This document shows, one piece after another, positions 1 to 64,000 of a stretch of DNA of 64,000 bases. The stretch's first letter is position 1. The number at the start of each line of letters is the position of its first letter. Both the position numbers and the translations under genes were made by a program. Source of the DNA: Raillietiella orientalis. Taxonomy: Eukaryota. The notes beneath the pieces were generated by a model. It searched no databases. It saw only the letters and a program-made list of their open reading frames with translations, and was not told where the DNA came from. The DNA lies in contig JAYWIR010000002.1 in the NCBI GenBank assembly GCA_036172245.1, forward strand, positions 4,588,001-4,652,000, written 5' to 3'.

Positions 1-1116
1 ACTTTCAATCCCGACTACTTAACGTGGGCATCCGAGGTGTCCGGCTTACACCAGTGCCTCACCCGAAGCCACGGCTAGATGGGAGATTACTTTGGAAATC
101 CCTGCAGGGGAAAAGGACTGGCGAGTGAACACGGGCCAGCTCACCGACACTGCGACCCTGATTGCTCCACCTCGCGGACTTTTGCACTGGGGCTTGGAGA
201 TTGGGTATTCCAGAAGACCTGAAGTGGCCCCGGTGCTCGTGAACACCCTCACCCTCCCCTTGAAGTGGCAGCAGTCGGCATTGATGCTGCTGCACTGGAC
301 CCTTCCGTTCAACGCCCGCCGGCATCGTTGAACAAGGGTGTTTGTGGATCCCAGCTGTGCAAGGTGCGGAAAGCGGCAATCCCTCCCGTGTCTGCTCGTG
401 GACTGTGTTGCCATCCGGCCCCTTTGGGAACGCTTTGCTGCGACCCTTGGAACCCCCAGCGGCAATGTCAGATATGTTCTTAGGCGGCTCCTCCTGGAAG
501 ACGCCCTCACTCCGGCCCCATCCCTAGCAGCACTGTGCTGCCCACGCGGCGGGACCGTGGCTGCATGGAGCAACGCCAGAGGAGGCCGGAACGACAGTGA
601 CCCCATCTATTTTGCTGTCCTCCTCGTGAGGACAGAGCCAATATGGCCCATCTGGGAACCATTAAACAGGAACTTGCCGGCATCCTCACAAGGATGCAGA
701 GAACACCCTCCAGCTCACGAGGATCCCTTCCGGAATCCCCTCATTTTTTCAACTATATGTTTTTTGTTTTATTTTTTGTCTCCTCTTCCCCTATGTTGCC
801 GAGGCAAACCCCGCTGGCCTGTGTGCTAGGTCCCGGCAGGTTCTTTTTAGTTGCAAGTAAGTGGCAGGATCAAACGTCCTGCCATTTTACTTGCAACTAT
901 CCACAGAGATTTATGTTTATTTTTTATAAATAAACGCCCCGGCGTGACTGGTTATTAACCACACCCGAATAGGCCGACCGTAGTCATCCTGCGAGGGGGG
1001 GGAGGGAATTGAGACCTATGACGCACCTCCATATCTCAGCATCGATCCTCCACGTTGGGAATTTGAACCCGCGGCGCTTTGTGCCTCGTGCGGGCACTGC
1101 AGCCTCGGCCGCCGCC
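1..1116 (-). mobile_element. tRNA-derived SINE copy (truncated by window edge) interrupted by a Tx1-like insert
   Basis: Minus-strand tRNA-like head with B box GGTTCAAATTCCC (1057-1069) and A-box-like TTGGCGGCGGCC. Bases 1-70 and 958-1116 match uninterrupted copies at 21.9-22.1 kb and 48.6-48.8 kb. Confidence 0.8.
71..957 (+). mobile_element. 5'-truncated L1/Tx1-clade retrotransposon 3' end (ORF2 C-terminus, defective)
   Basis: Translation WQQSALMLLHWTLP..*..CARCGKRQSLPCLLVDCVAIRPLW resembles the L1/Tx1 C-terminal zinc-finger region. It has a T-rich 3'UTR, a hairpin at 862-884, AATAAA at 929-934 and an in-frame TGA at 329-331. Confidence 0.8.
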
Positions 1117-2424
1117 AACGCGGACGTTTGGAGCGCCCACACCGTTTAGAGCGTTTGGAATCCGCTTTCGTGCTGGTTTCGAGTCAGCTCCTAGGAGAAA
1201 GCGTTTTTTCTCTACTAAATCGATCTGCGGGAATCCGAACAGACCGACCCGAATCACATTTCTGGACCAAAGCGACCAAGCGAGTGAAGCTGTGGTATGC
1301 AAGAGGTCAGACGCCGTTGGGTGCAGTCTTTTCGGTCTTCGGAGTAAAAATTCGATCCCCAGCCGAAAGCGAAGCGAACGCGCGTTCCCAGAAAACCGGA
1401 GATGTGGTTCCGGAGAGCGTCGGGGTTCTTGGTATGGAGTATTCCATGCGGCGCCAAAGAGAGCGCAGGACACCGCCTGCTGCTCGCATTGAGGAGGACG
1501 ATGAGCTGGATGCAAAGGACTCCATCCACAAGGAAAAAATCGAACGCTTGGTGGACATTTTGTGCTTCTTTAACAGCACGCTGCTGAACAAGAGAAGCGA
1601 AGAAGAAAAAAAAAGATCCAGAGGACGGATCTGCTTCCGGAGCGGACGTTTCGCGAAGGAAGAGCTGAAACCTTCCAAGGCGAAAGTGCGGCATCCGTAG
1701 ATCCGAGTCCGTCCTTCCCCCTTGGAGTCTGGGAGCATCCTTTCCGATCTAGAATTTCTTTCCTCACTATGGAGGATCACCGGGGACGCTCTCGCGGTCT
1801 ACACATCATTCACACTGGCGCTACATGATCTAGATCCAAGGCACATGGACGACGCGTACTGATTCAAAGCCGTCTTCTCCGGAACCCCGTTGCTTCTTCT
1901 TACTATTCCTCAGCTCCCATGAGTCACGCCACCGACTTCCTGGAACCACGGAAGGCTCGTGAATCTGCGGTGATGAAGAGTACGTGATTTGAATGTGTCG
2001 GGAAAAGAGAGAGAAGGAGAGGGAAAAGGACGCGATTGTTCTTAGTGATATAGCGCTTCATTAAATGGGACGTGTTCGACCCATCGCGCGGGAGCCCTTC
2101 GTGAGGGCAGACTGCTCGGATGAGACACTTTCATCTTCTTTTTCTTTTTTCTTTCGATTCGCCTGGCAACCGCGCGGTCGGATTGTCTCTTCGTGACGTC
2201 GACCAAGCACTTTTTTTTTTTTTTATCAGGAACTTCAAAAAAACAGCGCGTGACTCGCACCTACCGTATTATTTCCTTTGGCAAGTCCCTCCCACCTCCC
2301 CTTCCACCTTCTCAACATTTGGGATGTCCCTCGATCACGGCAGTCTCCAGGACCCAGAAGACGGGACACTCGGATTCTGGACGATGGAAAGAACAGAGCG
2401 AAAAAGACGAAACAAACAAACAAA

Positions 2425-3400
2425 CAAAGCGCGACTTCTCTCTTGACGCCAAAATGGTGGTCGAAGACGAGCGACTGCCAAACCTCAGGGGATTGGACGG
2501 AAGCGGTCAGCAGCAAGCATCATCATCGAGGGTGTTTCCAGATTGGCAGCTTCCAAGATCATCCATCCGAAAATAAATCACGAGCCGAGGTATCGCCCTT
2601 CTGAGGTCTACAAGAGTCGTCGCGACGCCCCTTGGTCTTTAGCTCGACAGAAAGCAAGCGCACTCTTCTCCCTTTGTTTCCTCCTTTCTTGTTCCCCCTT
2701 TCTCCGTCCTTACGTGGCGAGGCGATCTCTCTTTTGAGGGGTCGGGAGAACGGGTGCACCCATTCGTTTCCAGAAGACTTCAGGCGCGGACGCTCCAGCG
2801 AATCTCCTCCTCCGCGGAAGCGCAAAAACTCTTTGGTAACAGGGCGCCTGGAACAAATCAAAGATGCGGCGGAAGGAGGAGATGTCGGATTTCTGATCAT
2901 GAGCCTCAGCTGTGTGGAGATTTCAGAGGAACGCTAGCCGCTATCGGTCGGTTGTGGACCGCTCGTCTCGTCAGTACCCGGATGAGCAGCCCGCCGCTTA
3001 CGGGAGAGCACGCATGATCCGCATGCTCAGGCAGGCACGCTTTCCTTCGAAGGCATCGATTCGCAGCCGCGATGTCCCGGTCATCTGATTCCCGCGATGC
3101 CTTCCTGGATTTGCCTTTTCGGTAGATTGCTGCGGCCCTACACCGCGCGCCTCAACCCTCGTTTCAGGATAAGACGGGATGGAAAGAGAGAGGCGTGGGG
3201 AAGCAGAAAGGGAAAGCTTCAGCCTGTCGATTCGCTCTGTGGGTCGGAAAGATATCGTACGCAGGGGGGACCCCAATCGTTCTAGGAAAGAAACGGCCTA
3301 TTTCAGATAGGGTTTCGAACTATCCGAAGCACGACTGACTATCCCTACGATTCGGAAAGGGCGGCTATGTTTTCCGCTCTCCTCATTGCACTCTCCTTGA
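2425..3400 (+). pseudogene. Possible heavily decayed trypsin-family (S1A) serine protease
   Basis: Ordered degenerate motifs across frames: SLLTPKWWSKTSDC (~SLLTPxWVLTAAHC), SKIIHPKIN, SLVTGR..LSCVEISEER, SACSG, GGPQ..FQIG. Many frameshifts and stops. Confidence 0.35.
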
Positions 3401-3411
3401 GTGTGGGGTGG

Positions 3412-3960
3412 TCATGCTTGACGAAGTCCTACATAGCGGAGACAGGAGAACAGGGACAGCTTCAGGAGTTTCCAGGAACACCCGGGGAACGCGCTCACTG
3501 GGAGAAACTCGCGCGCGGGAGCGACCACCGAGGGTGTCTTAGGGGGGCAGGAGTGGATGGCCAACCCACGAACGTGAGCGAGCTCTCCTTCACAGGTCCC
3601 CAGATGGTATTCTGGTCGAGAAGTCAGCGAAGACGTGGTGGGCCCGATTCTCCACCTTTGGAGCTTCATCGACGAAGACGAACCGCTTTTTACGATGAAA
3701 GGAGTCATCATCGTGATGACGCCAGGATGATGCCGTCTTATTCCGTTACATGACTCCGTACGGAGCTGGCCGTCAAAATCTTCCGTCAGGCTTGGCATGG
3801 AGTCCTCATTCATCCGGCTGAAGGGCACTGCAGGTTTCTTGGAGGGCAGGGCGAGGCATCCCGTCAGATGGTGCGGTGTAAGTCTGCATTGCGGCCGGTG
3901 CAGCACCGGGAACGTCCTCGATGTCAGAGGACTTCGATTCATTAGGGGACGCGCCGCCAC
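3412..3960 (-). mobile_element. Possible Ty3/gypsy reverse transcriptase relic
   Basis: Weak motifs LPSKKPAVPFSRMNE (~MPFGLKNAPATFQRxMN) and VSAFPG (~VRxFLG) in the expected order. Confidence 0.25.
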
Positions 3961-5499
3961 GTTAATTACTGAACTCCAGAACCGGATTCACTTTCAGCTG
4001 ACGAAAGTGAATTTCGGGAGTCTGTGCTCCTGAAGGAGCTAAAAACTATCCATTTAGTTCTGAGTGGTCCACCAGAACTTTATGATTTGAAAGACAATAG
4101 AGAAAAAGCGATTTATCGGTACAATCAAATCAAATGATAGAGGGTTAGTAGAACAACTGCTAATGGTTCTTGTGGCGGATGACATAGAGATTGAGTTTTT
4201 CAACGAATCAGAGATGCTGCTGTCGTGTTTTCAGGAGCTCTCCGTGTGACTCGAGGTTCCTGTGAGTCAGGAGAAAGTCCCTCTTCAGCTGGTCTTCTCT
4301 CAGTCCCTGTCGCGTGAACATCTGCAACTTGTCGGAGCATTTAACGGAAGAAAGACTAAGCATCCCTTGCTGGAGGGTCAGAGGACCGCACGTTCTCAGT
4401 CAGTTAGGTTTTGAAGTTTTGAAAAGCTTCAGGACGCTGATCATTAAGGCGAAACTGATCATTTAGCTTTGATCGCTGGCTGTACTCGAGTTCGTCCTGA
4501 AATCTCCGTATGGCTGTATTGACCAATCCGTGGCTTTTCATGCTCCCTGTACCACGAGAGTCCACGTGGTGCAGTGGGCTGATTGGATTCCAGAATCTTT
4601 AATAGGGAATGTCGGGTGCATTGCACATGCATATTCAGAGGATGTCCTGAACAAGCGCTCGTTAATCACCAATCTCAGAAAGTGTTCCGAGATTAAGCCT
4701 TAATCTCGGAATACTTTTCCTTTCGTCAAATAACTCATTACTGCTACCAGTCACAATCTTCAGCTCTACAAAAAATTCCCCGTTTTCTGGATGCGTCCGT
4801 GATGCAATAGGGAGCAGGTTCCAACTCCAATTACCTCTGCGGAGCTCGGAATAAGATGCGACCACGGGGCACACGAGATCCTAACAGGTTCTCCGTCTCT
4901 AGTGATACCGCTGCTCATCCGATCTGCTTTGCATTTTCGTTTTTTTTGACCCGAGTGGTCTCGTGGCTCGGGTGCGCAAAGGTGGAAGGTGCTTTCTCAA
5001 GATTCTGGGAACGCATTCCCGCAACGGAATGCTTCTCAACCGATTTCTTCATGTCGTTTGCCGAATGTCATCAAGACGAACCGAAGAAAAGTGGTTTAAT
5101 TTACATACATACATACATACATGTAAATATATGTATATACATTGCTCTTTTTTTTTTTTTCCAGCAACTGTTTGGTTGTAATTAACTGTCAACCCAGTCC
5201 AAGTTTTTGATGGGTCAGCTATGCACTGCTTTCGAAACTTCAGCGAACACTAAAAAAAATAAATTAATTAATCTATTCATTTCAGTTCATATTTTTTATT
5301 GGCAACGGGAACCATTCCCAACTTGTATTCATGATTCTGCTTCAAGATGATCTGATTAGAAGAGCTTGGACTGCGCCCGCCTTCGGCCGCCTAAGCACGT
5401 TTGCCCTGTGCCTCTTGGAAAGAAATCCAGAAGGCGGGTCAACAAGACACCTTGTGAAGATCAGGTGAGTCGCAAATGGAAATATCCTAAGGATGGTTC

Positions 5500-6200
5500 C
5501 GAAAAGGACCTCGAGCACCCAGTTTCAGGATTTCCTCGTTTCCAAGCTGCATCGCTCCGGTCCGGATGGAAATTCGCCTGCTGCTGCTTTTCCGGGACCA
5601 CTCTTCTGCTGAAGGTTCATCTTCGATGCTGCGGGGCGGGAGCGGCGCGCACTCGCCCGGCTGCGGCAGAAGCGGGAATGCTTCGCGGTTGCTTGGGAAC
5701 CCACCCTCACGAATATGCTTCCAGGAGCGAAGGCAGTCCGGAATCCGAGGAAGCCGTGCCTACCTTGGACAAGGCAGCACTGGCCCTTGTTGACGCTGTC
5801 CCCAGCGACCTGAAAGATGAAACTCCTTACTCGAAGATCCAGGTGCTAGCGGCATGAAGCGGGAGGCCGTCAGCTCGAATTCGATGCCGTGGTGAGGGAA
5901 TTTGCTGAGCGACGGACTTTGCCGCCCCGCCCCTCCCTTAGCAACATCCGGAGAGCTTACGGTGGAAGCGGCGGCCACGGCAATAGGCCGGACGGGCGGT
6001 GCCGGATCGAAATCCGGAGCTGCTTGAAGAACAAAGAGGGCGGCAGCAGCCGCTGGAGGAAGACGCTTGGGGCTCTCCAGCGCAATCTCGCTCCAGGAGT
6101 CCCCTTTCAGCTTGTTTTCTTTGTGTAGGGAACCAGCGCAGGTGAATCTGTGGGGCGAAGAGCCGATTCGCGTTCATCTTTTGCTGGTTCATCTTTGGGA
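5500..6200 (-). mobile_element. Decayed L1/Tx1 ORF2 fragment (post-RT region)
   Basis: Minus-strand translation LDLRVRSFIFQ..CCLVQGRHGFLGF resembles the 'FxW....L..P...GGLG' motif. Confidence 0.35.
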
Positions 6201-6329
6201 GGAGGGAGGAACGAGGTAACTCTTTAGCCGCGCAGCCCCGTGCTCTTCCTTAGCGTCGTCACTTTCCTGCCTTTTTTGGGAAAAGGGGGGGACTTAAGGT
6301 TCTTCTTTGGGGGGGGGGGGGAAGGGGTC

Positions 6330-7212
6330 CTCTAAGTACTGAAGAACCGGTTGCCCCCTTTAGTAGGGACGTCGGAGATGCTCAACGACGATGCCATGTG
6401 GACGGCTCACAAACCTCCTTAAAGCCATTGTCCGCGCTGCACGAAGGCTCGTGCAGCTTAGCCAGGAGCCCGCCCCGTAGGAATGCCCTGGTTAACCGTG
6501 GAAGGGCTCGTGAGGGAGGAGCCCTTTCCCTCTCGCTCTTAGGGGGGGAAGGGGGGAATCTCAAAGGAAACCCGCGCTCTGGTTGTCTCCGAAGGGAGCC
6601 CCGAACCTACTCTTCATTCTTTCCGGAGGGATGCCCCGGTTTTGGGGGGCTGCTCCTCTTGTCTTCTCCGAAGGGAACCCGGAAAGGGTCCTCTCCTGGA
6701 ATTTTTTCTCCAGAGGGACCACCGGAAAGGAATCGTTCCCTGCTTCCCCCTCCTCTGAAGAGAGAACCCCAAGGGATGCTTCCCATTTTCTCTGAGGGGC
6801 GCCTCCCCGAGGGGAGCAGAGCACTTCTCCTTAACACTCTGAGGAGCCGACTCCCCGGAGGGGAATACTGACCAGCTACATGGTGCGCAATGGAGGGTCA
6901 CTCCGAGGGGAGGGACGACTCCATTTTCCCAAACGGAGGGGAGTTCCGAAGGATTCCTCGATTCCCGGAAGGACCTCGGAAGGGCAACTTCCGATCCCGG
7001 AGGTCGGTCAACGGGGGGTATCAGAGGGGTTCCAGCTCTCACCAGGGTTGCATTCGAAGCCCTTGTGGCAACCGGCGTCATCCTGCAGGGAGATCACTCG
7101 AAAGCCACGACGCACCCCCCATTTCTCGGCGTGTATCCTTCCCCCGGGAGGGACTCGAGCCCGCAGCGCTCGGTTCCACGCGGAGAGACCGCGGTCGCAC
7201 GACCACCAACGC
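6330..7212 (-). mobile_element. tRNA-derived SINE, near full length, empty target site
   Basis: Head with degenerate B box (GGGCTCGAGTCCC on minus, ~7150-7162), ~40-bp internal tandem units at 6580-6820, homologous to the 21.3-22.1 kb copy. Confidence 0.8.
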
Positions 7213-8779
7213 GGGTCAAGCTGACTCTCAGAATCTTCGGTCTGGAACAGCGTTCGTCATCCGACTTGGAACGCATTCTCCAGGCATACTGAGGCATTTC
7301 CATGGTTTTTCCTGATGCTACACGCGTATTCGTAAATGTCACCTTGGCTTCCCTTCGTCAGACCACGAGGTGAGGATCCTCCTCCTTTGGCTTGGCGGAG
7401 AAGAAGCCACCTCCGTGCTCCGCATGGATGCCGCGAGCTCCAGGGCAAACAGGGCAAACCCGACCCGAGGCTTGGGATGCTCCCTCGTCTCGGGAATTTT
7501 CGCTCCAGCTCTGTGTGACGCTCCCGGCGCAGGAGGCACCGGCGGCGATGGGTTCCAAAGTAACGTGGCTCCGCCGCTCGGTTGTCTTGTGGCGAAGCCT
7601 CGGCTCTCAGCAGCGAATGTCTTCGAGCAGGCCCTCGAGAGGGAAATCAGACGAAGACACCACGGACGCACAGATCGGTGGAGCTTGGTGGTGCAACGCA
7701 GGGTGCACAGCGTCTTCCGCAAAGTGGCGCGCGCGACCCTGGTTTTTTTTTAAGGGGAGGGGATCCCCTCGAAGCATCCGCTTTTCTTTCATGAGCACCG
7801 TCCATCCGCCTTGACGTCTCGCGCTTTTGCTTTCTCGGGAAGAAGAAAAAAAGACCCTTCCATCGCGTTCCCCAGCGGAAGGTGCACGCACGGACTGGCC
7901 GCTGAATAGCAGCTGGTGAATGACCAACTGGACGCCAGCCTTCTGTCAGCATCGCCTTTGTTTCGTTCTTTCCCTCTGAAGGATTTACAGCAACGAAGAG
8001 GAATTTACGAGCTTAGCAGCAAGCAACAAAGGGCGCTGGTTCCCTGAGAAGGGGGGGGGGCGGTCTTTGCAGCCTGAGTACACGAGGGGGGAGGTCACAC
8101 GGGAAGGGCTCTATCCAGAACACGCGGTCCAGAGCTTAAGCGAGGCGCACCTGCTCGCGGTCTGGCACCACGGCTGCAGAGCCATGGGTGACGTCTCCGA
8201 AAATGCTAACAGCCGCGGTTCTTCGAGGGGGATGCAGGCCCCGTGGGGACTCGTCTCGGCGAGAACTCTCCCCCCTTCCCCCCGCTAGGGAGGGAAACGA
8301 GGAGCGGCCTTGGAAGGATGTCGCGAGGCGCGCGCATCTGGAAAGAGGAGAAAAAAGACAACTAGCTGCTAGCGTTCGAAAGACGACGCTGATGACGTGA
8401 AGAGGAGGAAGAGGAAGAAGAAAATTCCGATCTGATCGCGTTTCCTCCTCGAGTTCGGGATCTCCAGAATCGCTTTCAATTTATGGAGTGTTGCCGGTAG
8501 TTTTTTGGAAGGGTGGAGGAGTTACCTGCAAAATTCAACGATAACTCTTAACGCGGACGTTTTATGGACCAGCGGCACGTAACTCTTCGTTCCTAGCGGC
8601 ACACTCCTTAAATCTTGCTTTATCTCGTCATCTTGAAAGTCATGTGGCGGTTGGTCCAGCTCGGTCACCGAACGCGAAAGTGTGATGGCACTGCGTGTCC
8701 TTGGTGAGACGGTAAGGGGAATCGTAGAGACAGAAAGAGAAATCGCAGAGATGCGTTCCTTACTTCCCATCCGTCCCAT

Positions 8780-9215
8780 CCCGTAGAAGAATCGACGCTG
8801 CGGGTGGGTGCGTCGTCGCGCGGGTCTTGACGCTGGTTGGCTCACTGCCTTCGGGTGCGGAAGACCGCCGCGACTCTCGCGCGCGCACCGGAGACCGAGT
8901 GTCTCCGCTGACCATCTGGGATCGGAAACAGCTTCCCGGGTCCTTCAAGGAGTTACGGAGCTTCGGGAGTCTCCTCCACCCCTCCCACCGGCTTGTGTCA
9001 TGTAGTCGACCGCTACCCTCGGAAGATTCCTCTCCAGAATGTTGGAAACCTTCCCTTCGGGGAAGCTCCTCAGAAAAGTAATAAAGGAGCGGTTCCCCTC
9101 GGGATTCCCTGCCAAACAAGCGTAAGGAAGGAACGGGGACTCCTCCAGAGCCTTCCTGGATTCATGGAGTGTTCCCTTTAACTCGAGGAGTGATACGCAC
9201 TCTCTGGTGGCGTGG
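8780..9215 (+). mobile_element. SINE copy, head decayed and internally deleted
   Basis: TTCGGGTGCGG core at ~8850, CTTCCCTTCGGGGAAG at 9050-9065, and CCTTCCTGGATTCATGG..AACTCGAGGAGTGATACGCACTCTCTGGTGGC match the family. Confidence 0.65.
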
Positions 9216-9221
9216 AATGGC

Positions 9222-9725
9222 ATCCAGTCACGCCGGGGCGTTTATCTATTAAAAATAAAACTTTGACGTCAGTGGCAGGACCTTTGACCCTGCCATGTTA
9301 CTTATAACTCCGAGAAGGAACCTGTCGGGAACTGGCACGCAGGTCAGCGGGGTTCGCCTCGGCAGCACAGCGAAAGGGCAGACAAACAAAAAGGAAAAAA
9401 ATAAAACAAAAAAAGGAAAGGGGAGAGGTTTGGAAAGGGATCACTGTGTGCTGGAGGGTGACCTCTGCATCCTTGTGAGGATGCCCGCAAGTTTTGTTTC
9501 GAGACTCTCGGATGGGGTCATCTTGACGCTATCCTCATAAAGAAAACAGCAAAATAGATGGCGTCTTTGTCATCCTGGCTCCTCTGGCGTTTTGCTCTAT
9601 GCAGCCACGATCCTACCCCGTGGCCAGCAAAGTGCTGCTAGGGATGCAGCAGGTGTGAGGGCGTCGCGCGAAAATAGGCGCTTCAAAACGTCTCTGGGGT
9701 TGCTATCGGAGATCCACAGGGATGC
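9222..9725 (-). mobile_element. L1/Tx1 3'-end copy (diverged)
   Basis: Minus translation DVLKRLFSRDALTPAASLAALCWPRGRIVAA matches the 71-957 copy. Same terminal CGCCCCGGCGTGACTGG and 3' hairpin (9272-9295). Confidence 0.8.
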
Positions 9726-10329
9726 GCTCTCATATGGAGCGGAGGGCAGCACAATGGCGTGGATCGGATGGCGCGGATGGTGCCATAGAGCTTTGTGCGC
9801 TCCTCCCCCCCGAGGAGGCGAATGGTTCTTCATATGTCTTTGATTCCCCCCTTCCAAAAGATCTGAGAGCAGAGCAGCAAAAAAACGGAAGGAGATCCTC
9901 GGAATAGGACGCAGCAGCGATTTCCGCTTTCATCAGCGAAACTGCTCAGGGTCCGCGCCATGTTCCTTCCTGCCTTCCCTCGCGATGCCTCGGGGTCGCG
10001 AGTAGCTTGGGGCACTGTGCATCATGCCGCGCGCTGGACCGGCTTCGGAAGGGTTTCATTTCCGTTTTTGTGTTCCAGGACGCCAGGACGCTTTCTTCTC
10101 GCTGCCACTCGCGTTTTCATCGCCGGCCGAGGGAGCGCCTCTCCGATAATTCCGCGAAGAAAGAACGGCTCTTCCGTAATTCGAAATTCCCTTCGGAGAC
10201 AACCAGGGAGAAGGCTCCCTTAAAGGGGATTTACCCCCACCCACCCCCACCTCCTGTCAAAAAAAAAAAAAAAAAGGTAGCAGATCTACCGAGACTAAAG
10301 ACATAAATCGCAATGGGAAGCAAGGGACT

Positions 10330-11050
10330 CCTCTCATACCTCTGAGCATCGGTTAAAGAGCGGCAGGTGTTCTCTGAAAAGGTGGACCGGAAACGCTTGG
10401 GAAGAGGTCAACATCGGGGTCGGAACCGAAACGCGTCTTCGAGCTTGCAGCATCCCGAAACACGCAGTTGAGGGCACGTCAGATCGGGTAGATGGTGGTG
10501 CTTGCGCTGGTGCCGCCGCGCGCATGAGGCCGAGACGCAGGGACGAGCAGATCGCAGTCGTGTCCATGCTGCAGAAGCTTCCGTGGAGGATCGCCTGCGC
10601 GACCTGGCTCGAAGCCCCTCCGAGCCAGACAAAAAAAAAAGCAAAAACGAAAACAAAACCCCTGTCCCGTGCTGCGTAGCCTGCATTTCTAGCCCCTGAG
10701 CCCCTTTTCCCGGACGAGACGAGGCATTTTCTTTCGTGGTGGGCATTTGCTTTCCGAGTGCTTTTCTCTTGTCCGAAGACGGATGCCCCGGGAGCTACTG
10801 GGGTGAACGTGCTGGTGGTGTCGGACGCAACCGAATTTCCCGAAGAGCGCGAAGGCCAGCGATTCCTCCGCTGGAAAAACGCTCCTGGCAGGTGGTGGCG
10901 ATCGAGCGGAGATGCCGCTCGGCCAGGGAGGAAGGAGCTCCATCTCGGAGGAGCACGCACAGGAGCGCCTTGGTCAGCTCCTTCAGGTCGAGAATTCCGA
11001 CGACACACCCCAGCGTGTGCGACAACTCTTCCGTCTCTCGGATTCAGGTT
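10330..11050 (-). mobile_element. Decayed L1/Tx1 RT fragment
   Basis: Degenerate motifs LKELTKAL..RDG and LARRGFEPGR (~LDQEKAFDRV) in RT order, upstream of the 9.2-9.7 kb 3' end on the same strand. Confidence 0.4.
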
Positions 11051-13499
11051 GGCTGGTCCTCTGTTCCGTTGAGGAGGGCTTGCTGTCACTATGATAAATT
11101 TGCGACATAATAAGATAACCCTTGCTTGTAAATCTCAGTGTTTATGGAGATAAAAGATGTTTTTGTTGAAGGATCTGCTACCGTTCTTCCAAGAAGAAAG
11201 AGGAAAAAAATGGTGAAAATGCCAAAATTCATTTTATGGCCAGACTGGTATTTTAATACTGGTATTTTCTCCGTGCTTCAGTGCGTGAGAGAAAGGAATC
11301 GCGTCGACATTAGTGGGACCCTAAGAGTAGGGAACCAAGGATTGGATGCAACGGTCAGCGTAGTTCTTTCTCAGGAAGGAAGGAAGAAAAAAAAAACCTG
11401 CCAAGGTAAAGCTTCTCGTCTCTGAAGCTCGTTCAGGGAGAGAAACACGGCGAGGAAGGAAGCCGAGGAGGCACAAAGACTGGAAAAATTCCTCAGGAGC
11501 GGGAGTGGTGCAACGGCTGCAAGAAGTTTATCGGCAGCATCCTGGAGAGGATTTCTGCGAGCCCTATTGGACAGTCCGTCCACTTTCAGGAAACTGCCGC
11601 GCTAGGAAATTCTTTGACCACGGAGCGATTTCAGAAACGCGTCGTCCGTCACTTTCGGCATCAACGCGCCCCGTGAATCTTTTTGATCGCGGCGTGGTCA
11701 AATCACGGAGGGATCAGCAGCGGCGTTCCTATTTTCTTTGGTGGCGAAATCACGGAGTTCGCCGGACCTCGAATCTCAAGTTTCTGTGAAAAAGAATTCC
11801 ACCCGAGACGCCATGTTATCCAAGGATTGTCATAGAGGTCTGTTACTTCAGGGTCATCATCTCATTACGTTAGAAAGCGAGGCAGAGACGCAGCAGTAGC
11901 ACCCAAGAAAAACAAAATGCAGAGGCAGTACGTTCGATATGCTCTATTGGAGGGACACCAAAGAGACCTTCGTCTCTTGAAATCAGCCAGTAGGCAGCTG
12001 CACGTGGGTCGGAGAAGAATCACCACAGACAGAGGGAATTTCCCTGACTGCCACCACCACAGCGGGAGCAATCTGTGCAAAACTCATGAGCACGAAAAAA
12101 ATCTATTTGAAGGTCACAAGTCGTGATGCCAGAAGGGGATGCTGGATTAGTTTTCCACATTCAGTAGGGCGTAACACGTTTGGCACACGATCACTAGACG
12201 GTTATCTCACCAGACGGTTATCATTCGGAAGATTTTCTCCGAAGAATCATGGAAAAGTGGCGTAAAAGTGATAAATAGAACTCCAATGAGAAACGAGGAA
12301 CTCTTGCGAGACCTCCTTGGGCAGCACGCGGGCTTTGGAATTACAAGTCTAATGAGGAATGAGATTTAAGCAGCTTTCTCATCCAAGAAGACAAGAAAAT
12401 GATCCCTTGAGATGCAACAGCTCATCTGGAAGAACGTTGAAGCTTCCTCTGACAGTGCATTTTCCGAAACATGCTTCCACGTGTGGGAGCGATCGTAAGG
12501 TTGTGTTGCTTGCCATTTTTTTACCTCGAGACCTCAGGAGCAGAAAGCAACTCAAGGAACAAATCTGAAATCAATATTCAAGCATGTCGACGTTTTCACG
12601 GATTTCCATTCTGAAGCATCTGAGGTACAGAACCAAGAAAGATGCAGATACATTCGAAGGAGACATTCTAAAGGAGAAGACGGCCTTAGAAAGGATTGGA
12701 TGACCATTCAGCTACGGCCGAAATGAGGTTTTCCAAGCGATTGTCTTATCATTCTTTTTAAGTCTAAATCACAGCGATCTCTTGGATATGTCATTTGACG
12801 ATGTGCAGATGAAAAGGAAAAACTGAACGAAGTTTCCCTGCATCTCGTGCGAGCACCGCCAGAGGGATTACCAGGGTCTTAATTTCTTTGGCTCACTGCC
12901 TTATTCGATTTTTCTTGTGCTGTAAAACAATCTTTAAAAAGGCGTTCTATATTGAGAAGACGTTTCCATCACCGTCTTAGAGAGACTGGAGAAGAAAATG
13001 ACGGAAATTCTCTTCAACTCCTTATCTCTCTCTCTCTCTCTTTTTCCCCCTCTTTTTTCTTTCTCCTTTTATTGTTTGGCTTGAGTTTAGAAAATTCTGA
13101 CTGGATTGATTGATCTGAAAATCTGAAGCGGAGAAACCGCCGCTCGTTTTTCCTGATCCGAGAAAAATCATTCAAGAATGAACAGTCAGAGAATCGGTGA
13201 GAATTGAGTATGAGACGGCACCAGAGGAAAATGTGGAAATTCGTTGATATTGATAACAGCATCATGCCCGGGGCAAACGAAAGGAAGGTCCAGGCATCCC
13301 CCCGTAAGCCAAGCTCAGGCGGGCTGCATTGCTAACTACAGCTGTCCACCTTCAAGACCGTTTGGTAGGTAGGACTGTGTTGTCGTAGTTACTTCTCCGT
13401 ATATGGGAAGGGCTGGGAAGGAAAGCCATGGAAAAAGTGACCTCTGGGTCAGAGGACTCTGATGATGAGTTGTGGATTCACCTATAGTGGGATCAATAT

Positions 13500-14300
13500 T
13501 GGGGCTGGAAATTATAAGAGAAAACGGAACTTGCATGCGGAGGAGTGGCAAGTTGTCAGACAGCGTCCAGCCTCAATGGATGGGAGGAAGAAAGCTAAAG
13601 GACATATTTCGGTGAGTAAAATGGCGGCAAAGTTCCAAGTGCCCAACAACATCGTGAGAACATTTTGCGTTCATCAGAGACTCAAAGAACTCAGGAGCAA
13701 ATTTGAGAAAGCACGAAAACGCAAATGCAGCACTGATTGGAAGAGTGCATGACCTGTGTTGTTCAGAGAGCTGCTTCCCAGAGAGTCGACCACTGTGATG
13801 ATTCGTCCCAAGGGAACAAGGAAGTTCAGGCGAGCAGCAGGATGCAAGCAGGAGGACATTCATAGAGACGCAGCCCATCTGGCAGGACAGATGGACTTTA
13901 CCAGGAGGCAAGCGCATGTGCATGGGAGAAAAAGCGAATCGAATTGCTGACATGCACGAAGGCGGTGAGAAACTGACTGCTCCATTGCTGCTTCCCAACC
14001 AGTTATTTCTGCCCGCCTTCCGTCTTTATCGGGAACATGAATTCTGTACGGTAGATATGAGCATGTGTTTTGACCCTGCGCGCAATGCACCTGTGACAGC
14101 TCATGACTCATGATCAAAGCACGTGTTATCCAGGGTTTACCGCAAATCTGAAATTGAGCCACATATCGGAAATCTTTGGGATCAGAACAACTCTAAACAA
14201 AGAAATGGAAGCTCGAGTGAGAGGCAGCAGAAACGTTGTAGTATTAGACCTGGTCTCGAGAATCTCAGATTACTTTGGAAGAGAAAAGAACTAGTGGAGC
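13500..14300 (+). mobile_element. Decayed pogo/Tigger (CENP-B-like) transposase
   Basis: Ordered motifs KRKRNLHAEE..ISVSKMAAKFQVPNNIVRT (HTH), ARKRK..VLFR, GEKANRIAD, YREHEFCTVDMSMCF (~Y..xDIFNxDETGLF), RNVVVLD (~RKVLLLLD). Stops and frameshifts present. Confidence 0.5.
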
Positions 14301-16281
14301 CAAAGGCATAAAGGGTATTTTGTACTCTGCTGGCGCTGCTGAAGATGTAATCACAGAATCCTCTCAGTCTTCTCTTATTCATTTTTGATGATGATTCCAA
14401 CATCTTTAGCGAGAGATTTTGGAATGTGTTGAACCTCTTAAAGCGAAATGAATATGAAAGCTCTCTTCTAAAAGGGCTGCGTGATTTCTCGAATTTTCCT
14501 GTTGCCTTTCGAGAAGAGCAGCACTTGATGAAAAGTCTGTTACATTTCCAAACCATTCTTTGTCACCGATGGTCCTCTAGCAGGCCTCATCCTTTGAACT
14601 CATTTTTTCCTTTCATAAGACGATGTGTGTGCGAGTAACCACATTAGACTTCGATCACTTGAATAATCCTATTTTCTACCCCAATTGTCCCGTCACATGT
14701 TCCATTTGAAGACTGCGGATGCCAACGAATAACGAAACCTCGTGTTGTCGTTGGCAGCCAGGTAAAAGGTGCTTCATTTTGGATTCCATTTTCATCATGA
14801 TTTTTAAATTTTTCATTACTTCATCTTAGCTAATTGATTCTCCTGTCTTACCCAACACACCGAACCAGCATGTAAGCCTAAAGCATAATAGGAAAGGAAG
14901 TTTCTCATCCGGAGCGGGAGATCTGGGAACCATGCCTCTTCTTCGCTCTCGTTTTGACCACAAAGGTGGAAACGCTCTCTCTTTCCGAACTTCTCTTCGA
15001 AGCATCACTCTGCGGCACGCTGAGTTTGTTCGTTCCAGAACTGTGGATTCACGCCTCCCTTGCAAGATCGGAAACCCGAGATGCCTTTCAGACCTCCTAT
15101 TATTCAAACGGTGTATCTCGTCATTAAGTGCCATGTCATCAAGAGTTGAGCTCATTCCATCATATTGTATTCTACACTAAACTATCGCTCAAGAGATCCG
15201 ATCTCCGATGAAGAGATCCCAGTACGTGGGGTGCGTGGATGTCATGACGACGTGTCTACAAGGCTGGAGTGAATGAGTGTGCGAAGCTGCTTCCCAGATG
15301 GAAGCACATGCCCGAAAGCTACCAGGCTCTCTGATCTCATATGACCACCAAGCATTCTTAGCGCGTTTTTGAGAGCGGACATCGGGACCTAGAAAACCCA
15401 CGTCACTCGCGTCTGTACGAACACTCGTAAAGAATAAGGGATTTACTCAGTTTCCAAAGGAGTGCGAAACCGTCCTGAGGAAGACGGCATTCACATCCCA
15501 AGAAAATGATGATCTGAAGAGAATAGGTGAAGACGTAGGATGATCGAGAATCGTCTAAAGGGAGAGAAAGAATAGAGCCAAGGAGTGAGAAAACTTGGAT
15601 ATCAAAAAAGACTGTCTCGACCTACCGGACGAAAAGAAAAGTAACTGATCGAGATGACAAGAAATCATGAGAGCAGGGACAGAAAGAAATCAGGCAGCCC
15701 AGATGATGCAGAGGACGAAGTCTGTCTCTCTTGAGCGAAATCTTAAGTTCCGTTCAAGAAGTTCGAGATATTCGATTCGGATTGAGGAGAAGAAGAAGAA
15801 AAAAAATCACACTCACTGCTCTCACTGGAAGTTGTGAAATGGACCAGGTTATCTTTAGGTATGTACCTAGAAAGAGTTTCCAGGAAGCTGGAAAGCGCGC
15901 GTTTACAATTCGTAGCTTTCGCCGAAACGATCTTCTTGGTTTGTCCTCGGCCGAAGGCAGTGGTAACTCCGCGAAGCTTCGTAACTGTCGATCCTTGGCT
16001 GAGAGGAGCAGAGAACCCTAACCTGCGGGCATCAGGATCAATACGCGTCTGCTCAAAGAGTGCACTCATCCTTAATTTAGTTCTGAGGTGCAGTGCCGTC
16101 TAAAGAACGGGGACGCGGAGATCTATGAAGGACAGCAAAGTCGACAGACATCGTTACGAATGATTTATCAGGGCAAACCTGAGGATACGAGAAAATCCGC
16201 CGAAACTTCGCGTGCCGGAAAGCAGGACTGATCCCGGAATCGAGACTTCGAATCCTCGCGCTTCTGAGTTTCCCAATATTT

Positions 16282-17231
16282 TTAGGATGGTGCAAAAATA
16301 ATTGCAGTTCTATCGTTTCAAGTTGGACGCCGATTTTTCTAGTTACCGTTATCTTTTGTTATAGTCATGCGATACATCATTGTAAACAAACTCGCACTAC
16401 TGATTTCAGCTCATGCCTATTGCTTTCATTCTTTAGCAATGTTAGATGTAACCTCTTCGAGTGATCATGGAAAAAAAAAAACATTCGCTCGATTTTGTGG
16501 TGTGGGTTTCAATTGGGACGTAAAGCAACAGAAATTGGCTCGGAATATCCAATTCGCTTTTGGCGAAGAGTCAATCAGTGAACGTACAGCTCAGCACTGG
16601 TTCCAGGATTTCCGTGATGGAAAGGAAAGCCTTGAGAAGAGTCGCGGACATCCTTCAGCTGTAGACAGTCATGATTTAAGAACCATTACGGAAGCGGACC
16701 CACGTACAAAACAAGTCGAGAGGTGGCAGAGGAACTCCATGTTGATCGTTCAGCAGTTGTCCGGCATTTGAGCCTAATTTGAGCCTAAAACAAAAAAGCT
16801 GGATCAACGGGAGCCGCATGGGCGAAACGGACATCAAGCGATTCGGCGATACGAAGTTTGCTCAGCACTTCTTTTGCGTGACGAAGGCGGTCCCTTTCTC
16901 GATCGCACGGTCACATGTGATGAAAGTGGAATCTCTACGGCAGTCGGCAACGTTCATCACAGTGGCTGGACCGAGGAGGAGCACCCAGACAGTTTCCTGA
17001 ACCTAAAAAGATGATGGTCGCTGTTTGGCGGTCGGCAAGTGGCATCGTGCAACACGACTTCTTAAATCCTGGTGAAACAACAACAGCAGAAAAATATTGT
17101 CAGGAGATTGAAAAAATGCACGAGATGCTGCATCGTTTACGACCAGGATGAGTCAATCGAAGAGGACCACCTGATATATGCGTCTTCATACCCGACACGT
17201 AAAAATCGCAATTGTTTTTGCACCAACCTAA
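16282..17231 (+). mobile_element. mariner transposon (Hsmar1/cecropia-type TIRs), defective and internally deleted
   Basis: TIRs TTAGGATGGTGCAAAAATAATTGCAG (16282) and CGCAATTGTTTTTGCACCAACCTAA (to 17231). Transposase motifs ISERTAQHWFQDFRDG, FLDRTVTCDEKW, KKMMVAVW, LNPGETTTAEKYCQEI. The C-terminal catalytic part is missing. Confidence 0.95.
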
Positions 17232-19235
17232 TTCCTGGGCCTCATTACCGAATCGGAGAAATCAACCAACGGCTGCTGACGTTCACCTCACCCTCACGAA
17301 ATCCTCATTGGAAGCGAGGAGGAGAATCCATCGATCTCTTACCGAGGGGACACGAGGAAAAAACCGTCTCCCAGACTCGGAACACCAGGTGAGACAGCTC
17401 GTTACTGGAAGTGTGCCGCTCTCAAGAACGGGAGGCATCGTCTGGGACAGCTTGTTCGGATCTTGAACACTGTGGAACGGTGAAAACTTTTGGAAACTTT
17501 CGAGAGGCAGGAGAAAAATTGAGGATTCCATAAGAAAACAACGTAGCAGTGCGTATTCCCAACGTGCTTCATTACACACCATGCTTACGTAACCAACCTC
17601 AGAATAATATGAAAACACATGATGACTGCATATGGGTAACCAAAGACCACAGGACACAGTTAAACAACCACAAAACAACCTGCAGCCCATATACTTCAAT
17701 CTTCCCTCTCATTCGGACCTGTTGCTTCGTGAAACCATCCATGCTTAGCGAACCTAACGGCCCTTCTATTCCTGCCAGCAACCATCAGGCAACGACTAGC
17801 GCCTCAGTACTCACCGGTCCTAGAGACTGAGGCTGGACGCCAAAAGGAAAGTGAGGCAATCACAGCGGCACCACAGAGGAATAGGTGGCGTGCAATCTGC
17901 TCCTCAACGACCCTTTGATCTCTTTCCAGCCAGAAGCCTCCGTTGTTCCATCGTTGTTTGTCTCGCGTGAAAAATCAGCATTCCACCCTTGAAGCTTCCA
18001 TCCGTCAGCAGTCTTTTCCTTGCAGGGGCATTCGGTTATTCGGGGGAACAAGCCATCCCGGTCATCTCCGAAAATGAAAAGTTGAAGTTACACCACCTGT
18101 CACCATTGAGCAGACCGTGGTCTTGCCAAGAGTGGTCAGGAATGCGAAGTTGCGCATGTGTGGTTCACGCGCATGAGGTTCTTCGTTAGGCATGACGATT
18201 TCCTGCAAATTGCTGCCGATCCTAATTAAATTAGCAATTAGACTGGGGAAGGTGGCACGAAGACCAAGAATTTATGGCTGCCGCTTTTTCTGTGAAGGTT
18301 TCCGTGGAGATTTCCCAACTTTTGGGTCACGTTCTCCGGTTTGAAGGCCTCTGACCACTAGCCTGCAAATCACAGATCGAGCCATGGGGACGAATCCCCA
18401 CTCTGGGTGTCGCGCCTACTGAAAGATGAACTCAGGGAGGATCGCTGGTTATTTCTTTCCAATAAAGCGGGAAAAATGCTGCAAAAGCAGTTTGCAGAGC
18501 TTCGAAGCCTCTCGCGAAGGAAGTGCAGGAAGGAAATCTCCAAGCGAAAGCGAAGCTGTCGAACTTCCCACGCTTATTCCGTCCACGGGAGGGGGAAGGG
18601 GGGAGGGGGAAGAAAAAAAAACGTACATCGACCAACTTTGAAAGTTGCAACGGACTTGACCACGGAAGAAATCTATCGAATCTTGAAAAGGGATCGAAGC
18701 CGGGGAGTCCTTCGTTCCGTGACGTTCCACCTGAGCCTGGGATCACAGTCATAATCGGGTTGTTGCTGCTGAATCATCATGGCAACTGGAAATTGTGGCC
18801 ACGTGAGGCTCAACGGATGCGATCTTTGTCTGAAGATGTGACAAGCATCCAGATCAAGATGGGAATCTCAAGAGTTCTCTTGGGAATGGATTCATGAGTG
18901 ATTTTCTCCTGGAACTTGCTACACCCTTCCATGATTGCTAAGCTGGAATCCATTTCCAGAAAAAGAACCGCAGCTCCACCATCGTTGCATCTCTCCCCAG
19001 CTTAGCCAGCTGGATGTTCCAGGTGGCTCATCAAGTGCTCCAATTCCCTCAAAATGCAATGTAGTCACATCCAAGAGAAGAGTAATGTCTTTGCCAGGTG
19101 AAACGAAAACCTCTGTTTCAGGAGCGAATACTACTTGTGACCTCCCTTTGGACTTCTGCTTACTATCATGACAGTCCTTCAGAATCGTTAGGTGTCTGCT
19201 TGGCTTTAGAAAGAGACTTTCCAGCGGTGCCAGTC

Positions 19236-20213
19236 AGAATCCTGAAAGATCATAAACATAAATACATATATTTATTATAAGTATTAATGTAGATATTCAT
19301 ATATCGATTACTATATATATAATACTAAAATAAACACATGTGTTTATTATATATATTAATATGTATGTTGATGCATGAATTAACATCTAGATTTATATGA
19401 ATTCTAAAGATGAGAAAAAATAAATTATATGCCTATTATGTATATTGATGTACACGTTTGTTTTTTATATATATGTTAGTTCATTTTATTCCTTATATTA
19501 ATAAATTGCATGTAACAAGAATCTGTTTATTATATATATTTAGTCATATAATAATTTTCTATGGAATGAATATATAAATTTCGAATTATAAACGTATGCA
19601 TTCGTCGAACGATCAAAATCCCGCGAATAGAATTCGCCATTTCCTGAGGAAGTGCCATGCGTTGAGTGTTGGAAATGATGGGAAAATAAAGTGCAGAATT
19701 TCAATTTGTTTGCCTTTTCATGTTTTTCCCACTAATTTTAATTGACACCATTATTTTTTATTTTTTTAAAGTAGATATTTTGCATATTCATTTAATATAT
19801 ATTCATTACATATGTAAATAGATATTAATGTACATAATAAGCATATATATTTATTTTCCTAGTCTTTGATACATATATTAATAATACATTGATACGTGTT
19901 ATTAAGTACATTGATAATATATGTTGATGAATATTAATAATATGTATGTGAAAATAATATTCCTATTAATAGTATGTATGCCAGTAAAAATACTAACAAA
20001 TATATGTGCTTAAAAAGATTATGTATATTAATCCATGTATGAATATATATATTAATATACGGAATAAGCATATATATTTATTTTCTATAATCTTCATAAT
20101 ACATATCAATCTATGCAAAAATACATATATAAATATGTACATACATGTGTATCATGTATGTATTTATTTTTAAGATCTTTCGGGACTCTATCGTTCGGGA
20201 TTTTGATCGTTCG
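19236..20213. mobile_element. AT-rich foldback / non-autonomous DNA transposon-like element
   Basis: Very AT-rich block bounded by a 33-bp inverted repeat (19236-19268 vs 20157-20189, 29/33 match), plus a perfect 18-bp inverted repeat CGAACGATCAAAATCCCG (19606-19623 vs 20196-20213) and an internal direct repeat AATAAGCATATATATTTATTTTC. Confidence 0.65.
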
Positions 20214-21249
20214 GAACCCAAACCACTTGCCAGCACCCTTAAAAACACCTCCGAAAATTCTTTGATCTCCCTTCATTAGGGAGAAAGCAGGGCGGGCACT
20301 GTCCCCCAGGCCACCTTCAGGTTGTCAGAGCAGTGGATGCAGAAGCTTTAATGCAGAGTGAGCGGAAGACGCCAATCAACGCGGCTTGCAGGCTCAGCGC
20401 TCACAGATGCAGGTGGTTCCGAAGGGGTCCAGCACGGGGTTCCTCGAACCTCTGAACCGAGAAACTGAGAAAGGCCCTTCTGAGAGCCCAAGCAAGGAGG
20501 ACCTTCCTCTCGGGAAAGGATTTTGTGTTCGGCGGAATCAGCGGTGCAGAGCCGGCCCTGCCCAGGGGGAGACCGGACGGCACGACAAACCGAAAGCCGA
20601 CCAAGGAAGGCACGAATGGAAAGCGCAGGGCGTGCCCTGAAGAGGCAAGAGCGTGAGGCGAAAGAACCGAGAAACCTGCCTGACCCAACGGAGTTCTCGT
20701 CATTCCCTGCTGAGGATCTTCGTGATTTCTAGAACGTTTCTAAGATTCTCTGGCTGGTACCTTGGTCGCTGCCGATGGCCAGATGTGCTCTTTCGACCAA
20801 TGATGAGCAGATGCAGAGCAGATTTCGGTCGCTATACAGCGATTTCTAAAGTTAAACAGCTGGCTCCAACAACATGAGCACAAACGGAAACCTAGGAAAC
20901 TAGAGGGATAACTTTGCTCTTTGTGCTTGCTGATTCCAGAGGGGGGGGGGGAGGATTCGAATGTGTTCCCCTCGGCATCTCCTGAATCTTCAGTATGCGG
21001 ATGTCGGCCCTGTTGCTCAGGATTTCCCCTGCCCTGACTGCCACTGGCCATGTCGGTCTCAATGAGCTTGCTCATGCAGAAAGACACGTCCTGTTTGCTT
21101 AGGTCACTCCATTGTATCTTGAGCCTCTTTGGAATGGGATCAAAAGACGTGGTGTTTGGGCGCCCAATGTGATGTTTTAAACAGTAAAGGTAAACAGTAA
21201 GGCCATCAGCGACCTCACGAAGAGATCGTTGCTGTTGGCCTAGGATGAT

Positions 21250-22104
21250 GGCAATCCTTTTGGGGTATTCTGTTAGGCTGTTTTCCTTCTAGCTCTTTTT
21301 TTTTTTTTTTTTTTTTTTAAGGGAGGTGGCGATCTTTTTGGGGGGTTCGCCAAGTGCATAAGAATCGTTCGCCCAGGGTCTCACGAAGTTCTTTGGCAAT
21401 GTCCATGCCACCCGAGAGTGCGTGTTAACTCTTGAAGTTAGGGGGTACCATATGAATAAGGGACCACCCTATGAATCCAGAGGGAGGAGAAAGGGGTCCA
21501 TTCCTCTCGCGCTTGGGAGGGAACTTCGAAGAGGACCTTTTCCTTCTTCCCTCAGCAAGGACCCCTAGCAGGGGGCCACTTTTCGTTTCTTCTCCGAGGG
21601 GAACCCGGAAAGGATCAGCTTCTGGAATTTTTTCCCCGCAAGGGAAGCGCCCTTTCTTTCCTCCTCCTCTGAAGAGAACACCGAAGGGGTGAAACCAAAT
21701 TTCTCTTGAAGGGGCGCTCCCCGAAGGGATCAGCGCACTTCTGACACTCTGGAGAGGCTAGCTCCAAAGGGAAGTATGTTAACCAGCTCCATGGAACGCC
21801 TCCATTTCCACAAACGGAAGGGAACCCCGAAGGGTTCTCTGATTCTTGGAAGGACCTCGGAAGGTCAACTTCCAATCCCGGTGACCAGTCAAAGAAGGGA
21901 CCCGATGGTTTCTGGCTTCCACCAGCTGCGCACCCGAAGTCAGCCAAGGCTAAGCAGCGTCATCTTGAGGGGAAAATCCAAACCCACGACGCACTCATTT
22001 CTCGGCGTCCATTCTCCACGCGGAGATTTCGAACCCGTCATTCGAACCCGCGACGCTTTGGTACCACGCGCGGAGACCGCAGCTACACGGCAGCCGCCAG
22101 CGCG
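21250..22104 (-). mobile_element. tRNA-derived SINE, full length, empty target site
   Basis: Head GGCTGCCGTGTAGCTGCGGTCTCCGCGCGTGGTACCAAAGCGTCGCGGGTTCGAA (B box locally duplicated), tandem body, and an A-run (T-run at 21296-21318 on +) near the tail. Confidence 0.85.
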
Positions 22105-22859
22105 CGTCCGCGTGATGTTTTAAGGAAGACAGGGCCAAGTCAACTCGGAAGGTTTCCACAAGTTTAGTTGTCCTCTTCCTGATCCTCTACCCCTTTGCCC
22201 GCAGCTTTTCAGTTACTCAAATGTCCAAGCGATTTTTATAACGGGCAGCGGTCAGTTTTCCAATGACTTGTCATTTTGGCGGCAGCATCCTCAAGCATTC
22301 CATCTGCTGCAGCTTCTCTTGTGCCTTCCGCAGGTTCGTTCTCGTCCGTCGCTTCAGCATACGATTTTGAGCTCCACGATATTTGGTGCTGGGATGTCCT
22401 TCGAAACCAAGGGTGCGCAGGGTCTCTTCTTTTGTCGAAACTCCAGTTGCGTGGGCTAATACGAAGAGATGCTTCTTCCCGGCTTTTTAAGGTGGAGGAG
22501 TCTTTTTTAAGGGAGTCGGATCCAGCTCTTGTCTTGACTTTGTCCAAAGCTTCCAGAAACAAGCTGCATTCTTTGCTCTCCGAATAGCAAGAGTGAGTAG
22601 GTAGATCAAAGAGGTGACCTCTGGCTTCTTCCCTCGAATGCAATTTGGAGCCCTGATCTTGATCCCGCAGCTGAGGACTGTGCCGAGGAGTTTGGCCTGA
22701 CGCGCCGATCGGAGGTGGTTTCCTAGGCAGCCTCGAAGCTTTCCATAGATGCAGAGCGAATAATTTTGCTGATAGTGATTGCATCCATGGTCCATCACCA
22801 ACGCGCACACGGAAACAGGATGGCTTTCTCTCATACGTGTATTCAACACCCCTTTCCTA

Positions 22860-23105
22860 TAATTCTTGCCAGATTGCCTTCCTTGTTCTCTCCGGATGAG
22901 TTCTCCGGGTGGAGGACAGATCCTTGTTCTTTCTCCGGAGGGGACCTGCAAAGCAAGGAGCGGTTGCTCCTTGCTTTGCTCCTCTGAAGAGGACCCTGGA
23001 GGGACACTTCCAAATTTTCTCTGAAGAACTCTCCCCGAAGGGAGCATCGCCTTTGTGACCCTCTGGGGAGGTATCGACCAACCAGCTCCATCATACCACG
23101 ATGGA
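22860..23105 (-). mobile_element. SINE body fragment
   Basis: CCTCTGAAGAGGACCC..CTCCCCGAAGGGAGC..ACCAGCTCCAT shared with other copies. Confidence 0.75.
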
Positions 23106-23149
23106 ATGTGCACCCCCTATCGAGAGAAGAGAGAGCGAAATTGCATGAT

Positions 23150-25400
23150 AGATATCTTGCCATTTAGTCCTCCTCTCACGAGAACATCTCGACCGTCCTC
23201 ACCTGCTATGCGGTGCTTCTTTCTGGAGCACCCAAGGCCGGCACATCCTCCGGGAAAGTCATAGTCACCGCTAAGCTCTCCATGCCTCGGACCGCACGTT
23301 CACAGGCAGACAGAAAAGATCCCCTTATCAAATCCTCTCAGGCTCACATCCTTGGATGAGTCCCGTCCACTCTGTGCATCCCGAAGTGATGATTTTCTTT
23401 CCCGGAACGTGTGCAATTTGAAACTCCTTCTCCGAAGAGTCGCCCTGCACCAGAAGGGGGGAAGGCAGTTTCGCACTGCGAGACATTCGCCAAACGTGAA
23501 CCCAGAACGAGGGGTCATGTTGTGCCGGAGCACTCGGGTGGGGTCGCGTGCACGGACGCGTGAAACACACCCGAGACACGGTCTCGAAAGATTCGCTCTG
23601 CGGTCAGGGACGGGGCGAAGGCAGTCAAAAGGGTAAGGACGAGGCAGAGCGCTCGTGGGTGAGTAGCAAAGAGTTTTGGGGTGAGGGTCTGTGGGGAACG
23701 CTAGCAGCTGGAAGGTGGAGAAAGAGGAAGAGGAAAGGAAGAAGAGACCGAAGGAAATCGACTTCCAGGAGCTCTCGAGACGGCAGCAACCGCACCGGTG
23801 GGAAGCCAGCAGGAGTCTCTCTGGGGGACTAAGCGAAGGTGAATCCGGAAGGATGGACGGAAAGGCGTGGAATCGGAGAGGGCAGGAGGGAGGGACACCG
23901 CGCGCGTTCCGCGCAGGGGAAGGGAAGACGCTTCTCTCCCGTTGAGGGACGAACGCTTCGAGGGAAAGCCCCACAACGGTCACACGCGCGGCTGGTCACC
24001 TCGCGTTCGCTGCCGCATCCGCCAGCCCGATGCACATGGACGGGAAGCGATGCGAACCCATCTCCAGCGGCATGCACCGGCGTGCGGCGAGAAGGTGATG
24101 CGTGACCAGTGATGGCAATGACGATGCACTGTGGTCTCCATCGGAGGAGCTGCCCAGATTCACCCCCCTCTCCTCCCTCCCTCTGTAGCCGACTTGGCAG
24201 CCACCACGATCAGGAAGTCTCGGTGAGAGGAAGTGGATCCGAAGCGCCTCCACTCGTCTGTGCACGAAAGGGAAGATCGGTCGGCAGGGTCGTGTGCAAT
24301 TCCGCAGTGGACACACTCGTGGGCCCTGGAGCGTTCCTGACCGTGGCCGAGGTCACCACGGAAAACGGGAGCGCCGCAGGGGGAAACGGACTTCACGGCT
24401 TTGCTTCGGTTTCCCGGACGCAACGCTCCCGTGGGGAGCCACGCTTGGATCATTGCCAAGTCCGCGGCAGTCCTTCTTGCGCGCCTTGCAGCTTCGATGC
24501 GCGCAGCTGCGTGCGCGCGCGCCACGGATTCGGGATCGCCCGTAGGAGGGAGGGAAGCCACCGTAGCCTGAAGGACGCTGGCGCGCCTCGGAGGGGCAGT
24601 TTGCGGGCGCGGAACCGTCGCGCTCGGCGAACTCGGAATGGCGCGGGTGGGCAGGACCGAGGCAGCCAAGGCGGGAAGGCGGCGACCGGTGAGGCAGCTT
24701 TGTGTGGGATGGAAGAGCAGGGGAGGGGGGGAGAGGGTAAGAACAAGTGGGGGGAGTGCACAGCTGCTCTCATTGTCATCTCGGGGACTCGGCCAAAGGT
24801 ACCATGGGGCCAAGTTTCTGCGTCCCGGTTTCCGTAGGGGGGGAACGCGGACGGAGGGCGTGGCGAGGATGGTGGAGGAAAGATCGAGGCGAGCTGAAGC
24901 AGCAGCAGCGACCAGCCGTGGCTGCAGAAGATGGCCTCCTGAGGTAACCGTGGGACCTTGGACTCCTTCCAAGGCGGTCAGGCGGAGAGCTCCGACGCCC
25001 CCCCGAGAAAGAGCTCAGCTCGTTGGCGGAGACTGCGAAGTGCCGAAGAGGAGGCGGCCGTAAGCACCTACTGCCGTGCGACGGGGAGGGAGGAGGATGC
25101 TTTTTCGCGGTGGCTTTCCGTCGCACCTCCCCCGAAAGAGGCTTCCCTTTTCTTCCCGTGGGGTGCGTTCAGAGACGTGTCGGACAGGGCGCCATCCATC
25201 TCGTCTACTGACGCAGTAGATCGGCTCACGTCGCGGACGGAGGTCTCTTCCCCCTTTCCTCCCCGCAGATGGCGAGCGCCCTGCACGGCGTAGGTCACAT
25301 CGTCCCTGCCCGCGGTGTTTCAGAGTCTGCAGCTGCTGGAAGCCACGCAGCAGTAAAGGAGCCGGGATATGGCCGCCCCCTGCGTCCCGTGGACAGCCCG
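23150..25400 (-). mobile_element. Decayed L1/Tx1 ORF1 and start of ORF2
   Basis: Minus ORF 24160-24972 contains TVASLPP and GHGQERSRAHECVHCGIAH (RRM plus zinc-knuckle-like), followed by a purine-skewed spacer and endonuclease-like debris. Confidence 0.35.
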
Positions 25401-25489
25401 ACACCTTCTTCCCTCGCAGCCCAGAGATCAGGGGAAGACGTTTCGCAGACATGGAGACCATCTCTCCTCCGGTCGCTCGAGCTCCAGAA

Positions 25490-25900
25490 GAACAGCCTGT
25501 CTCTAGGAGTCTTCCCACCCATAGCAGAGAGGGGCAATGGAAGTCTCCGAGGTCCTCTCTTCCCCTTCAGGGAACCCCGGACGTTCATCGTGCCGAAGGG
25601 AGCCAAAGGTTTGTCCAGGTTCCCTCTTGGCGACCTCGCACGTCCCGTCGGGACGTCCGGCGGAAGCATCCGGGAAGAAGGAACTCAATGGCCCTTCGGG
25701 AACAGATGCCCTCCCTCTTGGCCTACTGTCCAGTCAGGGGAGAAAAAGGGAGCTCTCCGGCAGTGGGAGAATTCTCTGACCTCCCTTCTCTTTTCCCCTA
25801 CAAACTCCACACTCCCGAAGGAACCCTCCCGTTCCCTGCGCGGCAGATTGGGATCCTCTCGTGGAGAGGCGCGTTGCCTACGGAAGGACCCGTCTGATCC
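25490..25900 (-). mobile_element. Diverged SINE body fragment
   Basis: Degenerate CCTTCAGGGAACCCCGG / CCGAAGGGAGCC / CCCGAAGGAACCC units like the family body. Confidence 0.45.
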
Positions 25901-26299
25901 GAGAATGTCGCATGATAAGGAGTCGCGCTGTCTCCCCTTCCTTCTTGTCCCCCCCTTTGAGTGGGCCCCAAAGGATCCGAGAGTGAACTCTGCCCGGAGG
26001 CGCCTCAGACTCCTGCCATCTCCTGAGTCTTTGAAAGCCGAACCCGTAGTCTCTTCCTCTGTTCTGCCATTCTCCCCCTCCTCTCCTTCCTAGTGGGTCT
26101 TCTTGGCTCCTCGGAGTTCCCTCCTTATCTCTGGTTGCCTTGACACTCAGCTGGAGAGGGGAGACCGACCTCCCTGGGGACAGAACGAAAGAGGTCAGAG
26201 AAGGCTTGCGAATAGATGAATAGAAAGTAGGGCAGACCGGCTTGATGGCACCGAACGTGATTGGTCTAAGGCCCTGCAGCGCACAGGGAGCGAAGGGGA

Positions 26300-29200
26300 A
26301 GAATTGGCTCCCCACGAGAGTTCTCCATCATCCCCTGCTTTTCTCTTCCCTGATTGAACGGCTCCGCTCTTCGCGCGTGCAGGAGGAGAGGCAGGATGGC
26401 TCCTTGGGAAGACGGCTGCCCTTCCGTCCACTTTGGCGATCGCCGATGTCTGCCTCTGGTGGAGATTCGCCAGCGAGGGGGCCACTGGCAGGCCGGGAAG
26501 GCAGACGCTCGTCCGAGCTGGTCCCGCAGGGCAGCAGCGTGGGACTCAGATGCCCCAGTGCCGCGCCGAGAAGCAACCCCAAGAACACGCGCGGGAGTGC
26601 CCGCGTCACCCCCCAGCGGGAGCTCCCCTAGGCAATCCTCCCCACTGAGGCGTCGTGATGGCGTCCCCAGTTTCCAGGAGAGCTCGGTGCGCCGGGAAGA
26701 TGACCAGCTGCTGGCAATGCAGCCGATGAACGGAGGCGCTCGTCGGGGAGCCCTCTAGATCCCGACGCTTTCGAGGGGAATGCCGGGAAAAACGGACTCG
26801 CCCTTGCGGATCCCGGGAGAAGTCTCTGAGCATGGTAACTTTAATTGCCAGACAACGCGCCTCCCGTCGAGCGATGATCTTGGTGACCCTTCTCCCCTCC
26901 CTCCCACCATTCTTGAAGGTGCTCTCCCACTCTGCAGAAGATCCACCTCTCTCCCGTCCCGCCGATGCAGCAGAGGGCGCATTGGGTCTCCACGGTCTCT
27001 CGATGAGCTTTGGAAAGCACCGTCGAGGAGTCTCCGAGTTTCCCCAAACGCTGCTGACGGCGCTGCCACAGGGGAGAAGGAGGGTTGGACTCCTGAGTCG
27101 TCTCCACGCTTCCGCTGGCTCCTGACTCCAAGCGCTCTTCTTCAGTGTACGGCAGGGCATTCCCTCATGATCCCCAGCAAAACGGCCGCTGAGTGCAAGG
27201 GAGACACAGACCACCCCCGCACGATCTCGCTCTCCAGCCAGAGGAGGGAAGCCGACCTTTTGGGTTCTTTGTGAGAGTGTAAGAGGGGAGACGCGAGTGC
27301 GTGTTGCACAGCCATGACCGTGATGAGGGGTCGACCTTTGCAGCGATTCTTGAATCCGCACCCGTCTGGCTGGAAACTCTCGCGTTCCGAGAGGAGGAAA
27401 CCAAGTCCTTCAGTGGCACCCTGGACGTGGGGAGCTTCACCCATGTCAGGCCGCCAGCGGGACCGATGACTTGACGGGGGCGCCCAGCACTCTCTGCGGG
27501 GAGCTGGGAGAAGGGGACAGGGATGGGGGAAAGCCGAAGGCTTCCAACGCAGTTCGCCTCTCGGGTGGCAGGTGCCGCTGCCGGGTGAATGACGCCCTAC
27601 AAATCCCCGGCTGGCCACCTCTCTGCGCTGGACGCAGGAGACAAGCATCCCGCTCTCTCCAGACGGAGGCGACTCCGTTCTCGCTCCCTCCGCCCCTTCC
27701 CGCAGTTTTTGCGGGCAGGGTAGAGGAACGTAGGAGGTGGGTAGGAAGGAATTGCAAAGAGGAATATAAAAGAGGGCGGGAGACGACAAATCGGAAAAGG
27801 AAAGCACGAAGTGGATGCTCCCTGGAAAGGAGGAGAGAGAATGGCAGTGCCGGAAGGGTCTGCAAGGTCTGACGTTCCTTGACCTCCCGGAACTCCCAGC
27901 TCAGTCCGGCCTCCAGCACCTCTTCCTCCAGGGAGGAAACTCGGGGACGTTGGTGAGACGAGGTGGGAGAAGGAGCGTAGCGAGATGCGCGTCCCGGAGT
28001 CGCAAGAATCACTCCAGAGGGGACCGCCGCTTCCCGACGGCGGGGTCGATGCCGTGAATTGGCAGCAGGAAAACAGGAGCGGCAAGGGAGTCGGAAGCTC
28101 CTGTCCACTCATTCCGTCTCCTTCCTTCTTCCCTTGGACTTTTCCTCTCCTCGATCAGGGATGAAGGGGGAATCCTCCCCGGCTCCCGTCGGAAGGTCCG
28201 TGGAAAGGAGAAAGGAGAAACGAGTTCTCTAAGGCGCTGCTTCCAGGTCCGCTTCTTTCTGGAGGCCTCCCGAGCAGAAGATTCTGCATCCGGGAAGAAG
28301 ATCGGCGAAAAGTGGAAGGGAAGAAGGAAAGACAGGAACGGAAAAAAAAGGGGAAGGAGAGGAGGGGGGAAAATGCGTGTTCGCGTGGAGAGACGGAAGG
28401 GAATCCACGTGCAGGTTTCGCCCTCTGGCGAAACCCGGAGGGGGAGCTGCCGATTCCATTGGGTCCACGGGAGAAGCTGGACTCACCTTCCGCTCGGGGC
28501 TGCCACAGGTCCCATCTCCGTGGAGTCCGTCTTTCTCCGGCCAGACTGCAGCTTCCCTGAGCGCTCCAGAGCCATCTCTTGAGTAAGCGGTCGCACGCGC
28601 CGGTAGCGAACCACAGATGGAGCTGTCTCCCTCAGAGCCGCTGCTCCGGGAGGCGCGACCGCCTAGCTGTTCCCGGAGACGCCGCGGTGCTTCGCCGCCA
28701 CCGCTGCAAGGGAGGCCTTGGAGAGGCCGCTCCTCATTTCCCAGTTCCCCGGTTTCCAGTCCGACCCACTCGGTATGCTAGAGCTGGGGAGGAGAAGACA
28801 GGAGGGTCCTCGAGACGGAAGCAGCTCCAAGAGAGAAGTCTAAGGCGTCGCAGCATCACGGAGAGAGTAAGTGTGTCCTCATCAGGAAAGGTGGAATCCC
28901 ACAGCCTCCCTTCTGGAGAGGAGGAGGATGGTGAATATCTGTTCTTCGCTCCGGGAAAATCCCGGCAGCATGCAAACACGGACTGACTTCCGAGAGTCCT
29001 GTCGAACAGAGGACCTTCCGAGGGAACCACGGCCGAACCAGTAGACCTTCCGCACCTAACGGACGTTCCGGTCGCCCGGGGCAACCGAGGCGATCTCTCG
29101 TGGCTCCTCCAAATAGCTCTCCAGGGAAGAAGCGTGTGCGGCTGACCAATGCAGCAAAACGCGCCTCGGATGGACGTCCCCAGCGACAGGTGTGGTCCTA

Positions 29201-29600
29201 GTAGATGGGTGGTGGTTGGGCGCACCCGGCCATGTCTCGGAGGCAGCGCGCGCCCTTCGGGCAGTCTCGGCCTTCCTCCGAACGATTCTCACGCGCGGTC
29301 TCCCCCAGCATTCTCCGCCGATGGCTCCGCCGGTTCCCACGCGGCAAGGCGGCAGCTCGTCGGTCCCCAAACTGCTTTCTGAGGCGGAGAAAGAGGGATT
29401 CACCTCAGGCATGTTTTCCCTGCAGTGACCCAAGCACTCCTCTTTCTTTGAGAGCCATTTGGAGGAGGCGCGCAAGAAATCGATCTTCTCGGACTCGGCG
29501 TCAGGCCGGATGTTTTGCTTCCTCACGCTGAGGGCGCTCGGCTCGGATGCACCGCTCGAGAGATCGCCGCCGAGCGCCGTAGTGCCCGTCCTCGGGTGCG
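26300..29600 (-). mobile_element. Decayed L1/Tx1 debris (ORF1, APE and RT fragments, probably more than one copy)
   Basis: Minus-strand motifs GRQLHLWF (ORF1), EAPH..GLGFLL (APE), KASGSRGLP (~KSPGPDGLP) and PWRAIW (C-terminal region). Confidence 0.4.
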
Positions 29601-29641
29601 GGTGCAGGGGACGCGGCACGGAGGGCCCGGGAGGCGGACCT

Positions 29642-31170
29642 CATTGGAGGCCGTGTGGCTGCGGTCTCCGCGCGCGGCACAAAGCGCCGCAGGTTCGAAT
29701 TCCGCCTGGCGAAGGATCTGTGCCGAGAAATGAGAAGCGCATCGTATGTTTCGATCTCCTCCCTTCAATATGATGCTGGTTGGCCTGTTCGGGTGCGGCA
29801 CTGGTTGATACTTGGTCACTCCGGGGAGTTTATTTACAACATAAACACACACGTCCGTGGCAGGACATTTGATCCTGCCACGTTGCTCATAACTACGAGA
29901 AGGAAACTGCCGGGAACTGACACGCAGACCAGCGGCTTCGCCTCGGCAGCACAGGGAAAGGAGAGACAAACAAAAAGAAAAAAAAAACATAAAACAAAAA
30001 ACATACAGTTAAAAAACTGGAGGGGAGGGGGCTGGGAAGGGATCACTGTGAGCTAGAGGGTGTCCTTTGCATCCTCGTAAGGATGCCGGCAAGTTTCTGT
30101 TTAATGCTTTCCAGATGGGCCATATTGGCTCTGTCCTCACGAGGAGGACGACAAAATAGATGAGGTCACTGTCGTTCCGGCCTCCTCTGGCGTTGCTCCA
30201 TGCAGCCACGGTCCCGCCGCGTGGGCAGCACAGTGCTGCTAGGGATGGGGCCGGAGTGAGGGCGTCTCCCAGGAGGAGCCGCCTAAGAACATGTCTGACA
30301 TTGCCGCTGGGAGTTCCAAGGGTCGCAGCAAAGCGTTCCCAAAGGGGCCGGATGGCAACACAGTCCACGAGCAGACACGGGAGGAATTGCCGCTTTCCTC
30401 ACCTTGCACAGTTGGGATCCACAAACACCCTTGTTCAACGATGCCGGCGGGCGTTGAACGGAAGGGTCCAGTGCAGCAGCATCAATGCCGACTGCTGCCA
30501 CTTCAAGGGGAGGGTGAGGGTGTTCACGAGCACCGGGGCCACTTCAGGTCTTCTTCTGGAATACCCAATCTCCAAGCCCCAGAGCAACAGTTCACGAGGT
30601 CGAGCGATCGGGGTCGCAGCGTCGGTGTGGCACTGGTGGAAGTCGTAAACCCCCTGATGTCCCCGTTGACTGGCCGGCATTGGAAGCTGACTCTTCGGGT
30701 CCTTCTTGGAATAGAGGAGCCTTTCAAGGTTCCCCTCGAGTTGTAAAAATGGAGCCGTCGTTCCTCTTAAAGGAGGGGCTTCAATCGCAGTATTATGGAA
30801 CTGGTTGATCGATACCTCTCCAGAGTTTCGAGAAGGTGCTGCTCCCTTCGGAGGCGAGATTTCAGAGAAAATTTGGAAGCGCCCCTTCGGGGTCCTCTTT
30901 AGAGGAGGATACAGGGAGCGGTTCCCCTCGAGATTTCCTTCTGGAGAAGAAACTCCAGGAGCAGATCCTTTCCAGGTTCCCTTGAGAGAAGAATGAATCC
31001 CCCCCCCCCTCCCTACTCTGGAGGACCCCTCCGGAGAGAACAGGGAAGAGGTTCCCTTCGGGGCTCCCTCCCAAGCATGAGAGGAACGGACTTCTTCCTT
31101 TGGAGCCCTTCCTGGATTCACGGGGCGGTGCCTTCCAGGGGTACACCCTCTGATTTGGAGTCACCCATAC
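29642..31170 (+). mobile_element. tRNA-derived SINE carrying an antisense Tx1-like insert
   Basis: Head GGCCGTGTGGCTGCGGTCTCC..GGTTCGAATTCC (B box 29692-29703). The body resumes at 30629 and runs to ~31170. Confidence 0.85.
29806..30628 (-). mobile_element. 5'-truncated L1/Tx1 3' end with target-site duplication
   Basis: About 99% identical by eye to 45233-46033. Flanked by GGCACTGGT at 29797-29805 and 30629-30637. Confidence 0.9.
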
Positions 31171-33257
31171 GCAGCAGAGCGCGGTCCAGAGGCTGGACGA
31201 GTCCCTCTTCGTGCTCGTCGAGCAGCCTTTGCCAACCCTGAGGCGCGACACCCGAAGAGGAACCCCCAGCCAACAGAGGGGTGACCCTCTCCTCCCTCCT
31301 TCAGCTCCTCTTTCCTTCGCTCTGGGGGAAGGAAGCCACCTTTGCGCCTCTTTCGGTGCTCCCGGTGGTCACGAGCGTCCTGTGCATGCAAAGCCACGTT
31401 ACCGTCGCCAGCCCCAGCCTTTTCAGGATCTCCGGGAGCGCGACCCACGAGGCTCTGGAGAATAGCCCGCAGCGAACGCACCTCATTTCTGCTTGCTCAG
31501 ACAAGCGAACCCGAGGGCGTTGATGAGTTCTTGGGGAGTTCTCCCTCGGCCGTAAGGATACGCAGTTTACCACCGCCTCCGGAAGACCTCAACGCGGTAA
31601 CAAGAGCACCAGTGCCTCCGCAGCATCCCATCAAAGATGGTGCCTGCCGATTTCGTGGCGAAGGTTGCTCCAGTCCTCCGTGTGACAAGTGCGAGTGGTG
31701 TGTCCTGGATGGAGGCTTTCGAGTAGCTCTTGCAGCGGTAACGGCGTCAAGACAAGAGATGGCTCGGCGAAGCAGATTCGATGGTGGTACACAGTGGAGC
31801 TCCCCCTAGAGCGAGGAACGAATGCCTATTTAGATATATGGGGGCTTCGATATGTGGGTTACCCATGCTTACACTTGGCTAGAACCCGCATTGCCTGCCT
31901 CTCCGCTGGAATTCGTGAGGTTCGACGTCCATCGTTGCTTTGCGTGGAATTTCGAGCTGCTAACAGCCAGAGGTCAACTAAGCGGAAGCGATCGGATATC
32001 CCGAAGCAGTTTGCGCCGAAAGGTGGCTGGATTTCCCTCCTGGAAACAGGGGAGAAAGCGGAGCGGGCTGCAGCTCCGTCACCAAAAGCCCTAATGGCCC
32101 CACATCGAAGCCGCCTGCAGAATGCGGAGAGCAGCTTCCAGCTAAAGGAAGCTTGGCTTTCCCGATGGGACGGAATGGGGGCCGGGTGGATGCTCGGCAG
32201 GCTGTCTAAGCCCTGCATTCCTCTTGTGCAGTGGAAAGAAAACATCCGATCTATCAAGGGTTTCTCCACGATCAAGTCAGTGACGCGAAACACCCCGCTT
32301 TCTTATGAGAGAGCCGCCGACGTGGAAAGAGATGTTCATTTGATAGCAACAGCTACGCCTCCGCCTTAGTAGAAAACGCTAAGGCGCTTTTTTATTTTTA
32401 TTTTTTTTATAAGACTTTGGACGGCGGGAGCACCACAGACTCGAGAAGGTGACATGAAGGAGGTCCTAGATGAAGGTAGGGAAGATCGGAGACGAACGGC
32501 TTTCTCCTGAGCAGGAAAGGGAGAATGGCGCCATCAGGGAGAATTGAGTGTTCCGTAGGCGGGTGAGGGAGGGGCCAGAGATTTCCGAGGTATTGTAACA
32601 ATGTAAGTTATGTTCAGGTCCATATTATGGGAGGCTGGTTTGTGTTGACCTTGGCTTTTTTTTTTTTTTTTTTAGAAGTCACGTGGCGGCGAGAGAACAT
32701 GCACGTGCTACTCCGGCATGGTTGCGAGGTACTGACTAACGCACATTTCCAAGTATGCCAGGTGAAGAAAAAAAATTGTTTGCAAAGGATAAAAAAGGAA
32801 AGGAGGAAAGAAAGAAAGAGCATTTGCTCTGGAAACGGCAGAAGCAATGAAACTTTCCGCAACGGAAACTTCTGCTGAAGATGCATCTGCGTGGCAGGTC
32901 TGAATGGCTGGCCCCAAGGCAACCACGGAAATCCTTGTCTCACCTCCTGCGGAGAGAACGCTCCTCGCGTGATCTCTGGAACCGTGAAGACGTTTCTGAC
33001 TTCTCTCCCTACTGGAATACGAATCCGTTCCAGCAACAGGAGTTCCGGAATCTGAATGCGGTTTCCGCCGAGTAATCTTCAGAACTTCACGCTTACGTCA
33101 CCCATGTCGGTGTGTCGAAACCCCGATGATTCTTAAGCATTGGTTTCGAAACATCGAAATCCCTGCAAACGGCTTCCATCTCTTGTGCAAGAGCTTGCAA
33201 GTTTCTAATAAGAAAAAGATCCTCTGGAAGATTCGCTAGTATCCCTCGAAACAGCTT

Positions 33258-33851
33258 ATTCACAGAAATTCAAATGGGAACTTTTTGATCATCCACCTTA
33301 CAGTCCTGACCTCGAGCCCAGTGGCTGCGGAATGTGCGGACAGCAGTGTGGGGGACCAAAAGGGTGTGCTTTCGGTGCACTTCTCAAGTCCACTGTGGAA
33401 CACTTGCAATACTGCGGCGTGCCATTCAGAACCGACGACGTGGAATGCTGAGATCGGGAAGTGTTCTTTCACCTTCACGACAACGCGCGCCTTGGCAACA
33501 CACGCTGTCCGCACATTCCGGATAATTCAGAAATTCAGATGCGAACTTTTCAATATCACCCACCTTGCAGTCCTGACCCAGTGACGACCACGTCTTCCTT
33601 CCTGCACCTCAAGAAGTGAGGAGTTGAAAACTGCAGTGCTGCTGAACTGGCTGAACTCCCAGGCGGCGGAATTTCATGCAGAGGGTTGAAAAAAGCTTCT
33701 TCCACGTACCAAAAAATGTTTGGAAAGAAATGGTGACTACGTAGAAAAATGACATGGGGATAAATGTGTTTCGAACCACCAATACACTTTTGTTTCTCTC
33801 ATTTGTTCTTCCTTTATACCCGATAGGCCATTGCTTTTGAAATGAGCATCG
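33258..33851 (+). mobile_element. mariner transposase 3' relic (irritans-like end)
   Basis: KWELFDHPPYSPDLEPS, DQKGVL, LRRAIQNRRRGML, LHDNAR, WLNSQAAEFH and KCLERNGDYVEK* motifs, ending in TTTTGAAATGAGCATCG|TA. Confidence 0.9.
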
Positions 33852-34933
33852 TATCTAATCTTTCGTGTCACTCTAACTTTGAGGGACTGGAAGTTTGCCT
33901 GTTGCTGCAAGGATAACACAAAAGAGAAAATTTAATCTTGGGAAAATGATCAGGAAGTTTTAATTGCTGATTCTCAATTTCTTACAGGGCATCATGCCAC
34001 AAGAAGTCTGCAGCGGTAGGCAAGTCATTTTCATCCTGAAAAGTTTCGAAACCAACCTGACTTTCCATTCATGACTTCCGCAGCTTCTTGAATGAAACTC
34101 GTCGGAAACCTCGTGGACACTGGACGTGTTTTTTGCCAGGGAGGTTCCACACGTCTGGGAGAGGAACAAAAGTTCTTGCAGCTGGATTGAACGCGCGGGC
34201 TGAGGAGGAACGAACGAAAAGTGCGTTTCTACTTTGGAAGATGAGATGGGTGTTCCCCCCAGCGTCTGGACCGTGCATTGCCTATTTTGCCTATTTTTTT
34301 AAGCTGTGAGGAGCCTGTGACTAAAAGGAAACATGAGGCTTATAAAAGTCTTCCATCCATTCCGCCTTGACGTCCATCCTCTGCATAAATCGAGTTCCTT
34401 TCTCCATACCCTTCCGTAACTGGATGAGCTCGCACCTACCCATCAATTAAAAGTCCAATGCTGCTTCGAACGCGCAACAAAAGGGAGTAGGGAATTCCTG
34501 CCCTTGCTGATGCCTGGATGAGAATGTGATGCAAATGCCCCGGTGAACCTGAAAGATCGAGCTCCTTCCTGTATCAGTTTGAAAATCTTCCTGAGGGAAA
34601 ATCTGAAGGAGTCGAGTCGGAAAATTCGAATAGACTCTTCGCTCGCATCCAGCAAGTCAGTCCCTGATAGTGGCTGGGCAGAAAGGAGAGACGTCGTCCG
34701 CATGTTCCACTGGAGGCGACGACTGTAAGACTTCCCTCCGGTAAATGGTTCGATCAAGCCACCTTGACTTTCGACTACTGATGAATTGTAAAGCATGGAT
34801 CGAAGGAAGAGTGGTGCAGGTGGTTCTCCTTCTCAAACTGGACCATCTTCGCTTAGGCAAGCTGACAAATGGATATATATGGGACAAGCTGTGAGATTCC
34901 CGAGGAGAGAAAATAGAACCGGATTTCCAAATA

Positions 34934-35296
34934 CAGTGGTACCTCAGTACTCTGGGGTAATTCGTTCGGGAACTCGTGACGAGCGCCGAGACCGACGAGT
35001 ACCGAACGAGTTCCTTTCTAGGCTTCGTGGCATCATTTTTAACCATTTCATGAGCCATGATCAATGCTTAAAATGCACGGAAAGCACAAAAAAAAGGAAT
35101 GATTCGGGAGGCACCCTACGGAAGTGTTTGGCAGTGTTCGCGAGCTACCATGAGACGAAAGCTTTTACCTGTTGCATCATGAGAGTCGGGTGTCGAGTTC
35201 CGAGCATGCACAGAGTATCGATTTTTTCTCTCGTCAAAATGCGACGAGTACTGAGACGGACGAGTTCCGATACCGTCGAGTACCGAGGTACCACTG
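34934..35296. mobile_element. pogo/Tigger-type MITE, 363 bp
   Basis: TA|CAGTGGTACCTCAGTACTC ... GAGTACCGAGGTACCACTG|TA terminal inverted repeats with TA duplication. Subterminal GACGAGTACCGA-like repeats. Confidence 0.9.
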
Positions 35297-36834
35297 TAAT
35301 AAATTGTGGTAAGGGAGAAGCAATTCCGGGACCCGCGCGGCAGCTTTCACTCATCCGTTTCGGCGCCTCGCGGTCTCATGGAATGGAGAAGACACGCGCA
35401 TCCACGAGATGTAGCCATTCCGAGCACACATTTTAGAATTTCCGACTGCTGGGTTTAGAGATGATTTAGAGATTGCTAGATCTTCTGAAAAAAATCAAAA
35501 TCTTCTTGAGAAACGTACAGAGAAGCTTTAAGAAAAGTCGACGAGGAGGGGGGTCTAACAGTCCCTCATCAGCATCAGCTTCCGTTACTTCAGCTCCAAG
35601 GACTGTTAAGAGACAGTTAGCCGGTGAAGTGGTCCGCATATCTGTTCGTAAAGGGGGCACAACTACAGCCGGATATTTCGTTGAATTGGTTGGTATGTGA
35701 CGCAATGCAGAAGGGACCTCTGGGGGAACTGGTCAAGCATCATAATGGGCATTCATCTCGCAGCAAGGAAAGAATCACTCGTAGATAGAGAAGCGCACGG
35801 TAGAACTCCACTTCCATAGTTCCCATCGAATATCCCCCCCCCCCTCCTTCCTCTAAAAGCATCATCCTTACTTAAAGGTTGCAACTTCTTTATCATCGGT
35901 GTCGATTCCATCACTGTATCTAATTTTTGGAAGTCCGAAGGGAACTGGAATTTTTGGTCTGCATAGATCGGATCCGAGTTAGTAGGCGCGCATACAAAGT
36001 CAGTCGATCAATCCACGTGGCCAAACGCACAAACAGAAACCATTATCATTACAACTGCCAGTCATTTTAGCTCTTCATTGACTGGCAGTGGCTTGCAAAC
36101 GACGGCTACGGAACGCGGTGGGAATTTTCGAAGCCGAGGAACGAGGTTGACCATGACTGGGTCGCCTACGTTCAAATCGCTAAAGACGGTGGCCATGGCG
36201 CGTGCGCGCGTGTGTGAGTTATGGAGGGCAGCATCTCCATTGAAGAAAGAAATGCAGCCGCATCGCAAACAGCCGCTGCGCCACCAGCACTAGGTCGAAC
36301 CGGGCATCCTCGTGGCCCGGCCGAACACGAGGTTGCTCGCGGAGTCACTGGTGGAACAATGGAATTCCTCCCCCCCTACTCCCCATCTACTCACTTCTCC
36401 ACCTCGCGAGGTAACCGAAGACGCACCTCGGAAAGCAGCTCCACCCCCCGTTCCTGGCTCCAGAAGGAAAGGAGAGCACGGGTCAGCCAGAGTAACCACC
36501 GGCATCTTGGGAAGAGCAGCAGCTGGATCGCCACCCCGTTACGCACCGCGGGCGAAAGGCACACGGGGATTCATCTTCTTTCGTCAGCGAGAACCGTCAC
36601 GGACGAGGAAGAGATCTCGTCCTCCGGCCAGCTGGAGACTTTCCGGCGGACGATCGACGCCGCCTGCCCTCCCCGCACTCTCTCCGGGGCAGATGGGAAC
36701 CCTGTCGTCCTGGGACCAAGATCACAGGAGTGAGAAGATGGAGGAGGACCACTCTGGACACGCTCCTTTGCCTCCGACGCTCTCGGCAACACACGCCCGG
36801 GAAGCGGCAGCCTCTCGTCAACCACGACAACCAG

Positions 36835-37080
36835 GACGAGGGGTATTCCTTCGGGGTTCCCTAACAAGCAAGCGTGAGAGAGCAACGGACTCCTTCCTCT
36901 GTAGCCCTTCCTGGATCCATAGGGTGGTCCTCCTAACTTGAAGAGTTAACGCACACCCTCGGGTGGCGTGGGCAATGCTCGAGAGCTCCGTGAGACCTCT
37001 GTAAAGAGGAGAACGGTTCTTCAGTACTTTGAGAACGAAAAAAAAAAATGGTAGGAAAACAGCGAAACAGGAAGACAGGG
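36835..37080 (+). mobile_element. SINE 3' fragment
   Basis: CCTTCCTGGATCCATAGGGTGGTCCTCCTAACTTGAAGAGTTAACGCACACCCTCGGGTGGC followed by GGTTCTTCAGTACTT and an A-run, as in the 21.3-21.5 kb copy. Confidence 0.75.
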
Positions 37081-37899
37081 AAGACAGACATCCAATTGAC
37101 ATTCATCTATGAGGAGTAAGTTAGGTTTCCATGGCTGTCGCAATGGAACGGAAGATAAATCCATTCGCTGATTACACCTGGGTGCTTCCCGAGATGCAAC
37201 CTACAATTTATATATCAGACAAATGAGTTAAAGCTACGCGTACGATGGTCCAGAGAAAGAAAAAAAATCCGAAGGAAAAAACGAAGAAGTCGGGAGTCTG
37301 GTGTGATTACCATGCACTCTTGCGCAACGCACCGTGCAAATACAGCCTAGCAACCGTCGGCAGGGAGATGAAACGAGAAGACCAAGTTTTCCCAGCGTTG
37401 GCACTTTGCTGATGGCACCATCGCCTGCCGGGATGACCCGAAAAGCGAATTCGAACCTACAGTGACCCCGCCTTGAGAAGGCGCACCGTCACTGGCTTTT
37501 TGGTGCACCCTGTAAAAGGAACACTCGGGGGTTGACCAGTTCTTGCGAAGATCCCTCAAGAGAACTTTAGTGATGCTGGTTTTTGTGTATCTTGTGCTTG
37601 CGGCAGCGAAGGTCGATTACCCGTGCTCAGTGATAGGGTCCCGAGTAATGAGGGAAGCTTTTCCAGCCAAGCGCTTGGAGTGATGGGTCAGTCAGAGAAT
37701 CTCCGGGAAGCTGAAGACGAGAAACCCGCCAAGGCGGGCCGCCCTCTCGCTTCGGCGCCCATACCCCTTCCTCCCTTTCCCCTCCCCTCCCTCCCTCCCC
37801 CGAAAGAAGAGCGCGCTGCCCTACAAAAGCAGGAAGCGACGAAGGCACGCCCGCCGGCCTTCGCGCGCCGCGCCGCAGTAGCCGCCGGAACCGCGAAGC

Positions 37900-39400
37900 T
37901 CAGCACAACCGGGGTCGGACTCATCGGGGTGCGCAACCGCGTAGCCAGGACGCGAGGCAGCCGAGGAAGGGCCGAGTCACCCGAGGGCAGGAGTTTCAGG
38001 AAGCCCAGATGCCGTTCTCGAGCAATGACGAAGACGGGAGGCTGAGCTCGCCATGTGGGAGAACATCCTCAGGGAGCGGTCGAGGAGAACGCCGGTGTCG
38101 CGGACAACGCCTCCGGGAAGAATTTTCACAGGCGGGAAGCAGCATAGGCACGATGGGCGCGATTTTCCATTTTTGGGAGTGAATATCTGTCTCCTGTGGG
38201 CGCATGAGAGGGATTTCTTCCTTTTTCGTATTTTTCAGATCGTCTCCCTGGAAATGAGAGCGTGCCTGTTCTGGAGTTCCTGCCGAATTTGAACGATGCT
38301 TCCTGCTCATTCCGGAGAAAAACCAGTCCAAAGGTCGTCATACTGAGATGGAGCTCCTCTTCCGCTTCTCTGGACTGGAGAACCAGAAACAGCTTCCTGT
38401 TCCACCCCACGTTTCCATGGAGGAATCGCGCGGTTTCGTGCATCTCAGCAACCCCAGATACCTTCTGTTTCCAAAGCAGATATGAGCAGCTCGAGCAGCT
38501 CGTCTCCGTTGTCAAGGAAACCTCGATCCGGGAAAAAGTCTTCTTTTTCCCCTTTCTCGATATCTCGTGACCTCGACTTGGGACTGGGGAGCCTCCCGCT
38601 GAAAGGAAACTCGTCCCCTTCTTTTTTTGGAGGTGTCCTGAAGGGACCCTGAGAGTCGCAGTCAGGCTTCTCCGAAAAAGGAGCTTTCTCATGAATCGTC
38701 TCGTCCATCCGTCGCTGCACCTACCGATTCCACGGCGGCTACTCGGTGCTCTCCCTCTGGACGCATTCTTCCCCCTCAACACTCAAGAACCTTTTGCTGA
38801 GACACTAGCTGCGTCCCCCGAAAACCTTCCAGATACACGGAAGACCCCGTTGTCTATCTCCTGTCCTCCTCGAGCGGTCGTATGCGATGGAAGGCGTGCT
38901 CTCTTGGCAGCTCTGAGACCCACGGCCCACCCATTCTTGAAGACTTCCCTCAGGTCTGAGGAACGCTTCGGTTCCCTCTGTTCTGGAAGCTCTGGATGCT
39001 CCACAGAAGGACAGGCTGCCTCGAGTAATGGGTGGAAGACGAAGGGCGAGGGATTGGTGAGCGAAATGGACCGAGGCACGAAGCAAACGGGTGCTGCTGC
39101 TGCGCCCTCCGGGCCTAATGGTAGAATCGCAACCGCCTCGGGCAGATGCAACACTCTTCTCGGTTAGCGTGACTGGAAGCGAGGAAGTCAGATGATGGAG
39201 GGGAAGGCGGAGGGGTTGAGGCCCGGATCCGATGGGACGCGAAACGCTGGGGACTCCAGCGGCGAGGACGACGACTCGCGGACCTGAAAGCGCGCCGGGC
39301 TGCAAGACTTGACCTTCACAAGGCAAGGCCCAACGGATTCCAGGCCTCCACAGGAACCTGGACGACCTTTGCTTTCGGGAATCCTGCCCAAGCTTGAGGC
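37900..39400 (-). mobile_element. Decayed L1/Tx1 ORF2 (RT to C-terminus)
   Basis: Minus motifs SIAYD (~YADD), YLLWKQK and KWKIA/HRAY (~WKLxHRALPT) in the expected order. Confidence 0.45.
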
Positions 39401-39649
39401 TCCTTTCCCATAACGCCCTTTTGTGGATTGCACTCTTCTGCTTTTGATCATACATTATATCTGTGGTTAGAATTTGGCGGCACTGCACAGAAACCAAGAT
39501 AATTTCACTACTCTTTCCTTCGAGAATGCCTTCATTCTCTTTGCATCTCCACAAATAGTTTGAGCAGTTTTTTTTTTAAGATGTTTTTTTTTTCTTTGTG
39601 GCCAAGAATTCAGATTGAATTTCCAAGGATTCCAAAACATGGCGTTCAG

Positions 39650-41050
39650 AGTTTCATGAATGGTCACTGGAAGTGGCTGAAAGGTCACATCGGGGGTGCC
39701 AACCATTTGAACGGAGAGCCGCTGAAGAGAATCGAATAAAAGTAACAAGGATGCACGGAGCAGAAGACATCTTCGCCGTCATCGAAAGAACCGACCACGG
39801 GAGGAAGAGACGATTCCCAAAGACGCGGTCTCCTCGTGCTGATTTTTTTCTTCTTTTCCCTCCACGACGCCGCCCAGGCGAAACGGTGTGTCTCGAGATT
39901 TTCAAGCATTCAGAAGCTGAAGTAAAAAGATGGTGACCAAGGGAACTTCCTCTTATCACGCGCTACACTGCCAAGAAGCTCGAAGATAGGAGCGGCATCC
40001 ACCGGATGGAGGTTTTCGGATGCCGCCAAGCAAGGAGTTTGGCTCGGATCCTTCCCGTCGGGCGCGCTATCATCGTCAGCGGCAGCCGCAGGGCACCGAA
40101 GATGAGCATGGATTCTCATTTTCCTCATCCTGGAAAGAGTCTGAACAGGAAGGGGCAGGCGAAGCACATGGCTCCTCTGGCGACGAGATCGGAACCAAAG
40201 CACGTCTCTGGATGCACACAGGGCGGAGGACTGATCCTCTCTTTCAGGGCACATCTGGAAGGGTGCAGCTCAGAAGAGACCCTTTCGTGACGCCTCCGAA
40301 AATTTGCCTGAGGGTTTCTGTTGTTGGATGAAGGGTGCATCCTTCGGTGAAAGTGGGCGAAGGTGTCAGTCACCCTTGTCTCCCTGCAGGAATCTGCGCC
40401 TTGGTACTGCTTGTTGTCTGTGCTGCAACAGTGCCACTGTTGACGTCTTTGCAAGTAGAGGAACTCCACGCCTTCCGCAAATGAGATGCATCCGAATGGG
40501 AGAGGAGCAGGTTCGTCTCCTCATCGGGATGGCTGTTTCTCCACGAGACCGCCAGACGTTAGAGAGGAAGCTTCCACTTCTAGACGGTCCGCTGGAGGAT
40601 GGGAGTCGCCTTGCGCAGATGTTCGTTCTCTTCTCACAGGTGCCCTCCTCGTTCGTGACCTCGGGATACTTCCCGAGATCACGAACGGCGGCGTCCCGTC
40701 CCGCCTAGCGGGAACGAACCCACGGAACGAACGGAAACCCCAGCCAGCCTTCCTAATTTCTTGTGCACGGAAAGCCTCAGAATACGGAGGAGCTGCACAT
40801 CAGGACCCCGCCCCGAATCATGGCGAGTGGGAGTGGGAAGTGGAGGCACGGTCTCTCCTATTCTCCCAAGCTTCTCCGCAGTATCAGCGCACGGTCTGGC
40901 ACTGGGTTGCCCGCTCTGAGGAACCCCGCGTGGCTGGGTCGTTGCGATCCCGCCGGCATCCAGTACCGTGTAGTGGGGAGGGTGACTTCCTGATTCCTGG
41001 AGAGGAAACTCGACGACACAAGGTGCATTCAACTCCCCCGGCGCACGTGT
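39650..41050 (+). mobile_element. Decayed L1/Tx1 ORF2 fragment
   Basis: 40640-40735 aligns with 45108-45186 (TTCGTGACCTCG..CGTCCCGCCT.GCGGGAACG.ACCCACGGAACGAACGG), the 5' part of the Tx1-like insert. Upstream RT-like debris. Confidence 0.55.
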
Positions 41051-42249
41051 CAGCGTGTTCAGCATTCGAGCGGCTACCTGGAGACCCGATCCCCAAATGG
41101 GCGCTTTCCTAAGCGATTCCTCAAGAGAAGTTTTCTCGGACGAATCCCCGGAGTTTTCCGGAAATCCCCTGACGTCACAAACTGCATTTTTCACCCGGTC
41201 ACTTCCGCATGTTCCGGAGGATTCCTCTGCTTGGAGCGGTCGCCGGAAGAGGTCCACACAGAGCAATTGAGGGAAGAGAGCTAATAAAAAAAAAATCAAT
41301 ACGTATTAAACAAAAAAGTACCGAAATGCTGAGGTGAGGGGAGGGATCACAGGTCTCTCCCTGGTGGCCACTGCATCCCCTCAAGGCTGCCGGTGAGTTC
41401 TTCCTCCTGGTCGTCAGCCTCAGGCGCGGTCACCTCGCCACGTTCCCCAGGAGCGAGAAGAAGGGGATGGCGGCTTCCCTGCTGTTCCGACCCGTGTCGT
41501 CGGGGTTTCCAGCCGACACGATGCCGCGAGCGCAGCGCGAAAACCGCGATCGCCGCGGCAGGTGGCACGGAGCCATCTGACCGAGACTCTATTGGGATAG
41601 TCTTCTAAGAGGGTCAGGGACGTGGTCAAACGTGCCCACTCACACACCGGAGGACAGCACTTTCGAAAGGCAGGCGCGCAAAGTCTCTCTTTGGCTGCAC
41701 CTCTGTCACAGTCCGGGGTCACGGTTCCCCTGATCCAGCAGTGGAGGTGCGCGTCGCATGAGAAGTCACAACGCCGAGTCTTGCCTCTTCTCGAGAGCCG
41801 CCTCCTTCACTCGACTGGAATCTTCGTAAAGTCTTTCTCCTGATGAGCGTTCACCTTGTGGATCCTCGATCTTGTAATGCACCCTGCAGATTGTCCACAT
41901 TCTCTACCTTGCTGTTCCTCAGTCCATCAGAAGGCGTGCAAGAGCAGCTGCCTCTTCGAAAGTGCGGTTATCAATGAGCTGTGTTGGGGGGAGGGGGGGT
42001 ACGTTGAAAGATTGATGCCAGAGTAGAAGAGGAGGAAATCGTGGCTCTCAGACAGTGCCGTGATGACCACCGACCCGATGAAAACGGAAAAGTTGATGAG
42101 CGATGCGAGAGCCAGACTACGGGTTGCCGCAGGTATTCACTGTTCCCAAGATTCAGAAAGTCAGGGATGGATGCACGTGGAGCTCATGTGCCCTCTTTCC
42201 TCTTCCCTTTCAGAAGAATGAGGGAGTTTCTGTCAAAAAAAAAAAAAAT

Positions 42250-42930
42250 CCCCTAAAGTGGCAGGAATCGGCGACCCTGCTGTTGCATTGGAGCCTCCCG
42301 TGCCTCATCATCGTACCCGTGGGAGTGCAAGCCCGAACTGCAAGTGCGGAGAAAGAGTCCCTCCCGCACCTGTTCGTGGATGATGTTGCTCTCCTTCCCA
42401 TGTGGGAGCGCTTTCCGCGTCCCTGCGGATCCCCGAGGGCAACCCCAGAGACGTTCTGGAGCGCCTCTTCCCGCGAGAAACCCTCACGCCGGCCGCATCT
42501 CTAGCAGCCTACGCGGGATCGTGGCTGCATGAAGCAAGGCAAGAGGAGTCCAGGACGATAGGAACACCATCTATTTCTCCGTCCTATTCTTGAGGATAGT
42601 GTCAAGATAGTCTCATCTGGGAATGATAAACAGGAACCTGCCAGCATCCTGCAAAGGATGAAGAGAACGCCCTACAGCAACCGATGATCTCTTCCTCAAC
42701 CTTCCCAATTTTTTTTGTATATATTTGTTGATTTATTTTTTGTTTTGTTTTTCCTGTCCCCTCACCCCCCACCCCGCTGCCTAGGACAACCTCGCCGGTC
42801 TGTGTGCCAGCTCTAGGCAGGTTGTCATGGTTACATTTGTAACGTGGCAGGACCAAGAGTCCTGCCACTGACTGACTTGTATGTTTATTTTTATATAAAT
42901 GAACACCCCTGCGCAACCTGGTGTTAAGTC
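42250..42930 (+). mobile_element. L1/Tx1 3'-end copy (diverged)
   Basis: PLKWQESATLLLHWSLP..ESLPHLFVDDVALLPMWERF, 3' hairpin at 42844-42868 and T-rich UTR. Confidence 0.8.
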
Positions 42931-42934
42931 ACTT

Positions 42935-43435
42935 CCGAGGATGCGCGGAGCTATCCGGGAACGCTGCAGAGATCTCCACTTCTTCCGACGGGATTCCAAG
43001 GAGACCCGCCTGGCAAGGTCCTTTCTTTCGGGCGCTCCCCTAAAGGAGCGGCGTGCTTCTTGTACACACTGGTGAGGCGTCATCAATCCACCAGCTCCAT
43101 GGTACGAGATGGAGGGTCTCCACTGAGGAAGGGGACGACGTCTCCACTGCACAATCGGAGGGGAACCTCGAAGGGAACCTCACTCCTCGATTTTGTTTCC
43201 TGGAAGAACCTCGGAGGGTCGACTCCCAATCTCGGCCATTCATCGGGGGCATCTGTTTTTTTTAGCGGCAACCAGTGCCGCACCCGAATGCAAGCTAACC
43301 ATCTCCATTTTGCGGGGAGAACTTGGAACCCACGATGCACTCATTTCTCTGGCATCGCTCTTCCCCCAAGTGGGATTCGAACCCGCTACGCTTTAGGCCA
43401 CGCGAGCAGATCGTAACCACGTGGCTTCCGACGTG
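42935..43435 (-). mobile_element. tRNA-derived SINE, empty target site
   Basis: B box GGGTTCGAATCCC (43372-43384 on minus) and a single ACCAGTGCCGCACCCGAA at 43271-43288. Confidence 0.8.
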
Positions 43436-43479
43436 GAGAGGGTGGCGAGGGTGGAAGGGCGATCCATTTGACGCGCCGC

Positions 43480-44230
43480 CCATTATCCCAGTCACTCTTC
43501 TTTTTCCCTGCGAACTCGCAGTTTGTTTCCCATCTTGTGGGCTGGTGACTGCCCTGGCCGTGCTGCAGGGACAACGGCGTCGCAGCAGGAGGGGTTTGCT
43601 AGGTCCACGGGGTCTTCCTCGGTCAGTCCATCATCGCCTTCAGAGAGCAACGAGGGCAATGAGAGCTCCGCAGGTGTTGCCTTCTTTCCACGCTCGCGCC
43701 TCTGATCCTCGCCCTCGCCTGGGCTGCTTCCTGTTTCCAGGAACCACAGTTCGTCGGTGAGCTAAGGGTCCAGGAGTGGTCCTGAGCCAAGGCAACCACC
43801 TGCCGGAGCCGGCAGCCGCCTCACCGCGGCCGTATTCGGTAGCAGAGAACGAGGATCGAGGTGAGTCCTTCAGAACCGGCTGCCCACTTGGTCGGAATGC
43901 TGGATGGCACGCGTCAACGGCTCCAGAAGTTCGCCTCCAGGGCTGTTCTTCGGGACTGGAGCTGACACTCCTTTTCTTTAAGCGTCGGGAGTCCAGAGAA
44001 AGCCGTCCCGGCGAGGGTCGTAGAAACCCTTCGAGTGGACTCGGGACCTCTGCTGCTCCAGAAGGCTTTTCTGGGAGTGACCTCGGTCCGATTCTTCATG
44101 CTACCGGGAGGGAAGACCAAACAAAAAGGAAGGATCGGAGGATGGGGGCCAAGAAAGTGCTCCAGATGATGGCCCGTTCGGACAAGAGAAACCCGCCATC
44201 CTGGAGCGGGCAGAGGGCCGACTCTGCCTT
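43480..44230 (-). mobile_element. Possible decayed L1-type C-terminal fragment
   Basis: Minus translation contains GSWKQ..SSHCPRC. Confidence 0.25.
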
Positions 44231-44259
44231 TCGAAGATAGCCGGGCCTCTCCTTCTCCG

Positions 44260-44560
44260 GGAAGAAACTCCCCAGAGGCGCACTGAAGTACGCGAAGTAC
44301 CGAACTGTGCGGGTTCCCGAGCGGATCCGATCAGGCTGCCCTGACCGCGACGCACCAGCTGCACACACGTGCGGGACACATTCGTCCCGCTGTCCACCGT
44401 GCCAGTACCGCGACAAGATCATCACGAAGCATCCTGCTTCGAGCGCTGCCTCCGAGACTGACGAGGGAGGCCGAGTCGGAACGCCGACATGGTACTCCGA
44501 CCCGGAAGGCACGTCGGGTCACGGGCTCGGCAAAGTGGCGGCCGCAGTCTCCATGCGTGC
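44260..44560 (+). mobile_element. Possible L1/Tx1 ORF1 fragment
   Basis: AKYRTV..TWYSDP resembles the better-preserved ORF1 at 63.6-64 kb (AKYCTV..LWYVGKP). Confidence 0.3.
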
Positions 44561-44769
44561 TCTCAGCACCGACTCGAAGCGGGTACCGGAGAGTGCAGGA
44601 GCCGGGTCGCCACCCTGCCTAGTGTCCACCGCACCAGCACCCCGGAAGCCTTCCGACCGCTGAAACAGGTGCTGGCGAGGGCTGCTGTGCCATGCTGATT
44701 CCGTCGGCGGCCTCTCATCCTTGCCGTTTCGCTACGACGCAGCTGTCCATTAGGATGCCACCACTGAAC

Positions 44770-46202
44770 GACTCACTGGAGGGGGGCGCTCCTAAAATTT
44801 CTTCTCCGGAAAGACGCACTGGAAAGGATCCGTTCCTCATTTCCTCCTCTGAAGAGAACCCCGAAAAGAAGCCTCTCAATTTCTCTGGAGGGAGCAGAGC
44901 ACTTCTTCTTAATACCCTGGAGAGACAAACCTCCCCCCCTAAGGGGGTATCAACCAACCCCATAGTACGGCTCCATTCTCGCAATCGGAGGAGGACCCCG
45001 AAGGGAGTTGGTCCTTGATTCCTGGGACCCTGGAAGGTCGACTTCCATTCCCAACCACTCATCGGGGACATCAGGTTTCCGGTTTTTACCAGTGCTTCCT
45101 CACTTTTGCCCTTCTCATTCGTGACCTCGAGATTCTTCCGACAGGTCCCGTCCCGCCTCGCGGGAACGGACCCACGGAACGAACGGGTGCTCAGTACCAA
45201 CGGATCAGCTCACCGACTCTGCGATCCCGATTGCTCGACCTCGTGAACTGTTGCTCTGGGGCTTGAAGATTGGGTATTCCAGAAGAAGACCTGAAGTGGC
45301 CCCGGTGCTCGTGAACACCCTCACCCTCCCCTTGAAGTGGCAGCAGTCGGCATTGATGCTGCTGCACTGGACCCTTCCGTTCAACGCCCGCCGGCATCGT
45401 TGAACAAGGGTGTTTGTGGATCCCAACTGTGCAAGGTGAGGAAAGCGGCAATTCCTCCCGTGTCTGCTCGTGGACTGTGTTGCCATCCGGCCCCTTTGGG
45501 AACGCTTTGCTGCGACCCTTGGAACTCCCAGCGGCAATGTCAGACATGTTCTTAGGCGGCTCCTCCTGGGAGACGCCCTCACTCCGGCCCCATCCCTAGC
45601 AGCACTGTGCTGCCCACGCGGCGGGACCGTGGCTGCATGGAGCAACGCCAGAGGAGGCCGGAACGACAGTGACCTCATCTATTTTGTCGTCCTCCTCGTG
45701 AGGACAGAGCCAATATGGCCCATCTGGAAAGCATTAAACAGAAACTTGCCGGCATCCTTACGAGGAGGCAAAGGACACCCTCTAGCTCACAGTGATCCCT
45801 TCCCAGCCCCCTCCCCTCCAGTTTTTTAACTGTATGTTTCTTGTTTTATGTTTTTTTTTTTCTTTTTGTTTGTCTCTCCTTTCCCTGTGCTGCCGAGGCG
45901 AAGCCGCTAGTCTGCGTGTCAGTTCCTGGCAGTTTCCTTCTCGTAGTTATGAGCAACGTGGCAGGATCAAATGTCCTGCCACGGACGTGTGTGTTTATGT
46001 TGTAAATAAACTCCCCGGAGTGACCAAGTATCAACCAGTGCCGCACCCGAACAGGCCAACCAGCGTCATATTGAAGGGAGGCGGGGGGGGGAATCAAAAC
46101 CCAGGACGCATCCCTCATTCCTCGGCTCGAATCCTTCCCCGGGTGGGATTCGAACCGGCAACGCTTTACATGGAGATCGCAGCCACACTTTTGCCAACGC
46201 GG
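44770..46202 (-). mobile_element. tRNA-derived SINE carrying an antisense Tx1-like insert
   Basis: B box GGTTCGAATCCC (46145-46156 on minus). Body at 44770-45095. Confidence 0.85.
45096..46033 (+). mobile_element. 5'-truncated L1/Tx1 3' end with target-site duplication
   Basis: Flanked by ACCAGTGC at 45088-45095 and 46034-46041. ORF2 C-terminal translation carries stops. Confidence 0.9.
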
Positions 46203-46407
46203 GACACCGTGCCATGAGCATCAGGCACGGTCCTCGTAATCAGTCTGTTATCTTGCGCCGGTGTACCAACTACTTGAGATAAAAAGGCATTCGAATAATT
46301 ATCACATTTCAAACTGGTCAATGGCCTAATCAATAATTTAATAAATGAACGATACTATGGATTGATAATATAATTCAGCAGAACATACTTTAAAGCGGGG
46401 AGACACG

Positions 46408-46492
46408 GTGGAATGAACTGATCCAGTGACAATCTGCCTTTGTACAGGAGCAGACTCTCACCTGTAAACAAGTTTCGGTGTGGGTAATACGA
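46408..46492 (-). mobile_element. piggyBac transposase scrap
   Basis: YYPHRNLFTGESLLLYKGRLSLDQFIP matches the piggyBac motif Y.P...LSIDESLLLxKGRLSFxQYIP, with the catalytic D lost. Confidence 0.65.
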
Positions 46493-47614
46493 ATCATCGA
46501 TGACGCTCGTAGAACCCATCAATTGTTTCTCGCACTCTGTACAGACGATGAGGATCGGTTCCGTGCTCGTCAGCGAAATGCGGCAGCAGCGAGTAAGCGA
46601 CCTCTGCTTACCGCTTCGCGAGTGGGAAGTCGCTTGGCAACAGTTTATCTCTGCTCCGGTATGCCTCTGATGATCATTTTTTTGTTCCGTGTCATCAGTA
46701 ACGGAGAAGCGGACGAGACGGTTCAATCCGCTTAGCGTTGTGCCTTCTGCAAAAATCACCACTACCATCTCGGTATGCAGGCCACAGCTGGCGTCGGGAG
46801 AGAAAAGGCTGGGCTCCACTCACGGAGGTCCTGCAGATCCCGATAACGAAGACAGCACCGGTCATTGCCATGCCAGGAAGAAGAAAGAGAAGATCTATCA
46901 GCCCTGGTGCTCGCGCGTCAGGACCATTCGTGCCAGAATCCTGGTCGAGGAACTGCCAGTTATTACCCAATGGCGCCAAGACACTGATGCGTGCGTATCC
47001 GTGGATGCAACGGTGCTTCCACCGGCGCTTGTGATCTTCACCTCGCATCTTGCTGTATCCTTCGTGCATCTGTGCTCTGTTCCGCGTGCGATGAAGGTGA
47101 CCTCTCTCGGCAGTTAAACGATCGCGATGTCATCTCTACCAGCGCGTGATGTGAGCCCACTCAACAACCGCACATCGGAACAGAATCAGTTGGGCTCAAG
47201 ATCAAGACGAAGATAAAGAGAGGAACAGGGACAGCGCACCAACGCGGATAAGGAGGATTCTCGAAGGAAAATGGATAGAAGGATCTTTATTGAAGTTATC
47301 CAATCTTTTTTTTTTTTTTTCCCGTGTCACGGATGCATCGCAACACTTACCGATCCCTAATTTTTTTTTGCCAACCTTCCTCTCTGGTAACTTTTACTTT
47401 TGTGCATTTCTTGGAAAAGAGTTGACTCAACGCGATGGAACGCGAGGCATCTTTTTCACGAGACAGATTCCCAGATTCGCCGCTGAAAGAAACCAAGGAA
47501 AGCGGAAGCGTCGGAACTCTGGTTGAAGATGGGAAAAGGAGGAGGAAAAAGAAAGAAAGAGAGCACCTCATCTTCACTGCGGCAAAGGTGCTCATCCCCT
47601 ACAACTAAGATCTA

Positions 47615-48133
47615 AGATCCATTCCTCCCTCCCCCACCCCATAGCTGCAACTCTGAAGAATCCGTTGTAGGACGCTCGCAAGGGAGGGAGAGACAGATAG
47701 GTGCGATGTTCGAGCGGTACTGCACGGGGCAATACAGGTGAAGGATGGCCAAGCCGTACCGATTGAACTGAATACAGGGTCACGAACCGGAAATTCGTGG
47801 ATGCATGATCTTCAATGGATCGACTACCCTGCGCACTTGGGACGGAAGCGGCTCGGAGAAGTAGCCGGTGTCCTTCACATCGTCCTCTCCCTGGTGCATC
47901 TCGATGTCTTCCATGTTGGCACTGGGGGAGGAAGGCAAGCAGCTGGTCCTAAGCCTTTCGCTAGAGAGGAGAGATGCCCCTCCCAGTACGTTCCCTTCCA
48001 TTCCAGCCGAGGACCTGTCCGAAGAGCAAGAAATGAAGAAGGAGCAGAGGACTCGCCAAGCTTCCAGAGTTAAGATGAGTGCAAGGAAGATGGCTGCAAG
48101 CTGTACCTCACAGGGATGCCACTCCTCTGGCAC
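47615..48133 (-). pseudogene. Trypsin-family (S1A) serine protease pseudogene, N-terminal half
   Basis: EEWHPCEVQL..GGASLLSSERLRTSCL..GEDDVKD..EPLPSQVRRV..IMHP*..YGLAILHLYCPVQYRSNIAPICL / VAAMGWGR. Catalytic His and Asp are lost, with a stop and a frameshift. Confidence 0.75.
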
Positions 48134-48169
48134 AGATAAAAAAGTAGGTATGGCTGCTTCCCTACTTCG

Positions 48170-48870
48170 CCCTACGATTTTGGCTGCTCTTCTTTTAGCT
48201 TTTTTATTTCTTTGGTCTCAAGGAGTGCTGAAAAACCGCTTGCCTCTTTGGGGAGGCGGGAGGGAAGGGCACAAAGCTCTTTAAAGACTCTCCGCACCAC
48301 CAGAGGTGCATGTAACTCTTTTAGTTATAGAGAATACCCGGGAAGGGACCACCCCATGAATGCAGGAAGGCTCCTGAGGAAGGGGTCTGTTCCTCTCATA
48401 CACTTGGTAGAAAGCCCCAAAGGGAATCCACGCCCTGGTTGTCTCTGGAGGGAACCTGCAAGGGAGCCGCTCCTGGTTTCCTCCTCTGAGAGAACCCCAG
48501 AAGGATGCTTCCTGATTTTTCTCTGAAGAGTCGCTGTCGGAGTGAGCGGTGCGCTTCTGACACTCTGGAGAGGCACCCACCCAGGGGGATATTTTCAACC
48601 AGCTCCATGGTACGGCTCCCTTTCACAACCGGAGGCTCAACTTCCAATCTCGACCACTCAACGGGGGTGTCCGGCTTCCACCGATGGCGCACCCGAAGCC
48701 CGCGGACCAACCAGAGTCATCTCGCGAGGGAGGAGGGGGGCGGGGGCACTCGAAACCCACGACTCGCCTCCCCCGTTCTCGGAGTCGATCCTTTAAGTGG
48801 GGATTAGAATCCCTTAACTCTTAGTATTACGCGCGAAGCTGCAGCCACAGAAGTGGCCGCAGCGCCGGCC
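48170..48870 (-). mobile_element. tRNA-derived SINE, empty target site, decayed head
   Basis: Matches the family from the T-run tail through the tandem body to GGCTTCCACCGATGGCGCACCCGAA (48674-48698). Confidence 0.8.
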
Positions 48871-49919
48871 ACATCTACTCCCGCGAGCTCAACTTTGGTA
48901 AGTCGACGTCATTGTGCTCCTTAACGCTACGTCCTGGCTGAACAAAATGCTCCATGTGAGCATCCAGCGGGAATTTCTATAGCGCACAATGAGAATTGGA
49001 TAAGGAGCTGTGAGTTGCATGAATGCGAAACCAGTGCTGACCTCTGCGGCTCTTTGTCTGAGAAGGGAGTGGCTGAAGCATGGAATCGTGCAAAAGAGCA
49101 TCGCATCATCAGCGAACTCCCTCGAAGATGTGAGACTTCGAAAGAACAAGAAAATGAGAACTGCTTGCTGCAGGAGGCGAAAAAGCGGCGCAATGATCAG
49201 ATCAAAGGGTACAACACATGCGCCCAAAAATGTCAAGCTCACAAAAAGTTCCTCAAAGATGAAAGAGGTTTGCGGGCACGCTTTGCGCTATCTCTTCATG
49301 TGCCCCTCATCATCTCCTTGGCCCTCTGGAGTTGTCTCGCTCCTTTCAACCCCTTTCAGATTCTGCCCTCCGCCATTATCGAAATTTCGCCCCAGGTTCC
49401 AACGATTTCCCTCTCGAGTTCCAGGAAACTCGACACGGACTGTTCTGCGGACAGAGTTCATCTCCGTGCACCGGCTGGGCAACTTGCCCTGCGGGTGAAC
49501 AGCAATCTTCCTGAGAGGCCGTCCCGTCTCATCTTCATCGGTAGCATCCTTGCAGTGATCACTGCACAACTCATAGGACGAGCGCTAACGCTCCATGAGC
49601 AGAGAGAGGCGAAGAATTGCAAACGGGCTAACAAGGTCGACCTTCCCAAAGTGCACAACCTGACTGCACCATAAGGGGCATATTCTCGATGCAGTTCGGC
49701 GTGCTATGGCATGGGATGGAGGAACCAGGATGTTACCCATGAACCGAAAAAATCTTCCAGGCATGGAAAAGCAAGTGCGCGGCGAGGACGAGGCCTGTTC
49801 TGTTCGCAAACAACCCCCAACTCAATTTTTAGGTCTTAGGAAAGCCATGCGTTGAAACCAACCCAAAGTCACGCTTTACAGTTGCGATAGCAGACTGGTA
49901 GTGGTGTCATAGCTTATAA

Positions 49920-50500
49920 GCCGGCCAAGCAGGGAAGTTTATTATAAAAAATAATAAACATATATGTATAGGGCCTACAACATCCCAAAATGTCCGTAAC
50001 CTGCCCAGTGATCGGTGAGCAAATCGGCGAGGTTCGCCTTGGCAACGGAGGAGGAGGAAGCAAAAAAAATAAAACAAAAAAATATATATACAAAAAAATT
50101 GGGAGGGTTAGGGAAGGGATCACTGTCCACCGGAGGGAGTCCTCTCCATCCTTTCCAGGATGCCGGCAAGTTCCATCCGAGTACGCTCCAGGTGCGGCCA
50201 CCTTGCTGCCGTCCTCATGAAGCGCAGGGAGAAGCAGATGGCGTCCCTATCGCGCCGTCCTCCTCTCGCGTAGCTTCAGGCCGCCACAGTTGACGTCCAC
50301 AGTCCCCCGGTTCCAGGAACAGCGGCGGACGTTGCACAGGACACCCCATTGCAACATCAGAAGTGCCGACTCCTGCCACTTCAAGGGGAGGGCCAGGTTG
50401 TCTTCAGAGCTGGGAGCCACTCGAGGTCTTCCTGTGGATTCCCCAGCAGCTCACCCCAGCACAATAGTTTTTTCGGTGGGGCATTGGGAGCGCAGCGCCC
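49920..50500 (-). mobile_element. L1/Tx1 3'-end copy (diverged, internally deleted)
   Basis: GCCGACTCCTGCCACTTCAAGGGGAGGG, GGATGCCGGCAAGTTCC and GGGAAGGGATCACTG shared with the 30.0-30.5 kb copy. Confidence 0.75.
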
Positions 50501-51738
50501 ATGAGCTGGCCTGTGGCCTAACCACCTAGTTCTCTTGTCTTCTGACTGATTTCGCAGCTGACCTCTCATTTGACCGGCTGGTTACTGCCCAGGTGCTCCC
50601 TATAGTGGTGTCATGGTGGGTATGGAGCAGACCTTTTCCTCCGGTCGACCCCGGACTTTTTCAATCCCCCTGGATTTTTTTTTCTTCTTCTTTGGATCAA
50701 GGGGCTGTACGTTTCAAAAAGAGCTTTCCTCCCTGCTCCCTAGAAGAGTTCTCGAATATAATACTCCTCCCTTGCCTGCTCGGAAAGAGGCGGTGGCGGG
50801 ATCACGTGGAGACTTCAGGAACCTCCGGGAAGAAGGGTGGCAGTGAATGGAGTTGAGTTGGTCCAGTTCGTTCTGGACCTCCCTTCCCGCTGTCTGAGAT
50901 GCTGGGCACCTGGAATCTGCCGGAGTGGATCTTCGTCTGGTCTCTGGAAGGCTCCTCCCCTCTGCAATGGCAACTCACTCCTCCAGGTTCGTCTCTGAGC
51001 ACGCAAAGACGTTGCCCTCCCCGTCGGAGGCGCTAGGGTAGAAGATCCACTTGCAGGACAGGTTTCAGCCAGCCGCAGAGGGACCGCGGTCGAGGGATGC
51101 CTCTGACATCCATCGCCGGCAGGCTGCCCTTCTTCATGCCCGTTCCGAATTGCTCGAAAAGGTTGATGACCTGAAACTGGTGGAGTTCCTCGTCCAGGCT
51201 CTTCAGCATGGTGCCCCTGGAATTGTCAAGAAAAATAAACACGAGCACTCTAAAGTGTCAGCTTCTTCCTTGGTCCGGAGATTTTGCAAGTTCTCCTGGA
51301 TACTCAGCATGCGTTACCCCCCGTGTCATCCAAGAGAATCGAACTGAGAGAGATCATGGAGAGAATCAAATTGAGAATCTTAGAGAGGGAAGCGTCCAGC
51401 CCGACGTGCTGAATGCCCTAGGAGAGCTCCTTGCTCTTTGCTCGGGTAGATTCTGGGTATGTGAGAACGGATGAAGGAAACCCAACCTCCTGAGATCCGA
51501 CGAAGCCGACCCCGACTCGAAAAATTTTGGAACCTCCTTAATGGGAGGCTTCGGGCCGGGTCGGTTGGGAGCCCCCCTGGTCGGACATAGGAAACGAAAC
51601 CAATTCTGGAGTTGACTATCCGAGTCTCCGCTTGACCTTGTTTGGGACGTAGGTTGCAGCAGTGCTCAAAGTCCAACCCGTCTGGAGGCGTCCCATGCAG
51701 AACCGGCGCGCAGCAAGAAAATGAGCTCCTGTCTGAGA

Positions 51739-52121
51739 TACCAGCCTCCCTCATAGACCACCGTAAAAACTTCCACAACTTCTGGGAATAGCAATTGTGC
51801 ACCCTGAAACAGTGGTGCATCCCAGAGCTAGGCGAGGTGCTCCTCTCAAAGTAATCGTGTCGCTCCCAAAATGGAGCCGATTTCAGATTAATAGGAGACG
51901 AACCGCTCCCCGGAATACACCGGAAGTGGAATAAGAACAAGAAAGCCTTTGCATTAAATTTCCTCAAAAAAAGCAGAAAAAAAAAAAAAAAAAACGTAAT
52001 CAGACGTCATCATCATCTTTTTGAATCCCAAGTAAGGAATTTTCACTTTTTTTGGTGCAAAACAATTGCTATTCCCAGAAGTTGTGGAAGTTTTTACGGT
52101 GGTCTATGAGGGAGGCTGGTA
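51739..52121. repeat. Perfect 60-bp inverted repeat with 263-bp spacer
   Basis: 51739-51798 is the exact reverse complement of 52062-52121. Confidence 0.9.
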
Positions 52122-52379
52122 CCGGAAACATCCAGGAAGTGTGCTAAACGATTCCTCCCACGCGCCTGGTTCACGGAAGAATATCTGACGAGTGAGCTCC
52201 TGCATGCTGCATATCCGCCCCTGAAGGAAAGAAACCACAGAAGCCACTAAAGATGCTTGTTTTTGAAAGGGGGGATATAGCTCCACAATTCGAGACTTCG
52301 ACTCGTCTGCTCATCCCCTGTCGTTTGGAGCTTCCATCTCCTATATGGCGCAACGTGTCCTCAGCCTCCCTCAGTCTGC

Positions 52380-52810
52380 TGCCCCGAGGGGAGTTGCGTT
52401 TCTAAACTGTTCAAGGTGCGGGAAGATCGAACCGTTCCCGCACCTGCTGCTGGACTGCGGTCCCCTCCAGGAACCTTGGAGAGGCTGAACTCAGCACTCC
52501 TGTACTCTGAGGACGCTGCTGAGGACTTGCTACGGCGATCCTTCTCGAGAGGTGGAGTCGCTCCGCCGTAGTTGCGGCGGCGTGCTGCATCGTCGCAGCT
52601 CGCCATTTGCTGGAGCTTTGGGCGCGGCGAAAGAAGTTCCCCTGCCTAGAGGCCACCTACGCCTACGAGGATGACTGCCAGGTGGTCTCACCTGGGAGGA
52701 AAAATCAGGAAGGGGACCGAGAGTTGGTTCTAGAAAGAAGGAATGGTCATCACCGGTGACTCCTGACCTCTCCCTCCCATTTATTTATTTATTTAATTAT
52801 TTTTTCCATT
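52380..52810 (+). mobile_element. L1/Tx1 C-terminal zinc-finger fragment, distinct subfamily
   Basis: CSRCGKIEPFPHLLLDCGPLQEPW (intact CCHC) followed by a T-rich tract. Confidence 0.65.
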
Positions 52811-53399
52811 TATCTCCTCCCATTCGTTCCGGACTTTCAAAAAGGAACGCGACAAACCAAAGACCCTTGTCCCAACGTTCCACTTTCTTTCTTTCTTTGT
52901 TTCCTGTTCCCGTCCTCCCGTTCCGCACTTTCCGAAATCTCGACCCAAGTGTCCATGCATCTTCCTTCCCTTGAACTCATTTAGTTTCTTCTCCATGTTC
53001 CTGTTGTTTAGGGAGCAGTTTTCTTCCCAATTTGCCTGCTCGCCCTTCTCAAACAAACGCTTTGGGGTCATCGGGTGGAAACCTGTTGCCTCGGTGGAAA
53101 CCGGACCAATCCCGCTTTCCCTCGGTCATGCCGTAAAGAAGCTGGGAACAGGTGACCCCTTGGGGGAGGGTCCAAGCGACTTACCTTGCGATCTCTGGAA
53201 ACTGCCACGGAGTCGATTCCTCCGACGAAGACGCAAATCCTTCGCTGCATAGAAGGCGGCTGGGATGAGAACGGAGACCAAGGAAGAGAGATTCATTCTC
53301 GTGTGGCCTCCACGTTGCATCCCCCAGGTGGCTTCATTCCTCTCGGCAGCATTCTCTTCCTCCGGATCTTTGCGGATTTCTTACCAGTTCATCTCTCTG

Positions 53400-54250
53400 C
53401 GTGACTAAGGGAGGACGTCCTTGGACAGAGTCCTATGAAAACAACCAGAAGATAGTAGTTCCCTCAGCTGGATGCTGAGTGGATCACCCGGAGTATATGC
53501 CTCCATCAGGAGTCAGGGAGGCAGGCACTATCCAGAAAACGCTTGTAGGCATCCTCAGAAAGTCAGAGTCGAAGGCTGCGGGGGTTCTTTCCTTCAGGAG
53601 CGGGCGTACCCCGGCTGACAGGTGACTTGCACATTTTCTGCTGACCCTCCCAGGGGAGAACTCGTCCAGAAGAGCAAAAGACAACGAGAAGGATCCTGGA
53701 GAAGGGCAGGAGCAGGGTTCCCGGCGGAGTCTGGTCCTAGCAGTCGAGGGTGAGGAAAGGGGAGGGGAGCGACGACGTGGAGCCCACGGCGGCAGCAGAG
53801 TAGGAGGAAGAGAAACGCAGAGGCGACCGGACACGCAGTGAGAAGTCGAGCAGGAGAGTCCGTGGAGTCCTCCGAAGATGTCCGGCAAGCCAACAGTCTC
53901 CCCAAGCAGCGCCCGAAGGCCGCCAAGGGTCGCTCCAGAAGGTCAGAAATCTGGCAGGAGCGGTTTGGTGATGGAGGCTGGTGAACACGGGATGCTCTCC
54001 ACACGAGCTGCTGGAGGAGGGGCGTCTTCTGATTCGATTCTCGTTCCGGATGTGCCATGGAGCTGAATCGAGTTGACCTTCGGGATGGAAGGGAGGACGA
54101 GGAATTCCTTTCGGGAAGGAATGCCAGTCCTCGCTTCCTGGAAAGAAAACGGAATTCGAAAGGACTTCGATGAAAAGCTCTGGGTCCTTAGGGCGTGGAA
54201 GATGAGGGGGGAAGGGGCAACTTCTCAGGTCAACTCATGAGGACACTGCG
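53400..54250 (-). mobile_element. Possible decayed L1/Tx1 APE endonuclease
   Basis: Weak motifs RGLAFL, VHQPP (~VYAP) and LLDEF (~RLDRF). Confidence 0.3.
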
Positions 54251-54569
54251 AGCCTGCTACCCTTGGACCCCCAGAAGGTTCTGGAAAACAGTGGAGGAAC
54301 GGAGACCTTCAATCTCTTAGGGTGCTCCCAACATCCTACCAACCGAAAGTTTGTATCTGGAGTGACTCAAGCCAATGGCCGGAAGGTGAAGTTCGACACC
54401 ACCACAGCGGGAGGCATGCAGCGGAAGCGAGACCGGGGAGGGAAGAAGGATGGGTGTTTTTTCATGATGAGAGGAGTCGGACGCTGGAGGAAACGATGGA
54501 AAGGCTTCCACCTATCGCCTGTACATTGTTTGAGCCACCCGAGGATGTGTGTGACTCAAGTGTCAGGAG

Positions 54570-54865
54570 GTGAACCCGGAAGGACCACCACATGAATCCA
54601 GGAAGGCACCGGAGGAAGGAGTCCCCGTTCCCCCTACGCTTGGGAAGGAAGGAACTCCAAGGGACCCATCTCTTCCCTATTCTCTCCGGAGGGACCCCCT
54701 GGTTTGCGAGGTCTCTGCACTGTTCCTCCGAAGGGAACCTGGAAAGGATCCGCTCCTGGTTTCCTTTTCTGAAGAGGACCCCCAAAGGGGTGTCTCCAAC
54801 TTTTTCCGAAGGGAGCAGTGTGCTTCTTGCACTCTGGAGACACAACCTCCGGAGGGGAATATTCT
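54570..54865 (-). mobile_element. SINE body fragment
   Basis: CATGAATCCAGGAAGG..TCCGAAGGGAACCTGGAAAGGATC..CTGAAGAGGACCCC..CACTCTGGAGA family motifs. Confidence 0.8.
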
Positions 54866-55399
54866 GCTTTCGTGGGGAGAGAAAGGCATGGCAGTCTCCC
54901 GCTCTCCCCCTTGCTGCATCCTCATTCTTCTGTTTCCTCGTTTACACCCTTGCAGCTTCTCTCACCAGCTCCTCTGACCAAAGGCAAGGTCTCCCTCCCT
55001 CTATGCTCGGGGCGGTTCGAGATCGCCCGTCCGGAAGAGGCGCGCAGGGGTGCGCTCGCCTTCTCTGCAAGCCGCAAGTGAGATTTTTCTCTCCTGGGAA
55101 CGCTGCTCCGAAGAAAGTGTGGGAGCGATACTCAGGGGGACTCCGGAGACAAAAAACAATTAGGGAAGGACCTTTCCGGTGATTGAGGGATGCTTAACCA
55201 GCCCAGAGAGCTCGGGGAGTAACAAAAAAAAATCGCCGGACCGTTGAAAGGGAGAGTTTTTTTGTGTGTGTGCGTGTGTGTGGGCGTAAACCCAGCTGGG
55301 AAGAAATGCGCGATCTTCTCAGCTGATGGAAAAGTTGGACCCAAAGCGGGAGGACCAGCAGCTGTAAACATCTCACGAAGGCATCCGGACGGCCTTAAC

Positions 55400-56560
55400 A
55401 GTGCTGAAAGCATCGATGCGGAAGTCTGATAAGGCGATCCGGACAAACTGACGCTTCCTCGGGGGATTCGTCGTGGGACTTCCAGAGCGGAAAGCCTCAC
55501 GGCACCTCGCCGCTGCTAATGCCGATGCCACCTCCCGCTGAAGAGGGAGAAAGAGGGTAGGGAAGAAGAAAGGGAAGATCACAGCAGGAGGTTGTGCAGA
55601 CCAGGTTTCCGAAGGTTCCTGCTGCCTCCGACGCGCAGAAGACGCGGAGGGAAAATGCCCAGCGCTTCCGGGGAAGACAAGCCGAAAGGCGCGGCAAAGA
55701 CCTGTTGAGAAGGGAGGGAAGGTGCCTCCATCCCTTGCCTATGCGATGGATGGTTAGGGAGAGAGATGCTGAGGGACTACATCCTTGGGGATGCAGGAGC
55801 TCTCTCGGAAGGCGCCAGTCCCCGACTCGAGGATCGGAGATGCAAGGAGGGAGGGAATTCGAGAACCGCTCATGGCTCTCCAGGCGCATCGGCCATCCGG
55901 GATGGGCCGAGTCGCGTTGCTTAGAGCCCCTATCAGCAAGCCGCGAGAGGCAGGAAAGCTTCGAAGGAGAGGAGTCGCCACTCTCAGCGGAAGAGACCGC
56001 CAGTTCTGCAAACTTCAGAACGGGGAAGAAGACACGGTCTGACCCAGAAGAGGATGCATGTGCCGATGAAGGAACTTGCTACACTCACAGCAATCCAGAA
56101 GACAAAGAGGAAAAGCATTCGTTGCTCCAGCTGCCGCATGCTTCCTGGGAATCTTAGTGGAAGAGCTCCGTGGTCACTCTGTAGATCCACCAACAAGAGG
56201 CAGCAGTGGTAGCTGCCAATCTGTAGATGACTTCGGTATCACGAGCACTGGTTGCATCTCTTCTCCGGGCGACTCGCTCGAACGCGGTTCCCGCTGCCTC
56301 CCCGGTAAAAATTCAACGAAGAGAGGAGCAGGGATTGAAGAAAGAGTCGAAGAAGGAAGGAACAGGAGAAAAGAGTTATGAGGAGGAGTGCCCAGCCAGC
56401 AAGGGGAGGATGAGATTGGACAGGAGTGTCCGGGATGTCTTTCCGAGCCGCCCAGTAATGGTCAGAAGTTCGACGATCGTGCCATGGGGGTGGGACCGAC
56501 AGCGCAACCACGACACCGCAGTAGACCGTAAAGACTCTCTCGGGAGAGAGGACAGAAGAA
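55400..56560 (-). mobile_element. Decayed L1/Tx1 ORF2 fragment
   Basis: Minus motifs TSDH, VIPKSSTDWQLPLL, TRPIPDGR and SAGGGIGI in ORF2 order. Confidence 0.35.
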
Positions 56561-58549
56561 TCGGGAAGCAAAGCCAAAGAGTGCTGCTGCTGACTCACCG
56601 CTCGTCGTCGAAAGAGAGCGCGACGACCAAGCGCGACCTCCTCAAGCCCGGCGCCCCCTGAGGGAACGGGACTCCGCAGCGACGGTCCGAACGCGAAAGC
56701 AGCAGCAGCAGCGAACCCTTCCGGAAAGTAAGGGAAGGAGAAAGCGGGAAAAGCGAACCGTCTAGAAGGGAATCGCCAGGCGGCGGAGCGCAAGCGCGCT
56801 TTCCTGGGGGCCCTGTTTCGTAGGAGGATGACGTCCCGCTAGCGTCGCTTGACGAAACGCCCGTTCACGGGAATCGCTGACCGCTCCGCCGCAAAGCCCG
56901 CCGACTCTACGCTGCGTCCCGCCTTGCTCTCCTCTGCCCGATTTCCTCATTCGATTTGCTTATTTTGCGGAAGGGACCCAGCGTGTGGCTCCAATTTTAT
57001 GGACGACATCTGCCGAAGGTGGAGCTGGCGGAGACGGAAATGCCTCGAAAACTTCCCAACGAGATGAATGGCCTTCGCGGGAGATTTTAGTCAGAGATAA
57101 CTCCTGGATATTTCTGCATTGTTCCACGACGGACGCTTGTGGTCTGCGTGTTCTTCCAGCTGGTTTCTGTGCAGTTTTTTTTTTTCTTTTTGTTAGTGGA
57201 CGAAACAACATTGCCCTTCTAAATCGAGGGTCCCTCCTCCCCTCCCCCGTGCCGATACGCTATCTCGCACATTTCGCATCGTTATCTTCAAATCTCGGTT
57301 TCCTTTGAAAACTTCTCTTCAGCCTGTGTGAGCCTTTTGTTTTTCCTTTTTTTTCTTTTTTTTGAGAAATCTTTCCTTTCTGCCAGTTCCGCTGAAACCC
57401 TAATCAATCGAGCTCGAGCCCCAGATTCTGACGATGAAGGAAGTCCTTTTCCCCATCTTCTTCTGCTGCTGGGAGACTCTCGAATCCCTGAAGAAGCATT
57501 TCGCATCTTCGTGCATCGCGTTTTTCTTCGGGTTAATTGATTAACCCTACGGAGGCACAACCAAGAGCAGCCTTGGAAGATGGATGGCTTCGAGGAGAAC
57601 AGAAACAGATTCGCCGTGGCGTCGAGATGCTGCAAGGTGACCGAGAATTTTTCCCCGCTTCTTCGTTTTTCTTCCCTGAGCAACGGACCTTGACCCGTGA
57701 GCTCGCAGAAGGTCGGAATCCTTCCAAGACTTTCTTCAAGCCGACGCTTTGCAGGTTTCCTTTTCCAAGGCAATACGTTCCTTGCTCGAGGACTTCGGGA
57801 AGCACAGTGGCTCAGCCACCAGCCTCAGCGATCGGCAAGAGCGACGACAGAGGTGCTGCGGGAACAAACAAGCGAGGTATGCACGGAGAAAATTTCTAGA
57901 AGCAATGAATTGCGTCCCGCTGCTTCCCCTCGCGCTAGAGAATGCGCATCGTTCTTGGAGCAGGATCCGCTCAAGAAAATGCCCCATTGTCAGAGAAGGG
58001 GGAAAGAGTACCAGCCCCAACGTTCGAAGTCCATGGCCACCTTCAGCTCCGCAACCCTTCTACGAAAAATCTTGTCCTCTACGAGCTCTGTACCGTTTCT
58101 CGGGAAAACAGAGCATCTCCGCATTCTTCTTCGAAGATCTCAGAGCAGAGGTCTGAACTTCAGCTGCCTTTTGCGGTTTCCTCCTTTACCCATCTGAGCC
58201 CTGCCTCGCCTTCCTCATGTCCCTTTCATTTCTCCCCGAACCTTTCCTCCCTACCTTTTGTCTGCACCCGCGTTCTTGGTCTCCGGAGTACCCGCATCGT
58301 GGAATCCTTCCTCGTCCACAAGGAACACACTTCTTGCTTCGGATATCTCCGCGGTCAACCCTTAGGACCAACAGAATCGCTTCATCGGATCATCAGCACT
58401 CCCCTAAAGGTCCTTCCCAGTTCTTCGGAAATCTCATCCTGAGCAAAGCTAACTCTTACTGGTTCGACCTCTGTGAAAGGTCACGGGGTCTGTGAAAGGG
58501 CTCTTCCTTCCATTTGATGTGATGGATCAGTCAGCGTCGTCTCCTTACC

Positions 58550-60800
58550 CGACATGTTTCTCACGAGATCTCCAGGAAGCCACATGTCCTTTCTTAGATC
58601 ACTGCTCCACCCCTATGGTTGCCTTGTAGAGGACCCCTGCCGTCCTCTCCATGCATCCCGTAAAGGAACAGAAAGCAGGAGAAGGAAATTTTCAGTGTCA
58701 GGGGTGGGTCGAAACTTCCTTCGTCGGGTGCACTTAGGCGTCCCGCGGAGACTCAGCGTCCAAAGACGACAGGCAGGCAGGGCGGAATGCTCCCAGCAGA
58801 GGAAGTCTGCTGAAGAGGAACACCAGCCGAACTTGCATCTCCCTTCCCGAATGCTGTGCGAAGAAGCAGGAAACTCCCTCGAGATGCCGGACATCACCCG
58901 GGATCGCGTGGAAGCAGTGAATCTTCCGTGGAGGTTCACCACCCATCCGTCACGTCCCCTTGCGTCGATGGGCAACTTCTCCCTGCTGCTGCGGGCAGCT
59001 GACAGCACGATGGAAGGAAGGGAAAGATCGCTCGGTCAAGGACGTTGGAACGATGAGCTCTAGGCTCAAACATTGGTAAGGTGCGGGTGACGAGGTCATC
59101 ACACCAAAGACAGGACTTGACTGATGTAGGCAGGCAGTTCCCACGAGGCAGAAGTTTCCTCCCGGAGCGGCAGCAGCAACGAAGTTCTTTCTATGGAGGG
59201 AAAACGCCCAAAGCTTCCCAAGCTTCCCCTTTCCCCACATCCCTTCATCGGAGCAGCCTTCTGGGTGGGAGACCAGCGTGCCTCCCCAGCCGAGTCTGGA
59301 ACGGAGTGCTTACCACGAGACGTTCCATCTCCCCGAATGTAAATTCTCCATCCGCAGCAAGGGTGATGGTGCGCTCTAAAAGAGTGATGCGGGCAATTAA
59401 ATGACAATCCTGAGAGGAGAAAAGAAAGAAAGAAATGATTGCAGCCACCAAGAGGAAGAGGGAGAAGAAAAAAGCAAGGCGAAAGGAAACAAGTGAGCGC
59501 TTCAGAGAGATGAAAGGATTTTCCCGGAAGAACTCGCGTCGTAAAGCACATTCCCGGGCTCGCTGTCAGCCGAAGGCAGGTGTCAAGCAGAAGGTGAAAC
59601 ACGGAGAAACGGCTCGGAGATTACGCGCTTTCACCCGCCGCAACCTGATTTGTTCGGATGCTGTAAAAGAGAATGGAAGAATGACCTCCTCGGGAAAGGG
59701 AGGAGGGGGGGGGGAGGAAGAAGGAAAGGAAAGGAAAAACTCGGGAGACACGGCACTGGGTGCTGCTGCGGCGGCTCACCGCTCCAATTGAAGCCTCACG
59801 TCAGCGCTTTCTGGAATTCCCGCGAGCGAGCGGATCCGAGGAACGGCGCCCTACGAAAAGGAGGGGCCCCCGGATGGGGCAGAAGCGTGCGTGACCCGCC
59901 ACTCGCTGCCGTCAGGAGGGCGCGTGCTCTCACGTTCGCCAAAATACGTGAAGTTCTCAAAGCTCACAAGGATGGGGAGACGGCAAGAGAAGCGATCCCT
60001 GCGTCTGCGCATGCCTGGCCTTCGGACAGCTCCGCAAGGCGCGGCGGACGCCCCCCCCCCCCTCTTTCGCCCACGGACTGAATCCTAATCGAGGACAGGA
60101 ACGGAGCCGGAGCGATTGCCGGTCGAAAAACTGGCGATCCGGTTGTAGTCCTCGTCGGCAGCAGTAGCTTCGGACAGGATCTTCCTCACGAACCAATACG
60201 CCTGCCATTCCTCATGGATCATCCCGTGACAGGTGGATCGGTTTGTCCGTTCATCGAGAAAGAGCAAGGTGCCGAAAGGTCTCCTGAAGGTCTCTTGGGC
60301 GCATGGCGCCCTGCCATGAGGAGGAAAGCTGCTTACGCTGCCGGCGGCTGGCTGCATTCGAGAATTCGGGATGCAAGGATTCTGATCCAGGGGTGCACCT
60401 TCTGATAAGATAGAGCAAGAGGACTGGGAAGGAGGGATGGAGGGAAAACACGTGAGGCTGGAGGATAAGGATGAGGCCGGCGATTGCTCGAGGGATCTGG
60501 GTTCGGGGAAAAGGAAGGTTTGGACCACCGCGGAGAGCGATGCAGAAAATTCCTAAAGTCGGTCACCGCGTTTTTCGTTCTTCCTCCTCTAAGAGCACTT
60601 CAGGGGAGGTGCTCTTGGAGCTTCGTTCCCAAGGGCTTTCTGAACATTTCTCAGTAACGAGGAACAGCAGCAGTTCTGGAGAGAAGATGAAGAAACACAA
60701 GTGTGCAGCCCCGATGATTTTCGCTTCCCCCCTCCCCCCACTCCTTCCCAACCTCCCTTTTCGATGCGATCACGCTGGGCATTCCGTTAGATCTACCGGA
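58550..60800 (-). mobile_element. Decayed L1/Tx1 fragments (ORF1/APE start plus an RT piece)
   Basis: LSFNC and DARGR..VVNL (APE-like); EGAPLDQNP and ILSEATAADEDYNRIA (~RPISLLNxDYKI). Confidence 0.3.
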
Positions 60801-61959
60801 ACCTGGAAACAGGTACAGAATTTCAGCATCCGATCCCAAGCACACTTGCCCAGGCTGGAGGGTTCTTGCAGGCTGCCGCCATCTTACCTCGGTGGCGGCT
60901 GCCATGTTTACGTGATGGGATTTTAACGATATCTCTGCTCCTTTCATTGTGCTGAAAAAAAAAAGGAAAAAGAAAAAAAAAGAAAGAAAGAAAATTTTCT
61001 CCCGCATATTTCGTTTTATTTCTTTTTTCACGAGTCATTTCGTGGGTTATCGGAAATTACGCAGGTCCCATAACGCTGTTTGCCGTCAACTCCCCACTCG
61101 CTGCAATTTCTTGCACGCTGTTAAGTGCTTTTATTGAACTTTGTTCTTCCCACCTTCGAGCAAGCCAAACTAATAATGACTTTGCATTTCTGGCGCTTGC
61201 CTGGCAAAAATCCTGGCGCCGGAGGAAGCCTTCGCCCTCGACACTTCGGCACTCGCATAGGAAGGCACGCGTCCCGGCTGGAATTTTGCAGGGTGGCTCC
61301 AGAAAAGCGTGTGCTCTCGGAGGAACTCGTCCTCGCATGGAATCTCATCTCTCAAGAGATCGCCTTTTCCCCTAGCATCAGAGCGGCTCGGCGCAGCTTG
61401 GTCACCTGCCGCTGCCCCGGGGTCGAACCACGGATCCGACGAAACCAAGTGCGAGCGAATAAAGAAAGATCGGCACTCTTGGAGTGAAATGATGCAAAAG
61501 GACGGCGAAGCATGGCAAAGTTATGTGCCCTCCAATACCTTGAAGATAACACAGATGTGGAATAGGTTGTAGGGCTCGTGGAATCATTCCGCGTGTACGC
61601 TGACAGTTGTCAGCGTACAGCGTACAGCGTTGTCAGTACACGCACATAAATAGTAACATAATGGATTCGTATAAAGGGAGCATCGTTCTATGAGCACAAA
61701 TGGCTGTAGGCATTCCGCTGTTCAGCTTCCGTCCAGCCGGTGTTTGCCGATATGGACCATCGCAGACCATCGCGAAAATCTCTACGACCCCCCATGTCAG
61801 CAATGACGCAACTGACGCTCCTGAAAAATACAGCCACGAAAACGATTCTGAGAGGCTAAAGCTGCAGGTGGTCGAAAGCAACTTTGTCCCTAATGGGGAA
61901 GCTTCATTTAAAAGGTGATGTTGGAAGCAGTTCAATCCCTTCTAGTAGAATGATTGTCA

Positions 61960-63000
61960 CCCGGCTATGCCGGAGCATTTATTACATAAGACAATAAAAA
62001 TACATTCTTCGTGGTAGGACCGTTGGTTCTACCACGTGCATTATACCCGCCGAAGAGCAGTGCGCAGACCAGAGAGGTCCGCTTCGGCAGCGTCGGGGAA
62101 GGGAACAAAAACAAAAAAATTAAACAAGCAAAACAGGGGAGGGGTAATTTTACACGGGGTGGGAGAAGGGATCAAGGAAGGGATCACGGTACGCTGCCAG
62201 GCTTGTTCTGCATCCTGTTCAGGATGCTGGCAAGTTCCGTCCGTGTAGCGCCCAGGTGGGGCCACCACGAAGCGGTCTTCAGGAAGATCCACACCTAGTG
62301 GATGGCGTCCCTGACATTTTGGTCTCTTCTTCTGGCATTTCAACCAGTCGCGATCCCTCAAGAACAGCGGAGAACTGAGAGGGGCGCGGCTGGTGGCAGT
62401 GCAACACCACGCACGAAAAGGCTTCTGAAAATGGCCCTGGAGCTGCTAGCCGAAAATCCGAGGGTCGTCGCGAGGCGATCCCAAAGGGGTCGGAGGGCAG
62501 CACAGTCCAACAGAAGATGCGGGAGTGTCTCCTTCTTCCCACACCTGTCGCACTGAGCGTCCACGCTCCCCCCATGTCCAGTGGTGGAGGCGCTCTTCTC
62601 ATGGGATTCCCCCATGCAACACCAGCAACGCCGACTCCTGCCACTCGAAGGGGAGGGCGCCGCTGTTCCAGCACGCTGGGAGCCACTTCACCTCTTCAGA
62701 AAGGGTTTCGAGCAGCTCTTCCCAGCGTACAAGTCCGTGGGGTGGGACACTTGGGATCGCAGCGTCCGTCACTTCCCGAGTTCTCCACGCCCCCAGAAGC
62801 TTCCTCTTTGCTCCTATGCAGCAAGTCACTTCCCCACCTTTCCGGGATTACGCTGTCCCTTGCGTCCCTTAGGGAGGACAGCACTGGGGGAAGGGGGAGA
62901 CGAGACCTATCGCATCTTCTGCGGTCGTGGACGATCTCCTCCAACGACATGCGAGAGTTGACGCCTCGCTGCAGGCAGGCTCGCCCCGCATAGCTCGCGC
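61960..63000 (-). mobile_element. L1/Tx1 3'-end copy with intact CCHC
   Basis: LPFEWQESALLVLHGGIP and QCDRCGKKETLPHLLLDCAALRPLWDRL, plus 3' hairpin at 62010-62036 and AATAAA. Confidence 0.85.
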
Positions 63001-63049
63001 CGTGGATCCCTCCCATGAGAAGACATGATGACCTTTAGAGACGTTTTGG

Positions 63050-63540
63050 GGTTCTGTTTCGCTGTTCGCCTTTCAGCTTTTCTTTTTTGGTTCGCCAAGT
63101 GCTAAAGGACTGTTCGTTTCCTTGAGGGAGGCTCTTTGAACACTGCTCCACCCCTATTGCCCGAGAACTTCCCCGAGGGTGCGTGTAACTCTTCAAGTTA
63201 TAAGAGTTGACTCCGGAGGAGACCACCCTATGGATCCAGAACGGCTCCGGAAGGAAGAGTGCTTTCCTATTACGCTTGATGAGGGAATCGCGAAGGGAGT
63301 CTCTTCCTTATTCTCTATGGAGGGACCCCCGAAAAGTACAGCTCCTTGTTTCCTCCTCCCGGAGAGAATCCCGAAGGGACGCTGCCGAATTTCTCTGATG
63401 GGGCAGCGAAGCTTCTTCTCACTCTGGAGAGGCAACTCCCGAAGGGGGATATGAACTAGCTCCATGCTACGCGATGAAGGGTTCTCCCCCGAGCGGGGGG
63501 ACGGTCGTATTTTCACAAACGGAGGGGAACCCCCAAGGGC
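63050..63540 (-). mobile_element. SINE 3' part and body, head missing
   Basis: CCGAGGGTGCGTGTAACTCTTCAAGTT..CACCCTATGGATCCAG, tandem body, AGCTCCATGCTACG. Confidence 0.8.
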
Positions 63541-63559
63541 TTTTTGAAGTCGTTGATCT

Positions 63560-64000
63560 TTTTGATCTCAGCAATCGTTGGGTCTGCAAGCAGCCCAACG
63601 ATTGCTGAGGACCCCGGTGCGATGGGCAGCAGGAGGCTCCTCCCGATCACGGTGGACCGATCGATAGTGGTCCACCTTCTGGAAATAACGTTGCGGATGA
63701 CCAAGGAGGACGTCCGCAACGAACTTGCCAAATATTGTACGGTCCACGCGTTGTAGATGAAGGCCCCCCTTCGTGGAACACCGCGAACTTCGGGAGGCCT
63801 CGCGGCAGCGCGAATCACCGTGCGCGAGGGCTGTGGGTTACCCCACAAGCTACAGGTCGCCTGGGAACCGGTAGACCTGTGGTACGTGGGGAAACCGAAA
63901 TATTGCGCTCACTGCAACGCTCCAGCTCACCTCAAAAAGAGGTGTCCAAGTGTGCAGTGCCAGCAGTGCGGTGTGGCCGCAAAGTATCGTCCGCGTCGCG
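63560..64000 (+). mobile_element. L1/Tx1-type ORF1 (RRM plus CCHC knuckles), defective, runs off window
   Basis: DVRNELAKYCTV..LPHKLQV..LWYVGKPKYCAHCNAPAHLKKRCPSVQCQQCG with an in-frame stop at 63754-63756. Confidence 0.75.

Follow-up and report, generated by a model that had tools for sequence, protein, structure and literature searches.

Probable recurrent insertion of a LINE-derived unit at one nucleotide of a tRNA-headed SINE

In a 64-kb window of genomic DNA (the whole stretch analysed, 64,000 nt), three LINE-derived inserts occupied the same nucleotide, on the same strand, of a long tRNA-headed SINE. The three host copies were different, the target was duplicated in each, the 5' junctions differed, and the inserts were less diverged than their hosts. 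Because the SINE flanks of the filled copies were only 61-77% identical to one another and formed a star tree, whereas the inserts were 97-100% alike in their centre, these cases are best read, on sequence comparison, as three separate integrations at one SINE nucleotide by inserts much younger than their hosts, and not as an amplified composite. The evidence base is three cases, all within 46 kb of a single window.

BLAST and nhmmer both recovered the three related LINE 3'-end fragments that the sequence-only reading had placed antisense in three copies of one tRNA-headed repeat. The LINE-derived units lay at 131-957 on the plus strand (c1), 29806-30628 on the minus strand (c2), and 45200-46033 on the plus strand (c3), and the corresponding nhmmer matches in the 64-kb window were 143-948 (+), 30626-29815 (-), and 45212-46024 (+). 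In c1 the unit comprised the C-terminal ~200 codons of ORF2, with an in-frame TGA, followed by the 3' UTR. An AATAAA preceded the end of c3 by ~20 nt with no poly(A) tail; in all seven related LINE copies the AATAAA was followed within ~20-25 nt by the end of the element, without poly(A). LINE homology started at 131 in c1, at the equivalent position 45200 in c3, and 11 nt further inside in c2 (the equivalent of 45211). Since these starts fell within 11 nt of each other, the 5' truncation was not widely variable, contrary to what had been claimed; the related statement that all three 5' ends differ holds for the junction sequences but not for the LINE homology starts.

A TGA common to all three units occupied a codon that is TGG in two diverged relatives (c62 and c50), and a second TGA, in the zinc knuckle, was common to c2 and c3. 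The shared nonsense codon suggests, at the sequence level, that c1-c3 represent a non-autonomous unit of ~830 nt. The near-coincident 5' starts also count for non-autonomy, as does a domain scan of nine frames from three regions, those lying upstream of c50, c62, and c52, which detected neither an RT nor an APE domain. With nhmmer, no LINE fragment in the window extended past ~830 nt from the 3' end, and a search for a sequence homologue that would place the element found none.

All three units shared the single 3' junction proposed earlier, each adjoining ACCA(GTGCC)GCACCCGAA. On the SINE sense strand this junction fell after GGCACTGGT, at position 173|174 of the 753-position SINE profile. 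Allowing up to 3 mismatches, the 18-mer TTCGGGTGCGGCACTGGT occurred six times in the window against 0.04 expected, at 50, 29788, and 46034 (filled sites) and at 43271, 21921, and 48680 (empty sites). There were likewise six occurrences of GGCACTGGT, including those at 29797 and 30629, against 0.5 expected.

The host of c1 consisted of a tail side at 1-75 (minus strand, profile 146-223), cut by the window edge, and a head at 958-1123 (minus strand, profile 2-166), where ARAGORN identified a tRNA-Val-like structure at 1048-1124. The host of c2 had its head at 29645-29805 and its tail at 30629-31170 (profile 160-657), both on the plus strand, and that of c3 had its tail at 44766-45095 (profile 165-520) and its head at 46034-46202, both on the minus strand. 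The four empty sites reported before, at 7.0, 21.9, 43.27, and 48.68 kb, were confirmed and a fifth was added. The motif was intact at 43271-43288 (-; SINE copy 43022-43432) and mutated at the other four: 21921-21938 (-; full-length SINE 22105-21334 and beyond) and 48680-48697 (-; SINE 48865-48205), with three mismatches each, 7041-7058 (-; TTCGAATGCAACCCTGGT; SINE 7214-6326), and 8850-8867 (+; SINE 8774-9216). When the target-derived 5' copy was scored, the motif was intact in 3/3 filled sites vs. 1/5 empty sites; put the other way, three of four intact sites and none of four mutated sites were filled (Fisher one-sided p = 0.07).

The target was indeed duplicated in all three copies, at different lengths. 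In c2 the duplication was GGCACTGGT (29797-29805 and 30629-30637), 9 nt or up to 14 nt counting microhomology, and in c3 it was ACCAGTGC, 8 nt (45088-45095 and 46034-46041). In c1 it was at least 26 nt, with the 5' copy at 50-75 and the 3' copy, carrying a 6-nt deletion, at 958-976. The duplication copies were still identical (9/9, 8/8, and 12/12 outside the 6-nt deletion). On the target side, SINE sequence picked up again at profile 160-165 (c2 and c3) and 146 (c1). These distances of 8 to 28 nt from the junction are the range of ordinary duplications from a nick at 173|174. At its 5' end c2 was joined directly, with GGTG microhomology. The 5' junction of c3 held a 104-nt filler (45096-45199, +), mostly a piece of another repeat that is also present at 40641-40734, to which 45107-45186 matched at 88-95% identity. 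That of c1 held 55 extra nucleotides between SINE duplication and LINE homology start (76-130, +), which matched no other LINE copy, were non-LINE by every comparison, and may, on weak similarity, be partly SINE head. Both stretches had previously been counted as LINE.

Four further LINE 3' ends in the window were related to the three units. One (c9, 9218-9755, -) had entered a member of the same SINE family, also antisense but at ~673 of the profile, and was flanked by a duplication of ~14 nt (profile 660-673 on both sides); its LINE 3' end stopped at the same junction point, with no 48-nt SINE segment attached. Another (c42, 42250-42932, +) ended 90 nt short of where the antisense SINE at 43022-43432 becomes recognisable; a position inside the SINE tail has weak support. 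The two diverged relatives, c50 (49926-50502, -) and c62 (61966-62769, -; CX2CX7HX4C kept), had non-SINE 3' flanks. The proposal that the SINE serves this family as a landing site thus stood for 3/3 members of one sub-lineage and failed for the other four 3' ends, of which c9 occupies SINE position 673, c42 lies close to a SINE tail, and c50 and c62 have no SINE around them. Since relatives occur elsewhere in the SINE (9.2 kb) or away from it (50 and 62 kb), the wider LINE family is not strictly site-bound.

Host and insert histories were compared directly. Filled copies were 66-77% identical in the SINE head outside a 48-nt tract next to the junction and 67% in the tail, vs. 54-78% identity to empty copies. 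Between c2 and c3, matches numbered 206/336 for the SINE tail and 76/113 for the head outside the tract, vs. 813/822 for the LINE part; the ORF parts of c1 and c3 matched at 533/561. A clade of filled copies appeared in 0/200 bootstrap trees of the flanks. In AU tests on this unresolved tree neither that clade (p = 0.25) nor c2+c3 (p = 0.35) was rejected. Identity in the 3' UTR was 82% for c9 vs. c3, 80% for c9 vs. c1, and 78% for c1 vs. c3. Judged by these identities, insert relationships do not track insertion site, c9 being equally close from another SINE position.

The SINE flank directly beyond the LINE end (29758-29805 in c2, 46034-46081 in c3) was 47/48 nt identical between these two copies, with shared derived substitutions, which leaves c2 and c3 less than fully independent as sequences. 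From 45267 to 46081, this tract included, they differed at 6 of 815 columns. At background identities of 75-85%, the chance of at least 47/48 matches is 2e-5 to 4e-3. The tract points to gene conversion or to a co-transcribed flank; over the same 48 nt c1 and c3 were no more alike than unrelated SINE copies. Divergence between c1 and c3 was mosaic, at 2.7% over 45295-45745 but 20-40% to either side. Copies thus do exchange sequence, and the identity of inserts is no clean clock. The 48-nt likeness is absent from the sequence-only reading.

We consider it somewhat probable that a ~830-nt unit was inserted three separate times at a defined SINE nick by target-primed reverse transcription, the process already suggested, which fits recurrent separate integration at one nucleotide with duplications. 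The source of the retroposon would be the last ~200 codons and 3' UTR of a putative L1/Tx1-type LINE, and the hosts would be three old, mutually diverged SINE copies, each entered antisense. First-strand nicking would occur on the SINE sense strand directly after ...TTCGGGTGCGGCACTGGT (profile 173|174); the endonuclease/RT responsible would act in trans and would recognise the target sequence or strongly favour it. A variable second-strand cut, 8 to at least 26 nt away, would yield duplications of different lengths. The 48-nt flank of c2 and c3 would reflect later gene conversion between these two copies, which lie 15 kb from each other in inverted orientation, or else flank sequence that was co-transcribed and then copied on integration. 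We infer that an endonuclease sets the site and that the unit is non-autonomous. Counting against this reading, near-coincident 5' starts are also expected from a single ancestral junction, 4/7 related LINE 3' ends lie elsewhere, and the motif test reached only p = 0.07.

An alternative, unlikely but to be taken seriously, is a transducing lineage, in which transcripts from one ancestral LINE/SINE junction run at least 48 nt into the SINE head and guide re-integration by homology. The RNA-borne antisense SINE segment would anneal to other SINE copies and prime reverse transcription, so that the RNA would carry the fixed 3' junction along, with no site-specific endonuclease making it anew. The shared c2/c3 flank, with its derived substitutions and its drop in identity beyond 48 nt, fits such a lineage; read-through is plausible because all seven LINE ends lack poly(A) after AATAAA; and target-specific integration of R1/R2-type elements is reportedly reinforced when they are co-transcribed with the target (PMC4494074). 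Yet the target side resumed 8 to 28 nt from the junction although such positions would be unconstrained, a ~40-nt loss of target with nearly the same endpoint would be required in both c2 and c3, c9 carries the LINE 3' end without any SINE segment, and c1 does not share the flank with c3.

That a single old insertion was copied along with its SINE, by SINE retroposition or DNA duplication, with indels later remodelling the 5' junctions and gene conversion making LINE parts look young, appears less probable still. This composite, the alternative offered earlier, would explain the LINE homology starts within 11 nt and is compatible with the mosaic identity, the AU result for a filled-copy clade, the high share of site-containing SINE copies that are filled (3/8), and a c1/c3 3' UTR identity (78% of match columns) near that of the SINE flanks (66-72%). 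It fits poorly with filled flanks that resemble one another no more than they resemble those of empty copies and never group in the bootstrap trees, and with three junction structures and three duplication lengths. The duplication copies are identical although the motif has decayed in 4/5 empty copies, and the 3' UTR of c9, from its other site, is no further from those of the site-sharing copies than these are from one another. Conversion between sequences already 30% diverged is, moreover, unlikely to start. Hardly credible is an absence of specificity, with the SINE merely abundant or a general hotspot and the coincidence due to chance or local rearrangement. This SINE does cover 9.4% of the window, and relatives sit at other SINE positions (c9, perhaps c42) and outside SINEs (c50, c62). 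Given SINE hits, however, the chance that two further insertions match the first in nucleotide and strand within a 750-nt SINE is ~4e-7, and at least 4/7 related ends in SINEs at 9.4% density gives p = 0.002.

With separate integration at a preferred site as the favoured reading, the candidate is probably a new addition to the LINEs already known to be target-specific, its landing pad being a SINE. As described in PMC4494074, Tx1-clade LINEs have preferred sites in interspersed repeats, namely Tx1L in the piggyBac Tx1D (Xenopus), Tx1-Mar in Mariner-N4_AMi (crocodilians), Tx1-8_Crp/Tx1-4_AMi in LTR elements, and Tx1-9_AMi in Harbinger; SINEU, a non-autonomous passenger, uses the same Mariner-N4_AMi target, often in opposite direction. 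Our unit resembles them in its preferred position inside another interspersed repeat and in its target duplications. It differs in that the host is a tRNA-headed SINE, a case not found in the literature searched, and in that only a ~830-nt broken derivative, and no autonomous element, was seen. R1 and R2 have a fixed 3' junction, need no poly(A), and insert into tandem rRNA genes; the endonuclease of R2 is restriction-like. The fixed 3' junction without poly(A) is common to our unit. For R1/R2 in 28S rDNA, co-transcribed target sequence helps precise integration, according to the same source (PMC4494074). Here, in contrast, the targets are dispersed, decayed SINE copies, and the sole hint of co-transcription is the 48-nt c2/c3 flank.

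Mutsu (5S) and Dewa (tRNA arrays) are target-specific Tx1-clade elements with multicopy targets. The same applies to Keno (U2 snRNA) and Kibi/Koshi (microsatellites), as given in PMC4494074. These elements enter functional multicopy genes or simple repeats, where selection or the structure of the target itself preserves the sequence, whereas the SINE target decays, its motif being lost in 4/5 empty sites. Ordinary 5'-truncated L1 insertions carry the footprints of target-primed reverse transcription, 5'-junction microhomology, and 5' filler DNA; they also have poly(A) tails, and their preference for TT|AAAA is loose. Our copies resemble such insertions nested in SINEs in footprints, microhomology, and filler, and depart from them in ending without poly(A) (7/7) and in using the same nucleotide three times.

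Three LINE-derived copies in the window lie antisense, each in its own copy of one tRNA-headed SINE: c1 (131-957, plus strand), c2 (30628-29806, minus strand) and c3 (45200-46033, plus strand). All three end at a single SINE nucleotide, between positions 173 and 174 of the SINE profile and after TTCGGGTGCGGCACTGGT on the SINE sense strand, which bears out the fixed 3' junction proposed in the sequence-only reading. The same nucleotide and strand would be met three times by chance with a probability of approximately 4e-7, given matches in a 750-nt SINE; chance does not explain the three insertions, and the pattern is genuine and non-random. The target was duplicated in all three copies, as had also been proposed: c2 is flanked by 9 nt (GGCACTGGT, at 29797/30629), c3 by 8 nt (ACCAGTGC, at 45088/46034), and c1, in the profile alignment, by at least 26 nt (50-75 vs. 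958-976, with 6 nt missing from the second stretch). Pairwise alignments to two of the seven SINE copies (1/300 and 11/300 shuffles) would extend the c1 duplication to about 65 nt, an extension not given by the profile. A related fragment near 9 kb, c9, also duplicated its target (~14 nt). Undivided empty sites were found at 7.05, 21.9, 43.27 and 48.7 kb, as claimed, and a fifth was found at 8.85 kb.

Target duplication is a mark of target-primed reverse transcription; variable 5' truncation, which the sequence-only reading had reported as a second such mark, was not seen in c1-c3. LINE homology breaks off at c1:131, which is equivalent to c3:45200, and c2 starts only 11 nt further in. The 5' ends do differ in their junction structures, which are of three kinds, and not in their LINE start points, which are almost equal. 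The stretch 45096-45199, previously taken for a LINE part of c3, is mostly an unrelated short repeat, and is probably filler of the sort expected if the template was switched as reverse transcription finished. The repeat is a sequence of ~90 nt ending ...GGAACGAACGG, present at the c3 5' junction (45107-45186) and again at 40641-40734 with 88-95% identity, and both copies end their match at the same base. It gave no Rfam match at the gathering threshold; template switching may have captured it from the 3' end of some small RNA or of a different retroposon. Positions 76-130, at the 5' side of c1, yielded no convincing match to anything compared. We also considered the LINE 3' terminus as a mimic of the target motif and rejected this, as local alignments of LINE ends with the SINE copies scored 7-12 and did not improve at the insertion sites relative to other positions.

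Spanning 64 kb of eukaryotic DNA, the window has a G+C content of 53.5% and a longest open frame of at most 293 codons, and it contains no N, no tandem repeats and no Rfam match at the gathering threshold. A profile of 753 positions built from its own SINE copies recovered 17 pieces, together 6019 nt or 9.4% of the window. One SINE head contains a tRNA-Val-like structure (1048-1124, ARAGORN), and the GGTTCGAAT box is kept across copies in the head alignment. The body is long, rich in CCCTTCGGGG-like motifs and followed by an A run, located at 21326-21296 in the best copy (21.9 kb). The repeat shows the traits of a tRNA-derived SINE: its head is tRNA-like and has a B box, its 3' region is A-rich, and its copies are dispersed and have their own duplications. 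Since the copies are mutually only 54-78% identical, they represent an old burst. A 12-nt direct repeat, TTAAAACATCAC, brackets the best copy on the minus strand (22123-22112 and 21180-21169) and encloses about 931 nt, so that the retroposed unit extends ~115 nt past the internal A run. The sequence after the A-rich stretch, GCTxAAAGGxxAACAGC..., is common to other SINE copies too. Together with the direct repeat, this indicates that the SINE exceeds the 753-position profile and does not truly end in poly(A).

A profile search identified nine LINE fragments in the window, namely c1, c2, c3 and c9 as well as c41, c42, c50, c52 and c62 (named by approximate kb), and the farthest of them reach ~830 nt from the 3' end. 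Translation revealed that the repeat encodes the C-terminal ~200 residues of ORF2 with a Cys-His zinc knuckle, whose position near the ORF2 C-terminus we take to be a marker of the L1/Tx1 superfamily. The knuckle is intact in c62 (CDRCGKKETLPHLLLDC, CX2CX7HX4C); in c1 a C replaces the H, and in c2 and c3 a stop lies inside the motif. The ORF2 part is followed by a 3' UTR of ~270 nt that contains a conserved hairpin, and by an AATAAA-like signal ~20-30 nt before the 3' end. None of the seven 3' ends has an A run, and without the 3' poly(A) tail of the L1 clade proper the unit is unlike L1 proper. The hairpin has 8 bp (GGCAGGAT...GTCCTGCC), lies ~60 nt before the 3' end, and is found at approximately 869-894 in c1, 9265-9290 in c9, 42843-42868 in c42, 45965-45990 in c3 and 62010-62035 in c62. 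In the predicted fold, three of 12 pairs stay paired despite two-sided changes in at least one copy, and the hairpin may be an element recognised by the reverse transcriptase (RT). An in-frame TGA is common to c1, c2 and c3, the same codon being TGG in c62 and c50, and a second TGA, within the knuckle, is common to c2 and c3. Nine frames upstream of c50, c62 and c52 were scanned, and none showed an RT or APE/endonuclease domain. The near-equal 5' starts, the shared TGA codons and the lack of a detected RT or endonuclease domain suggest a non-autonomous unit, and we regard c1-c3, with moderate confidence, as a discrete unit of ~830 nt that was mobilised in trans. The c9 and c42 fragments are shorter than this. 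Alternatively, as the c2 junction suggests, the 5' ends may have been joined repeatedly at a LINE position with microhomology to the fixed target.

Among the related LINE 3' ends, three of seven lie at 173|174 and four elsewhere. The c9 copy is antisense at SINE profile position ~673, and the flanks of c50 and c62 are not SINE. A truncated SINE copy in antisense orientation lies 90 nt from the 3' end of c42; the profile search finds no SINE in the flanks of c42, and for each flank one of six pairwise comparisons gave a score reached by 0/200 shuffles, which weakly suggests that c42 lies inside a SINE tail. At least four of the seven 3' ends are thus in a repeat filling 9.4% of the window (p = 0.002). 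Eight SINE copies bear the site: three of the four with an intact GGCACTGGT are filled, that is, carry a LINE unit at 173|174, vs. none of the four with a mutated motif (p = 0.07). On these small numbers, the site preference is confined to one sub-lineage and is probably dependent on sequence. These data are best read as the integration of a short LINE-derived unit with a preference for one position of an old SINE, a reading we consider fairly probable.

The alternative raised in the sequence-only reading is a composite, in which one LINE-in-SINE insertion was later amplified. Such a history predicts that all copies have a single 5' junction in common and that their flanks resemble one another as closely as their inserts do, and neither was found: the flanks are 61-77% identical vs. 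97-100% for the insert centre. The SINE parts of the filled copies (head 66-77%, tail 67% identical) are no closer to each other than to empty copies, other pairs giving 54-78%; c2 and c3 agree at 206/336 tail positions and at 76/113 head positions beyond a tract they share. The LINE parts are far closer, with 813/822 for c2 vs. c3 and 533/561 for the ORF part of c1 vs. c3. The three junction structures and three duplication lengths among c1-c3 also count against a copied composite, as do the duplication copies, which are still identical when the motif has decayed in four of five empty copies. In the 3' UTR, c9, located at another SINE position, is 80% identical to c1 and 82% to c3, and c1 is 78% identical to c3; since c9 is as close as the two copies that share the site, insert kinship does not follow site. 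The proposed tree of the SINE flanks was built and gave a star with 0/8 inner branches supported. The filled copies formed one clade in 0/200 bootstrap trees, and on this unsupported star such a clade was not rejected by the AU test (p = 0.25).

Identity between inserts is no clean clock, as the inserts are mosaic and exchange between copies occurs. The c1 and c3 copies differ by 2.7% over 45295-45745 and by 20-40% on either side, a pattern suggestive of recombination or conversion that involved the LINE copies or their templates. This tract of broken ORF (c1 228-680 vs. c3 45295-45745) covers ~450 nt, with an identity of 97-100%. Between c2 and c3 there are four differences in the first 55 nt and six in the next 815 (Poisson p = 8e-4). 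Their near-identity continues past the LINE end for 48 nt of the SINE head, 47 of which match, carries departures from the SINE consensus, and drops to 67% past this shared flank, at a homopolymer run. Gene conversion between c2 and c3, which are inverted copies 15 kb apart, would account for the flank and needs nothing new; the conversion tract would span to the left end of the homology and fade on the right, where the SINE sequences have diverged. A more interesting explanation is that the template RNA ran on into the SINE and that the 48 nt were copied at integration. Carried further, this would be homing by RNA and protein, where the RNA is a read-through transcript, the target primer, being mismatched, is trimmed after a site-specific nick, and the RNA-borne 48 nt overwrite part of the host SINE. 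We consider such homing improbable. If true, it would describe a retroposon for which a decaying SINE is a safe harbour and which restores the motif it targets, and the overwriting of the host SINE by the donor version would leave a footprint like that of gene conversion. Under either explanation of the shared flank, c2 and c3 lie in different SINEs with different 5' junctions and therefore represent two integrations.

Taking site, strand, duplications and junction types as observed, we infer the enzyme, that it acts in trans, and what the hairpin does. The trans-acting endonuclease/RT would nick the SINE sense strand after GGCACTGGT, the expected nick falling after GGT in duplex with TTCGGGTGCGGCACTGGTGGAAGCC. 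The 3' OH at the nick would prime reverse transcription of a template that lacks poly(A), for which the 3' UTR hairpin is a plausible RT recognition element. Second-strand cleavage would take place 8 to at least 26 nt away, and the 5' end would be joined through microhomology (c2) or following a template switch (c3).

Protein relatives were sought with the ORF2 C-terminus, stops being read as X. A word-index search for longer proteins gave no matches, Pfam gave no families for the query, and a HMMER scan of 1.84 billion representatives gave two weak matches, an 87-aa JGI/IMG fragment and a repeat protein. The 87-aa fragment (P0002, single JGI/IMG metagenome contig, E = 1.7e-6) is the one clear database relative and is closest to the c50-type copy (ARWPHLGRMRVELAG vs. 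ARWPHLERTRMELA). Two metagenome scans and two viral-contig pattern scans yielded no relatives. The ESM Atlas provided a lead only, a cluster with zf-RVT in 44% of its members (score 0.93), and protein-level hints are limited to this and the Cys-His knuckle.

Tx1-clade LINEs prefer defined positions within other repeats: the target of Tx1L is the piggyBac-type Tx1D, that of Tx1-Mar is Mariner-N4_AMi, which non-autonomous SINEU elements also use, and further members enter LTR elements and Harbinger transposons (PMC4494074). Most target-specific families belong to the Tx1, R1 and early-branched groups (PMC4640811). The c1-c3 lineage shares with the Tx1 clade a preferred target and a constant 3' junction (3/3), and the SINE-site unit, known here from 3'-end fragments, works like these target-preferring LINEs and is at most a candidate member of the clade. 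The literature searched, which did not extend to Repbase-type reports or the supplementary target tables of PMC4494074, contained no LINE that specifically targets a SINE. The unit would join a known kind, the target-specific LINEs, which serve as models of DNA site choice by an endonuclease/RT and as a basis for developing site-directed integration tools. A lineage landing in a dispersed SINE would differ from specialists of rDNA, snRNA and microsatellites. Its target has very many copies yet decays freely, so the supply of sites would shrink over time unless mismatches are tolerated or the site is rewritten, and co-evolution of the LINE and its SINE target would be directly measurable within one genome. 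Annotators would also be cautioned against taking nested structures of this sort for composite SINE families. Should the pattern be absent genome-wide, the window would hold an ordinary cluster of nested repeats.

A G+C-rich block (60-64%) at 24000-30000 lies directly upstream of the c2 SINE head, and in it stop-free frames of 150-290 codons overlap on both strands. Ten long ORFs of the window, eight of them in or beside this block, were scanned against Pfam, with no families matched. The c41 (41267-41793, minus strand) and c42 (42250-42917, plus strand) fragments are inverted, and both begin at LINE profile position 113-115; their 5' ends face each other across 456 nt, and an A14 run precedes the plus-strand copy. 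A recent inverted duplication was ruled out for this pair, whose identity in match columns is only ~50%. A perfect 60-nt inverted repeat adjoins c52 (51739-51798 and 52062-52121), with its arms 263 nt apart.
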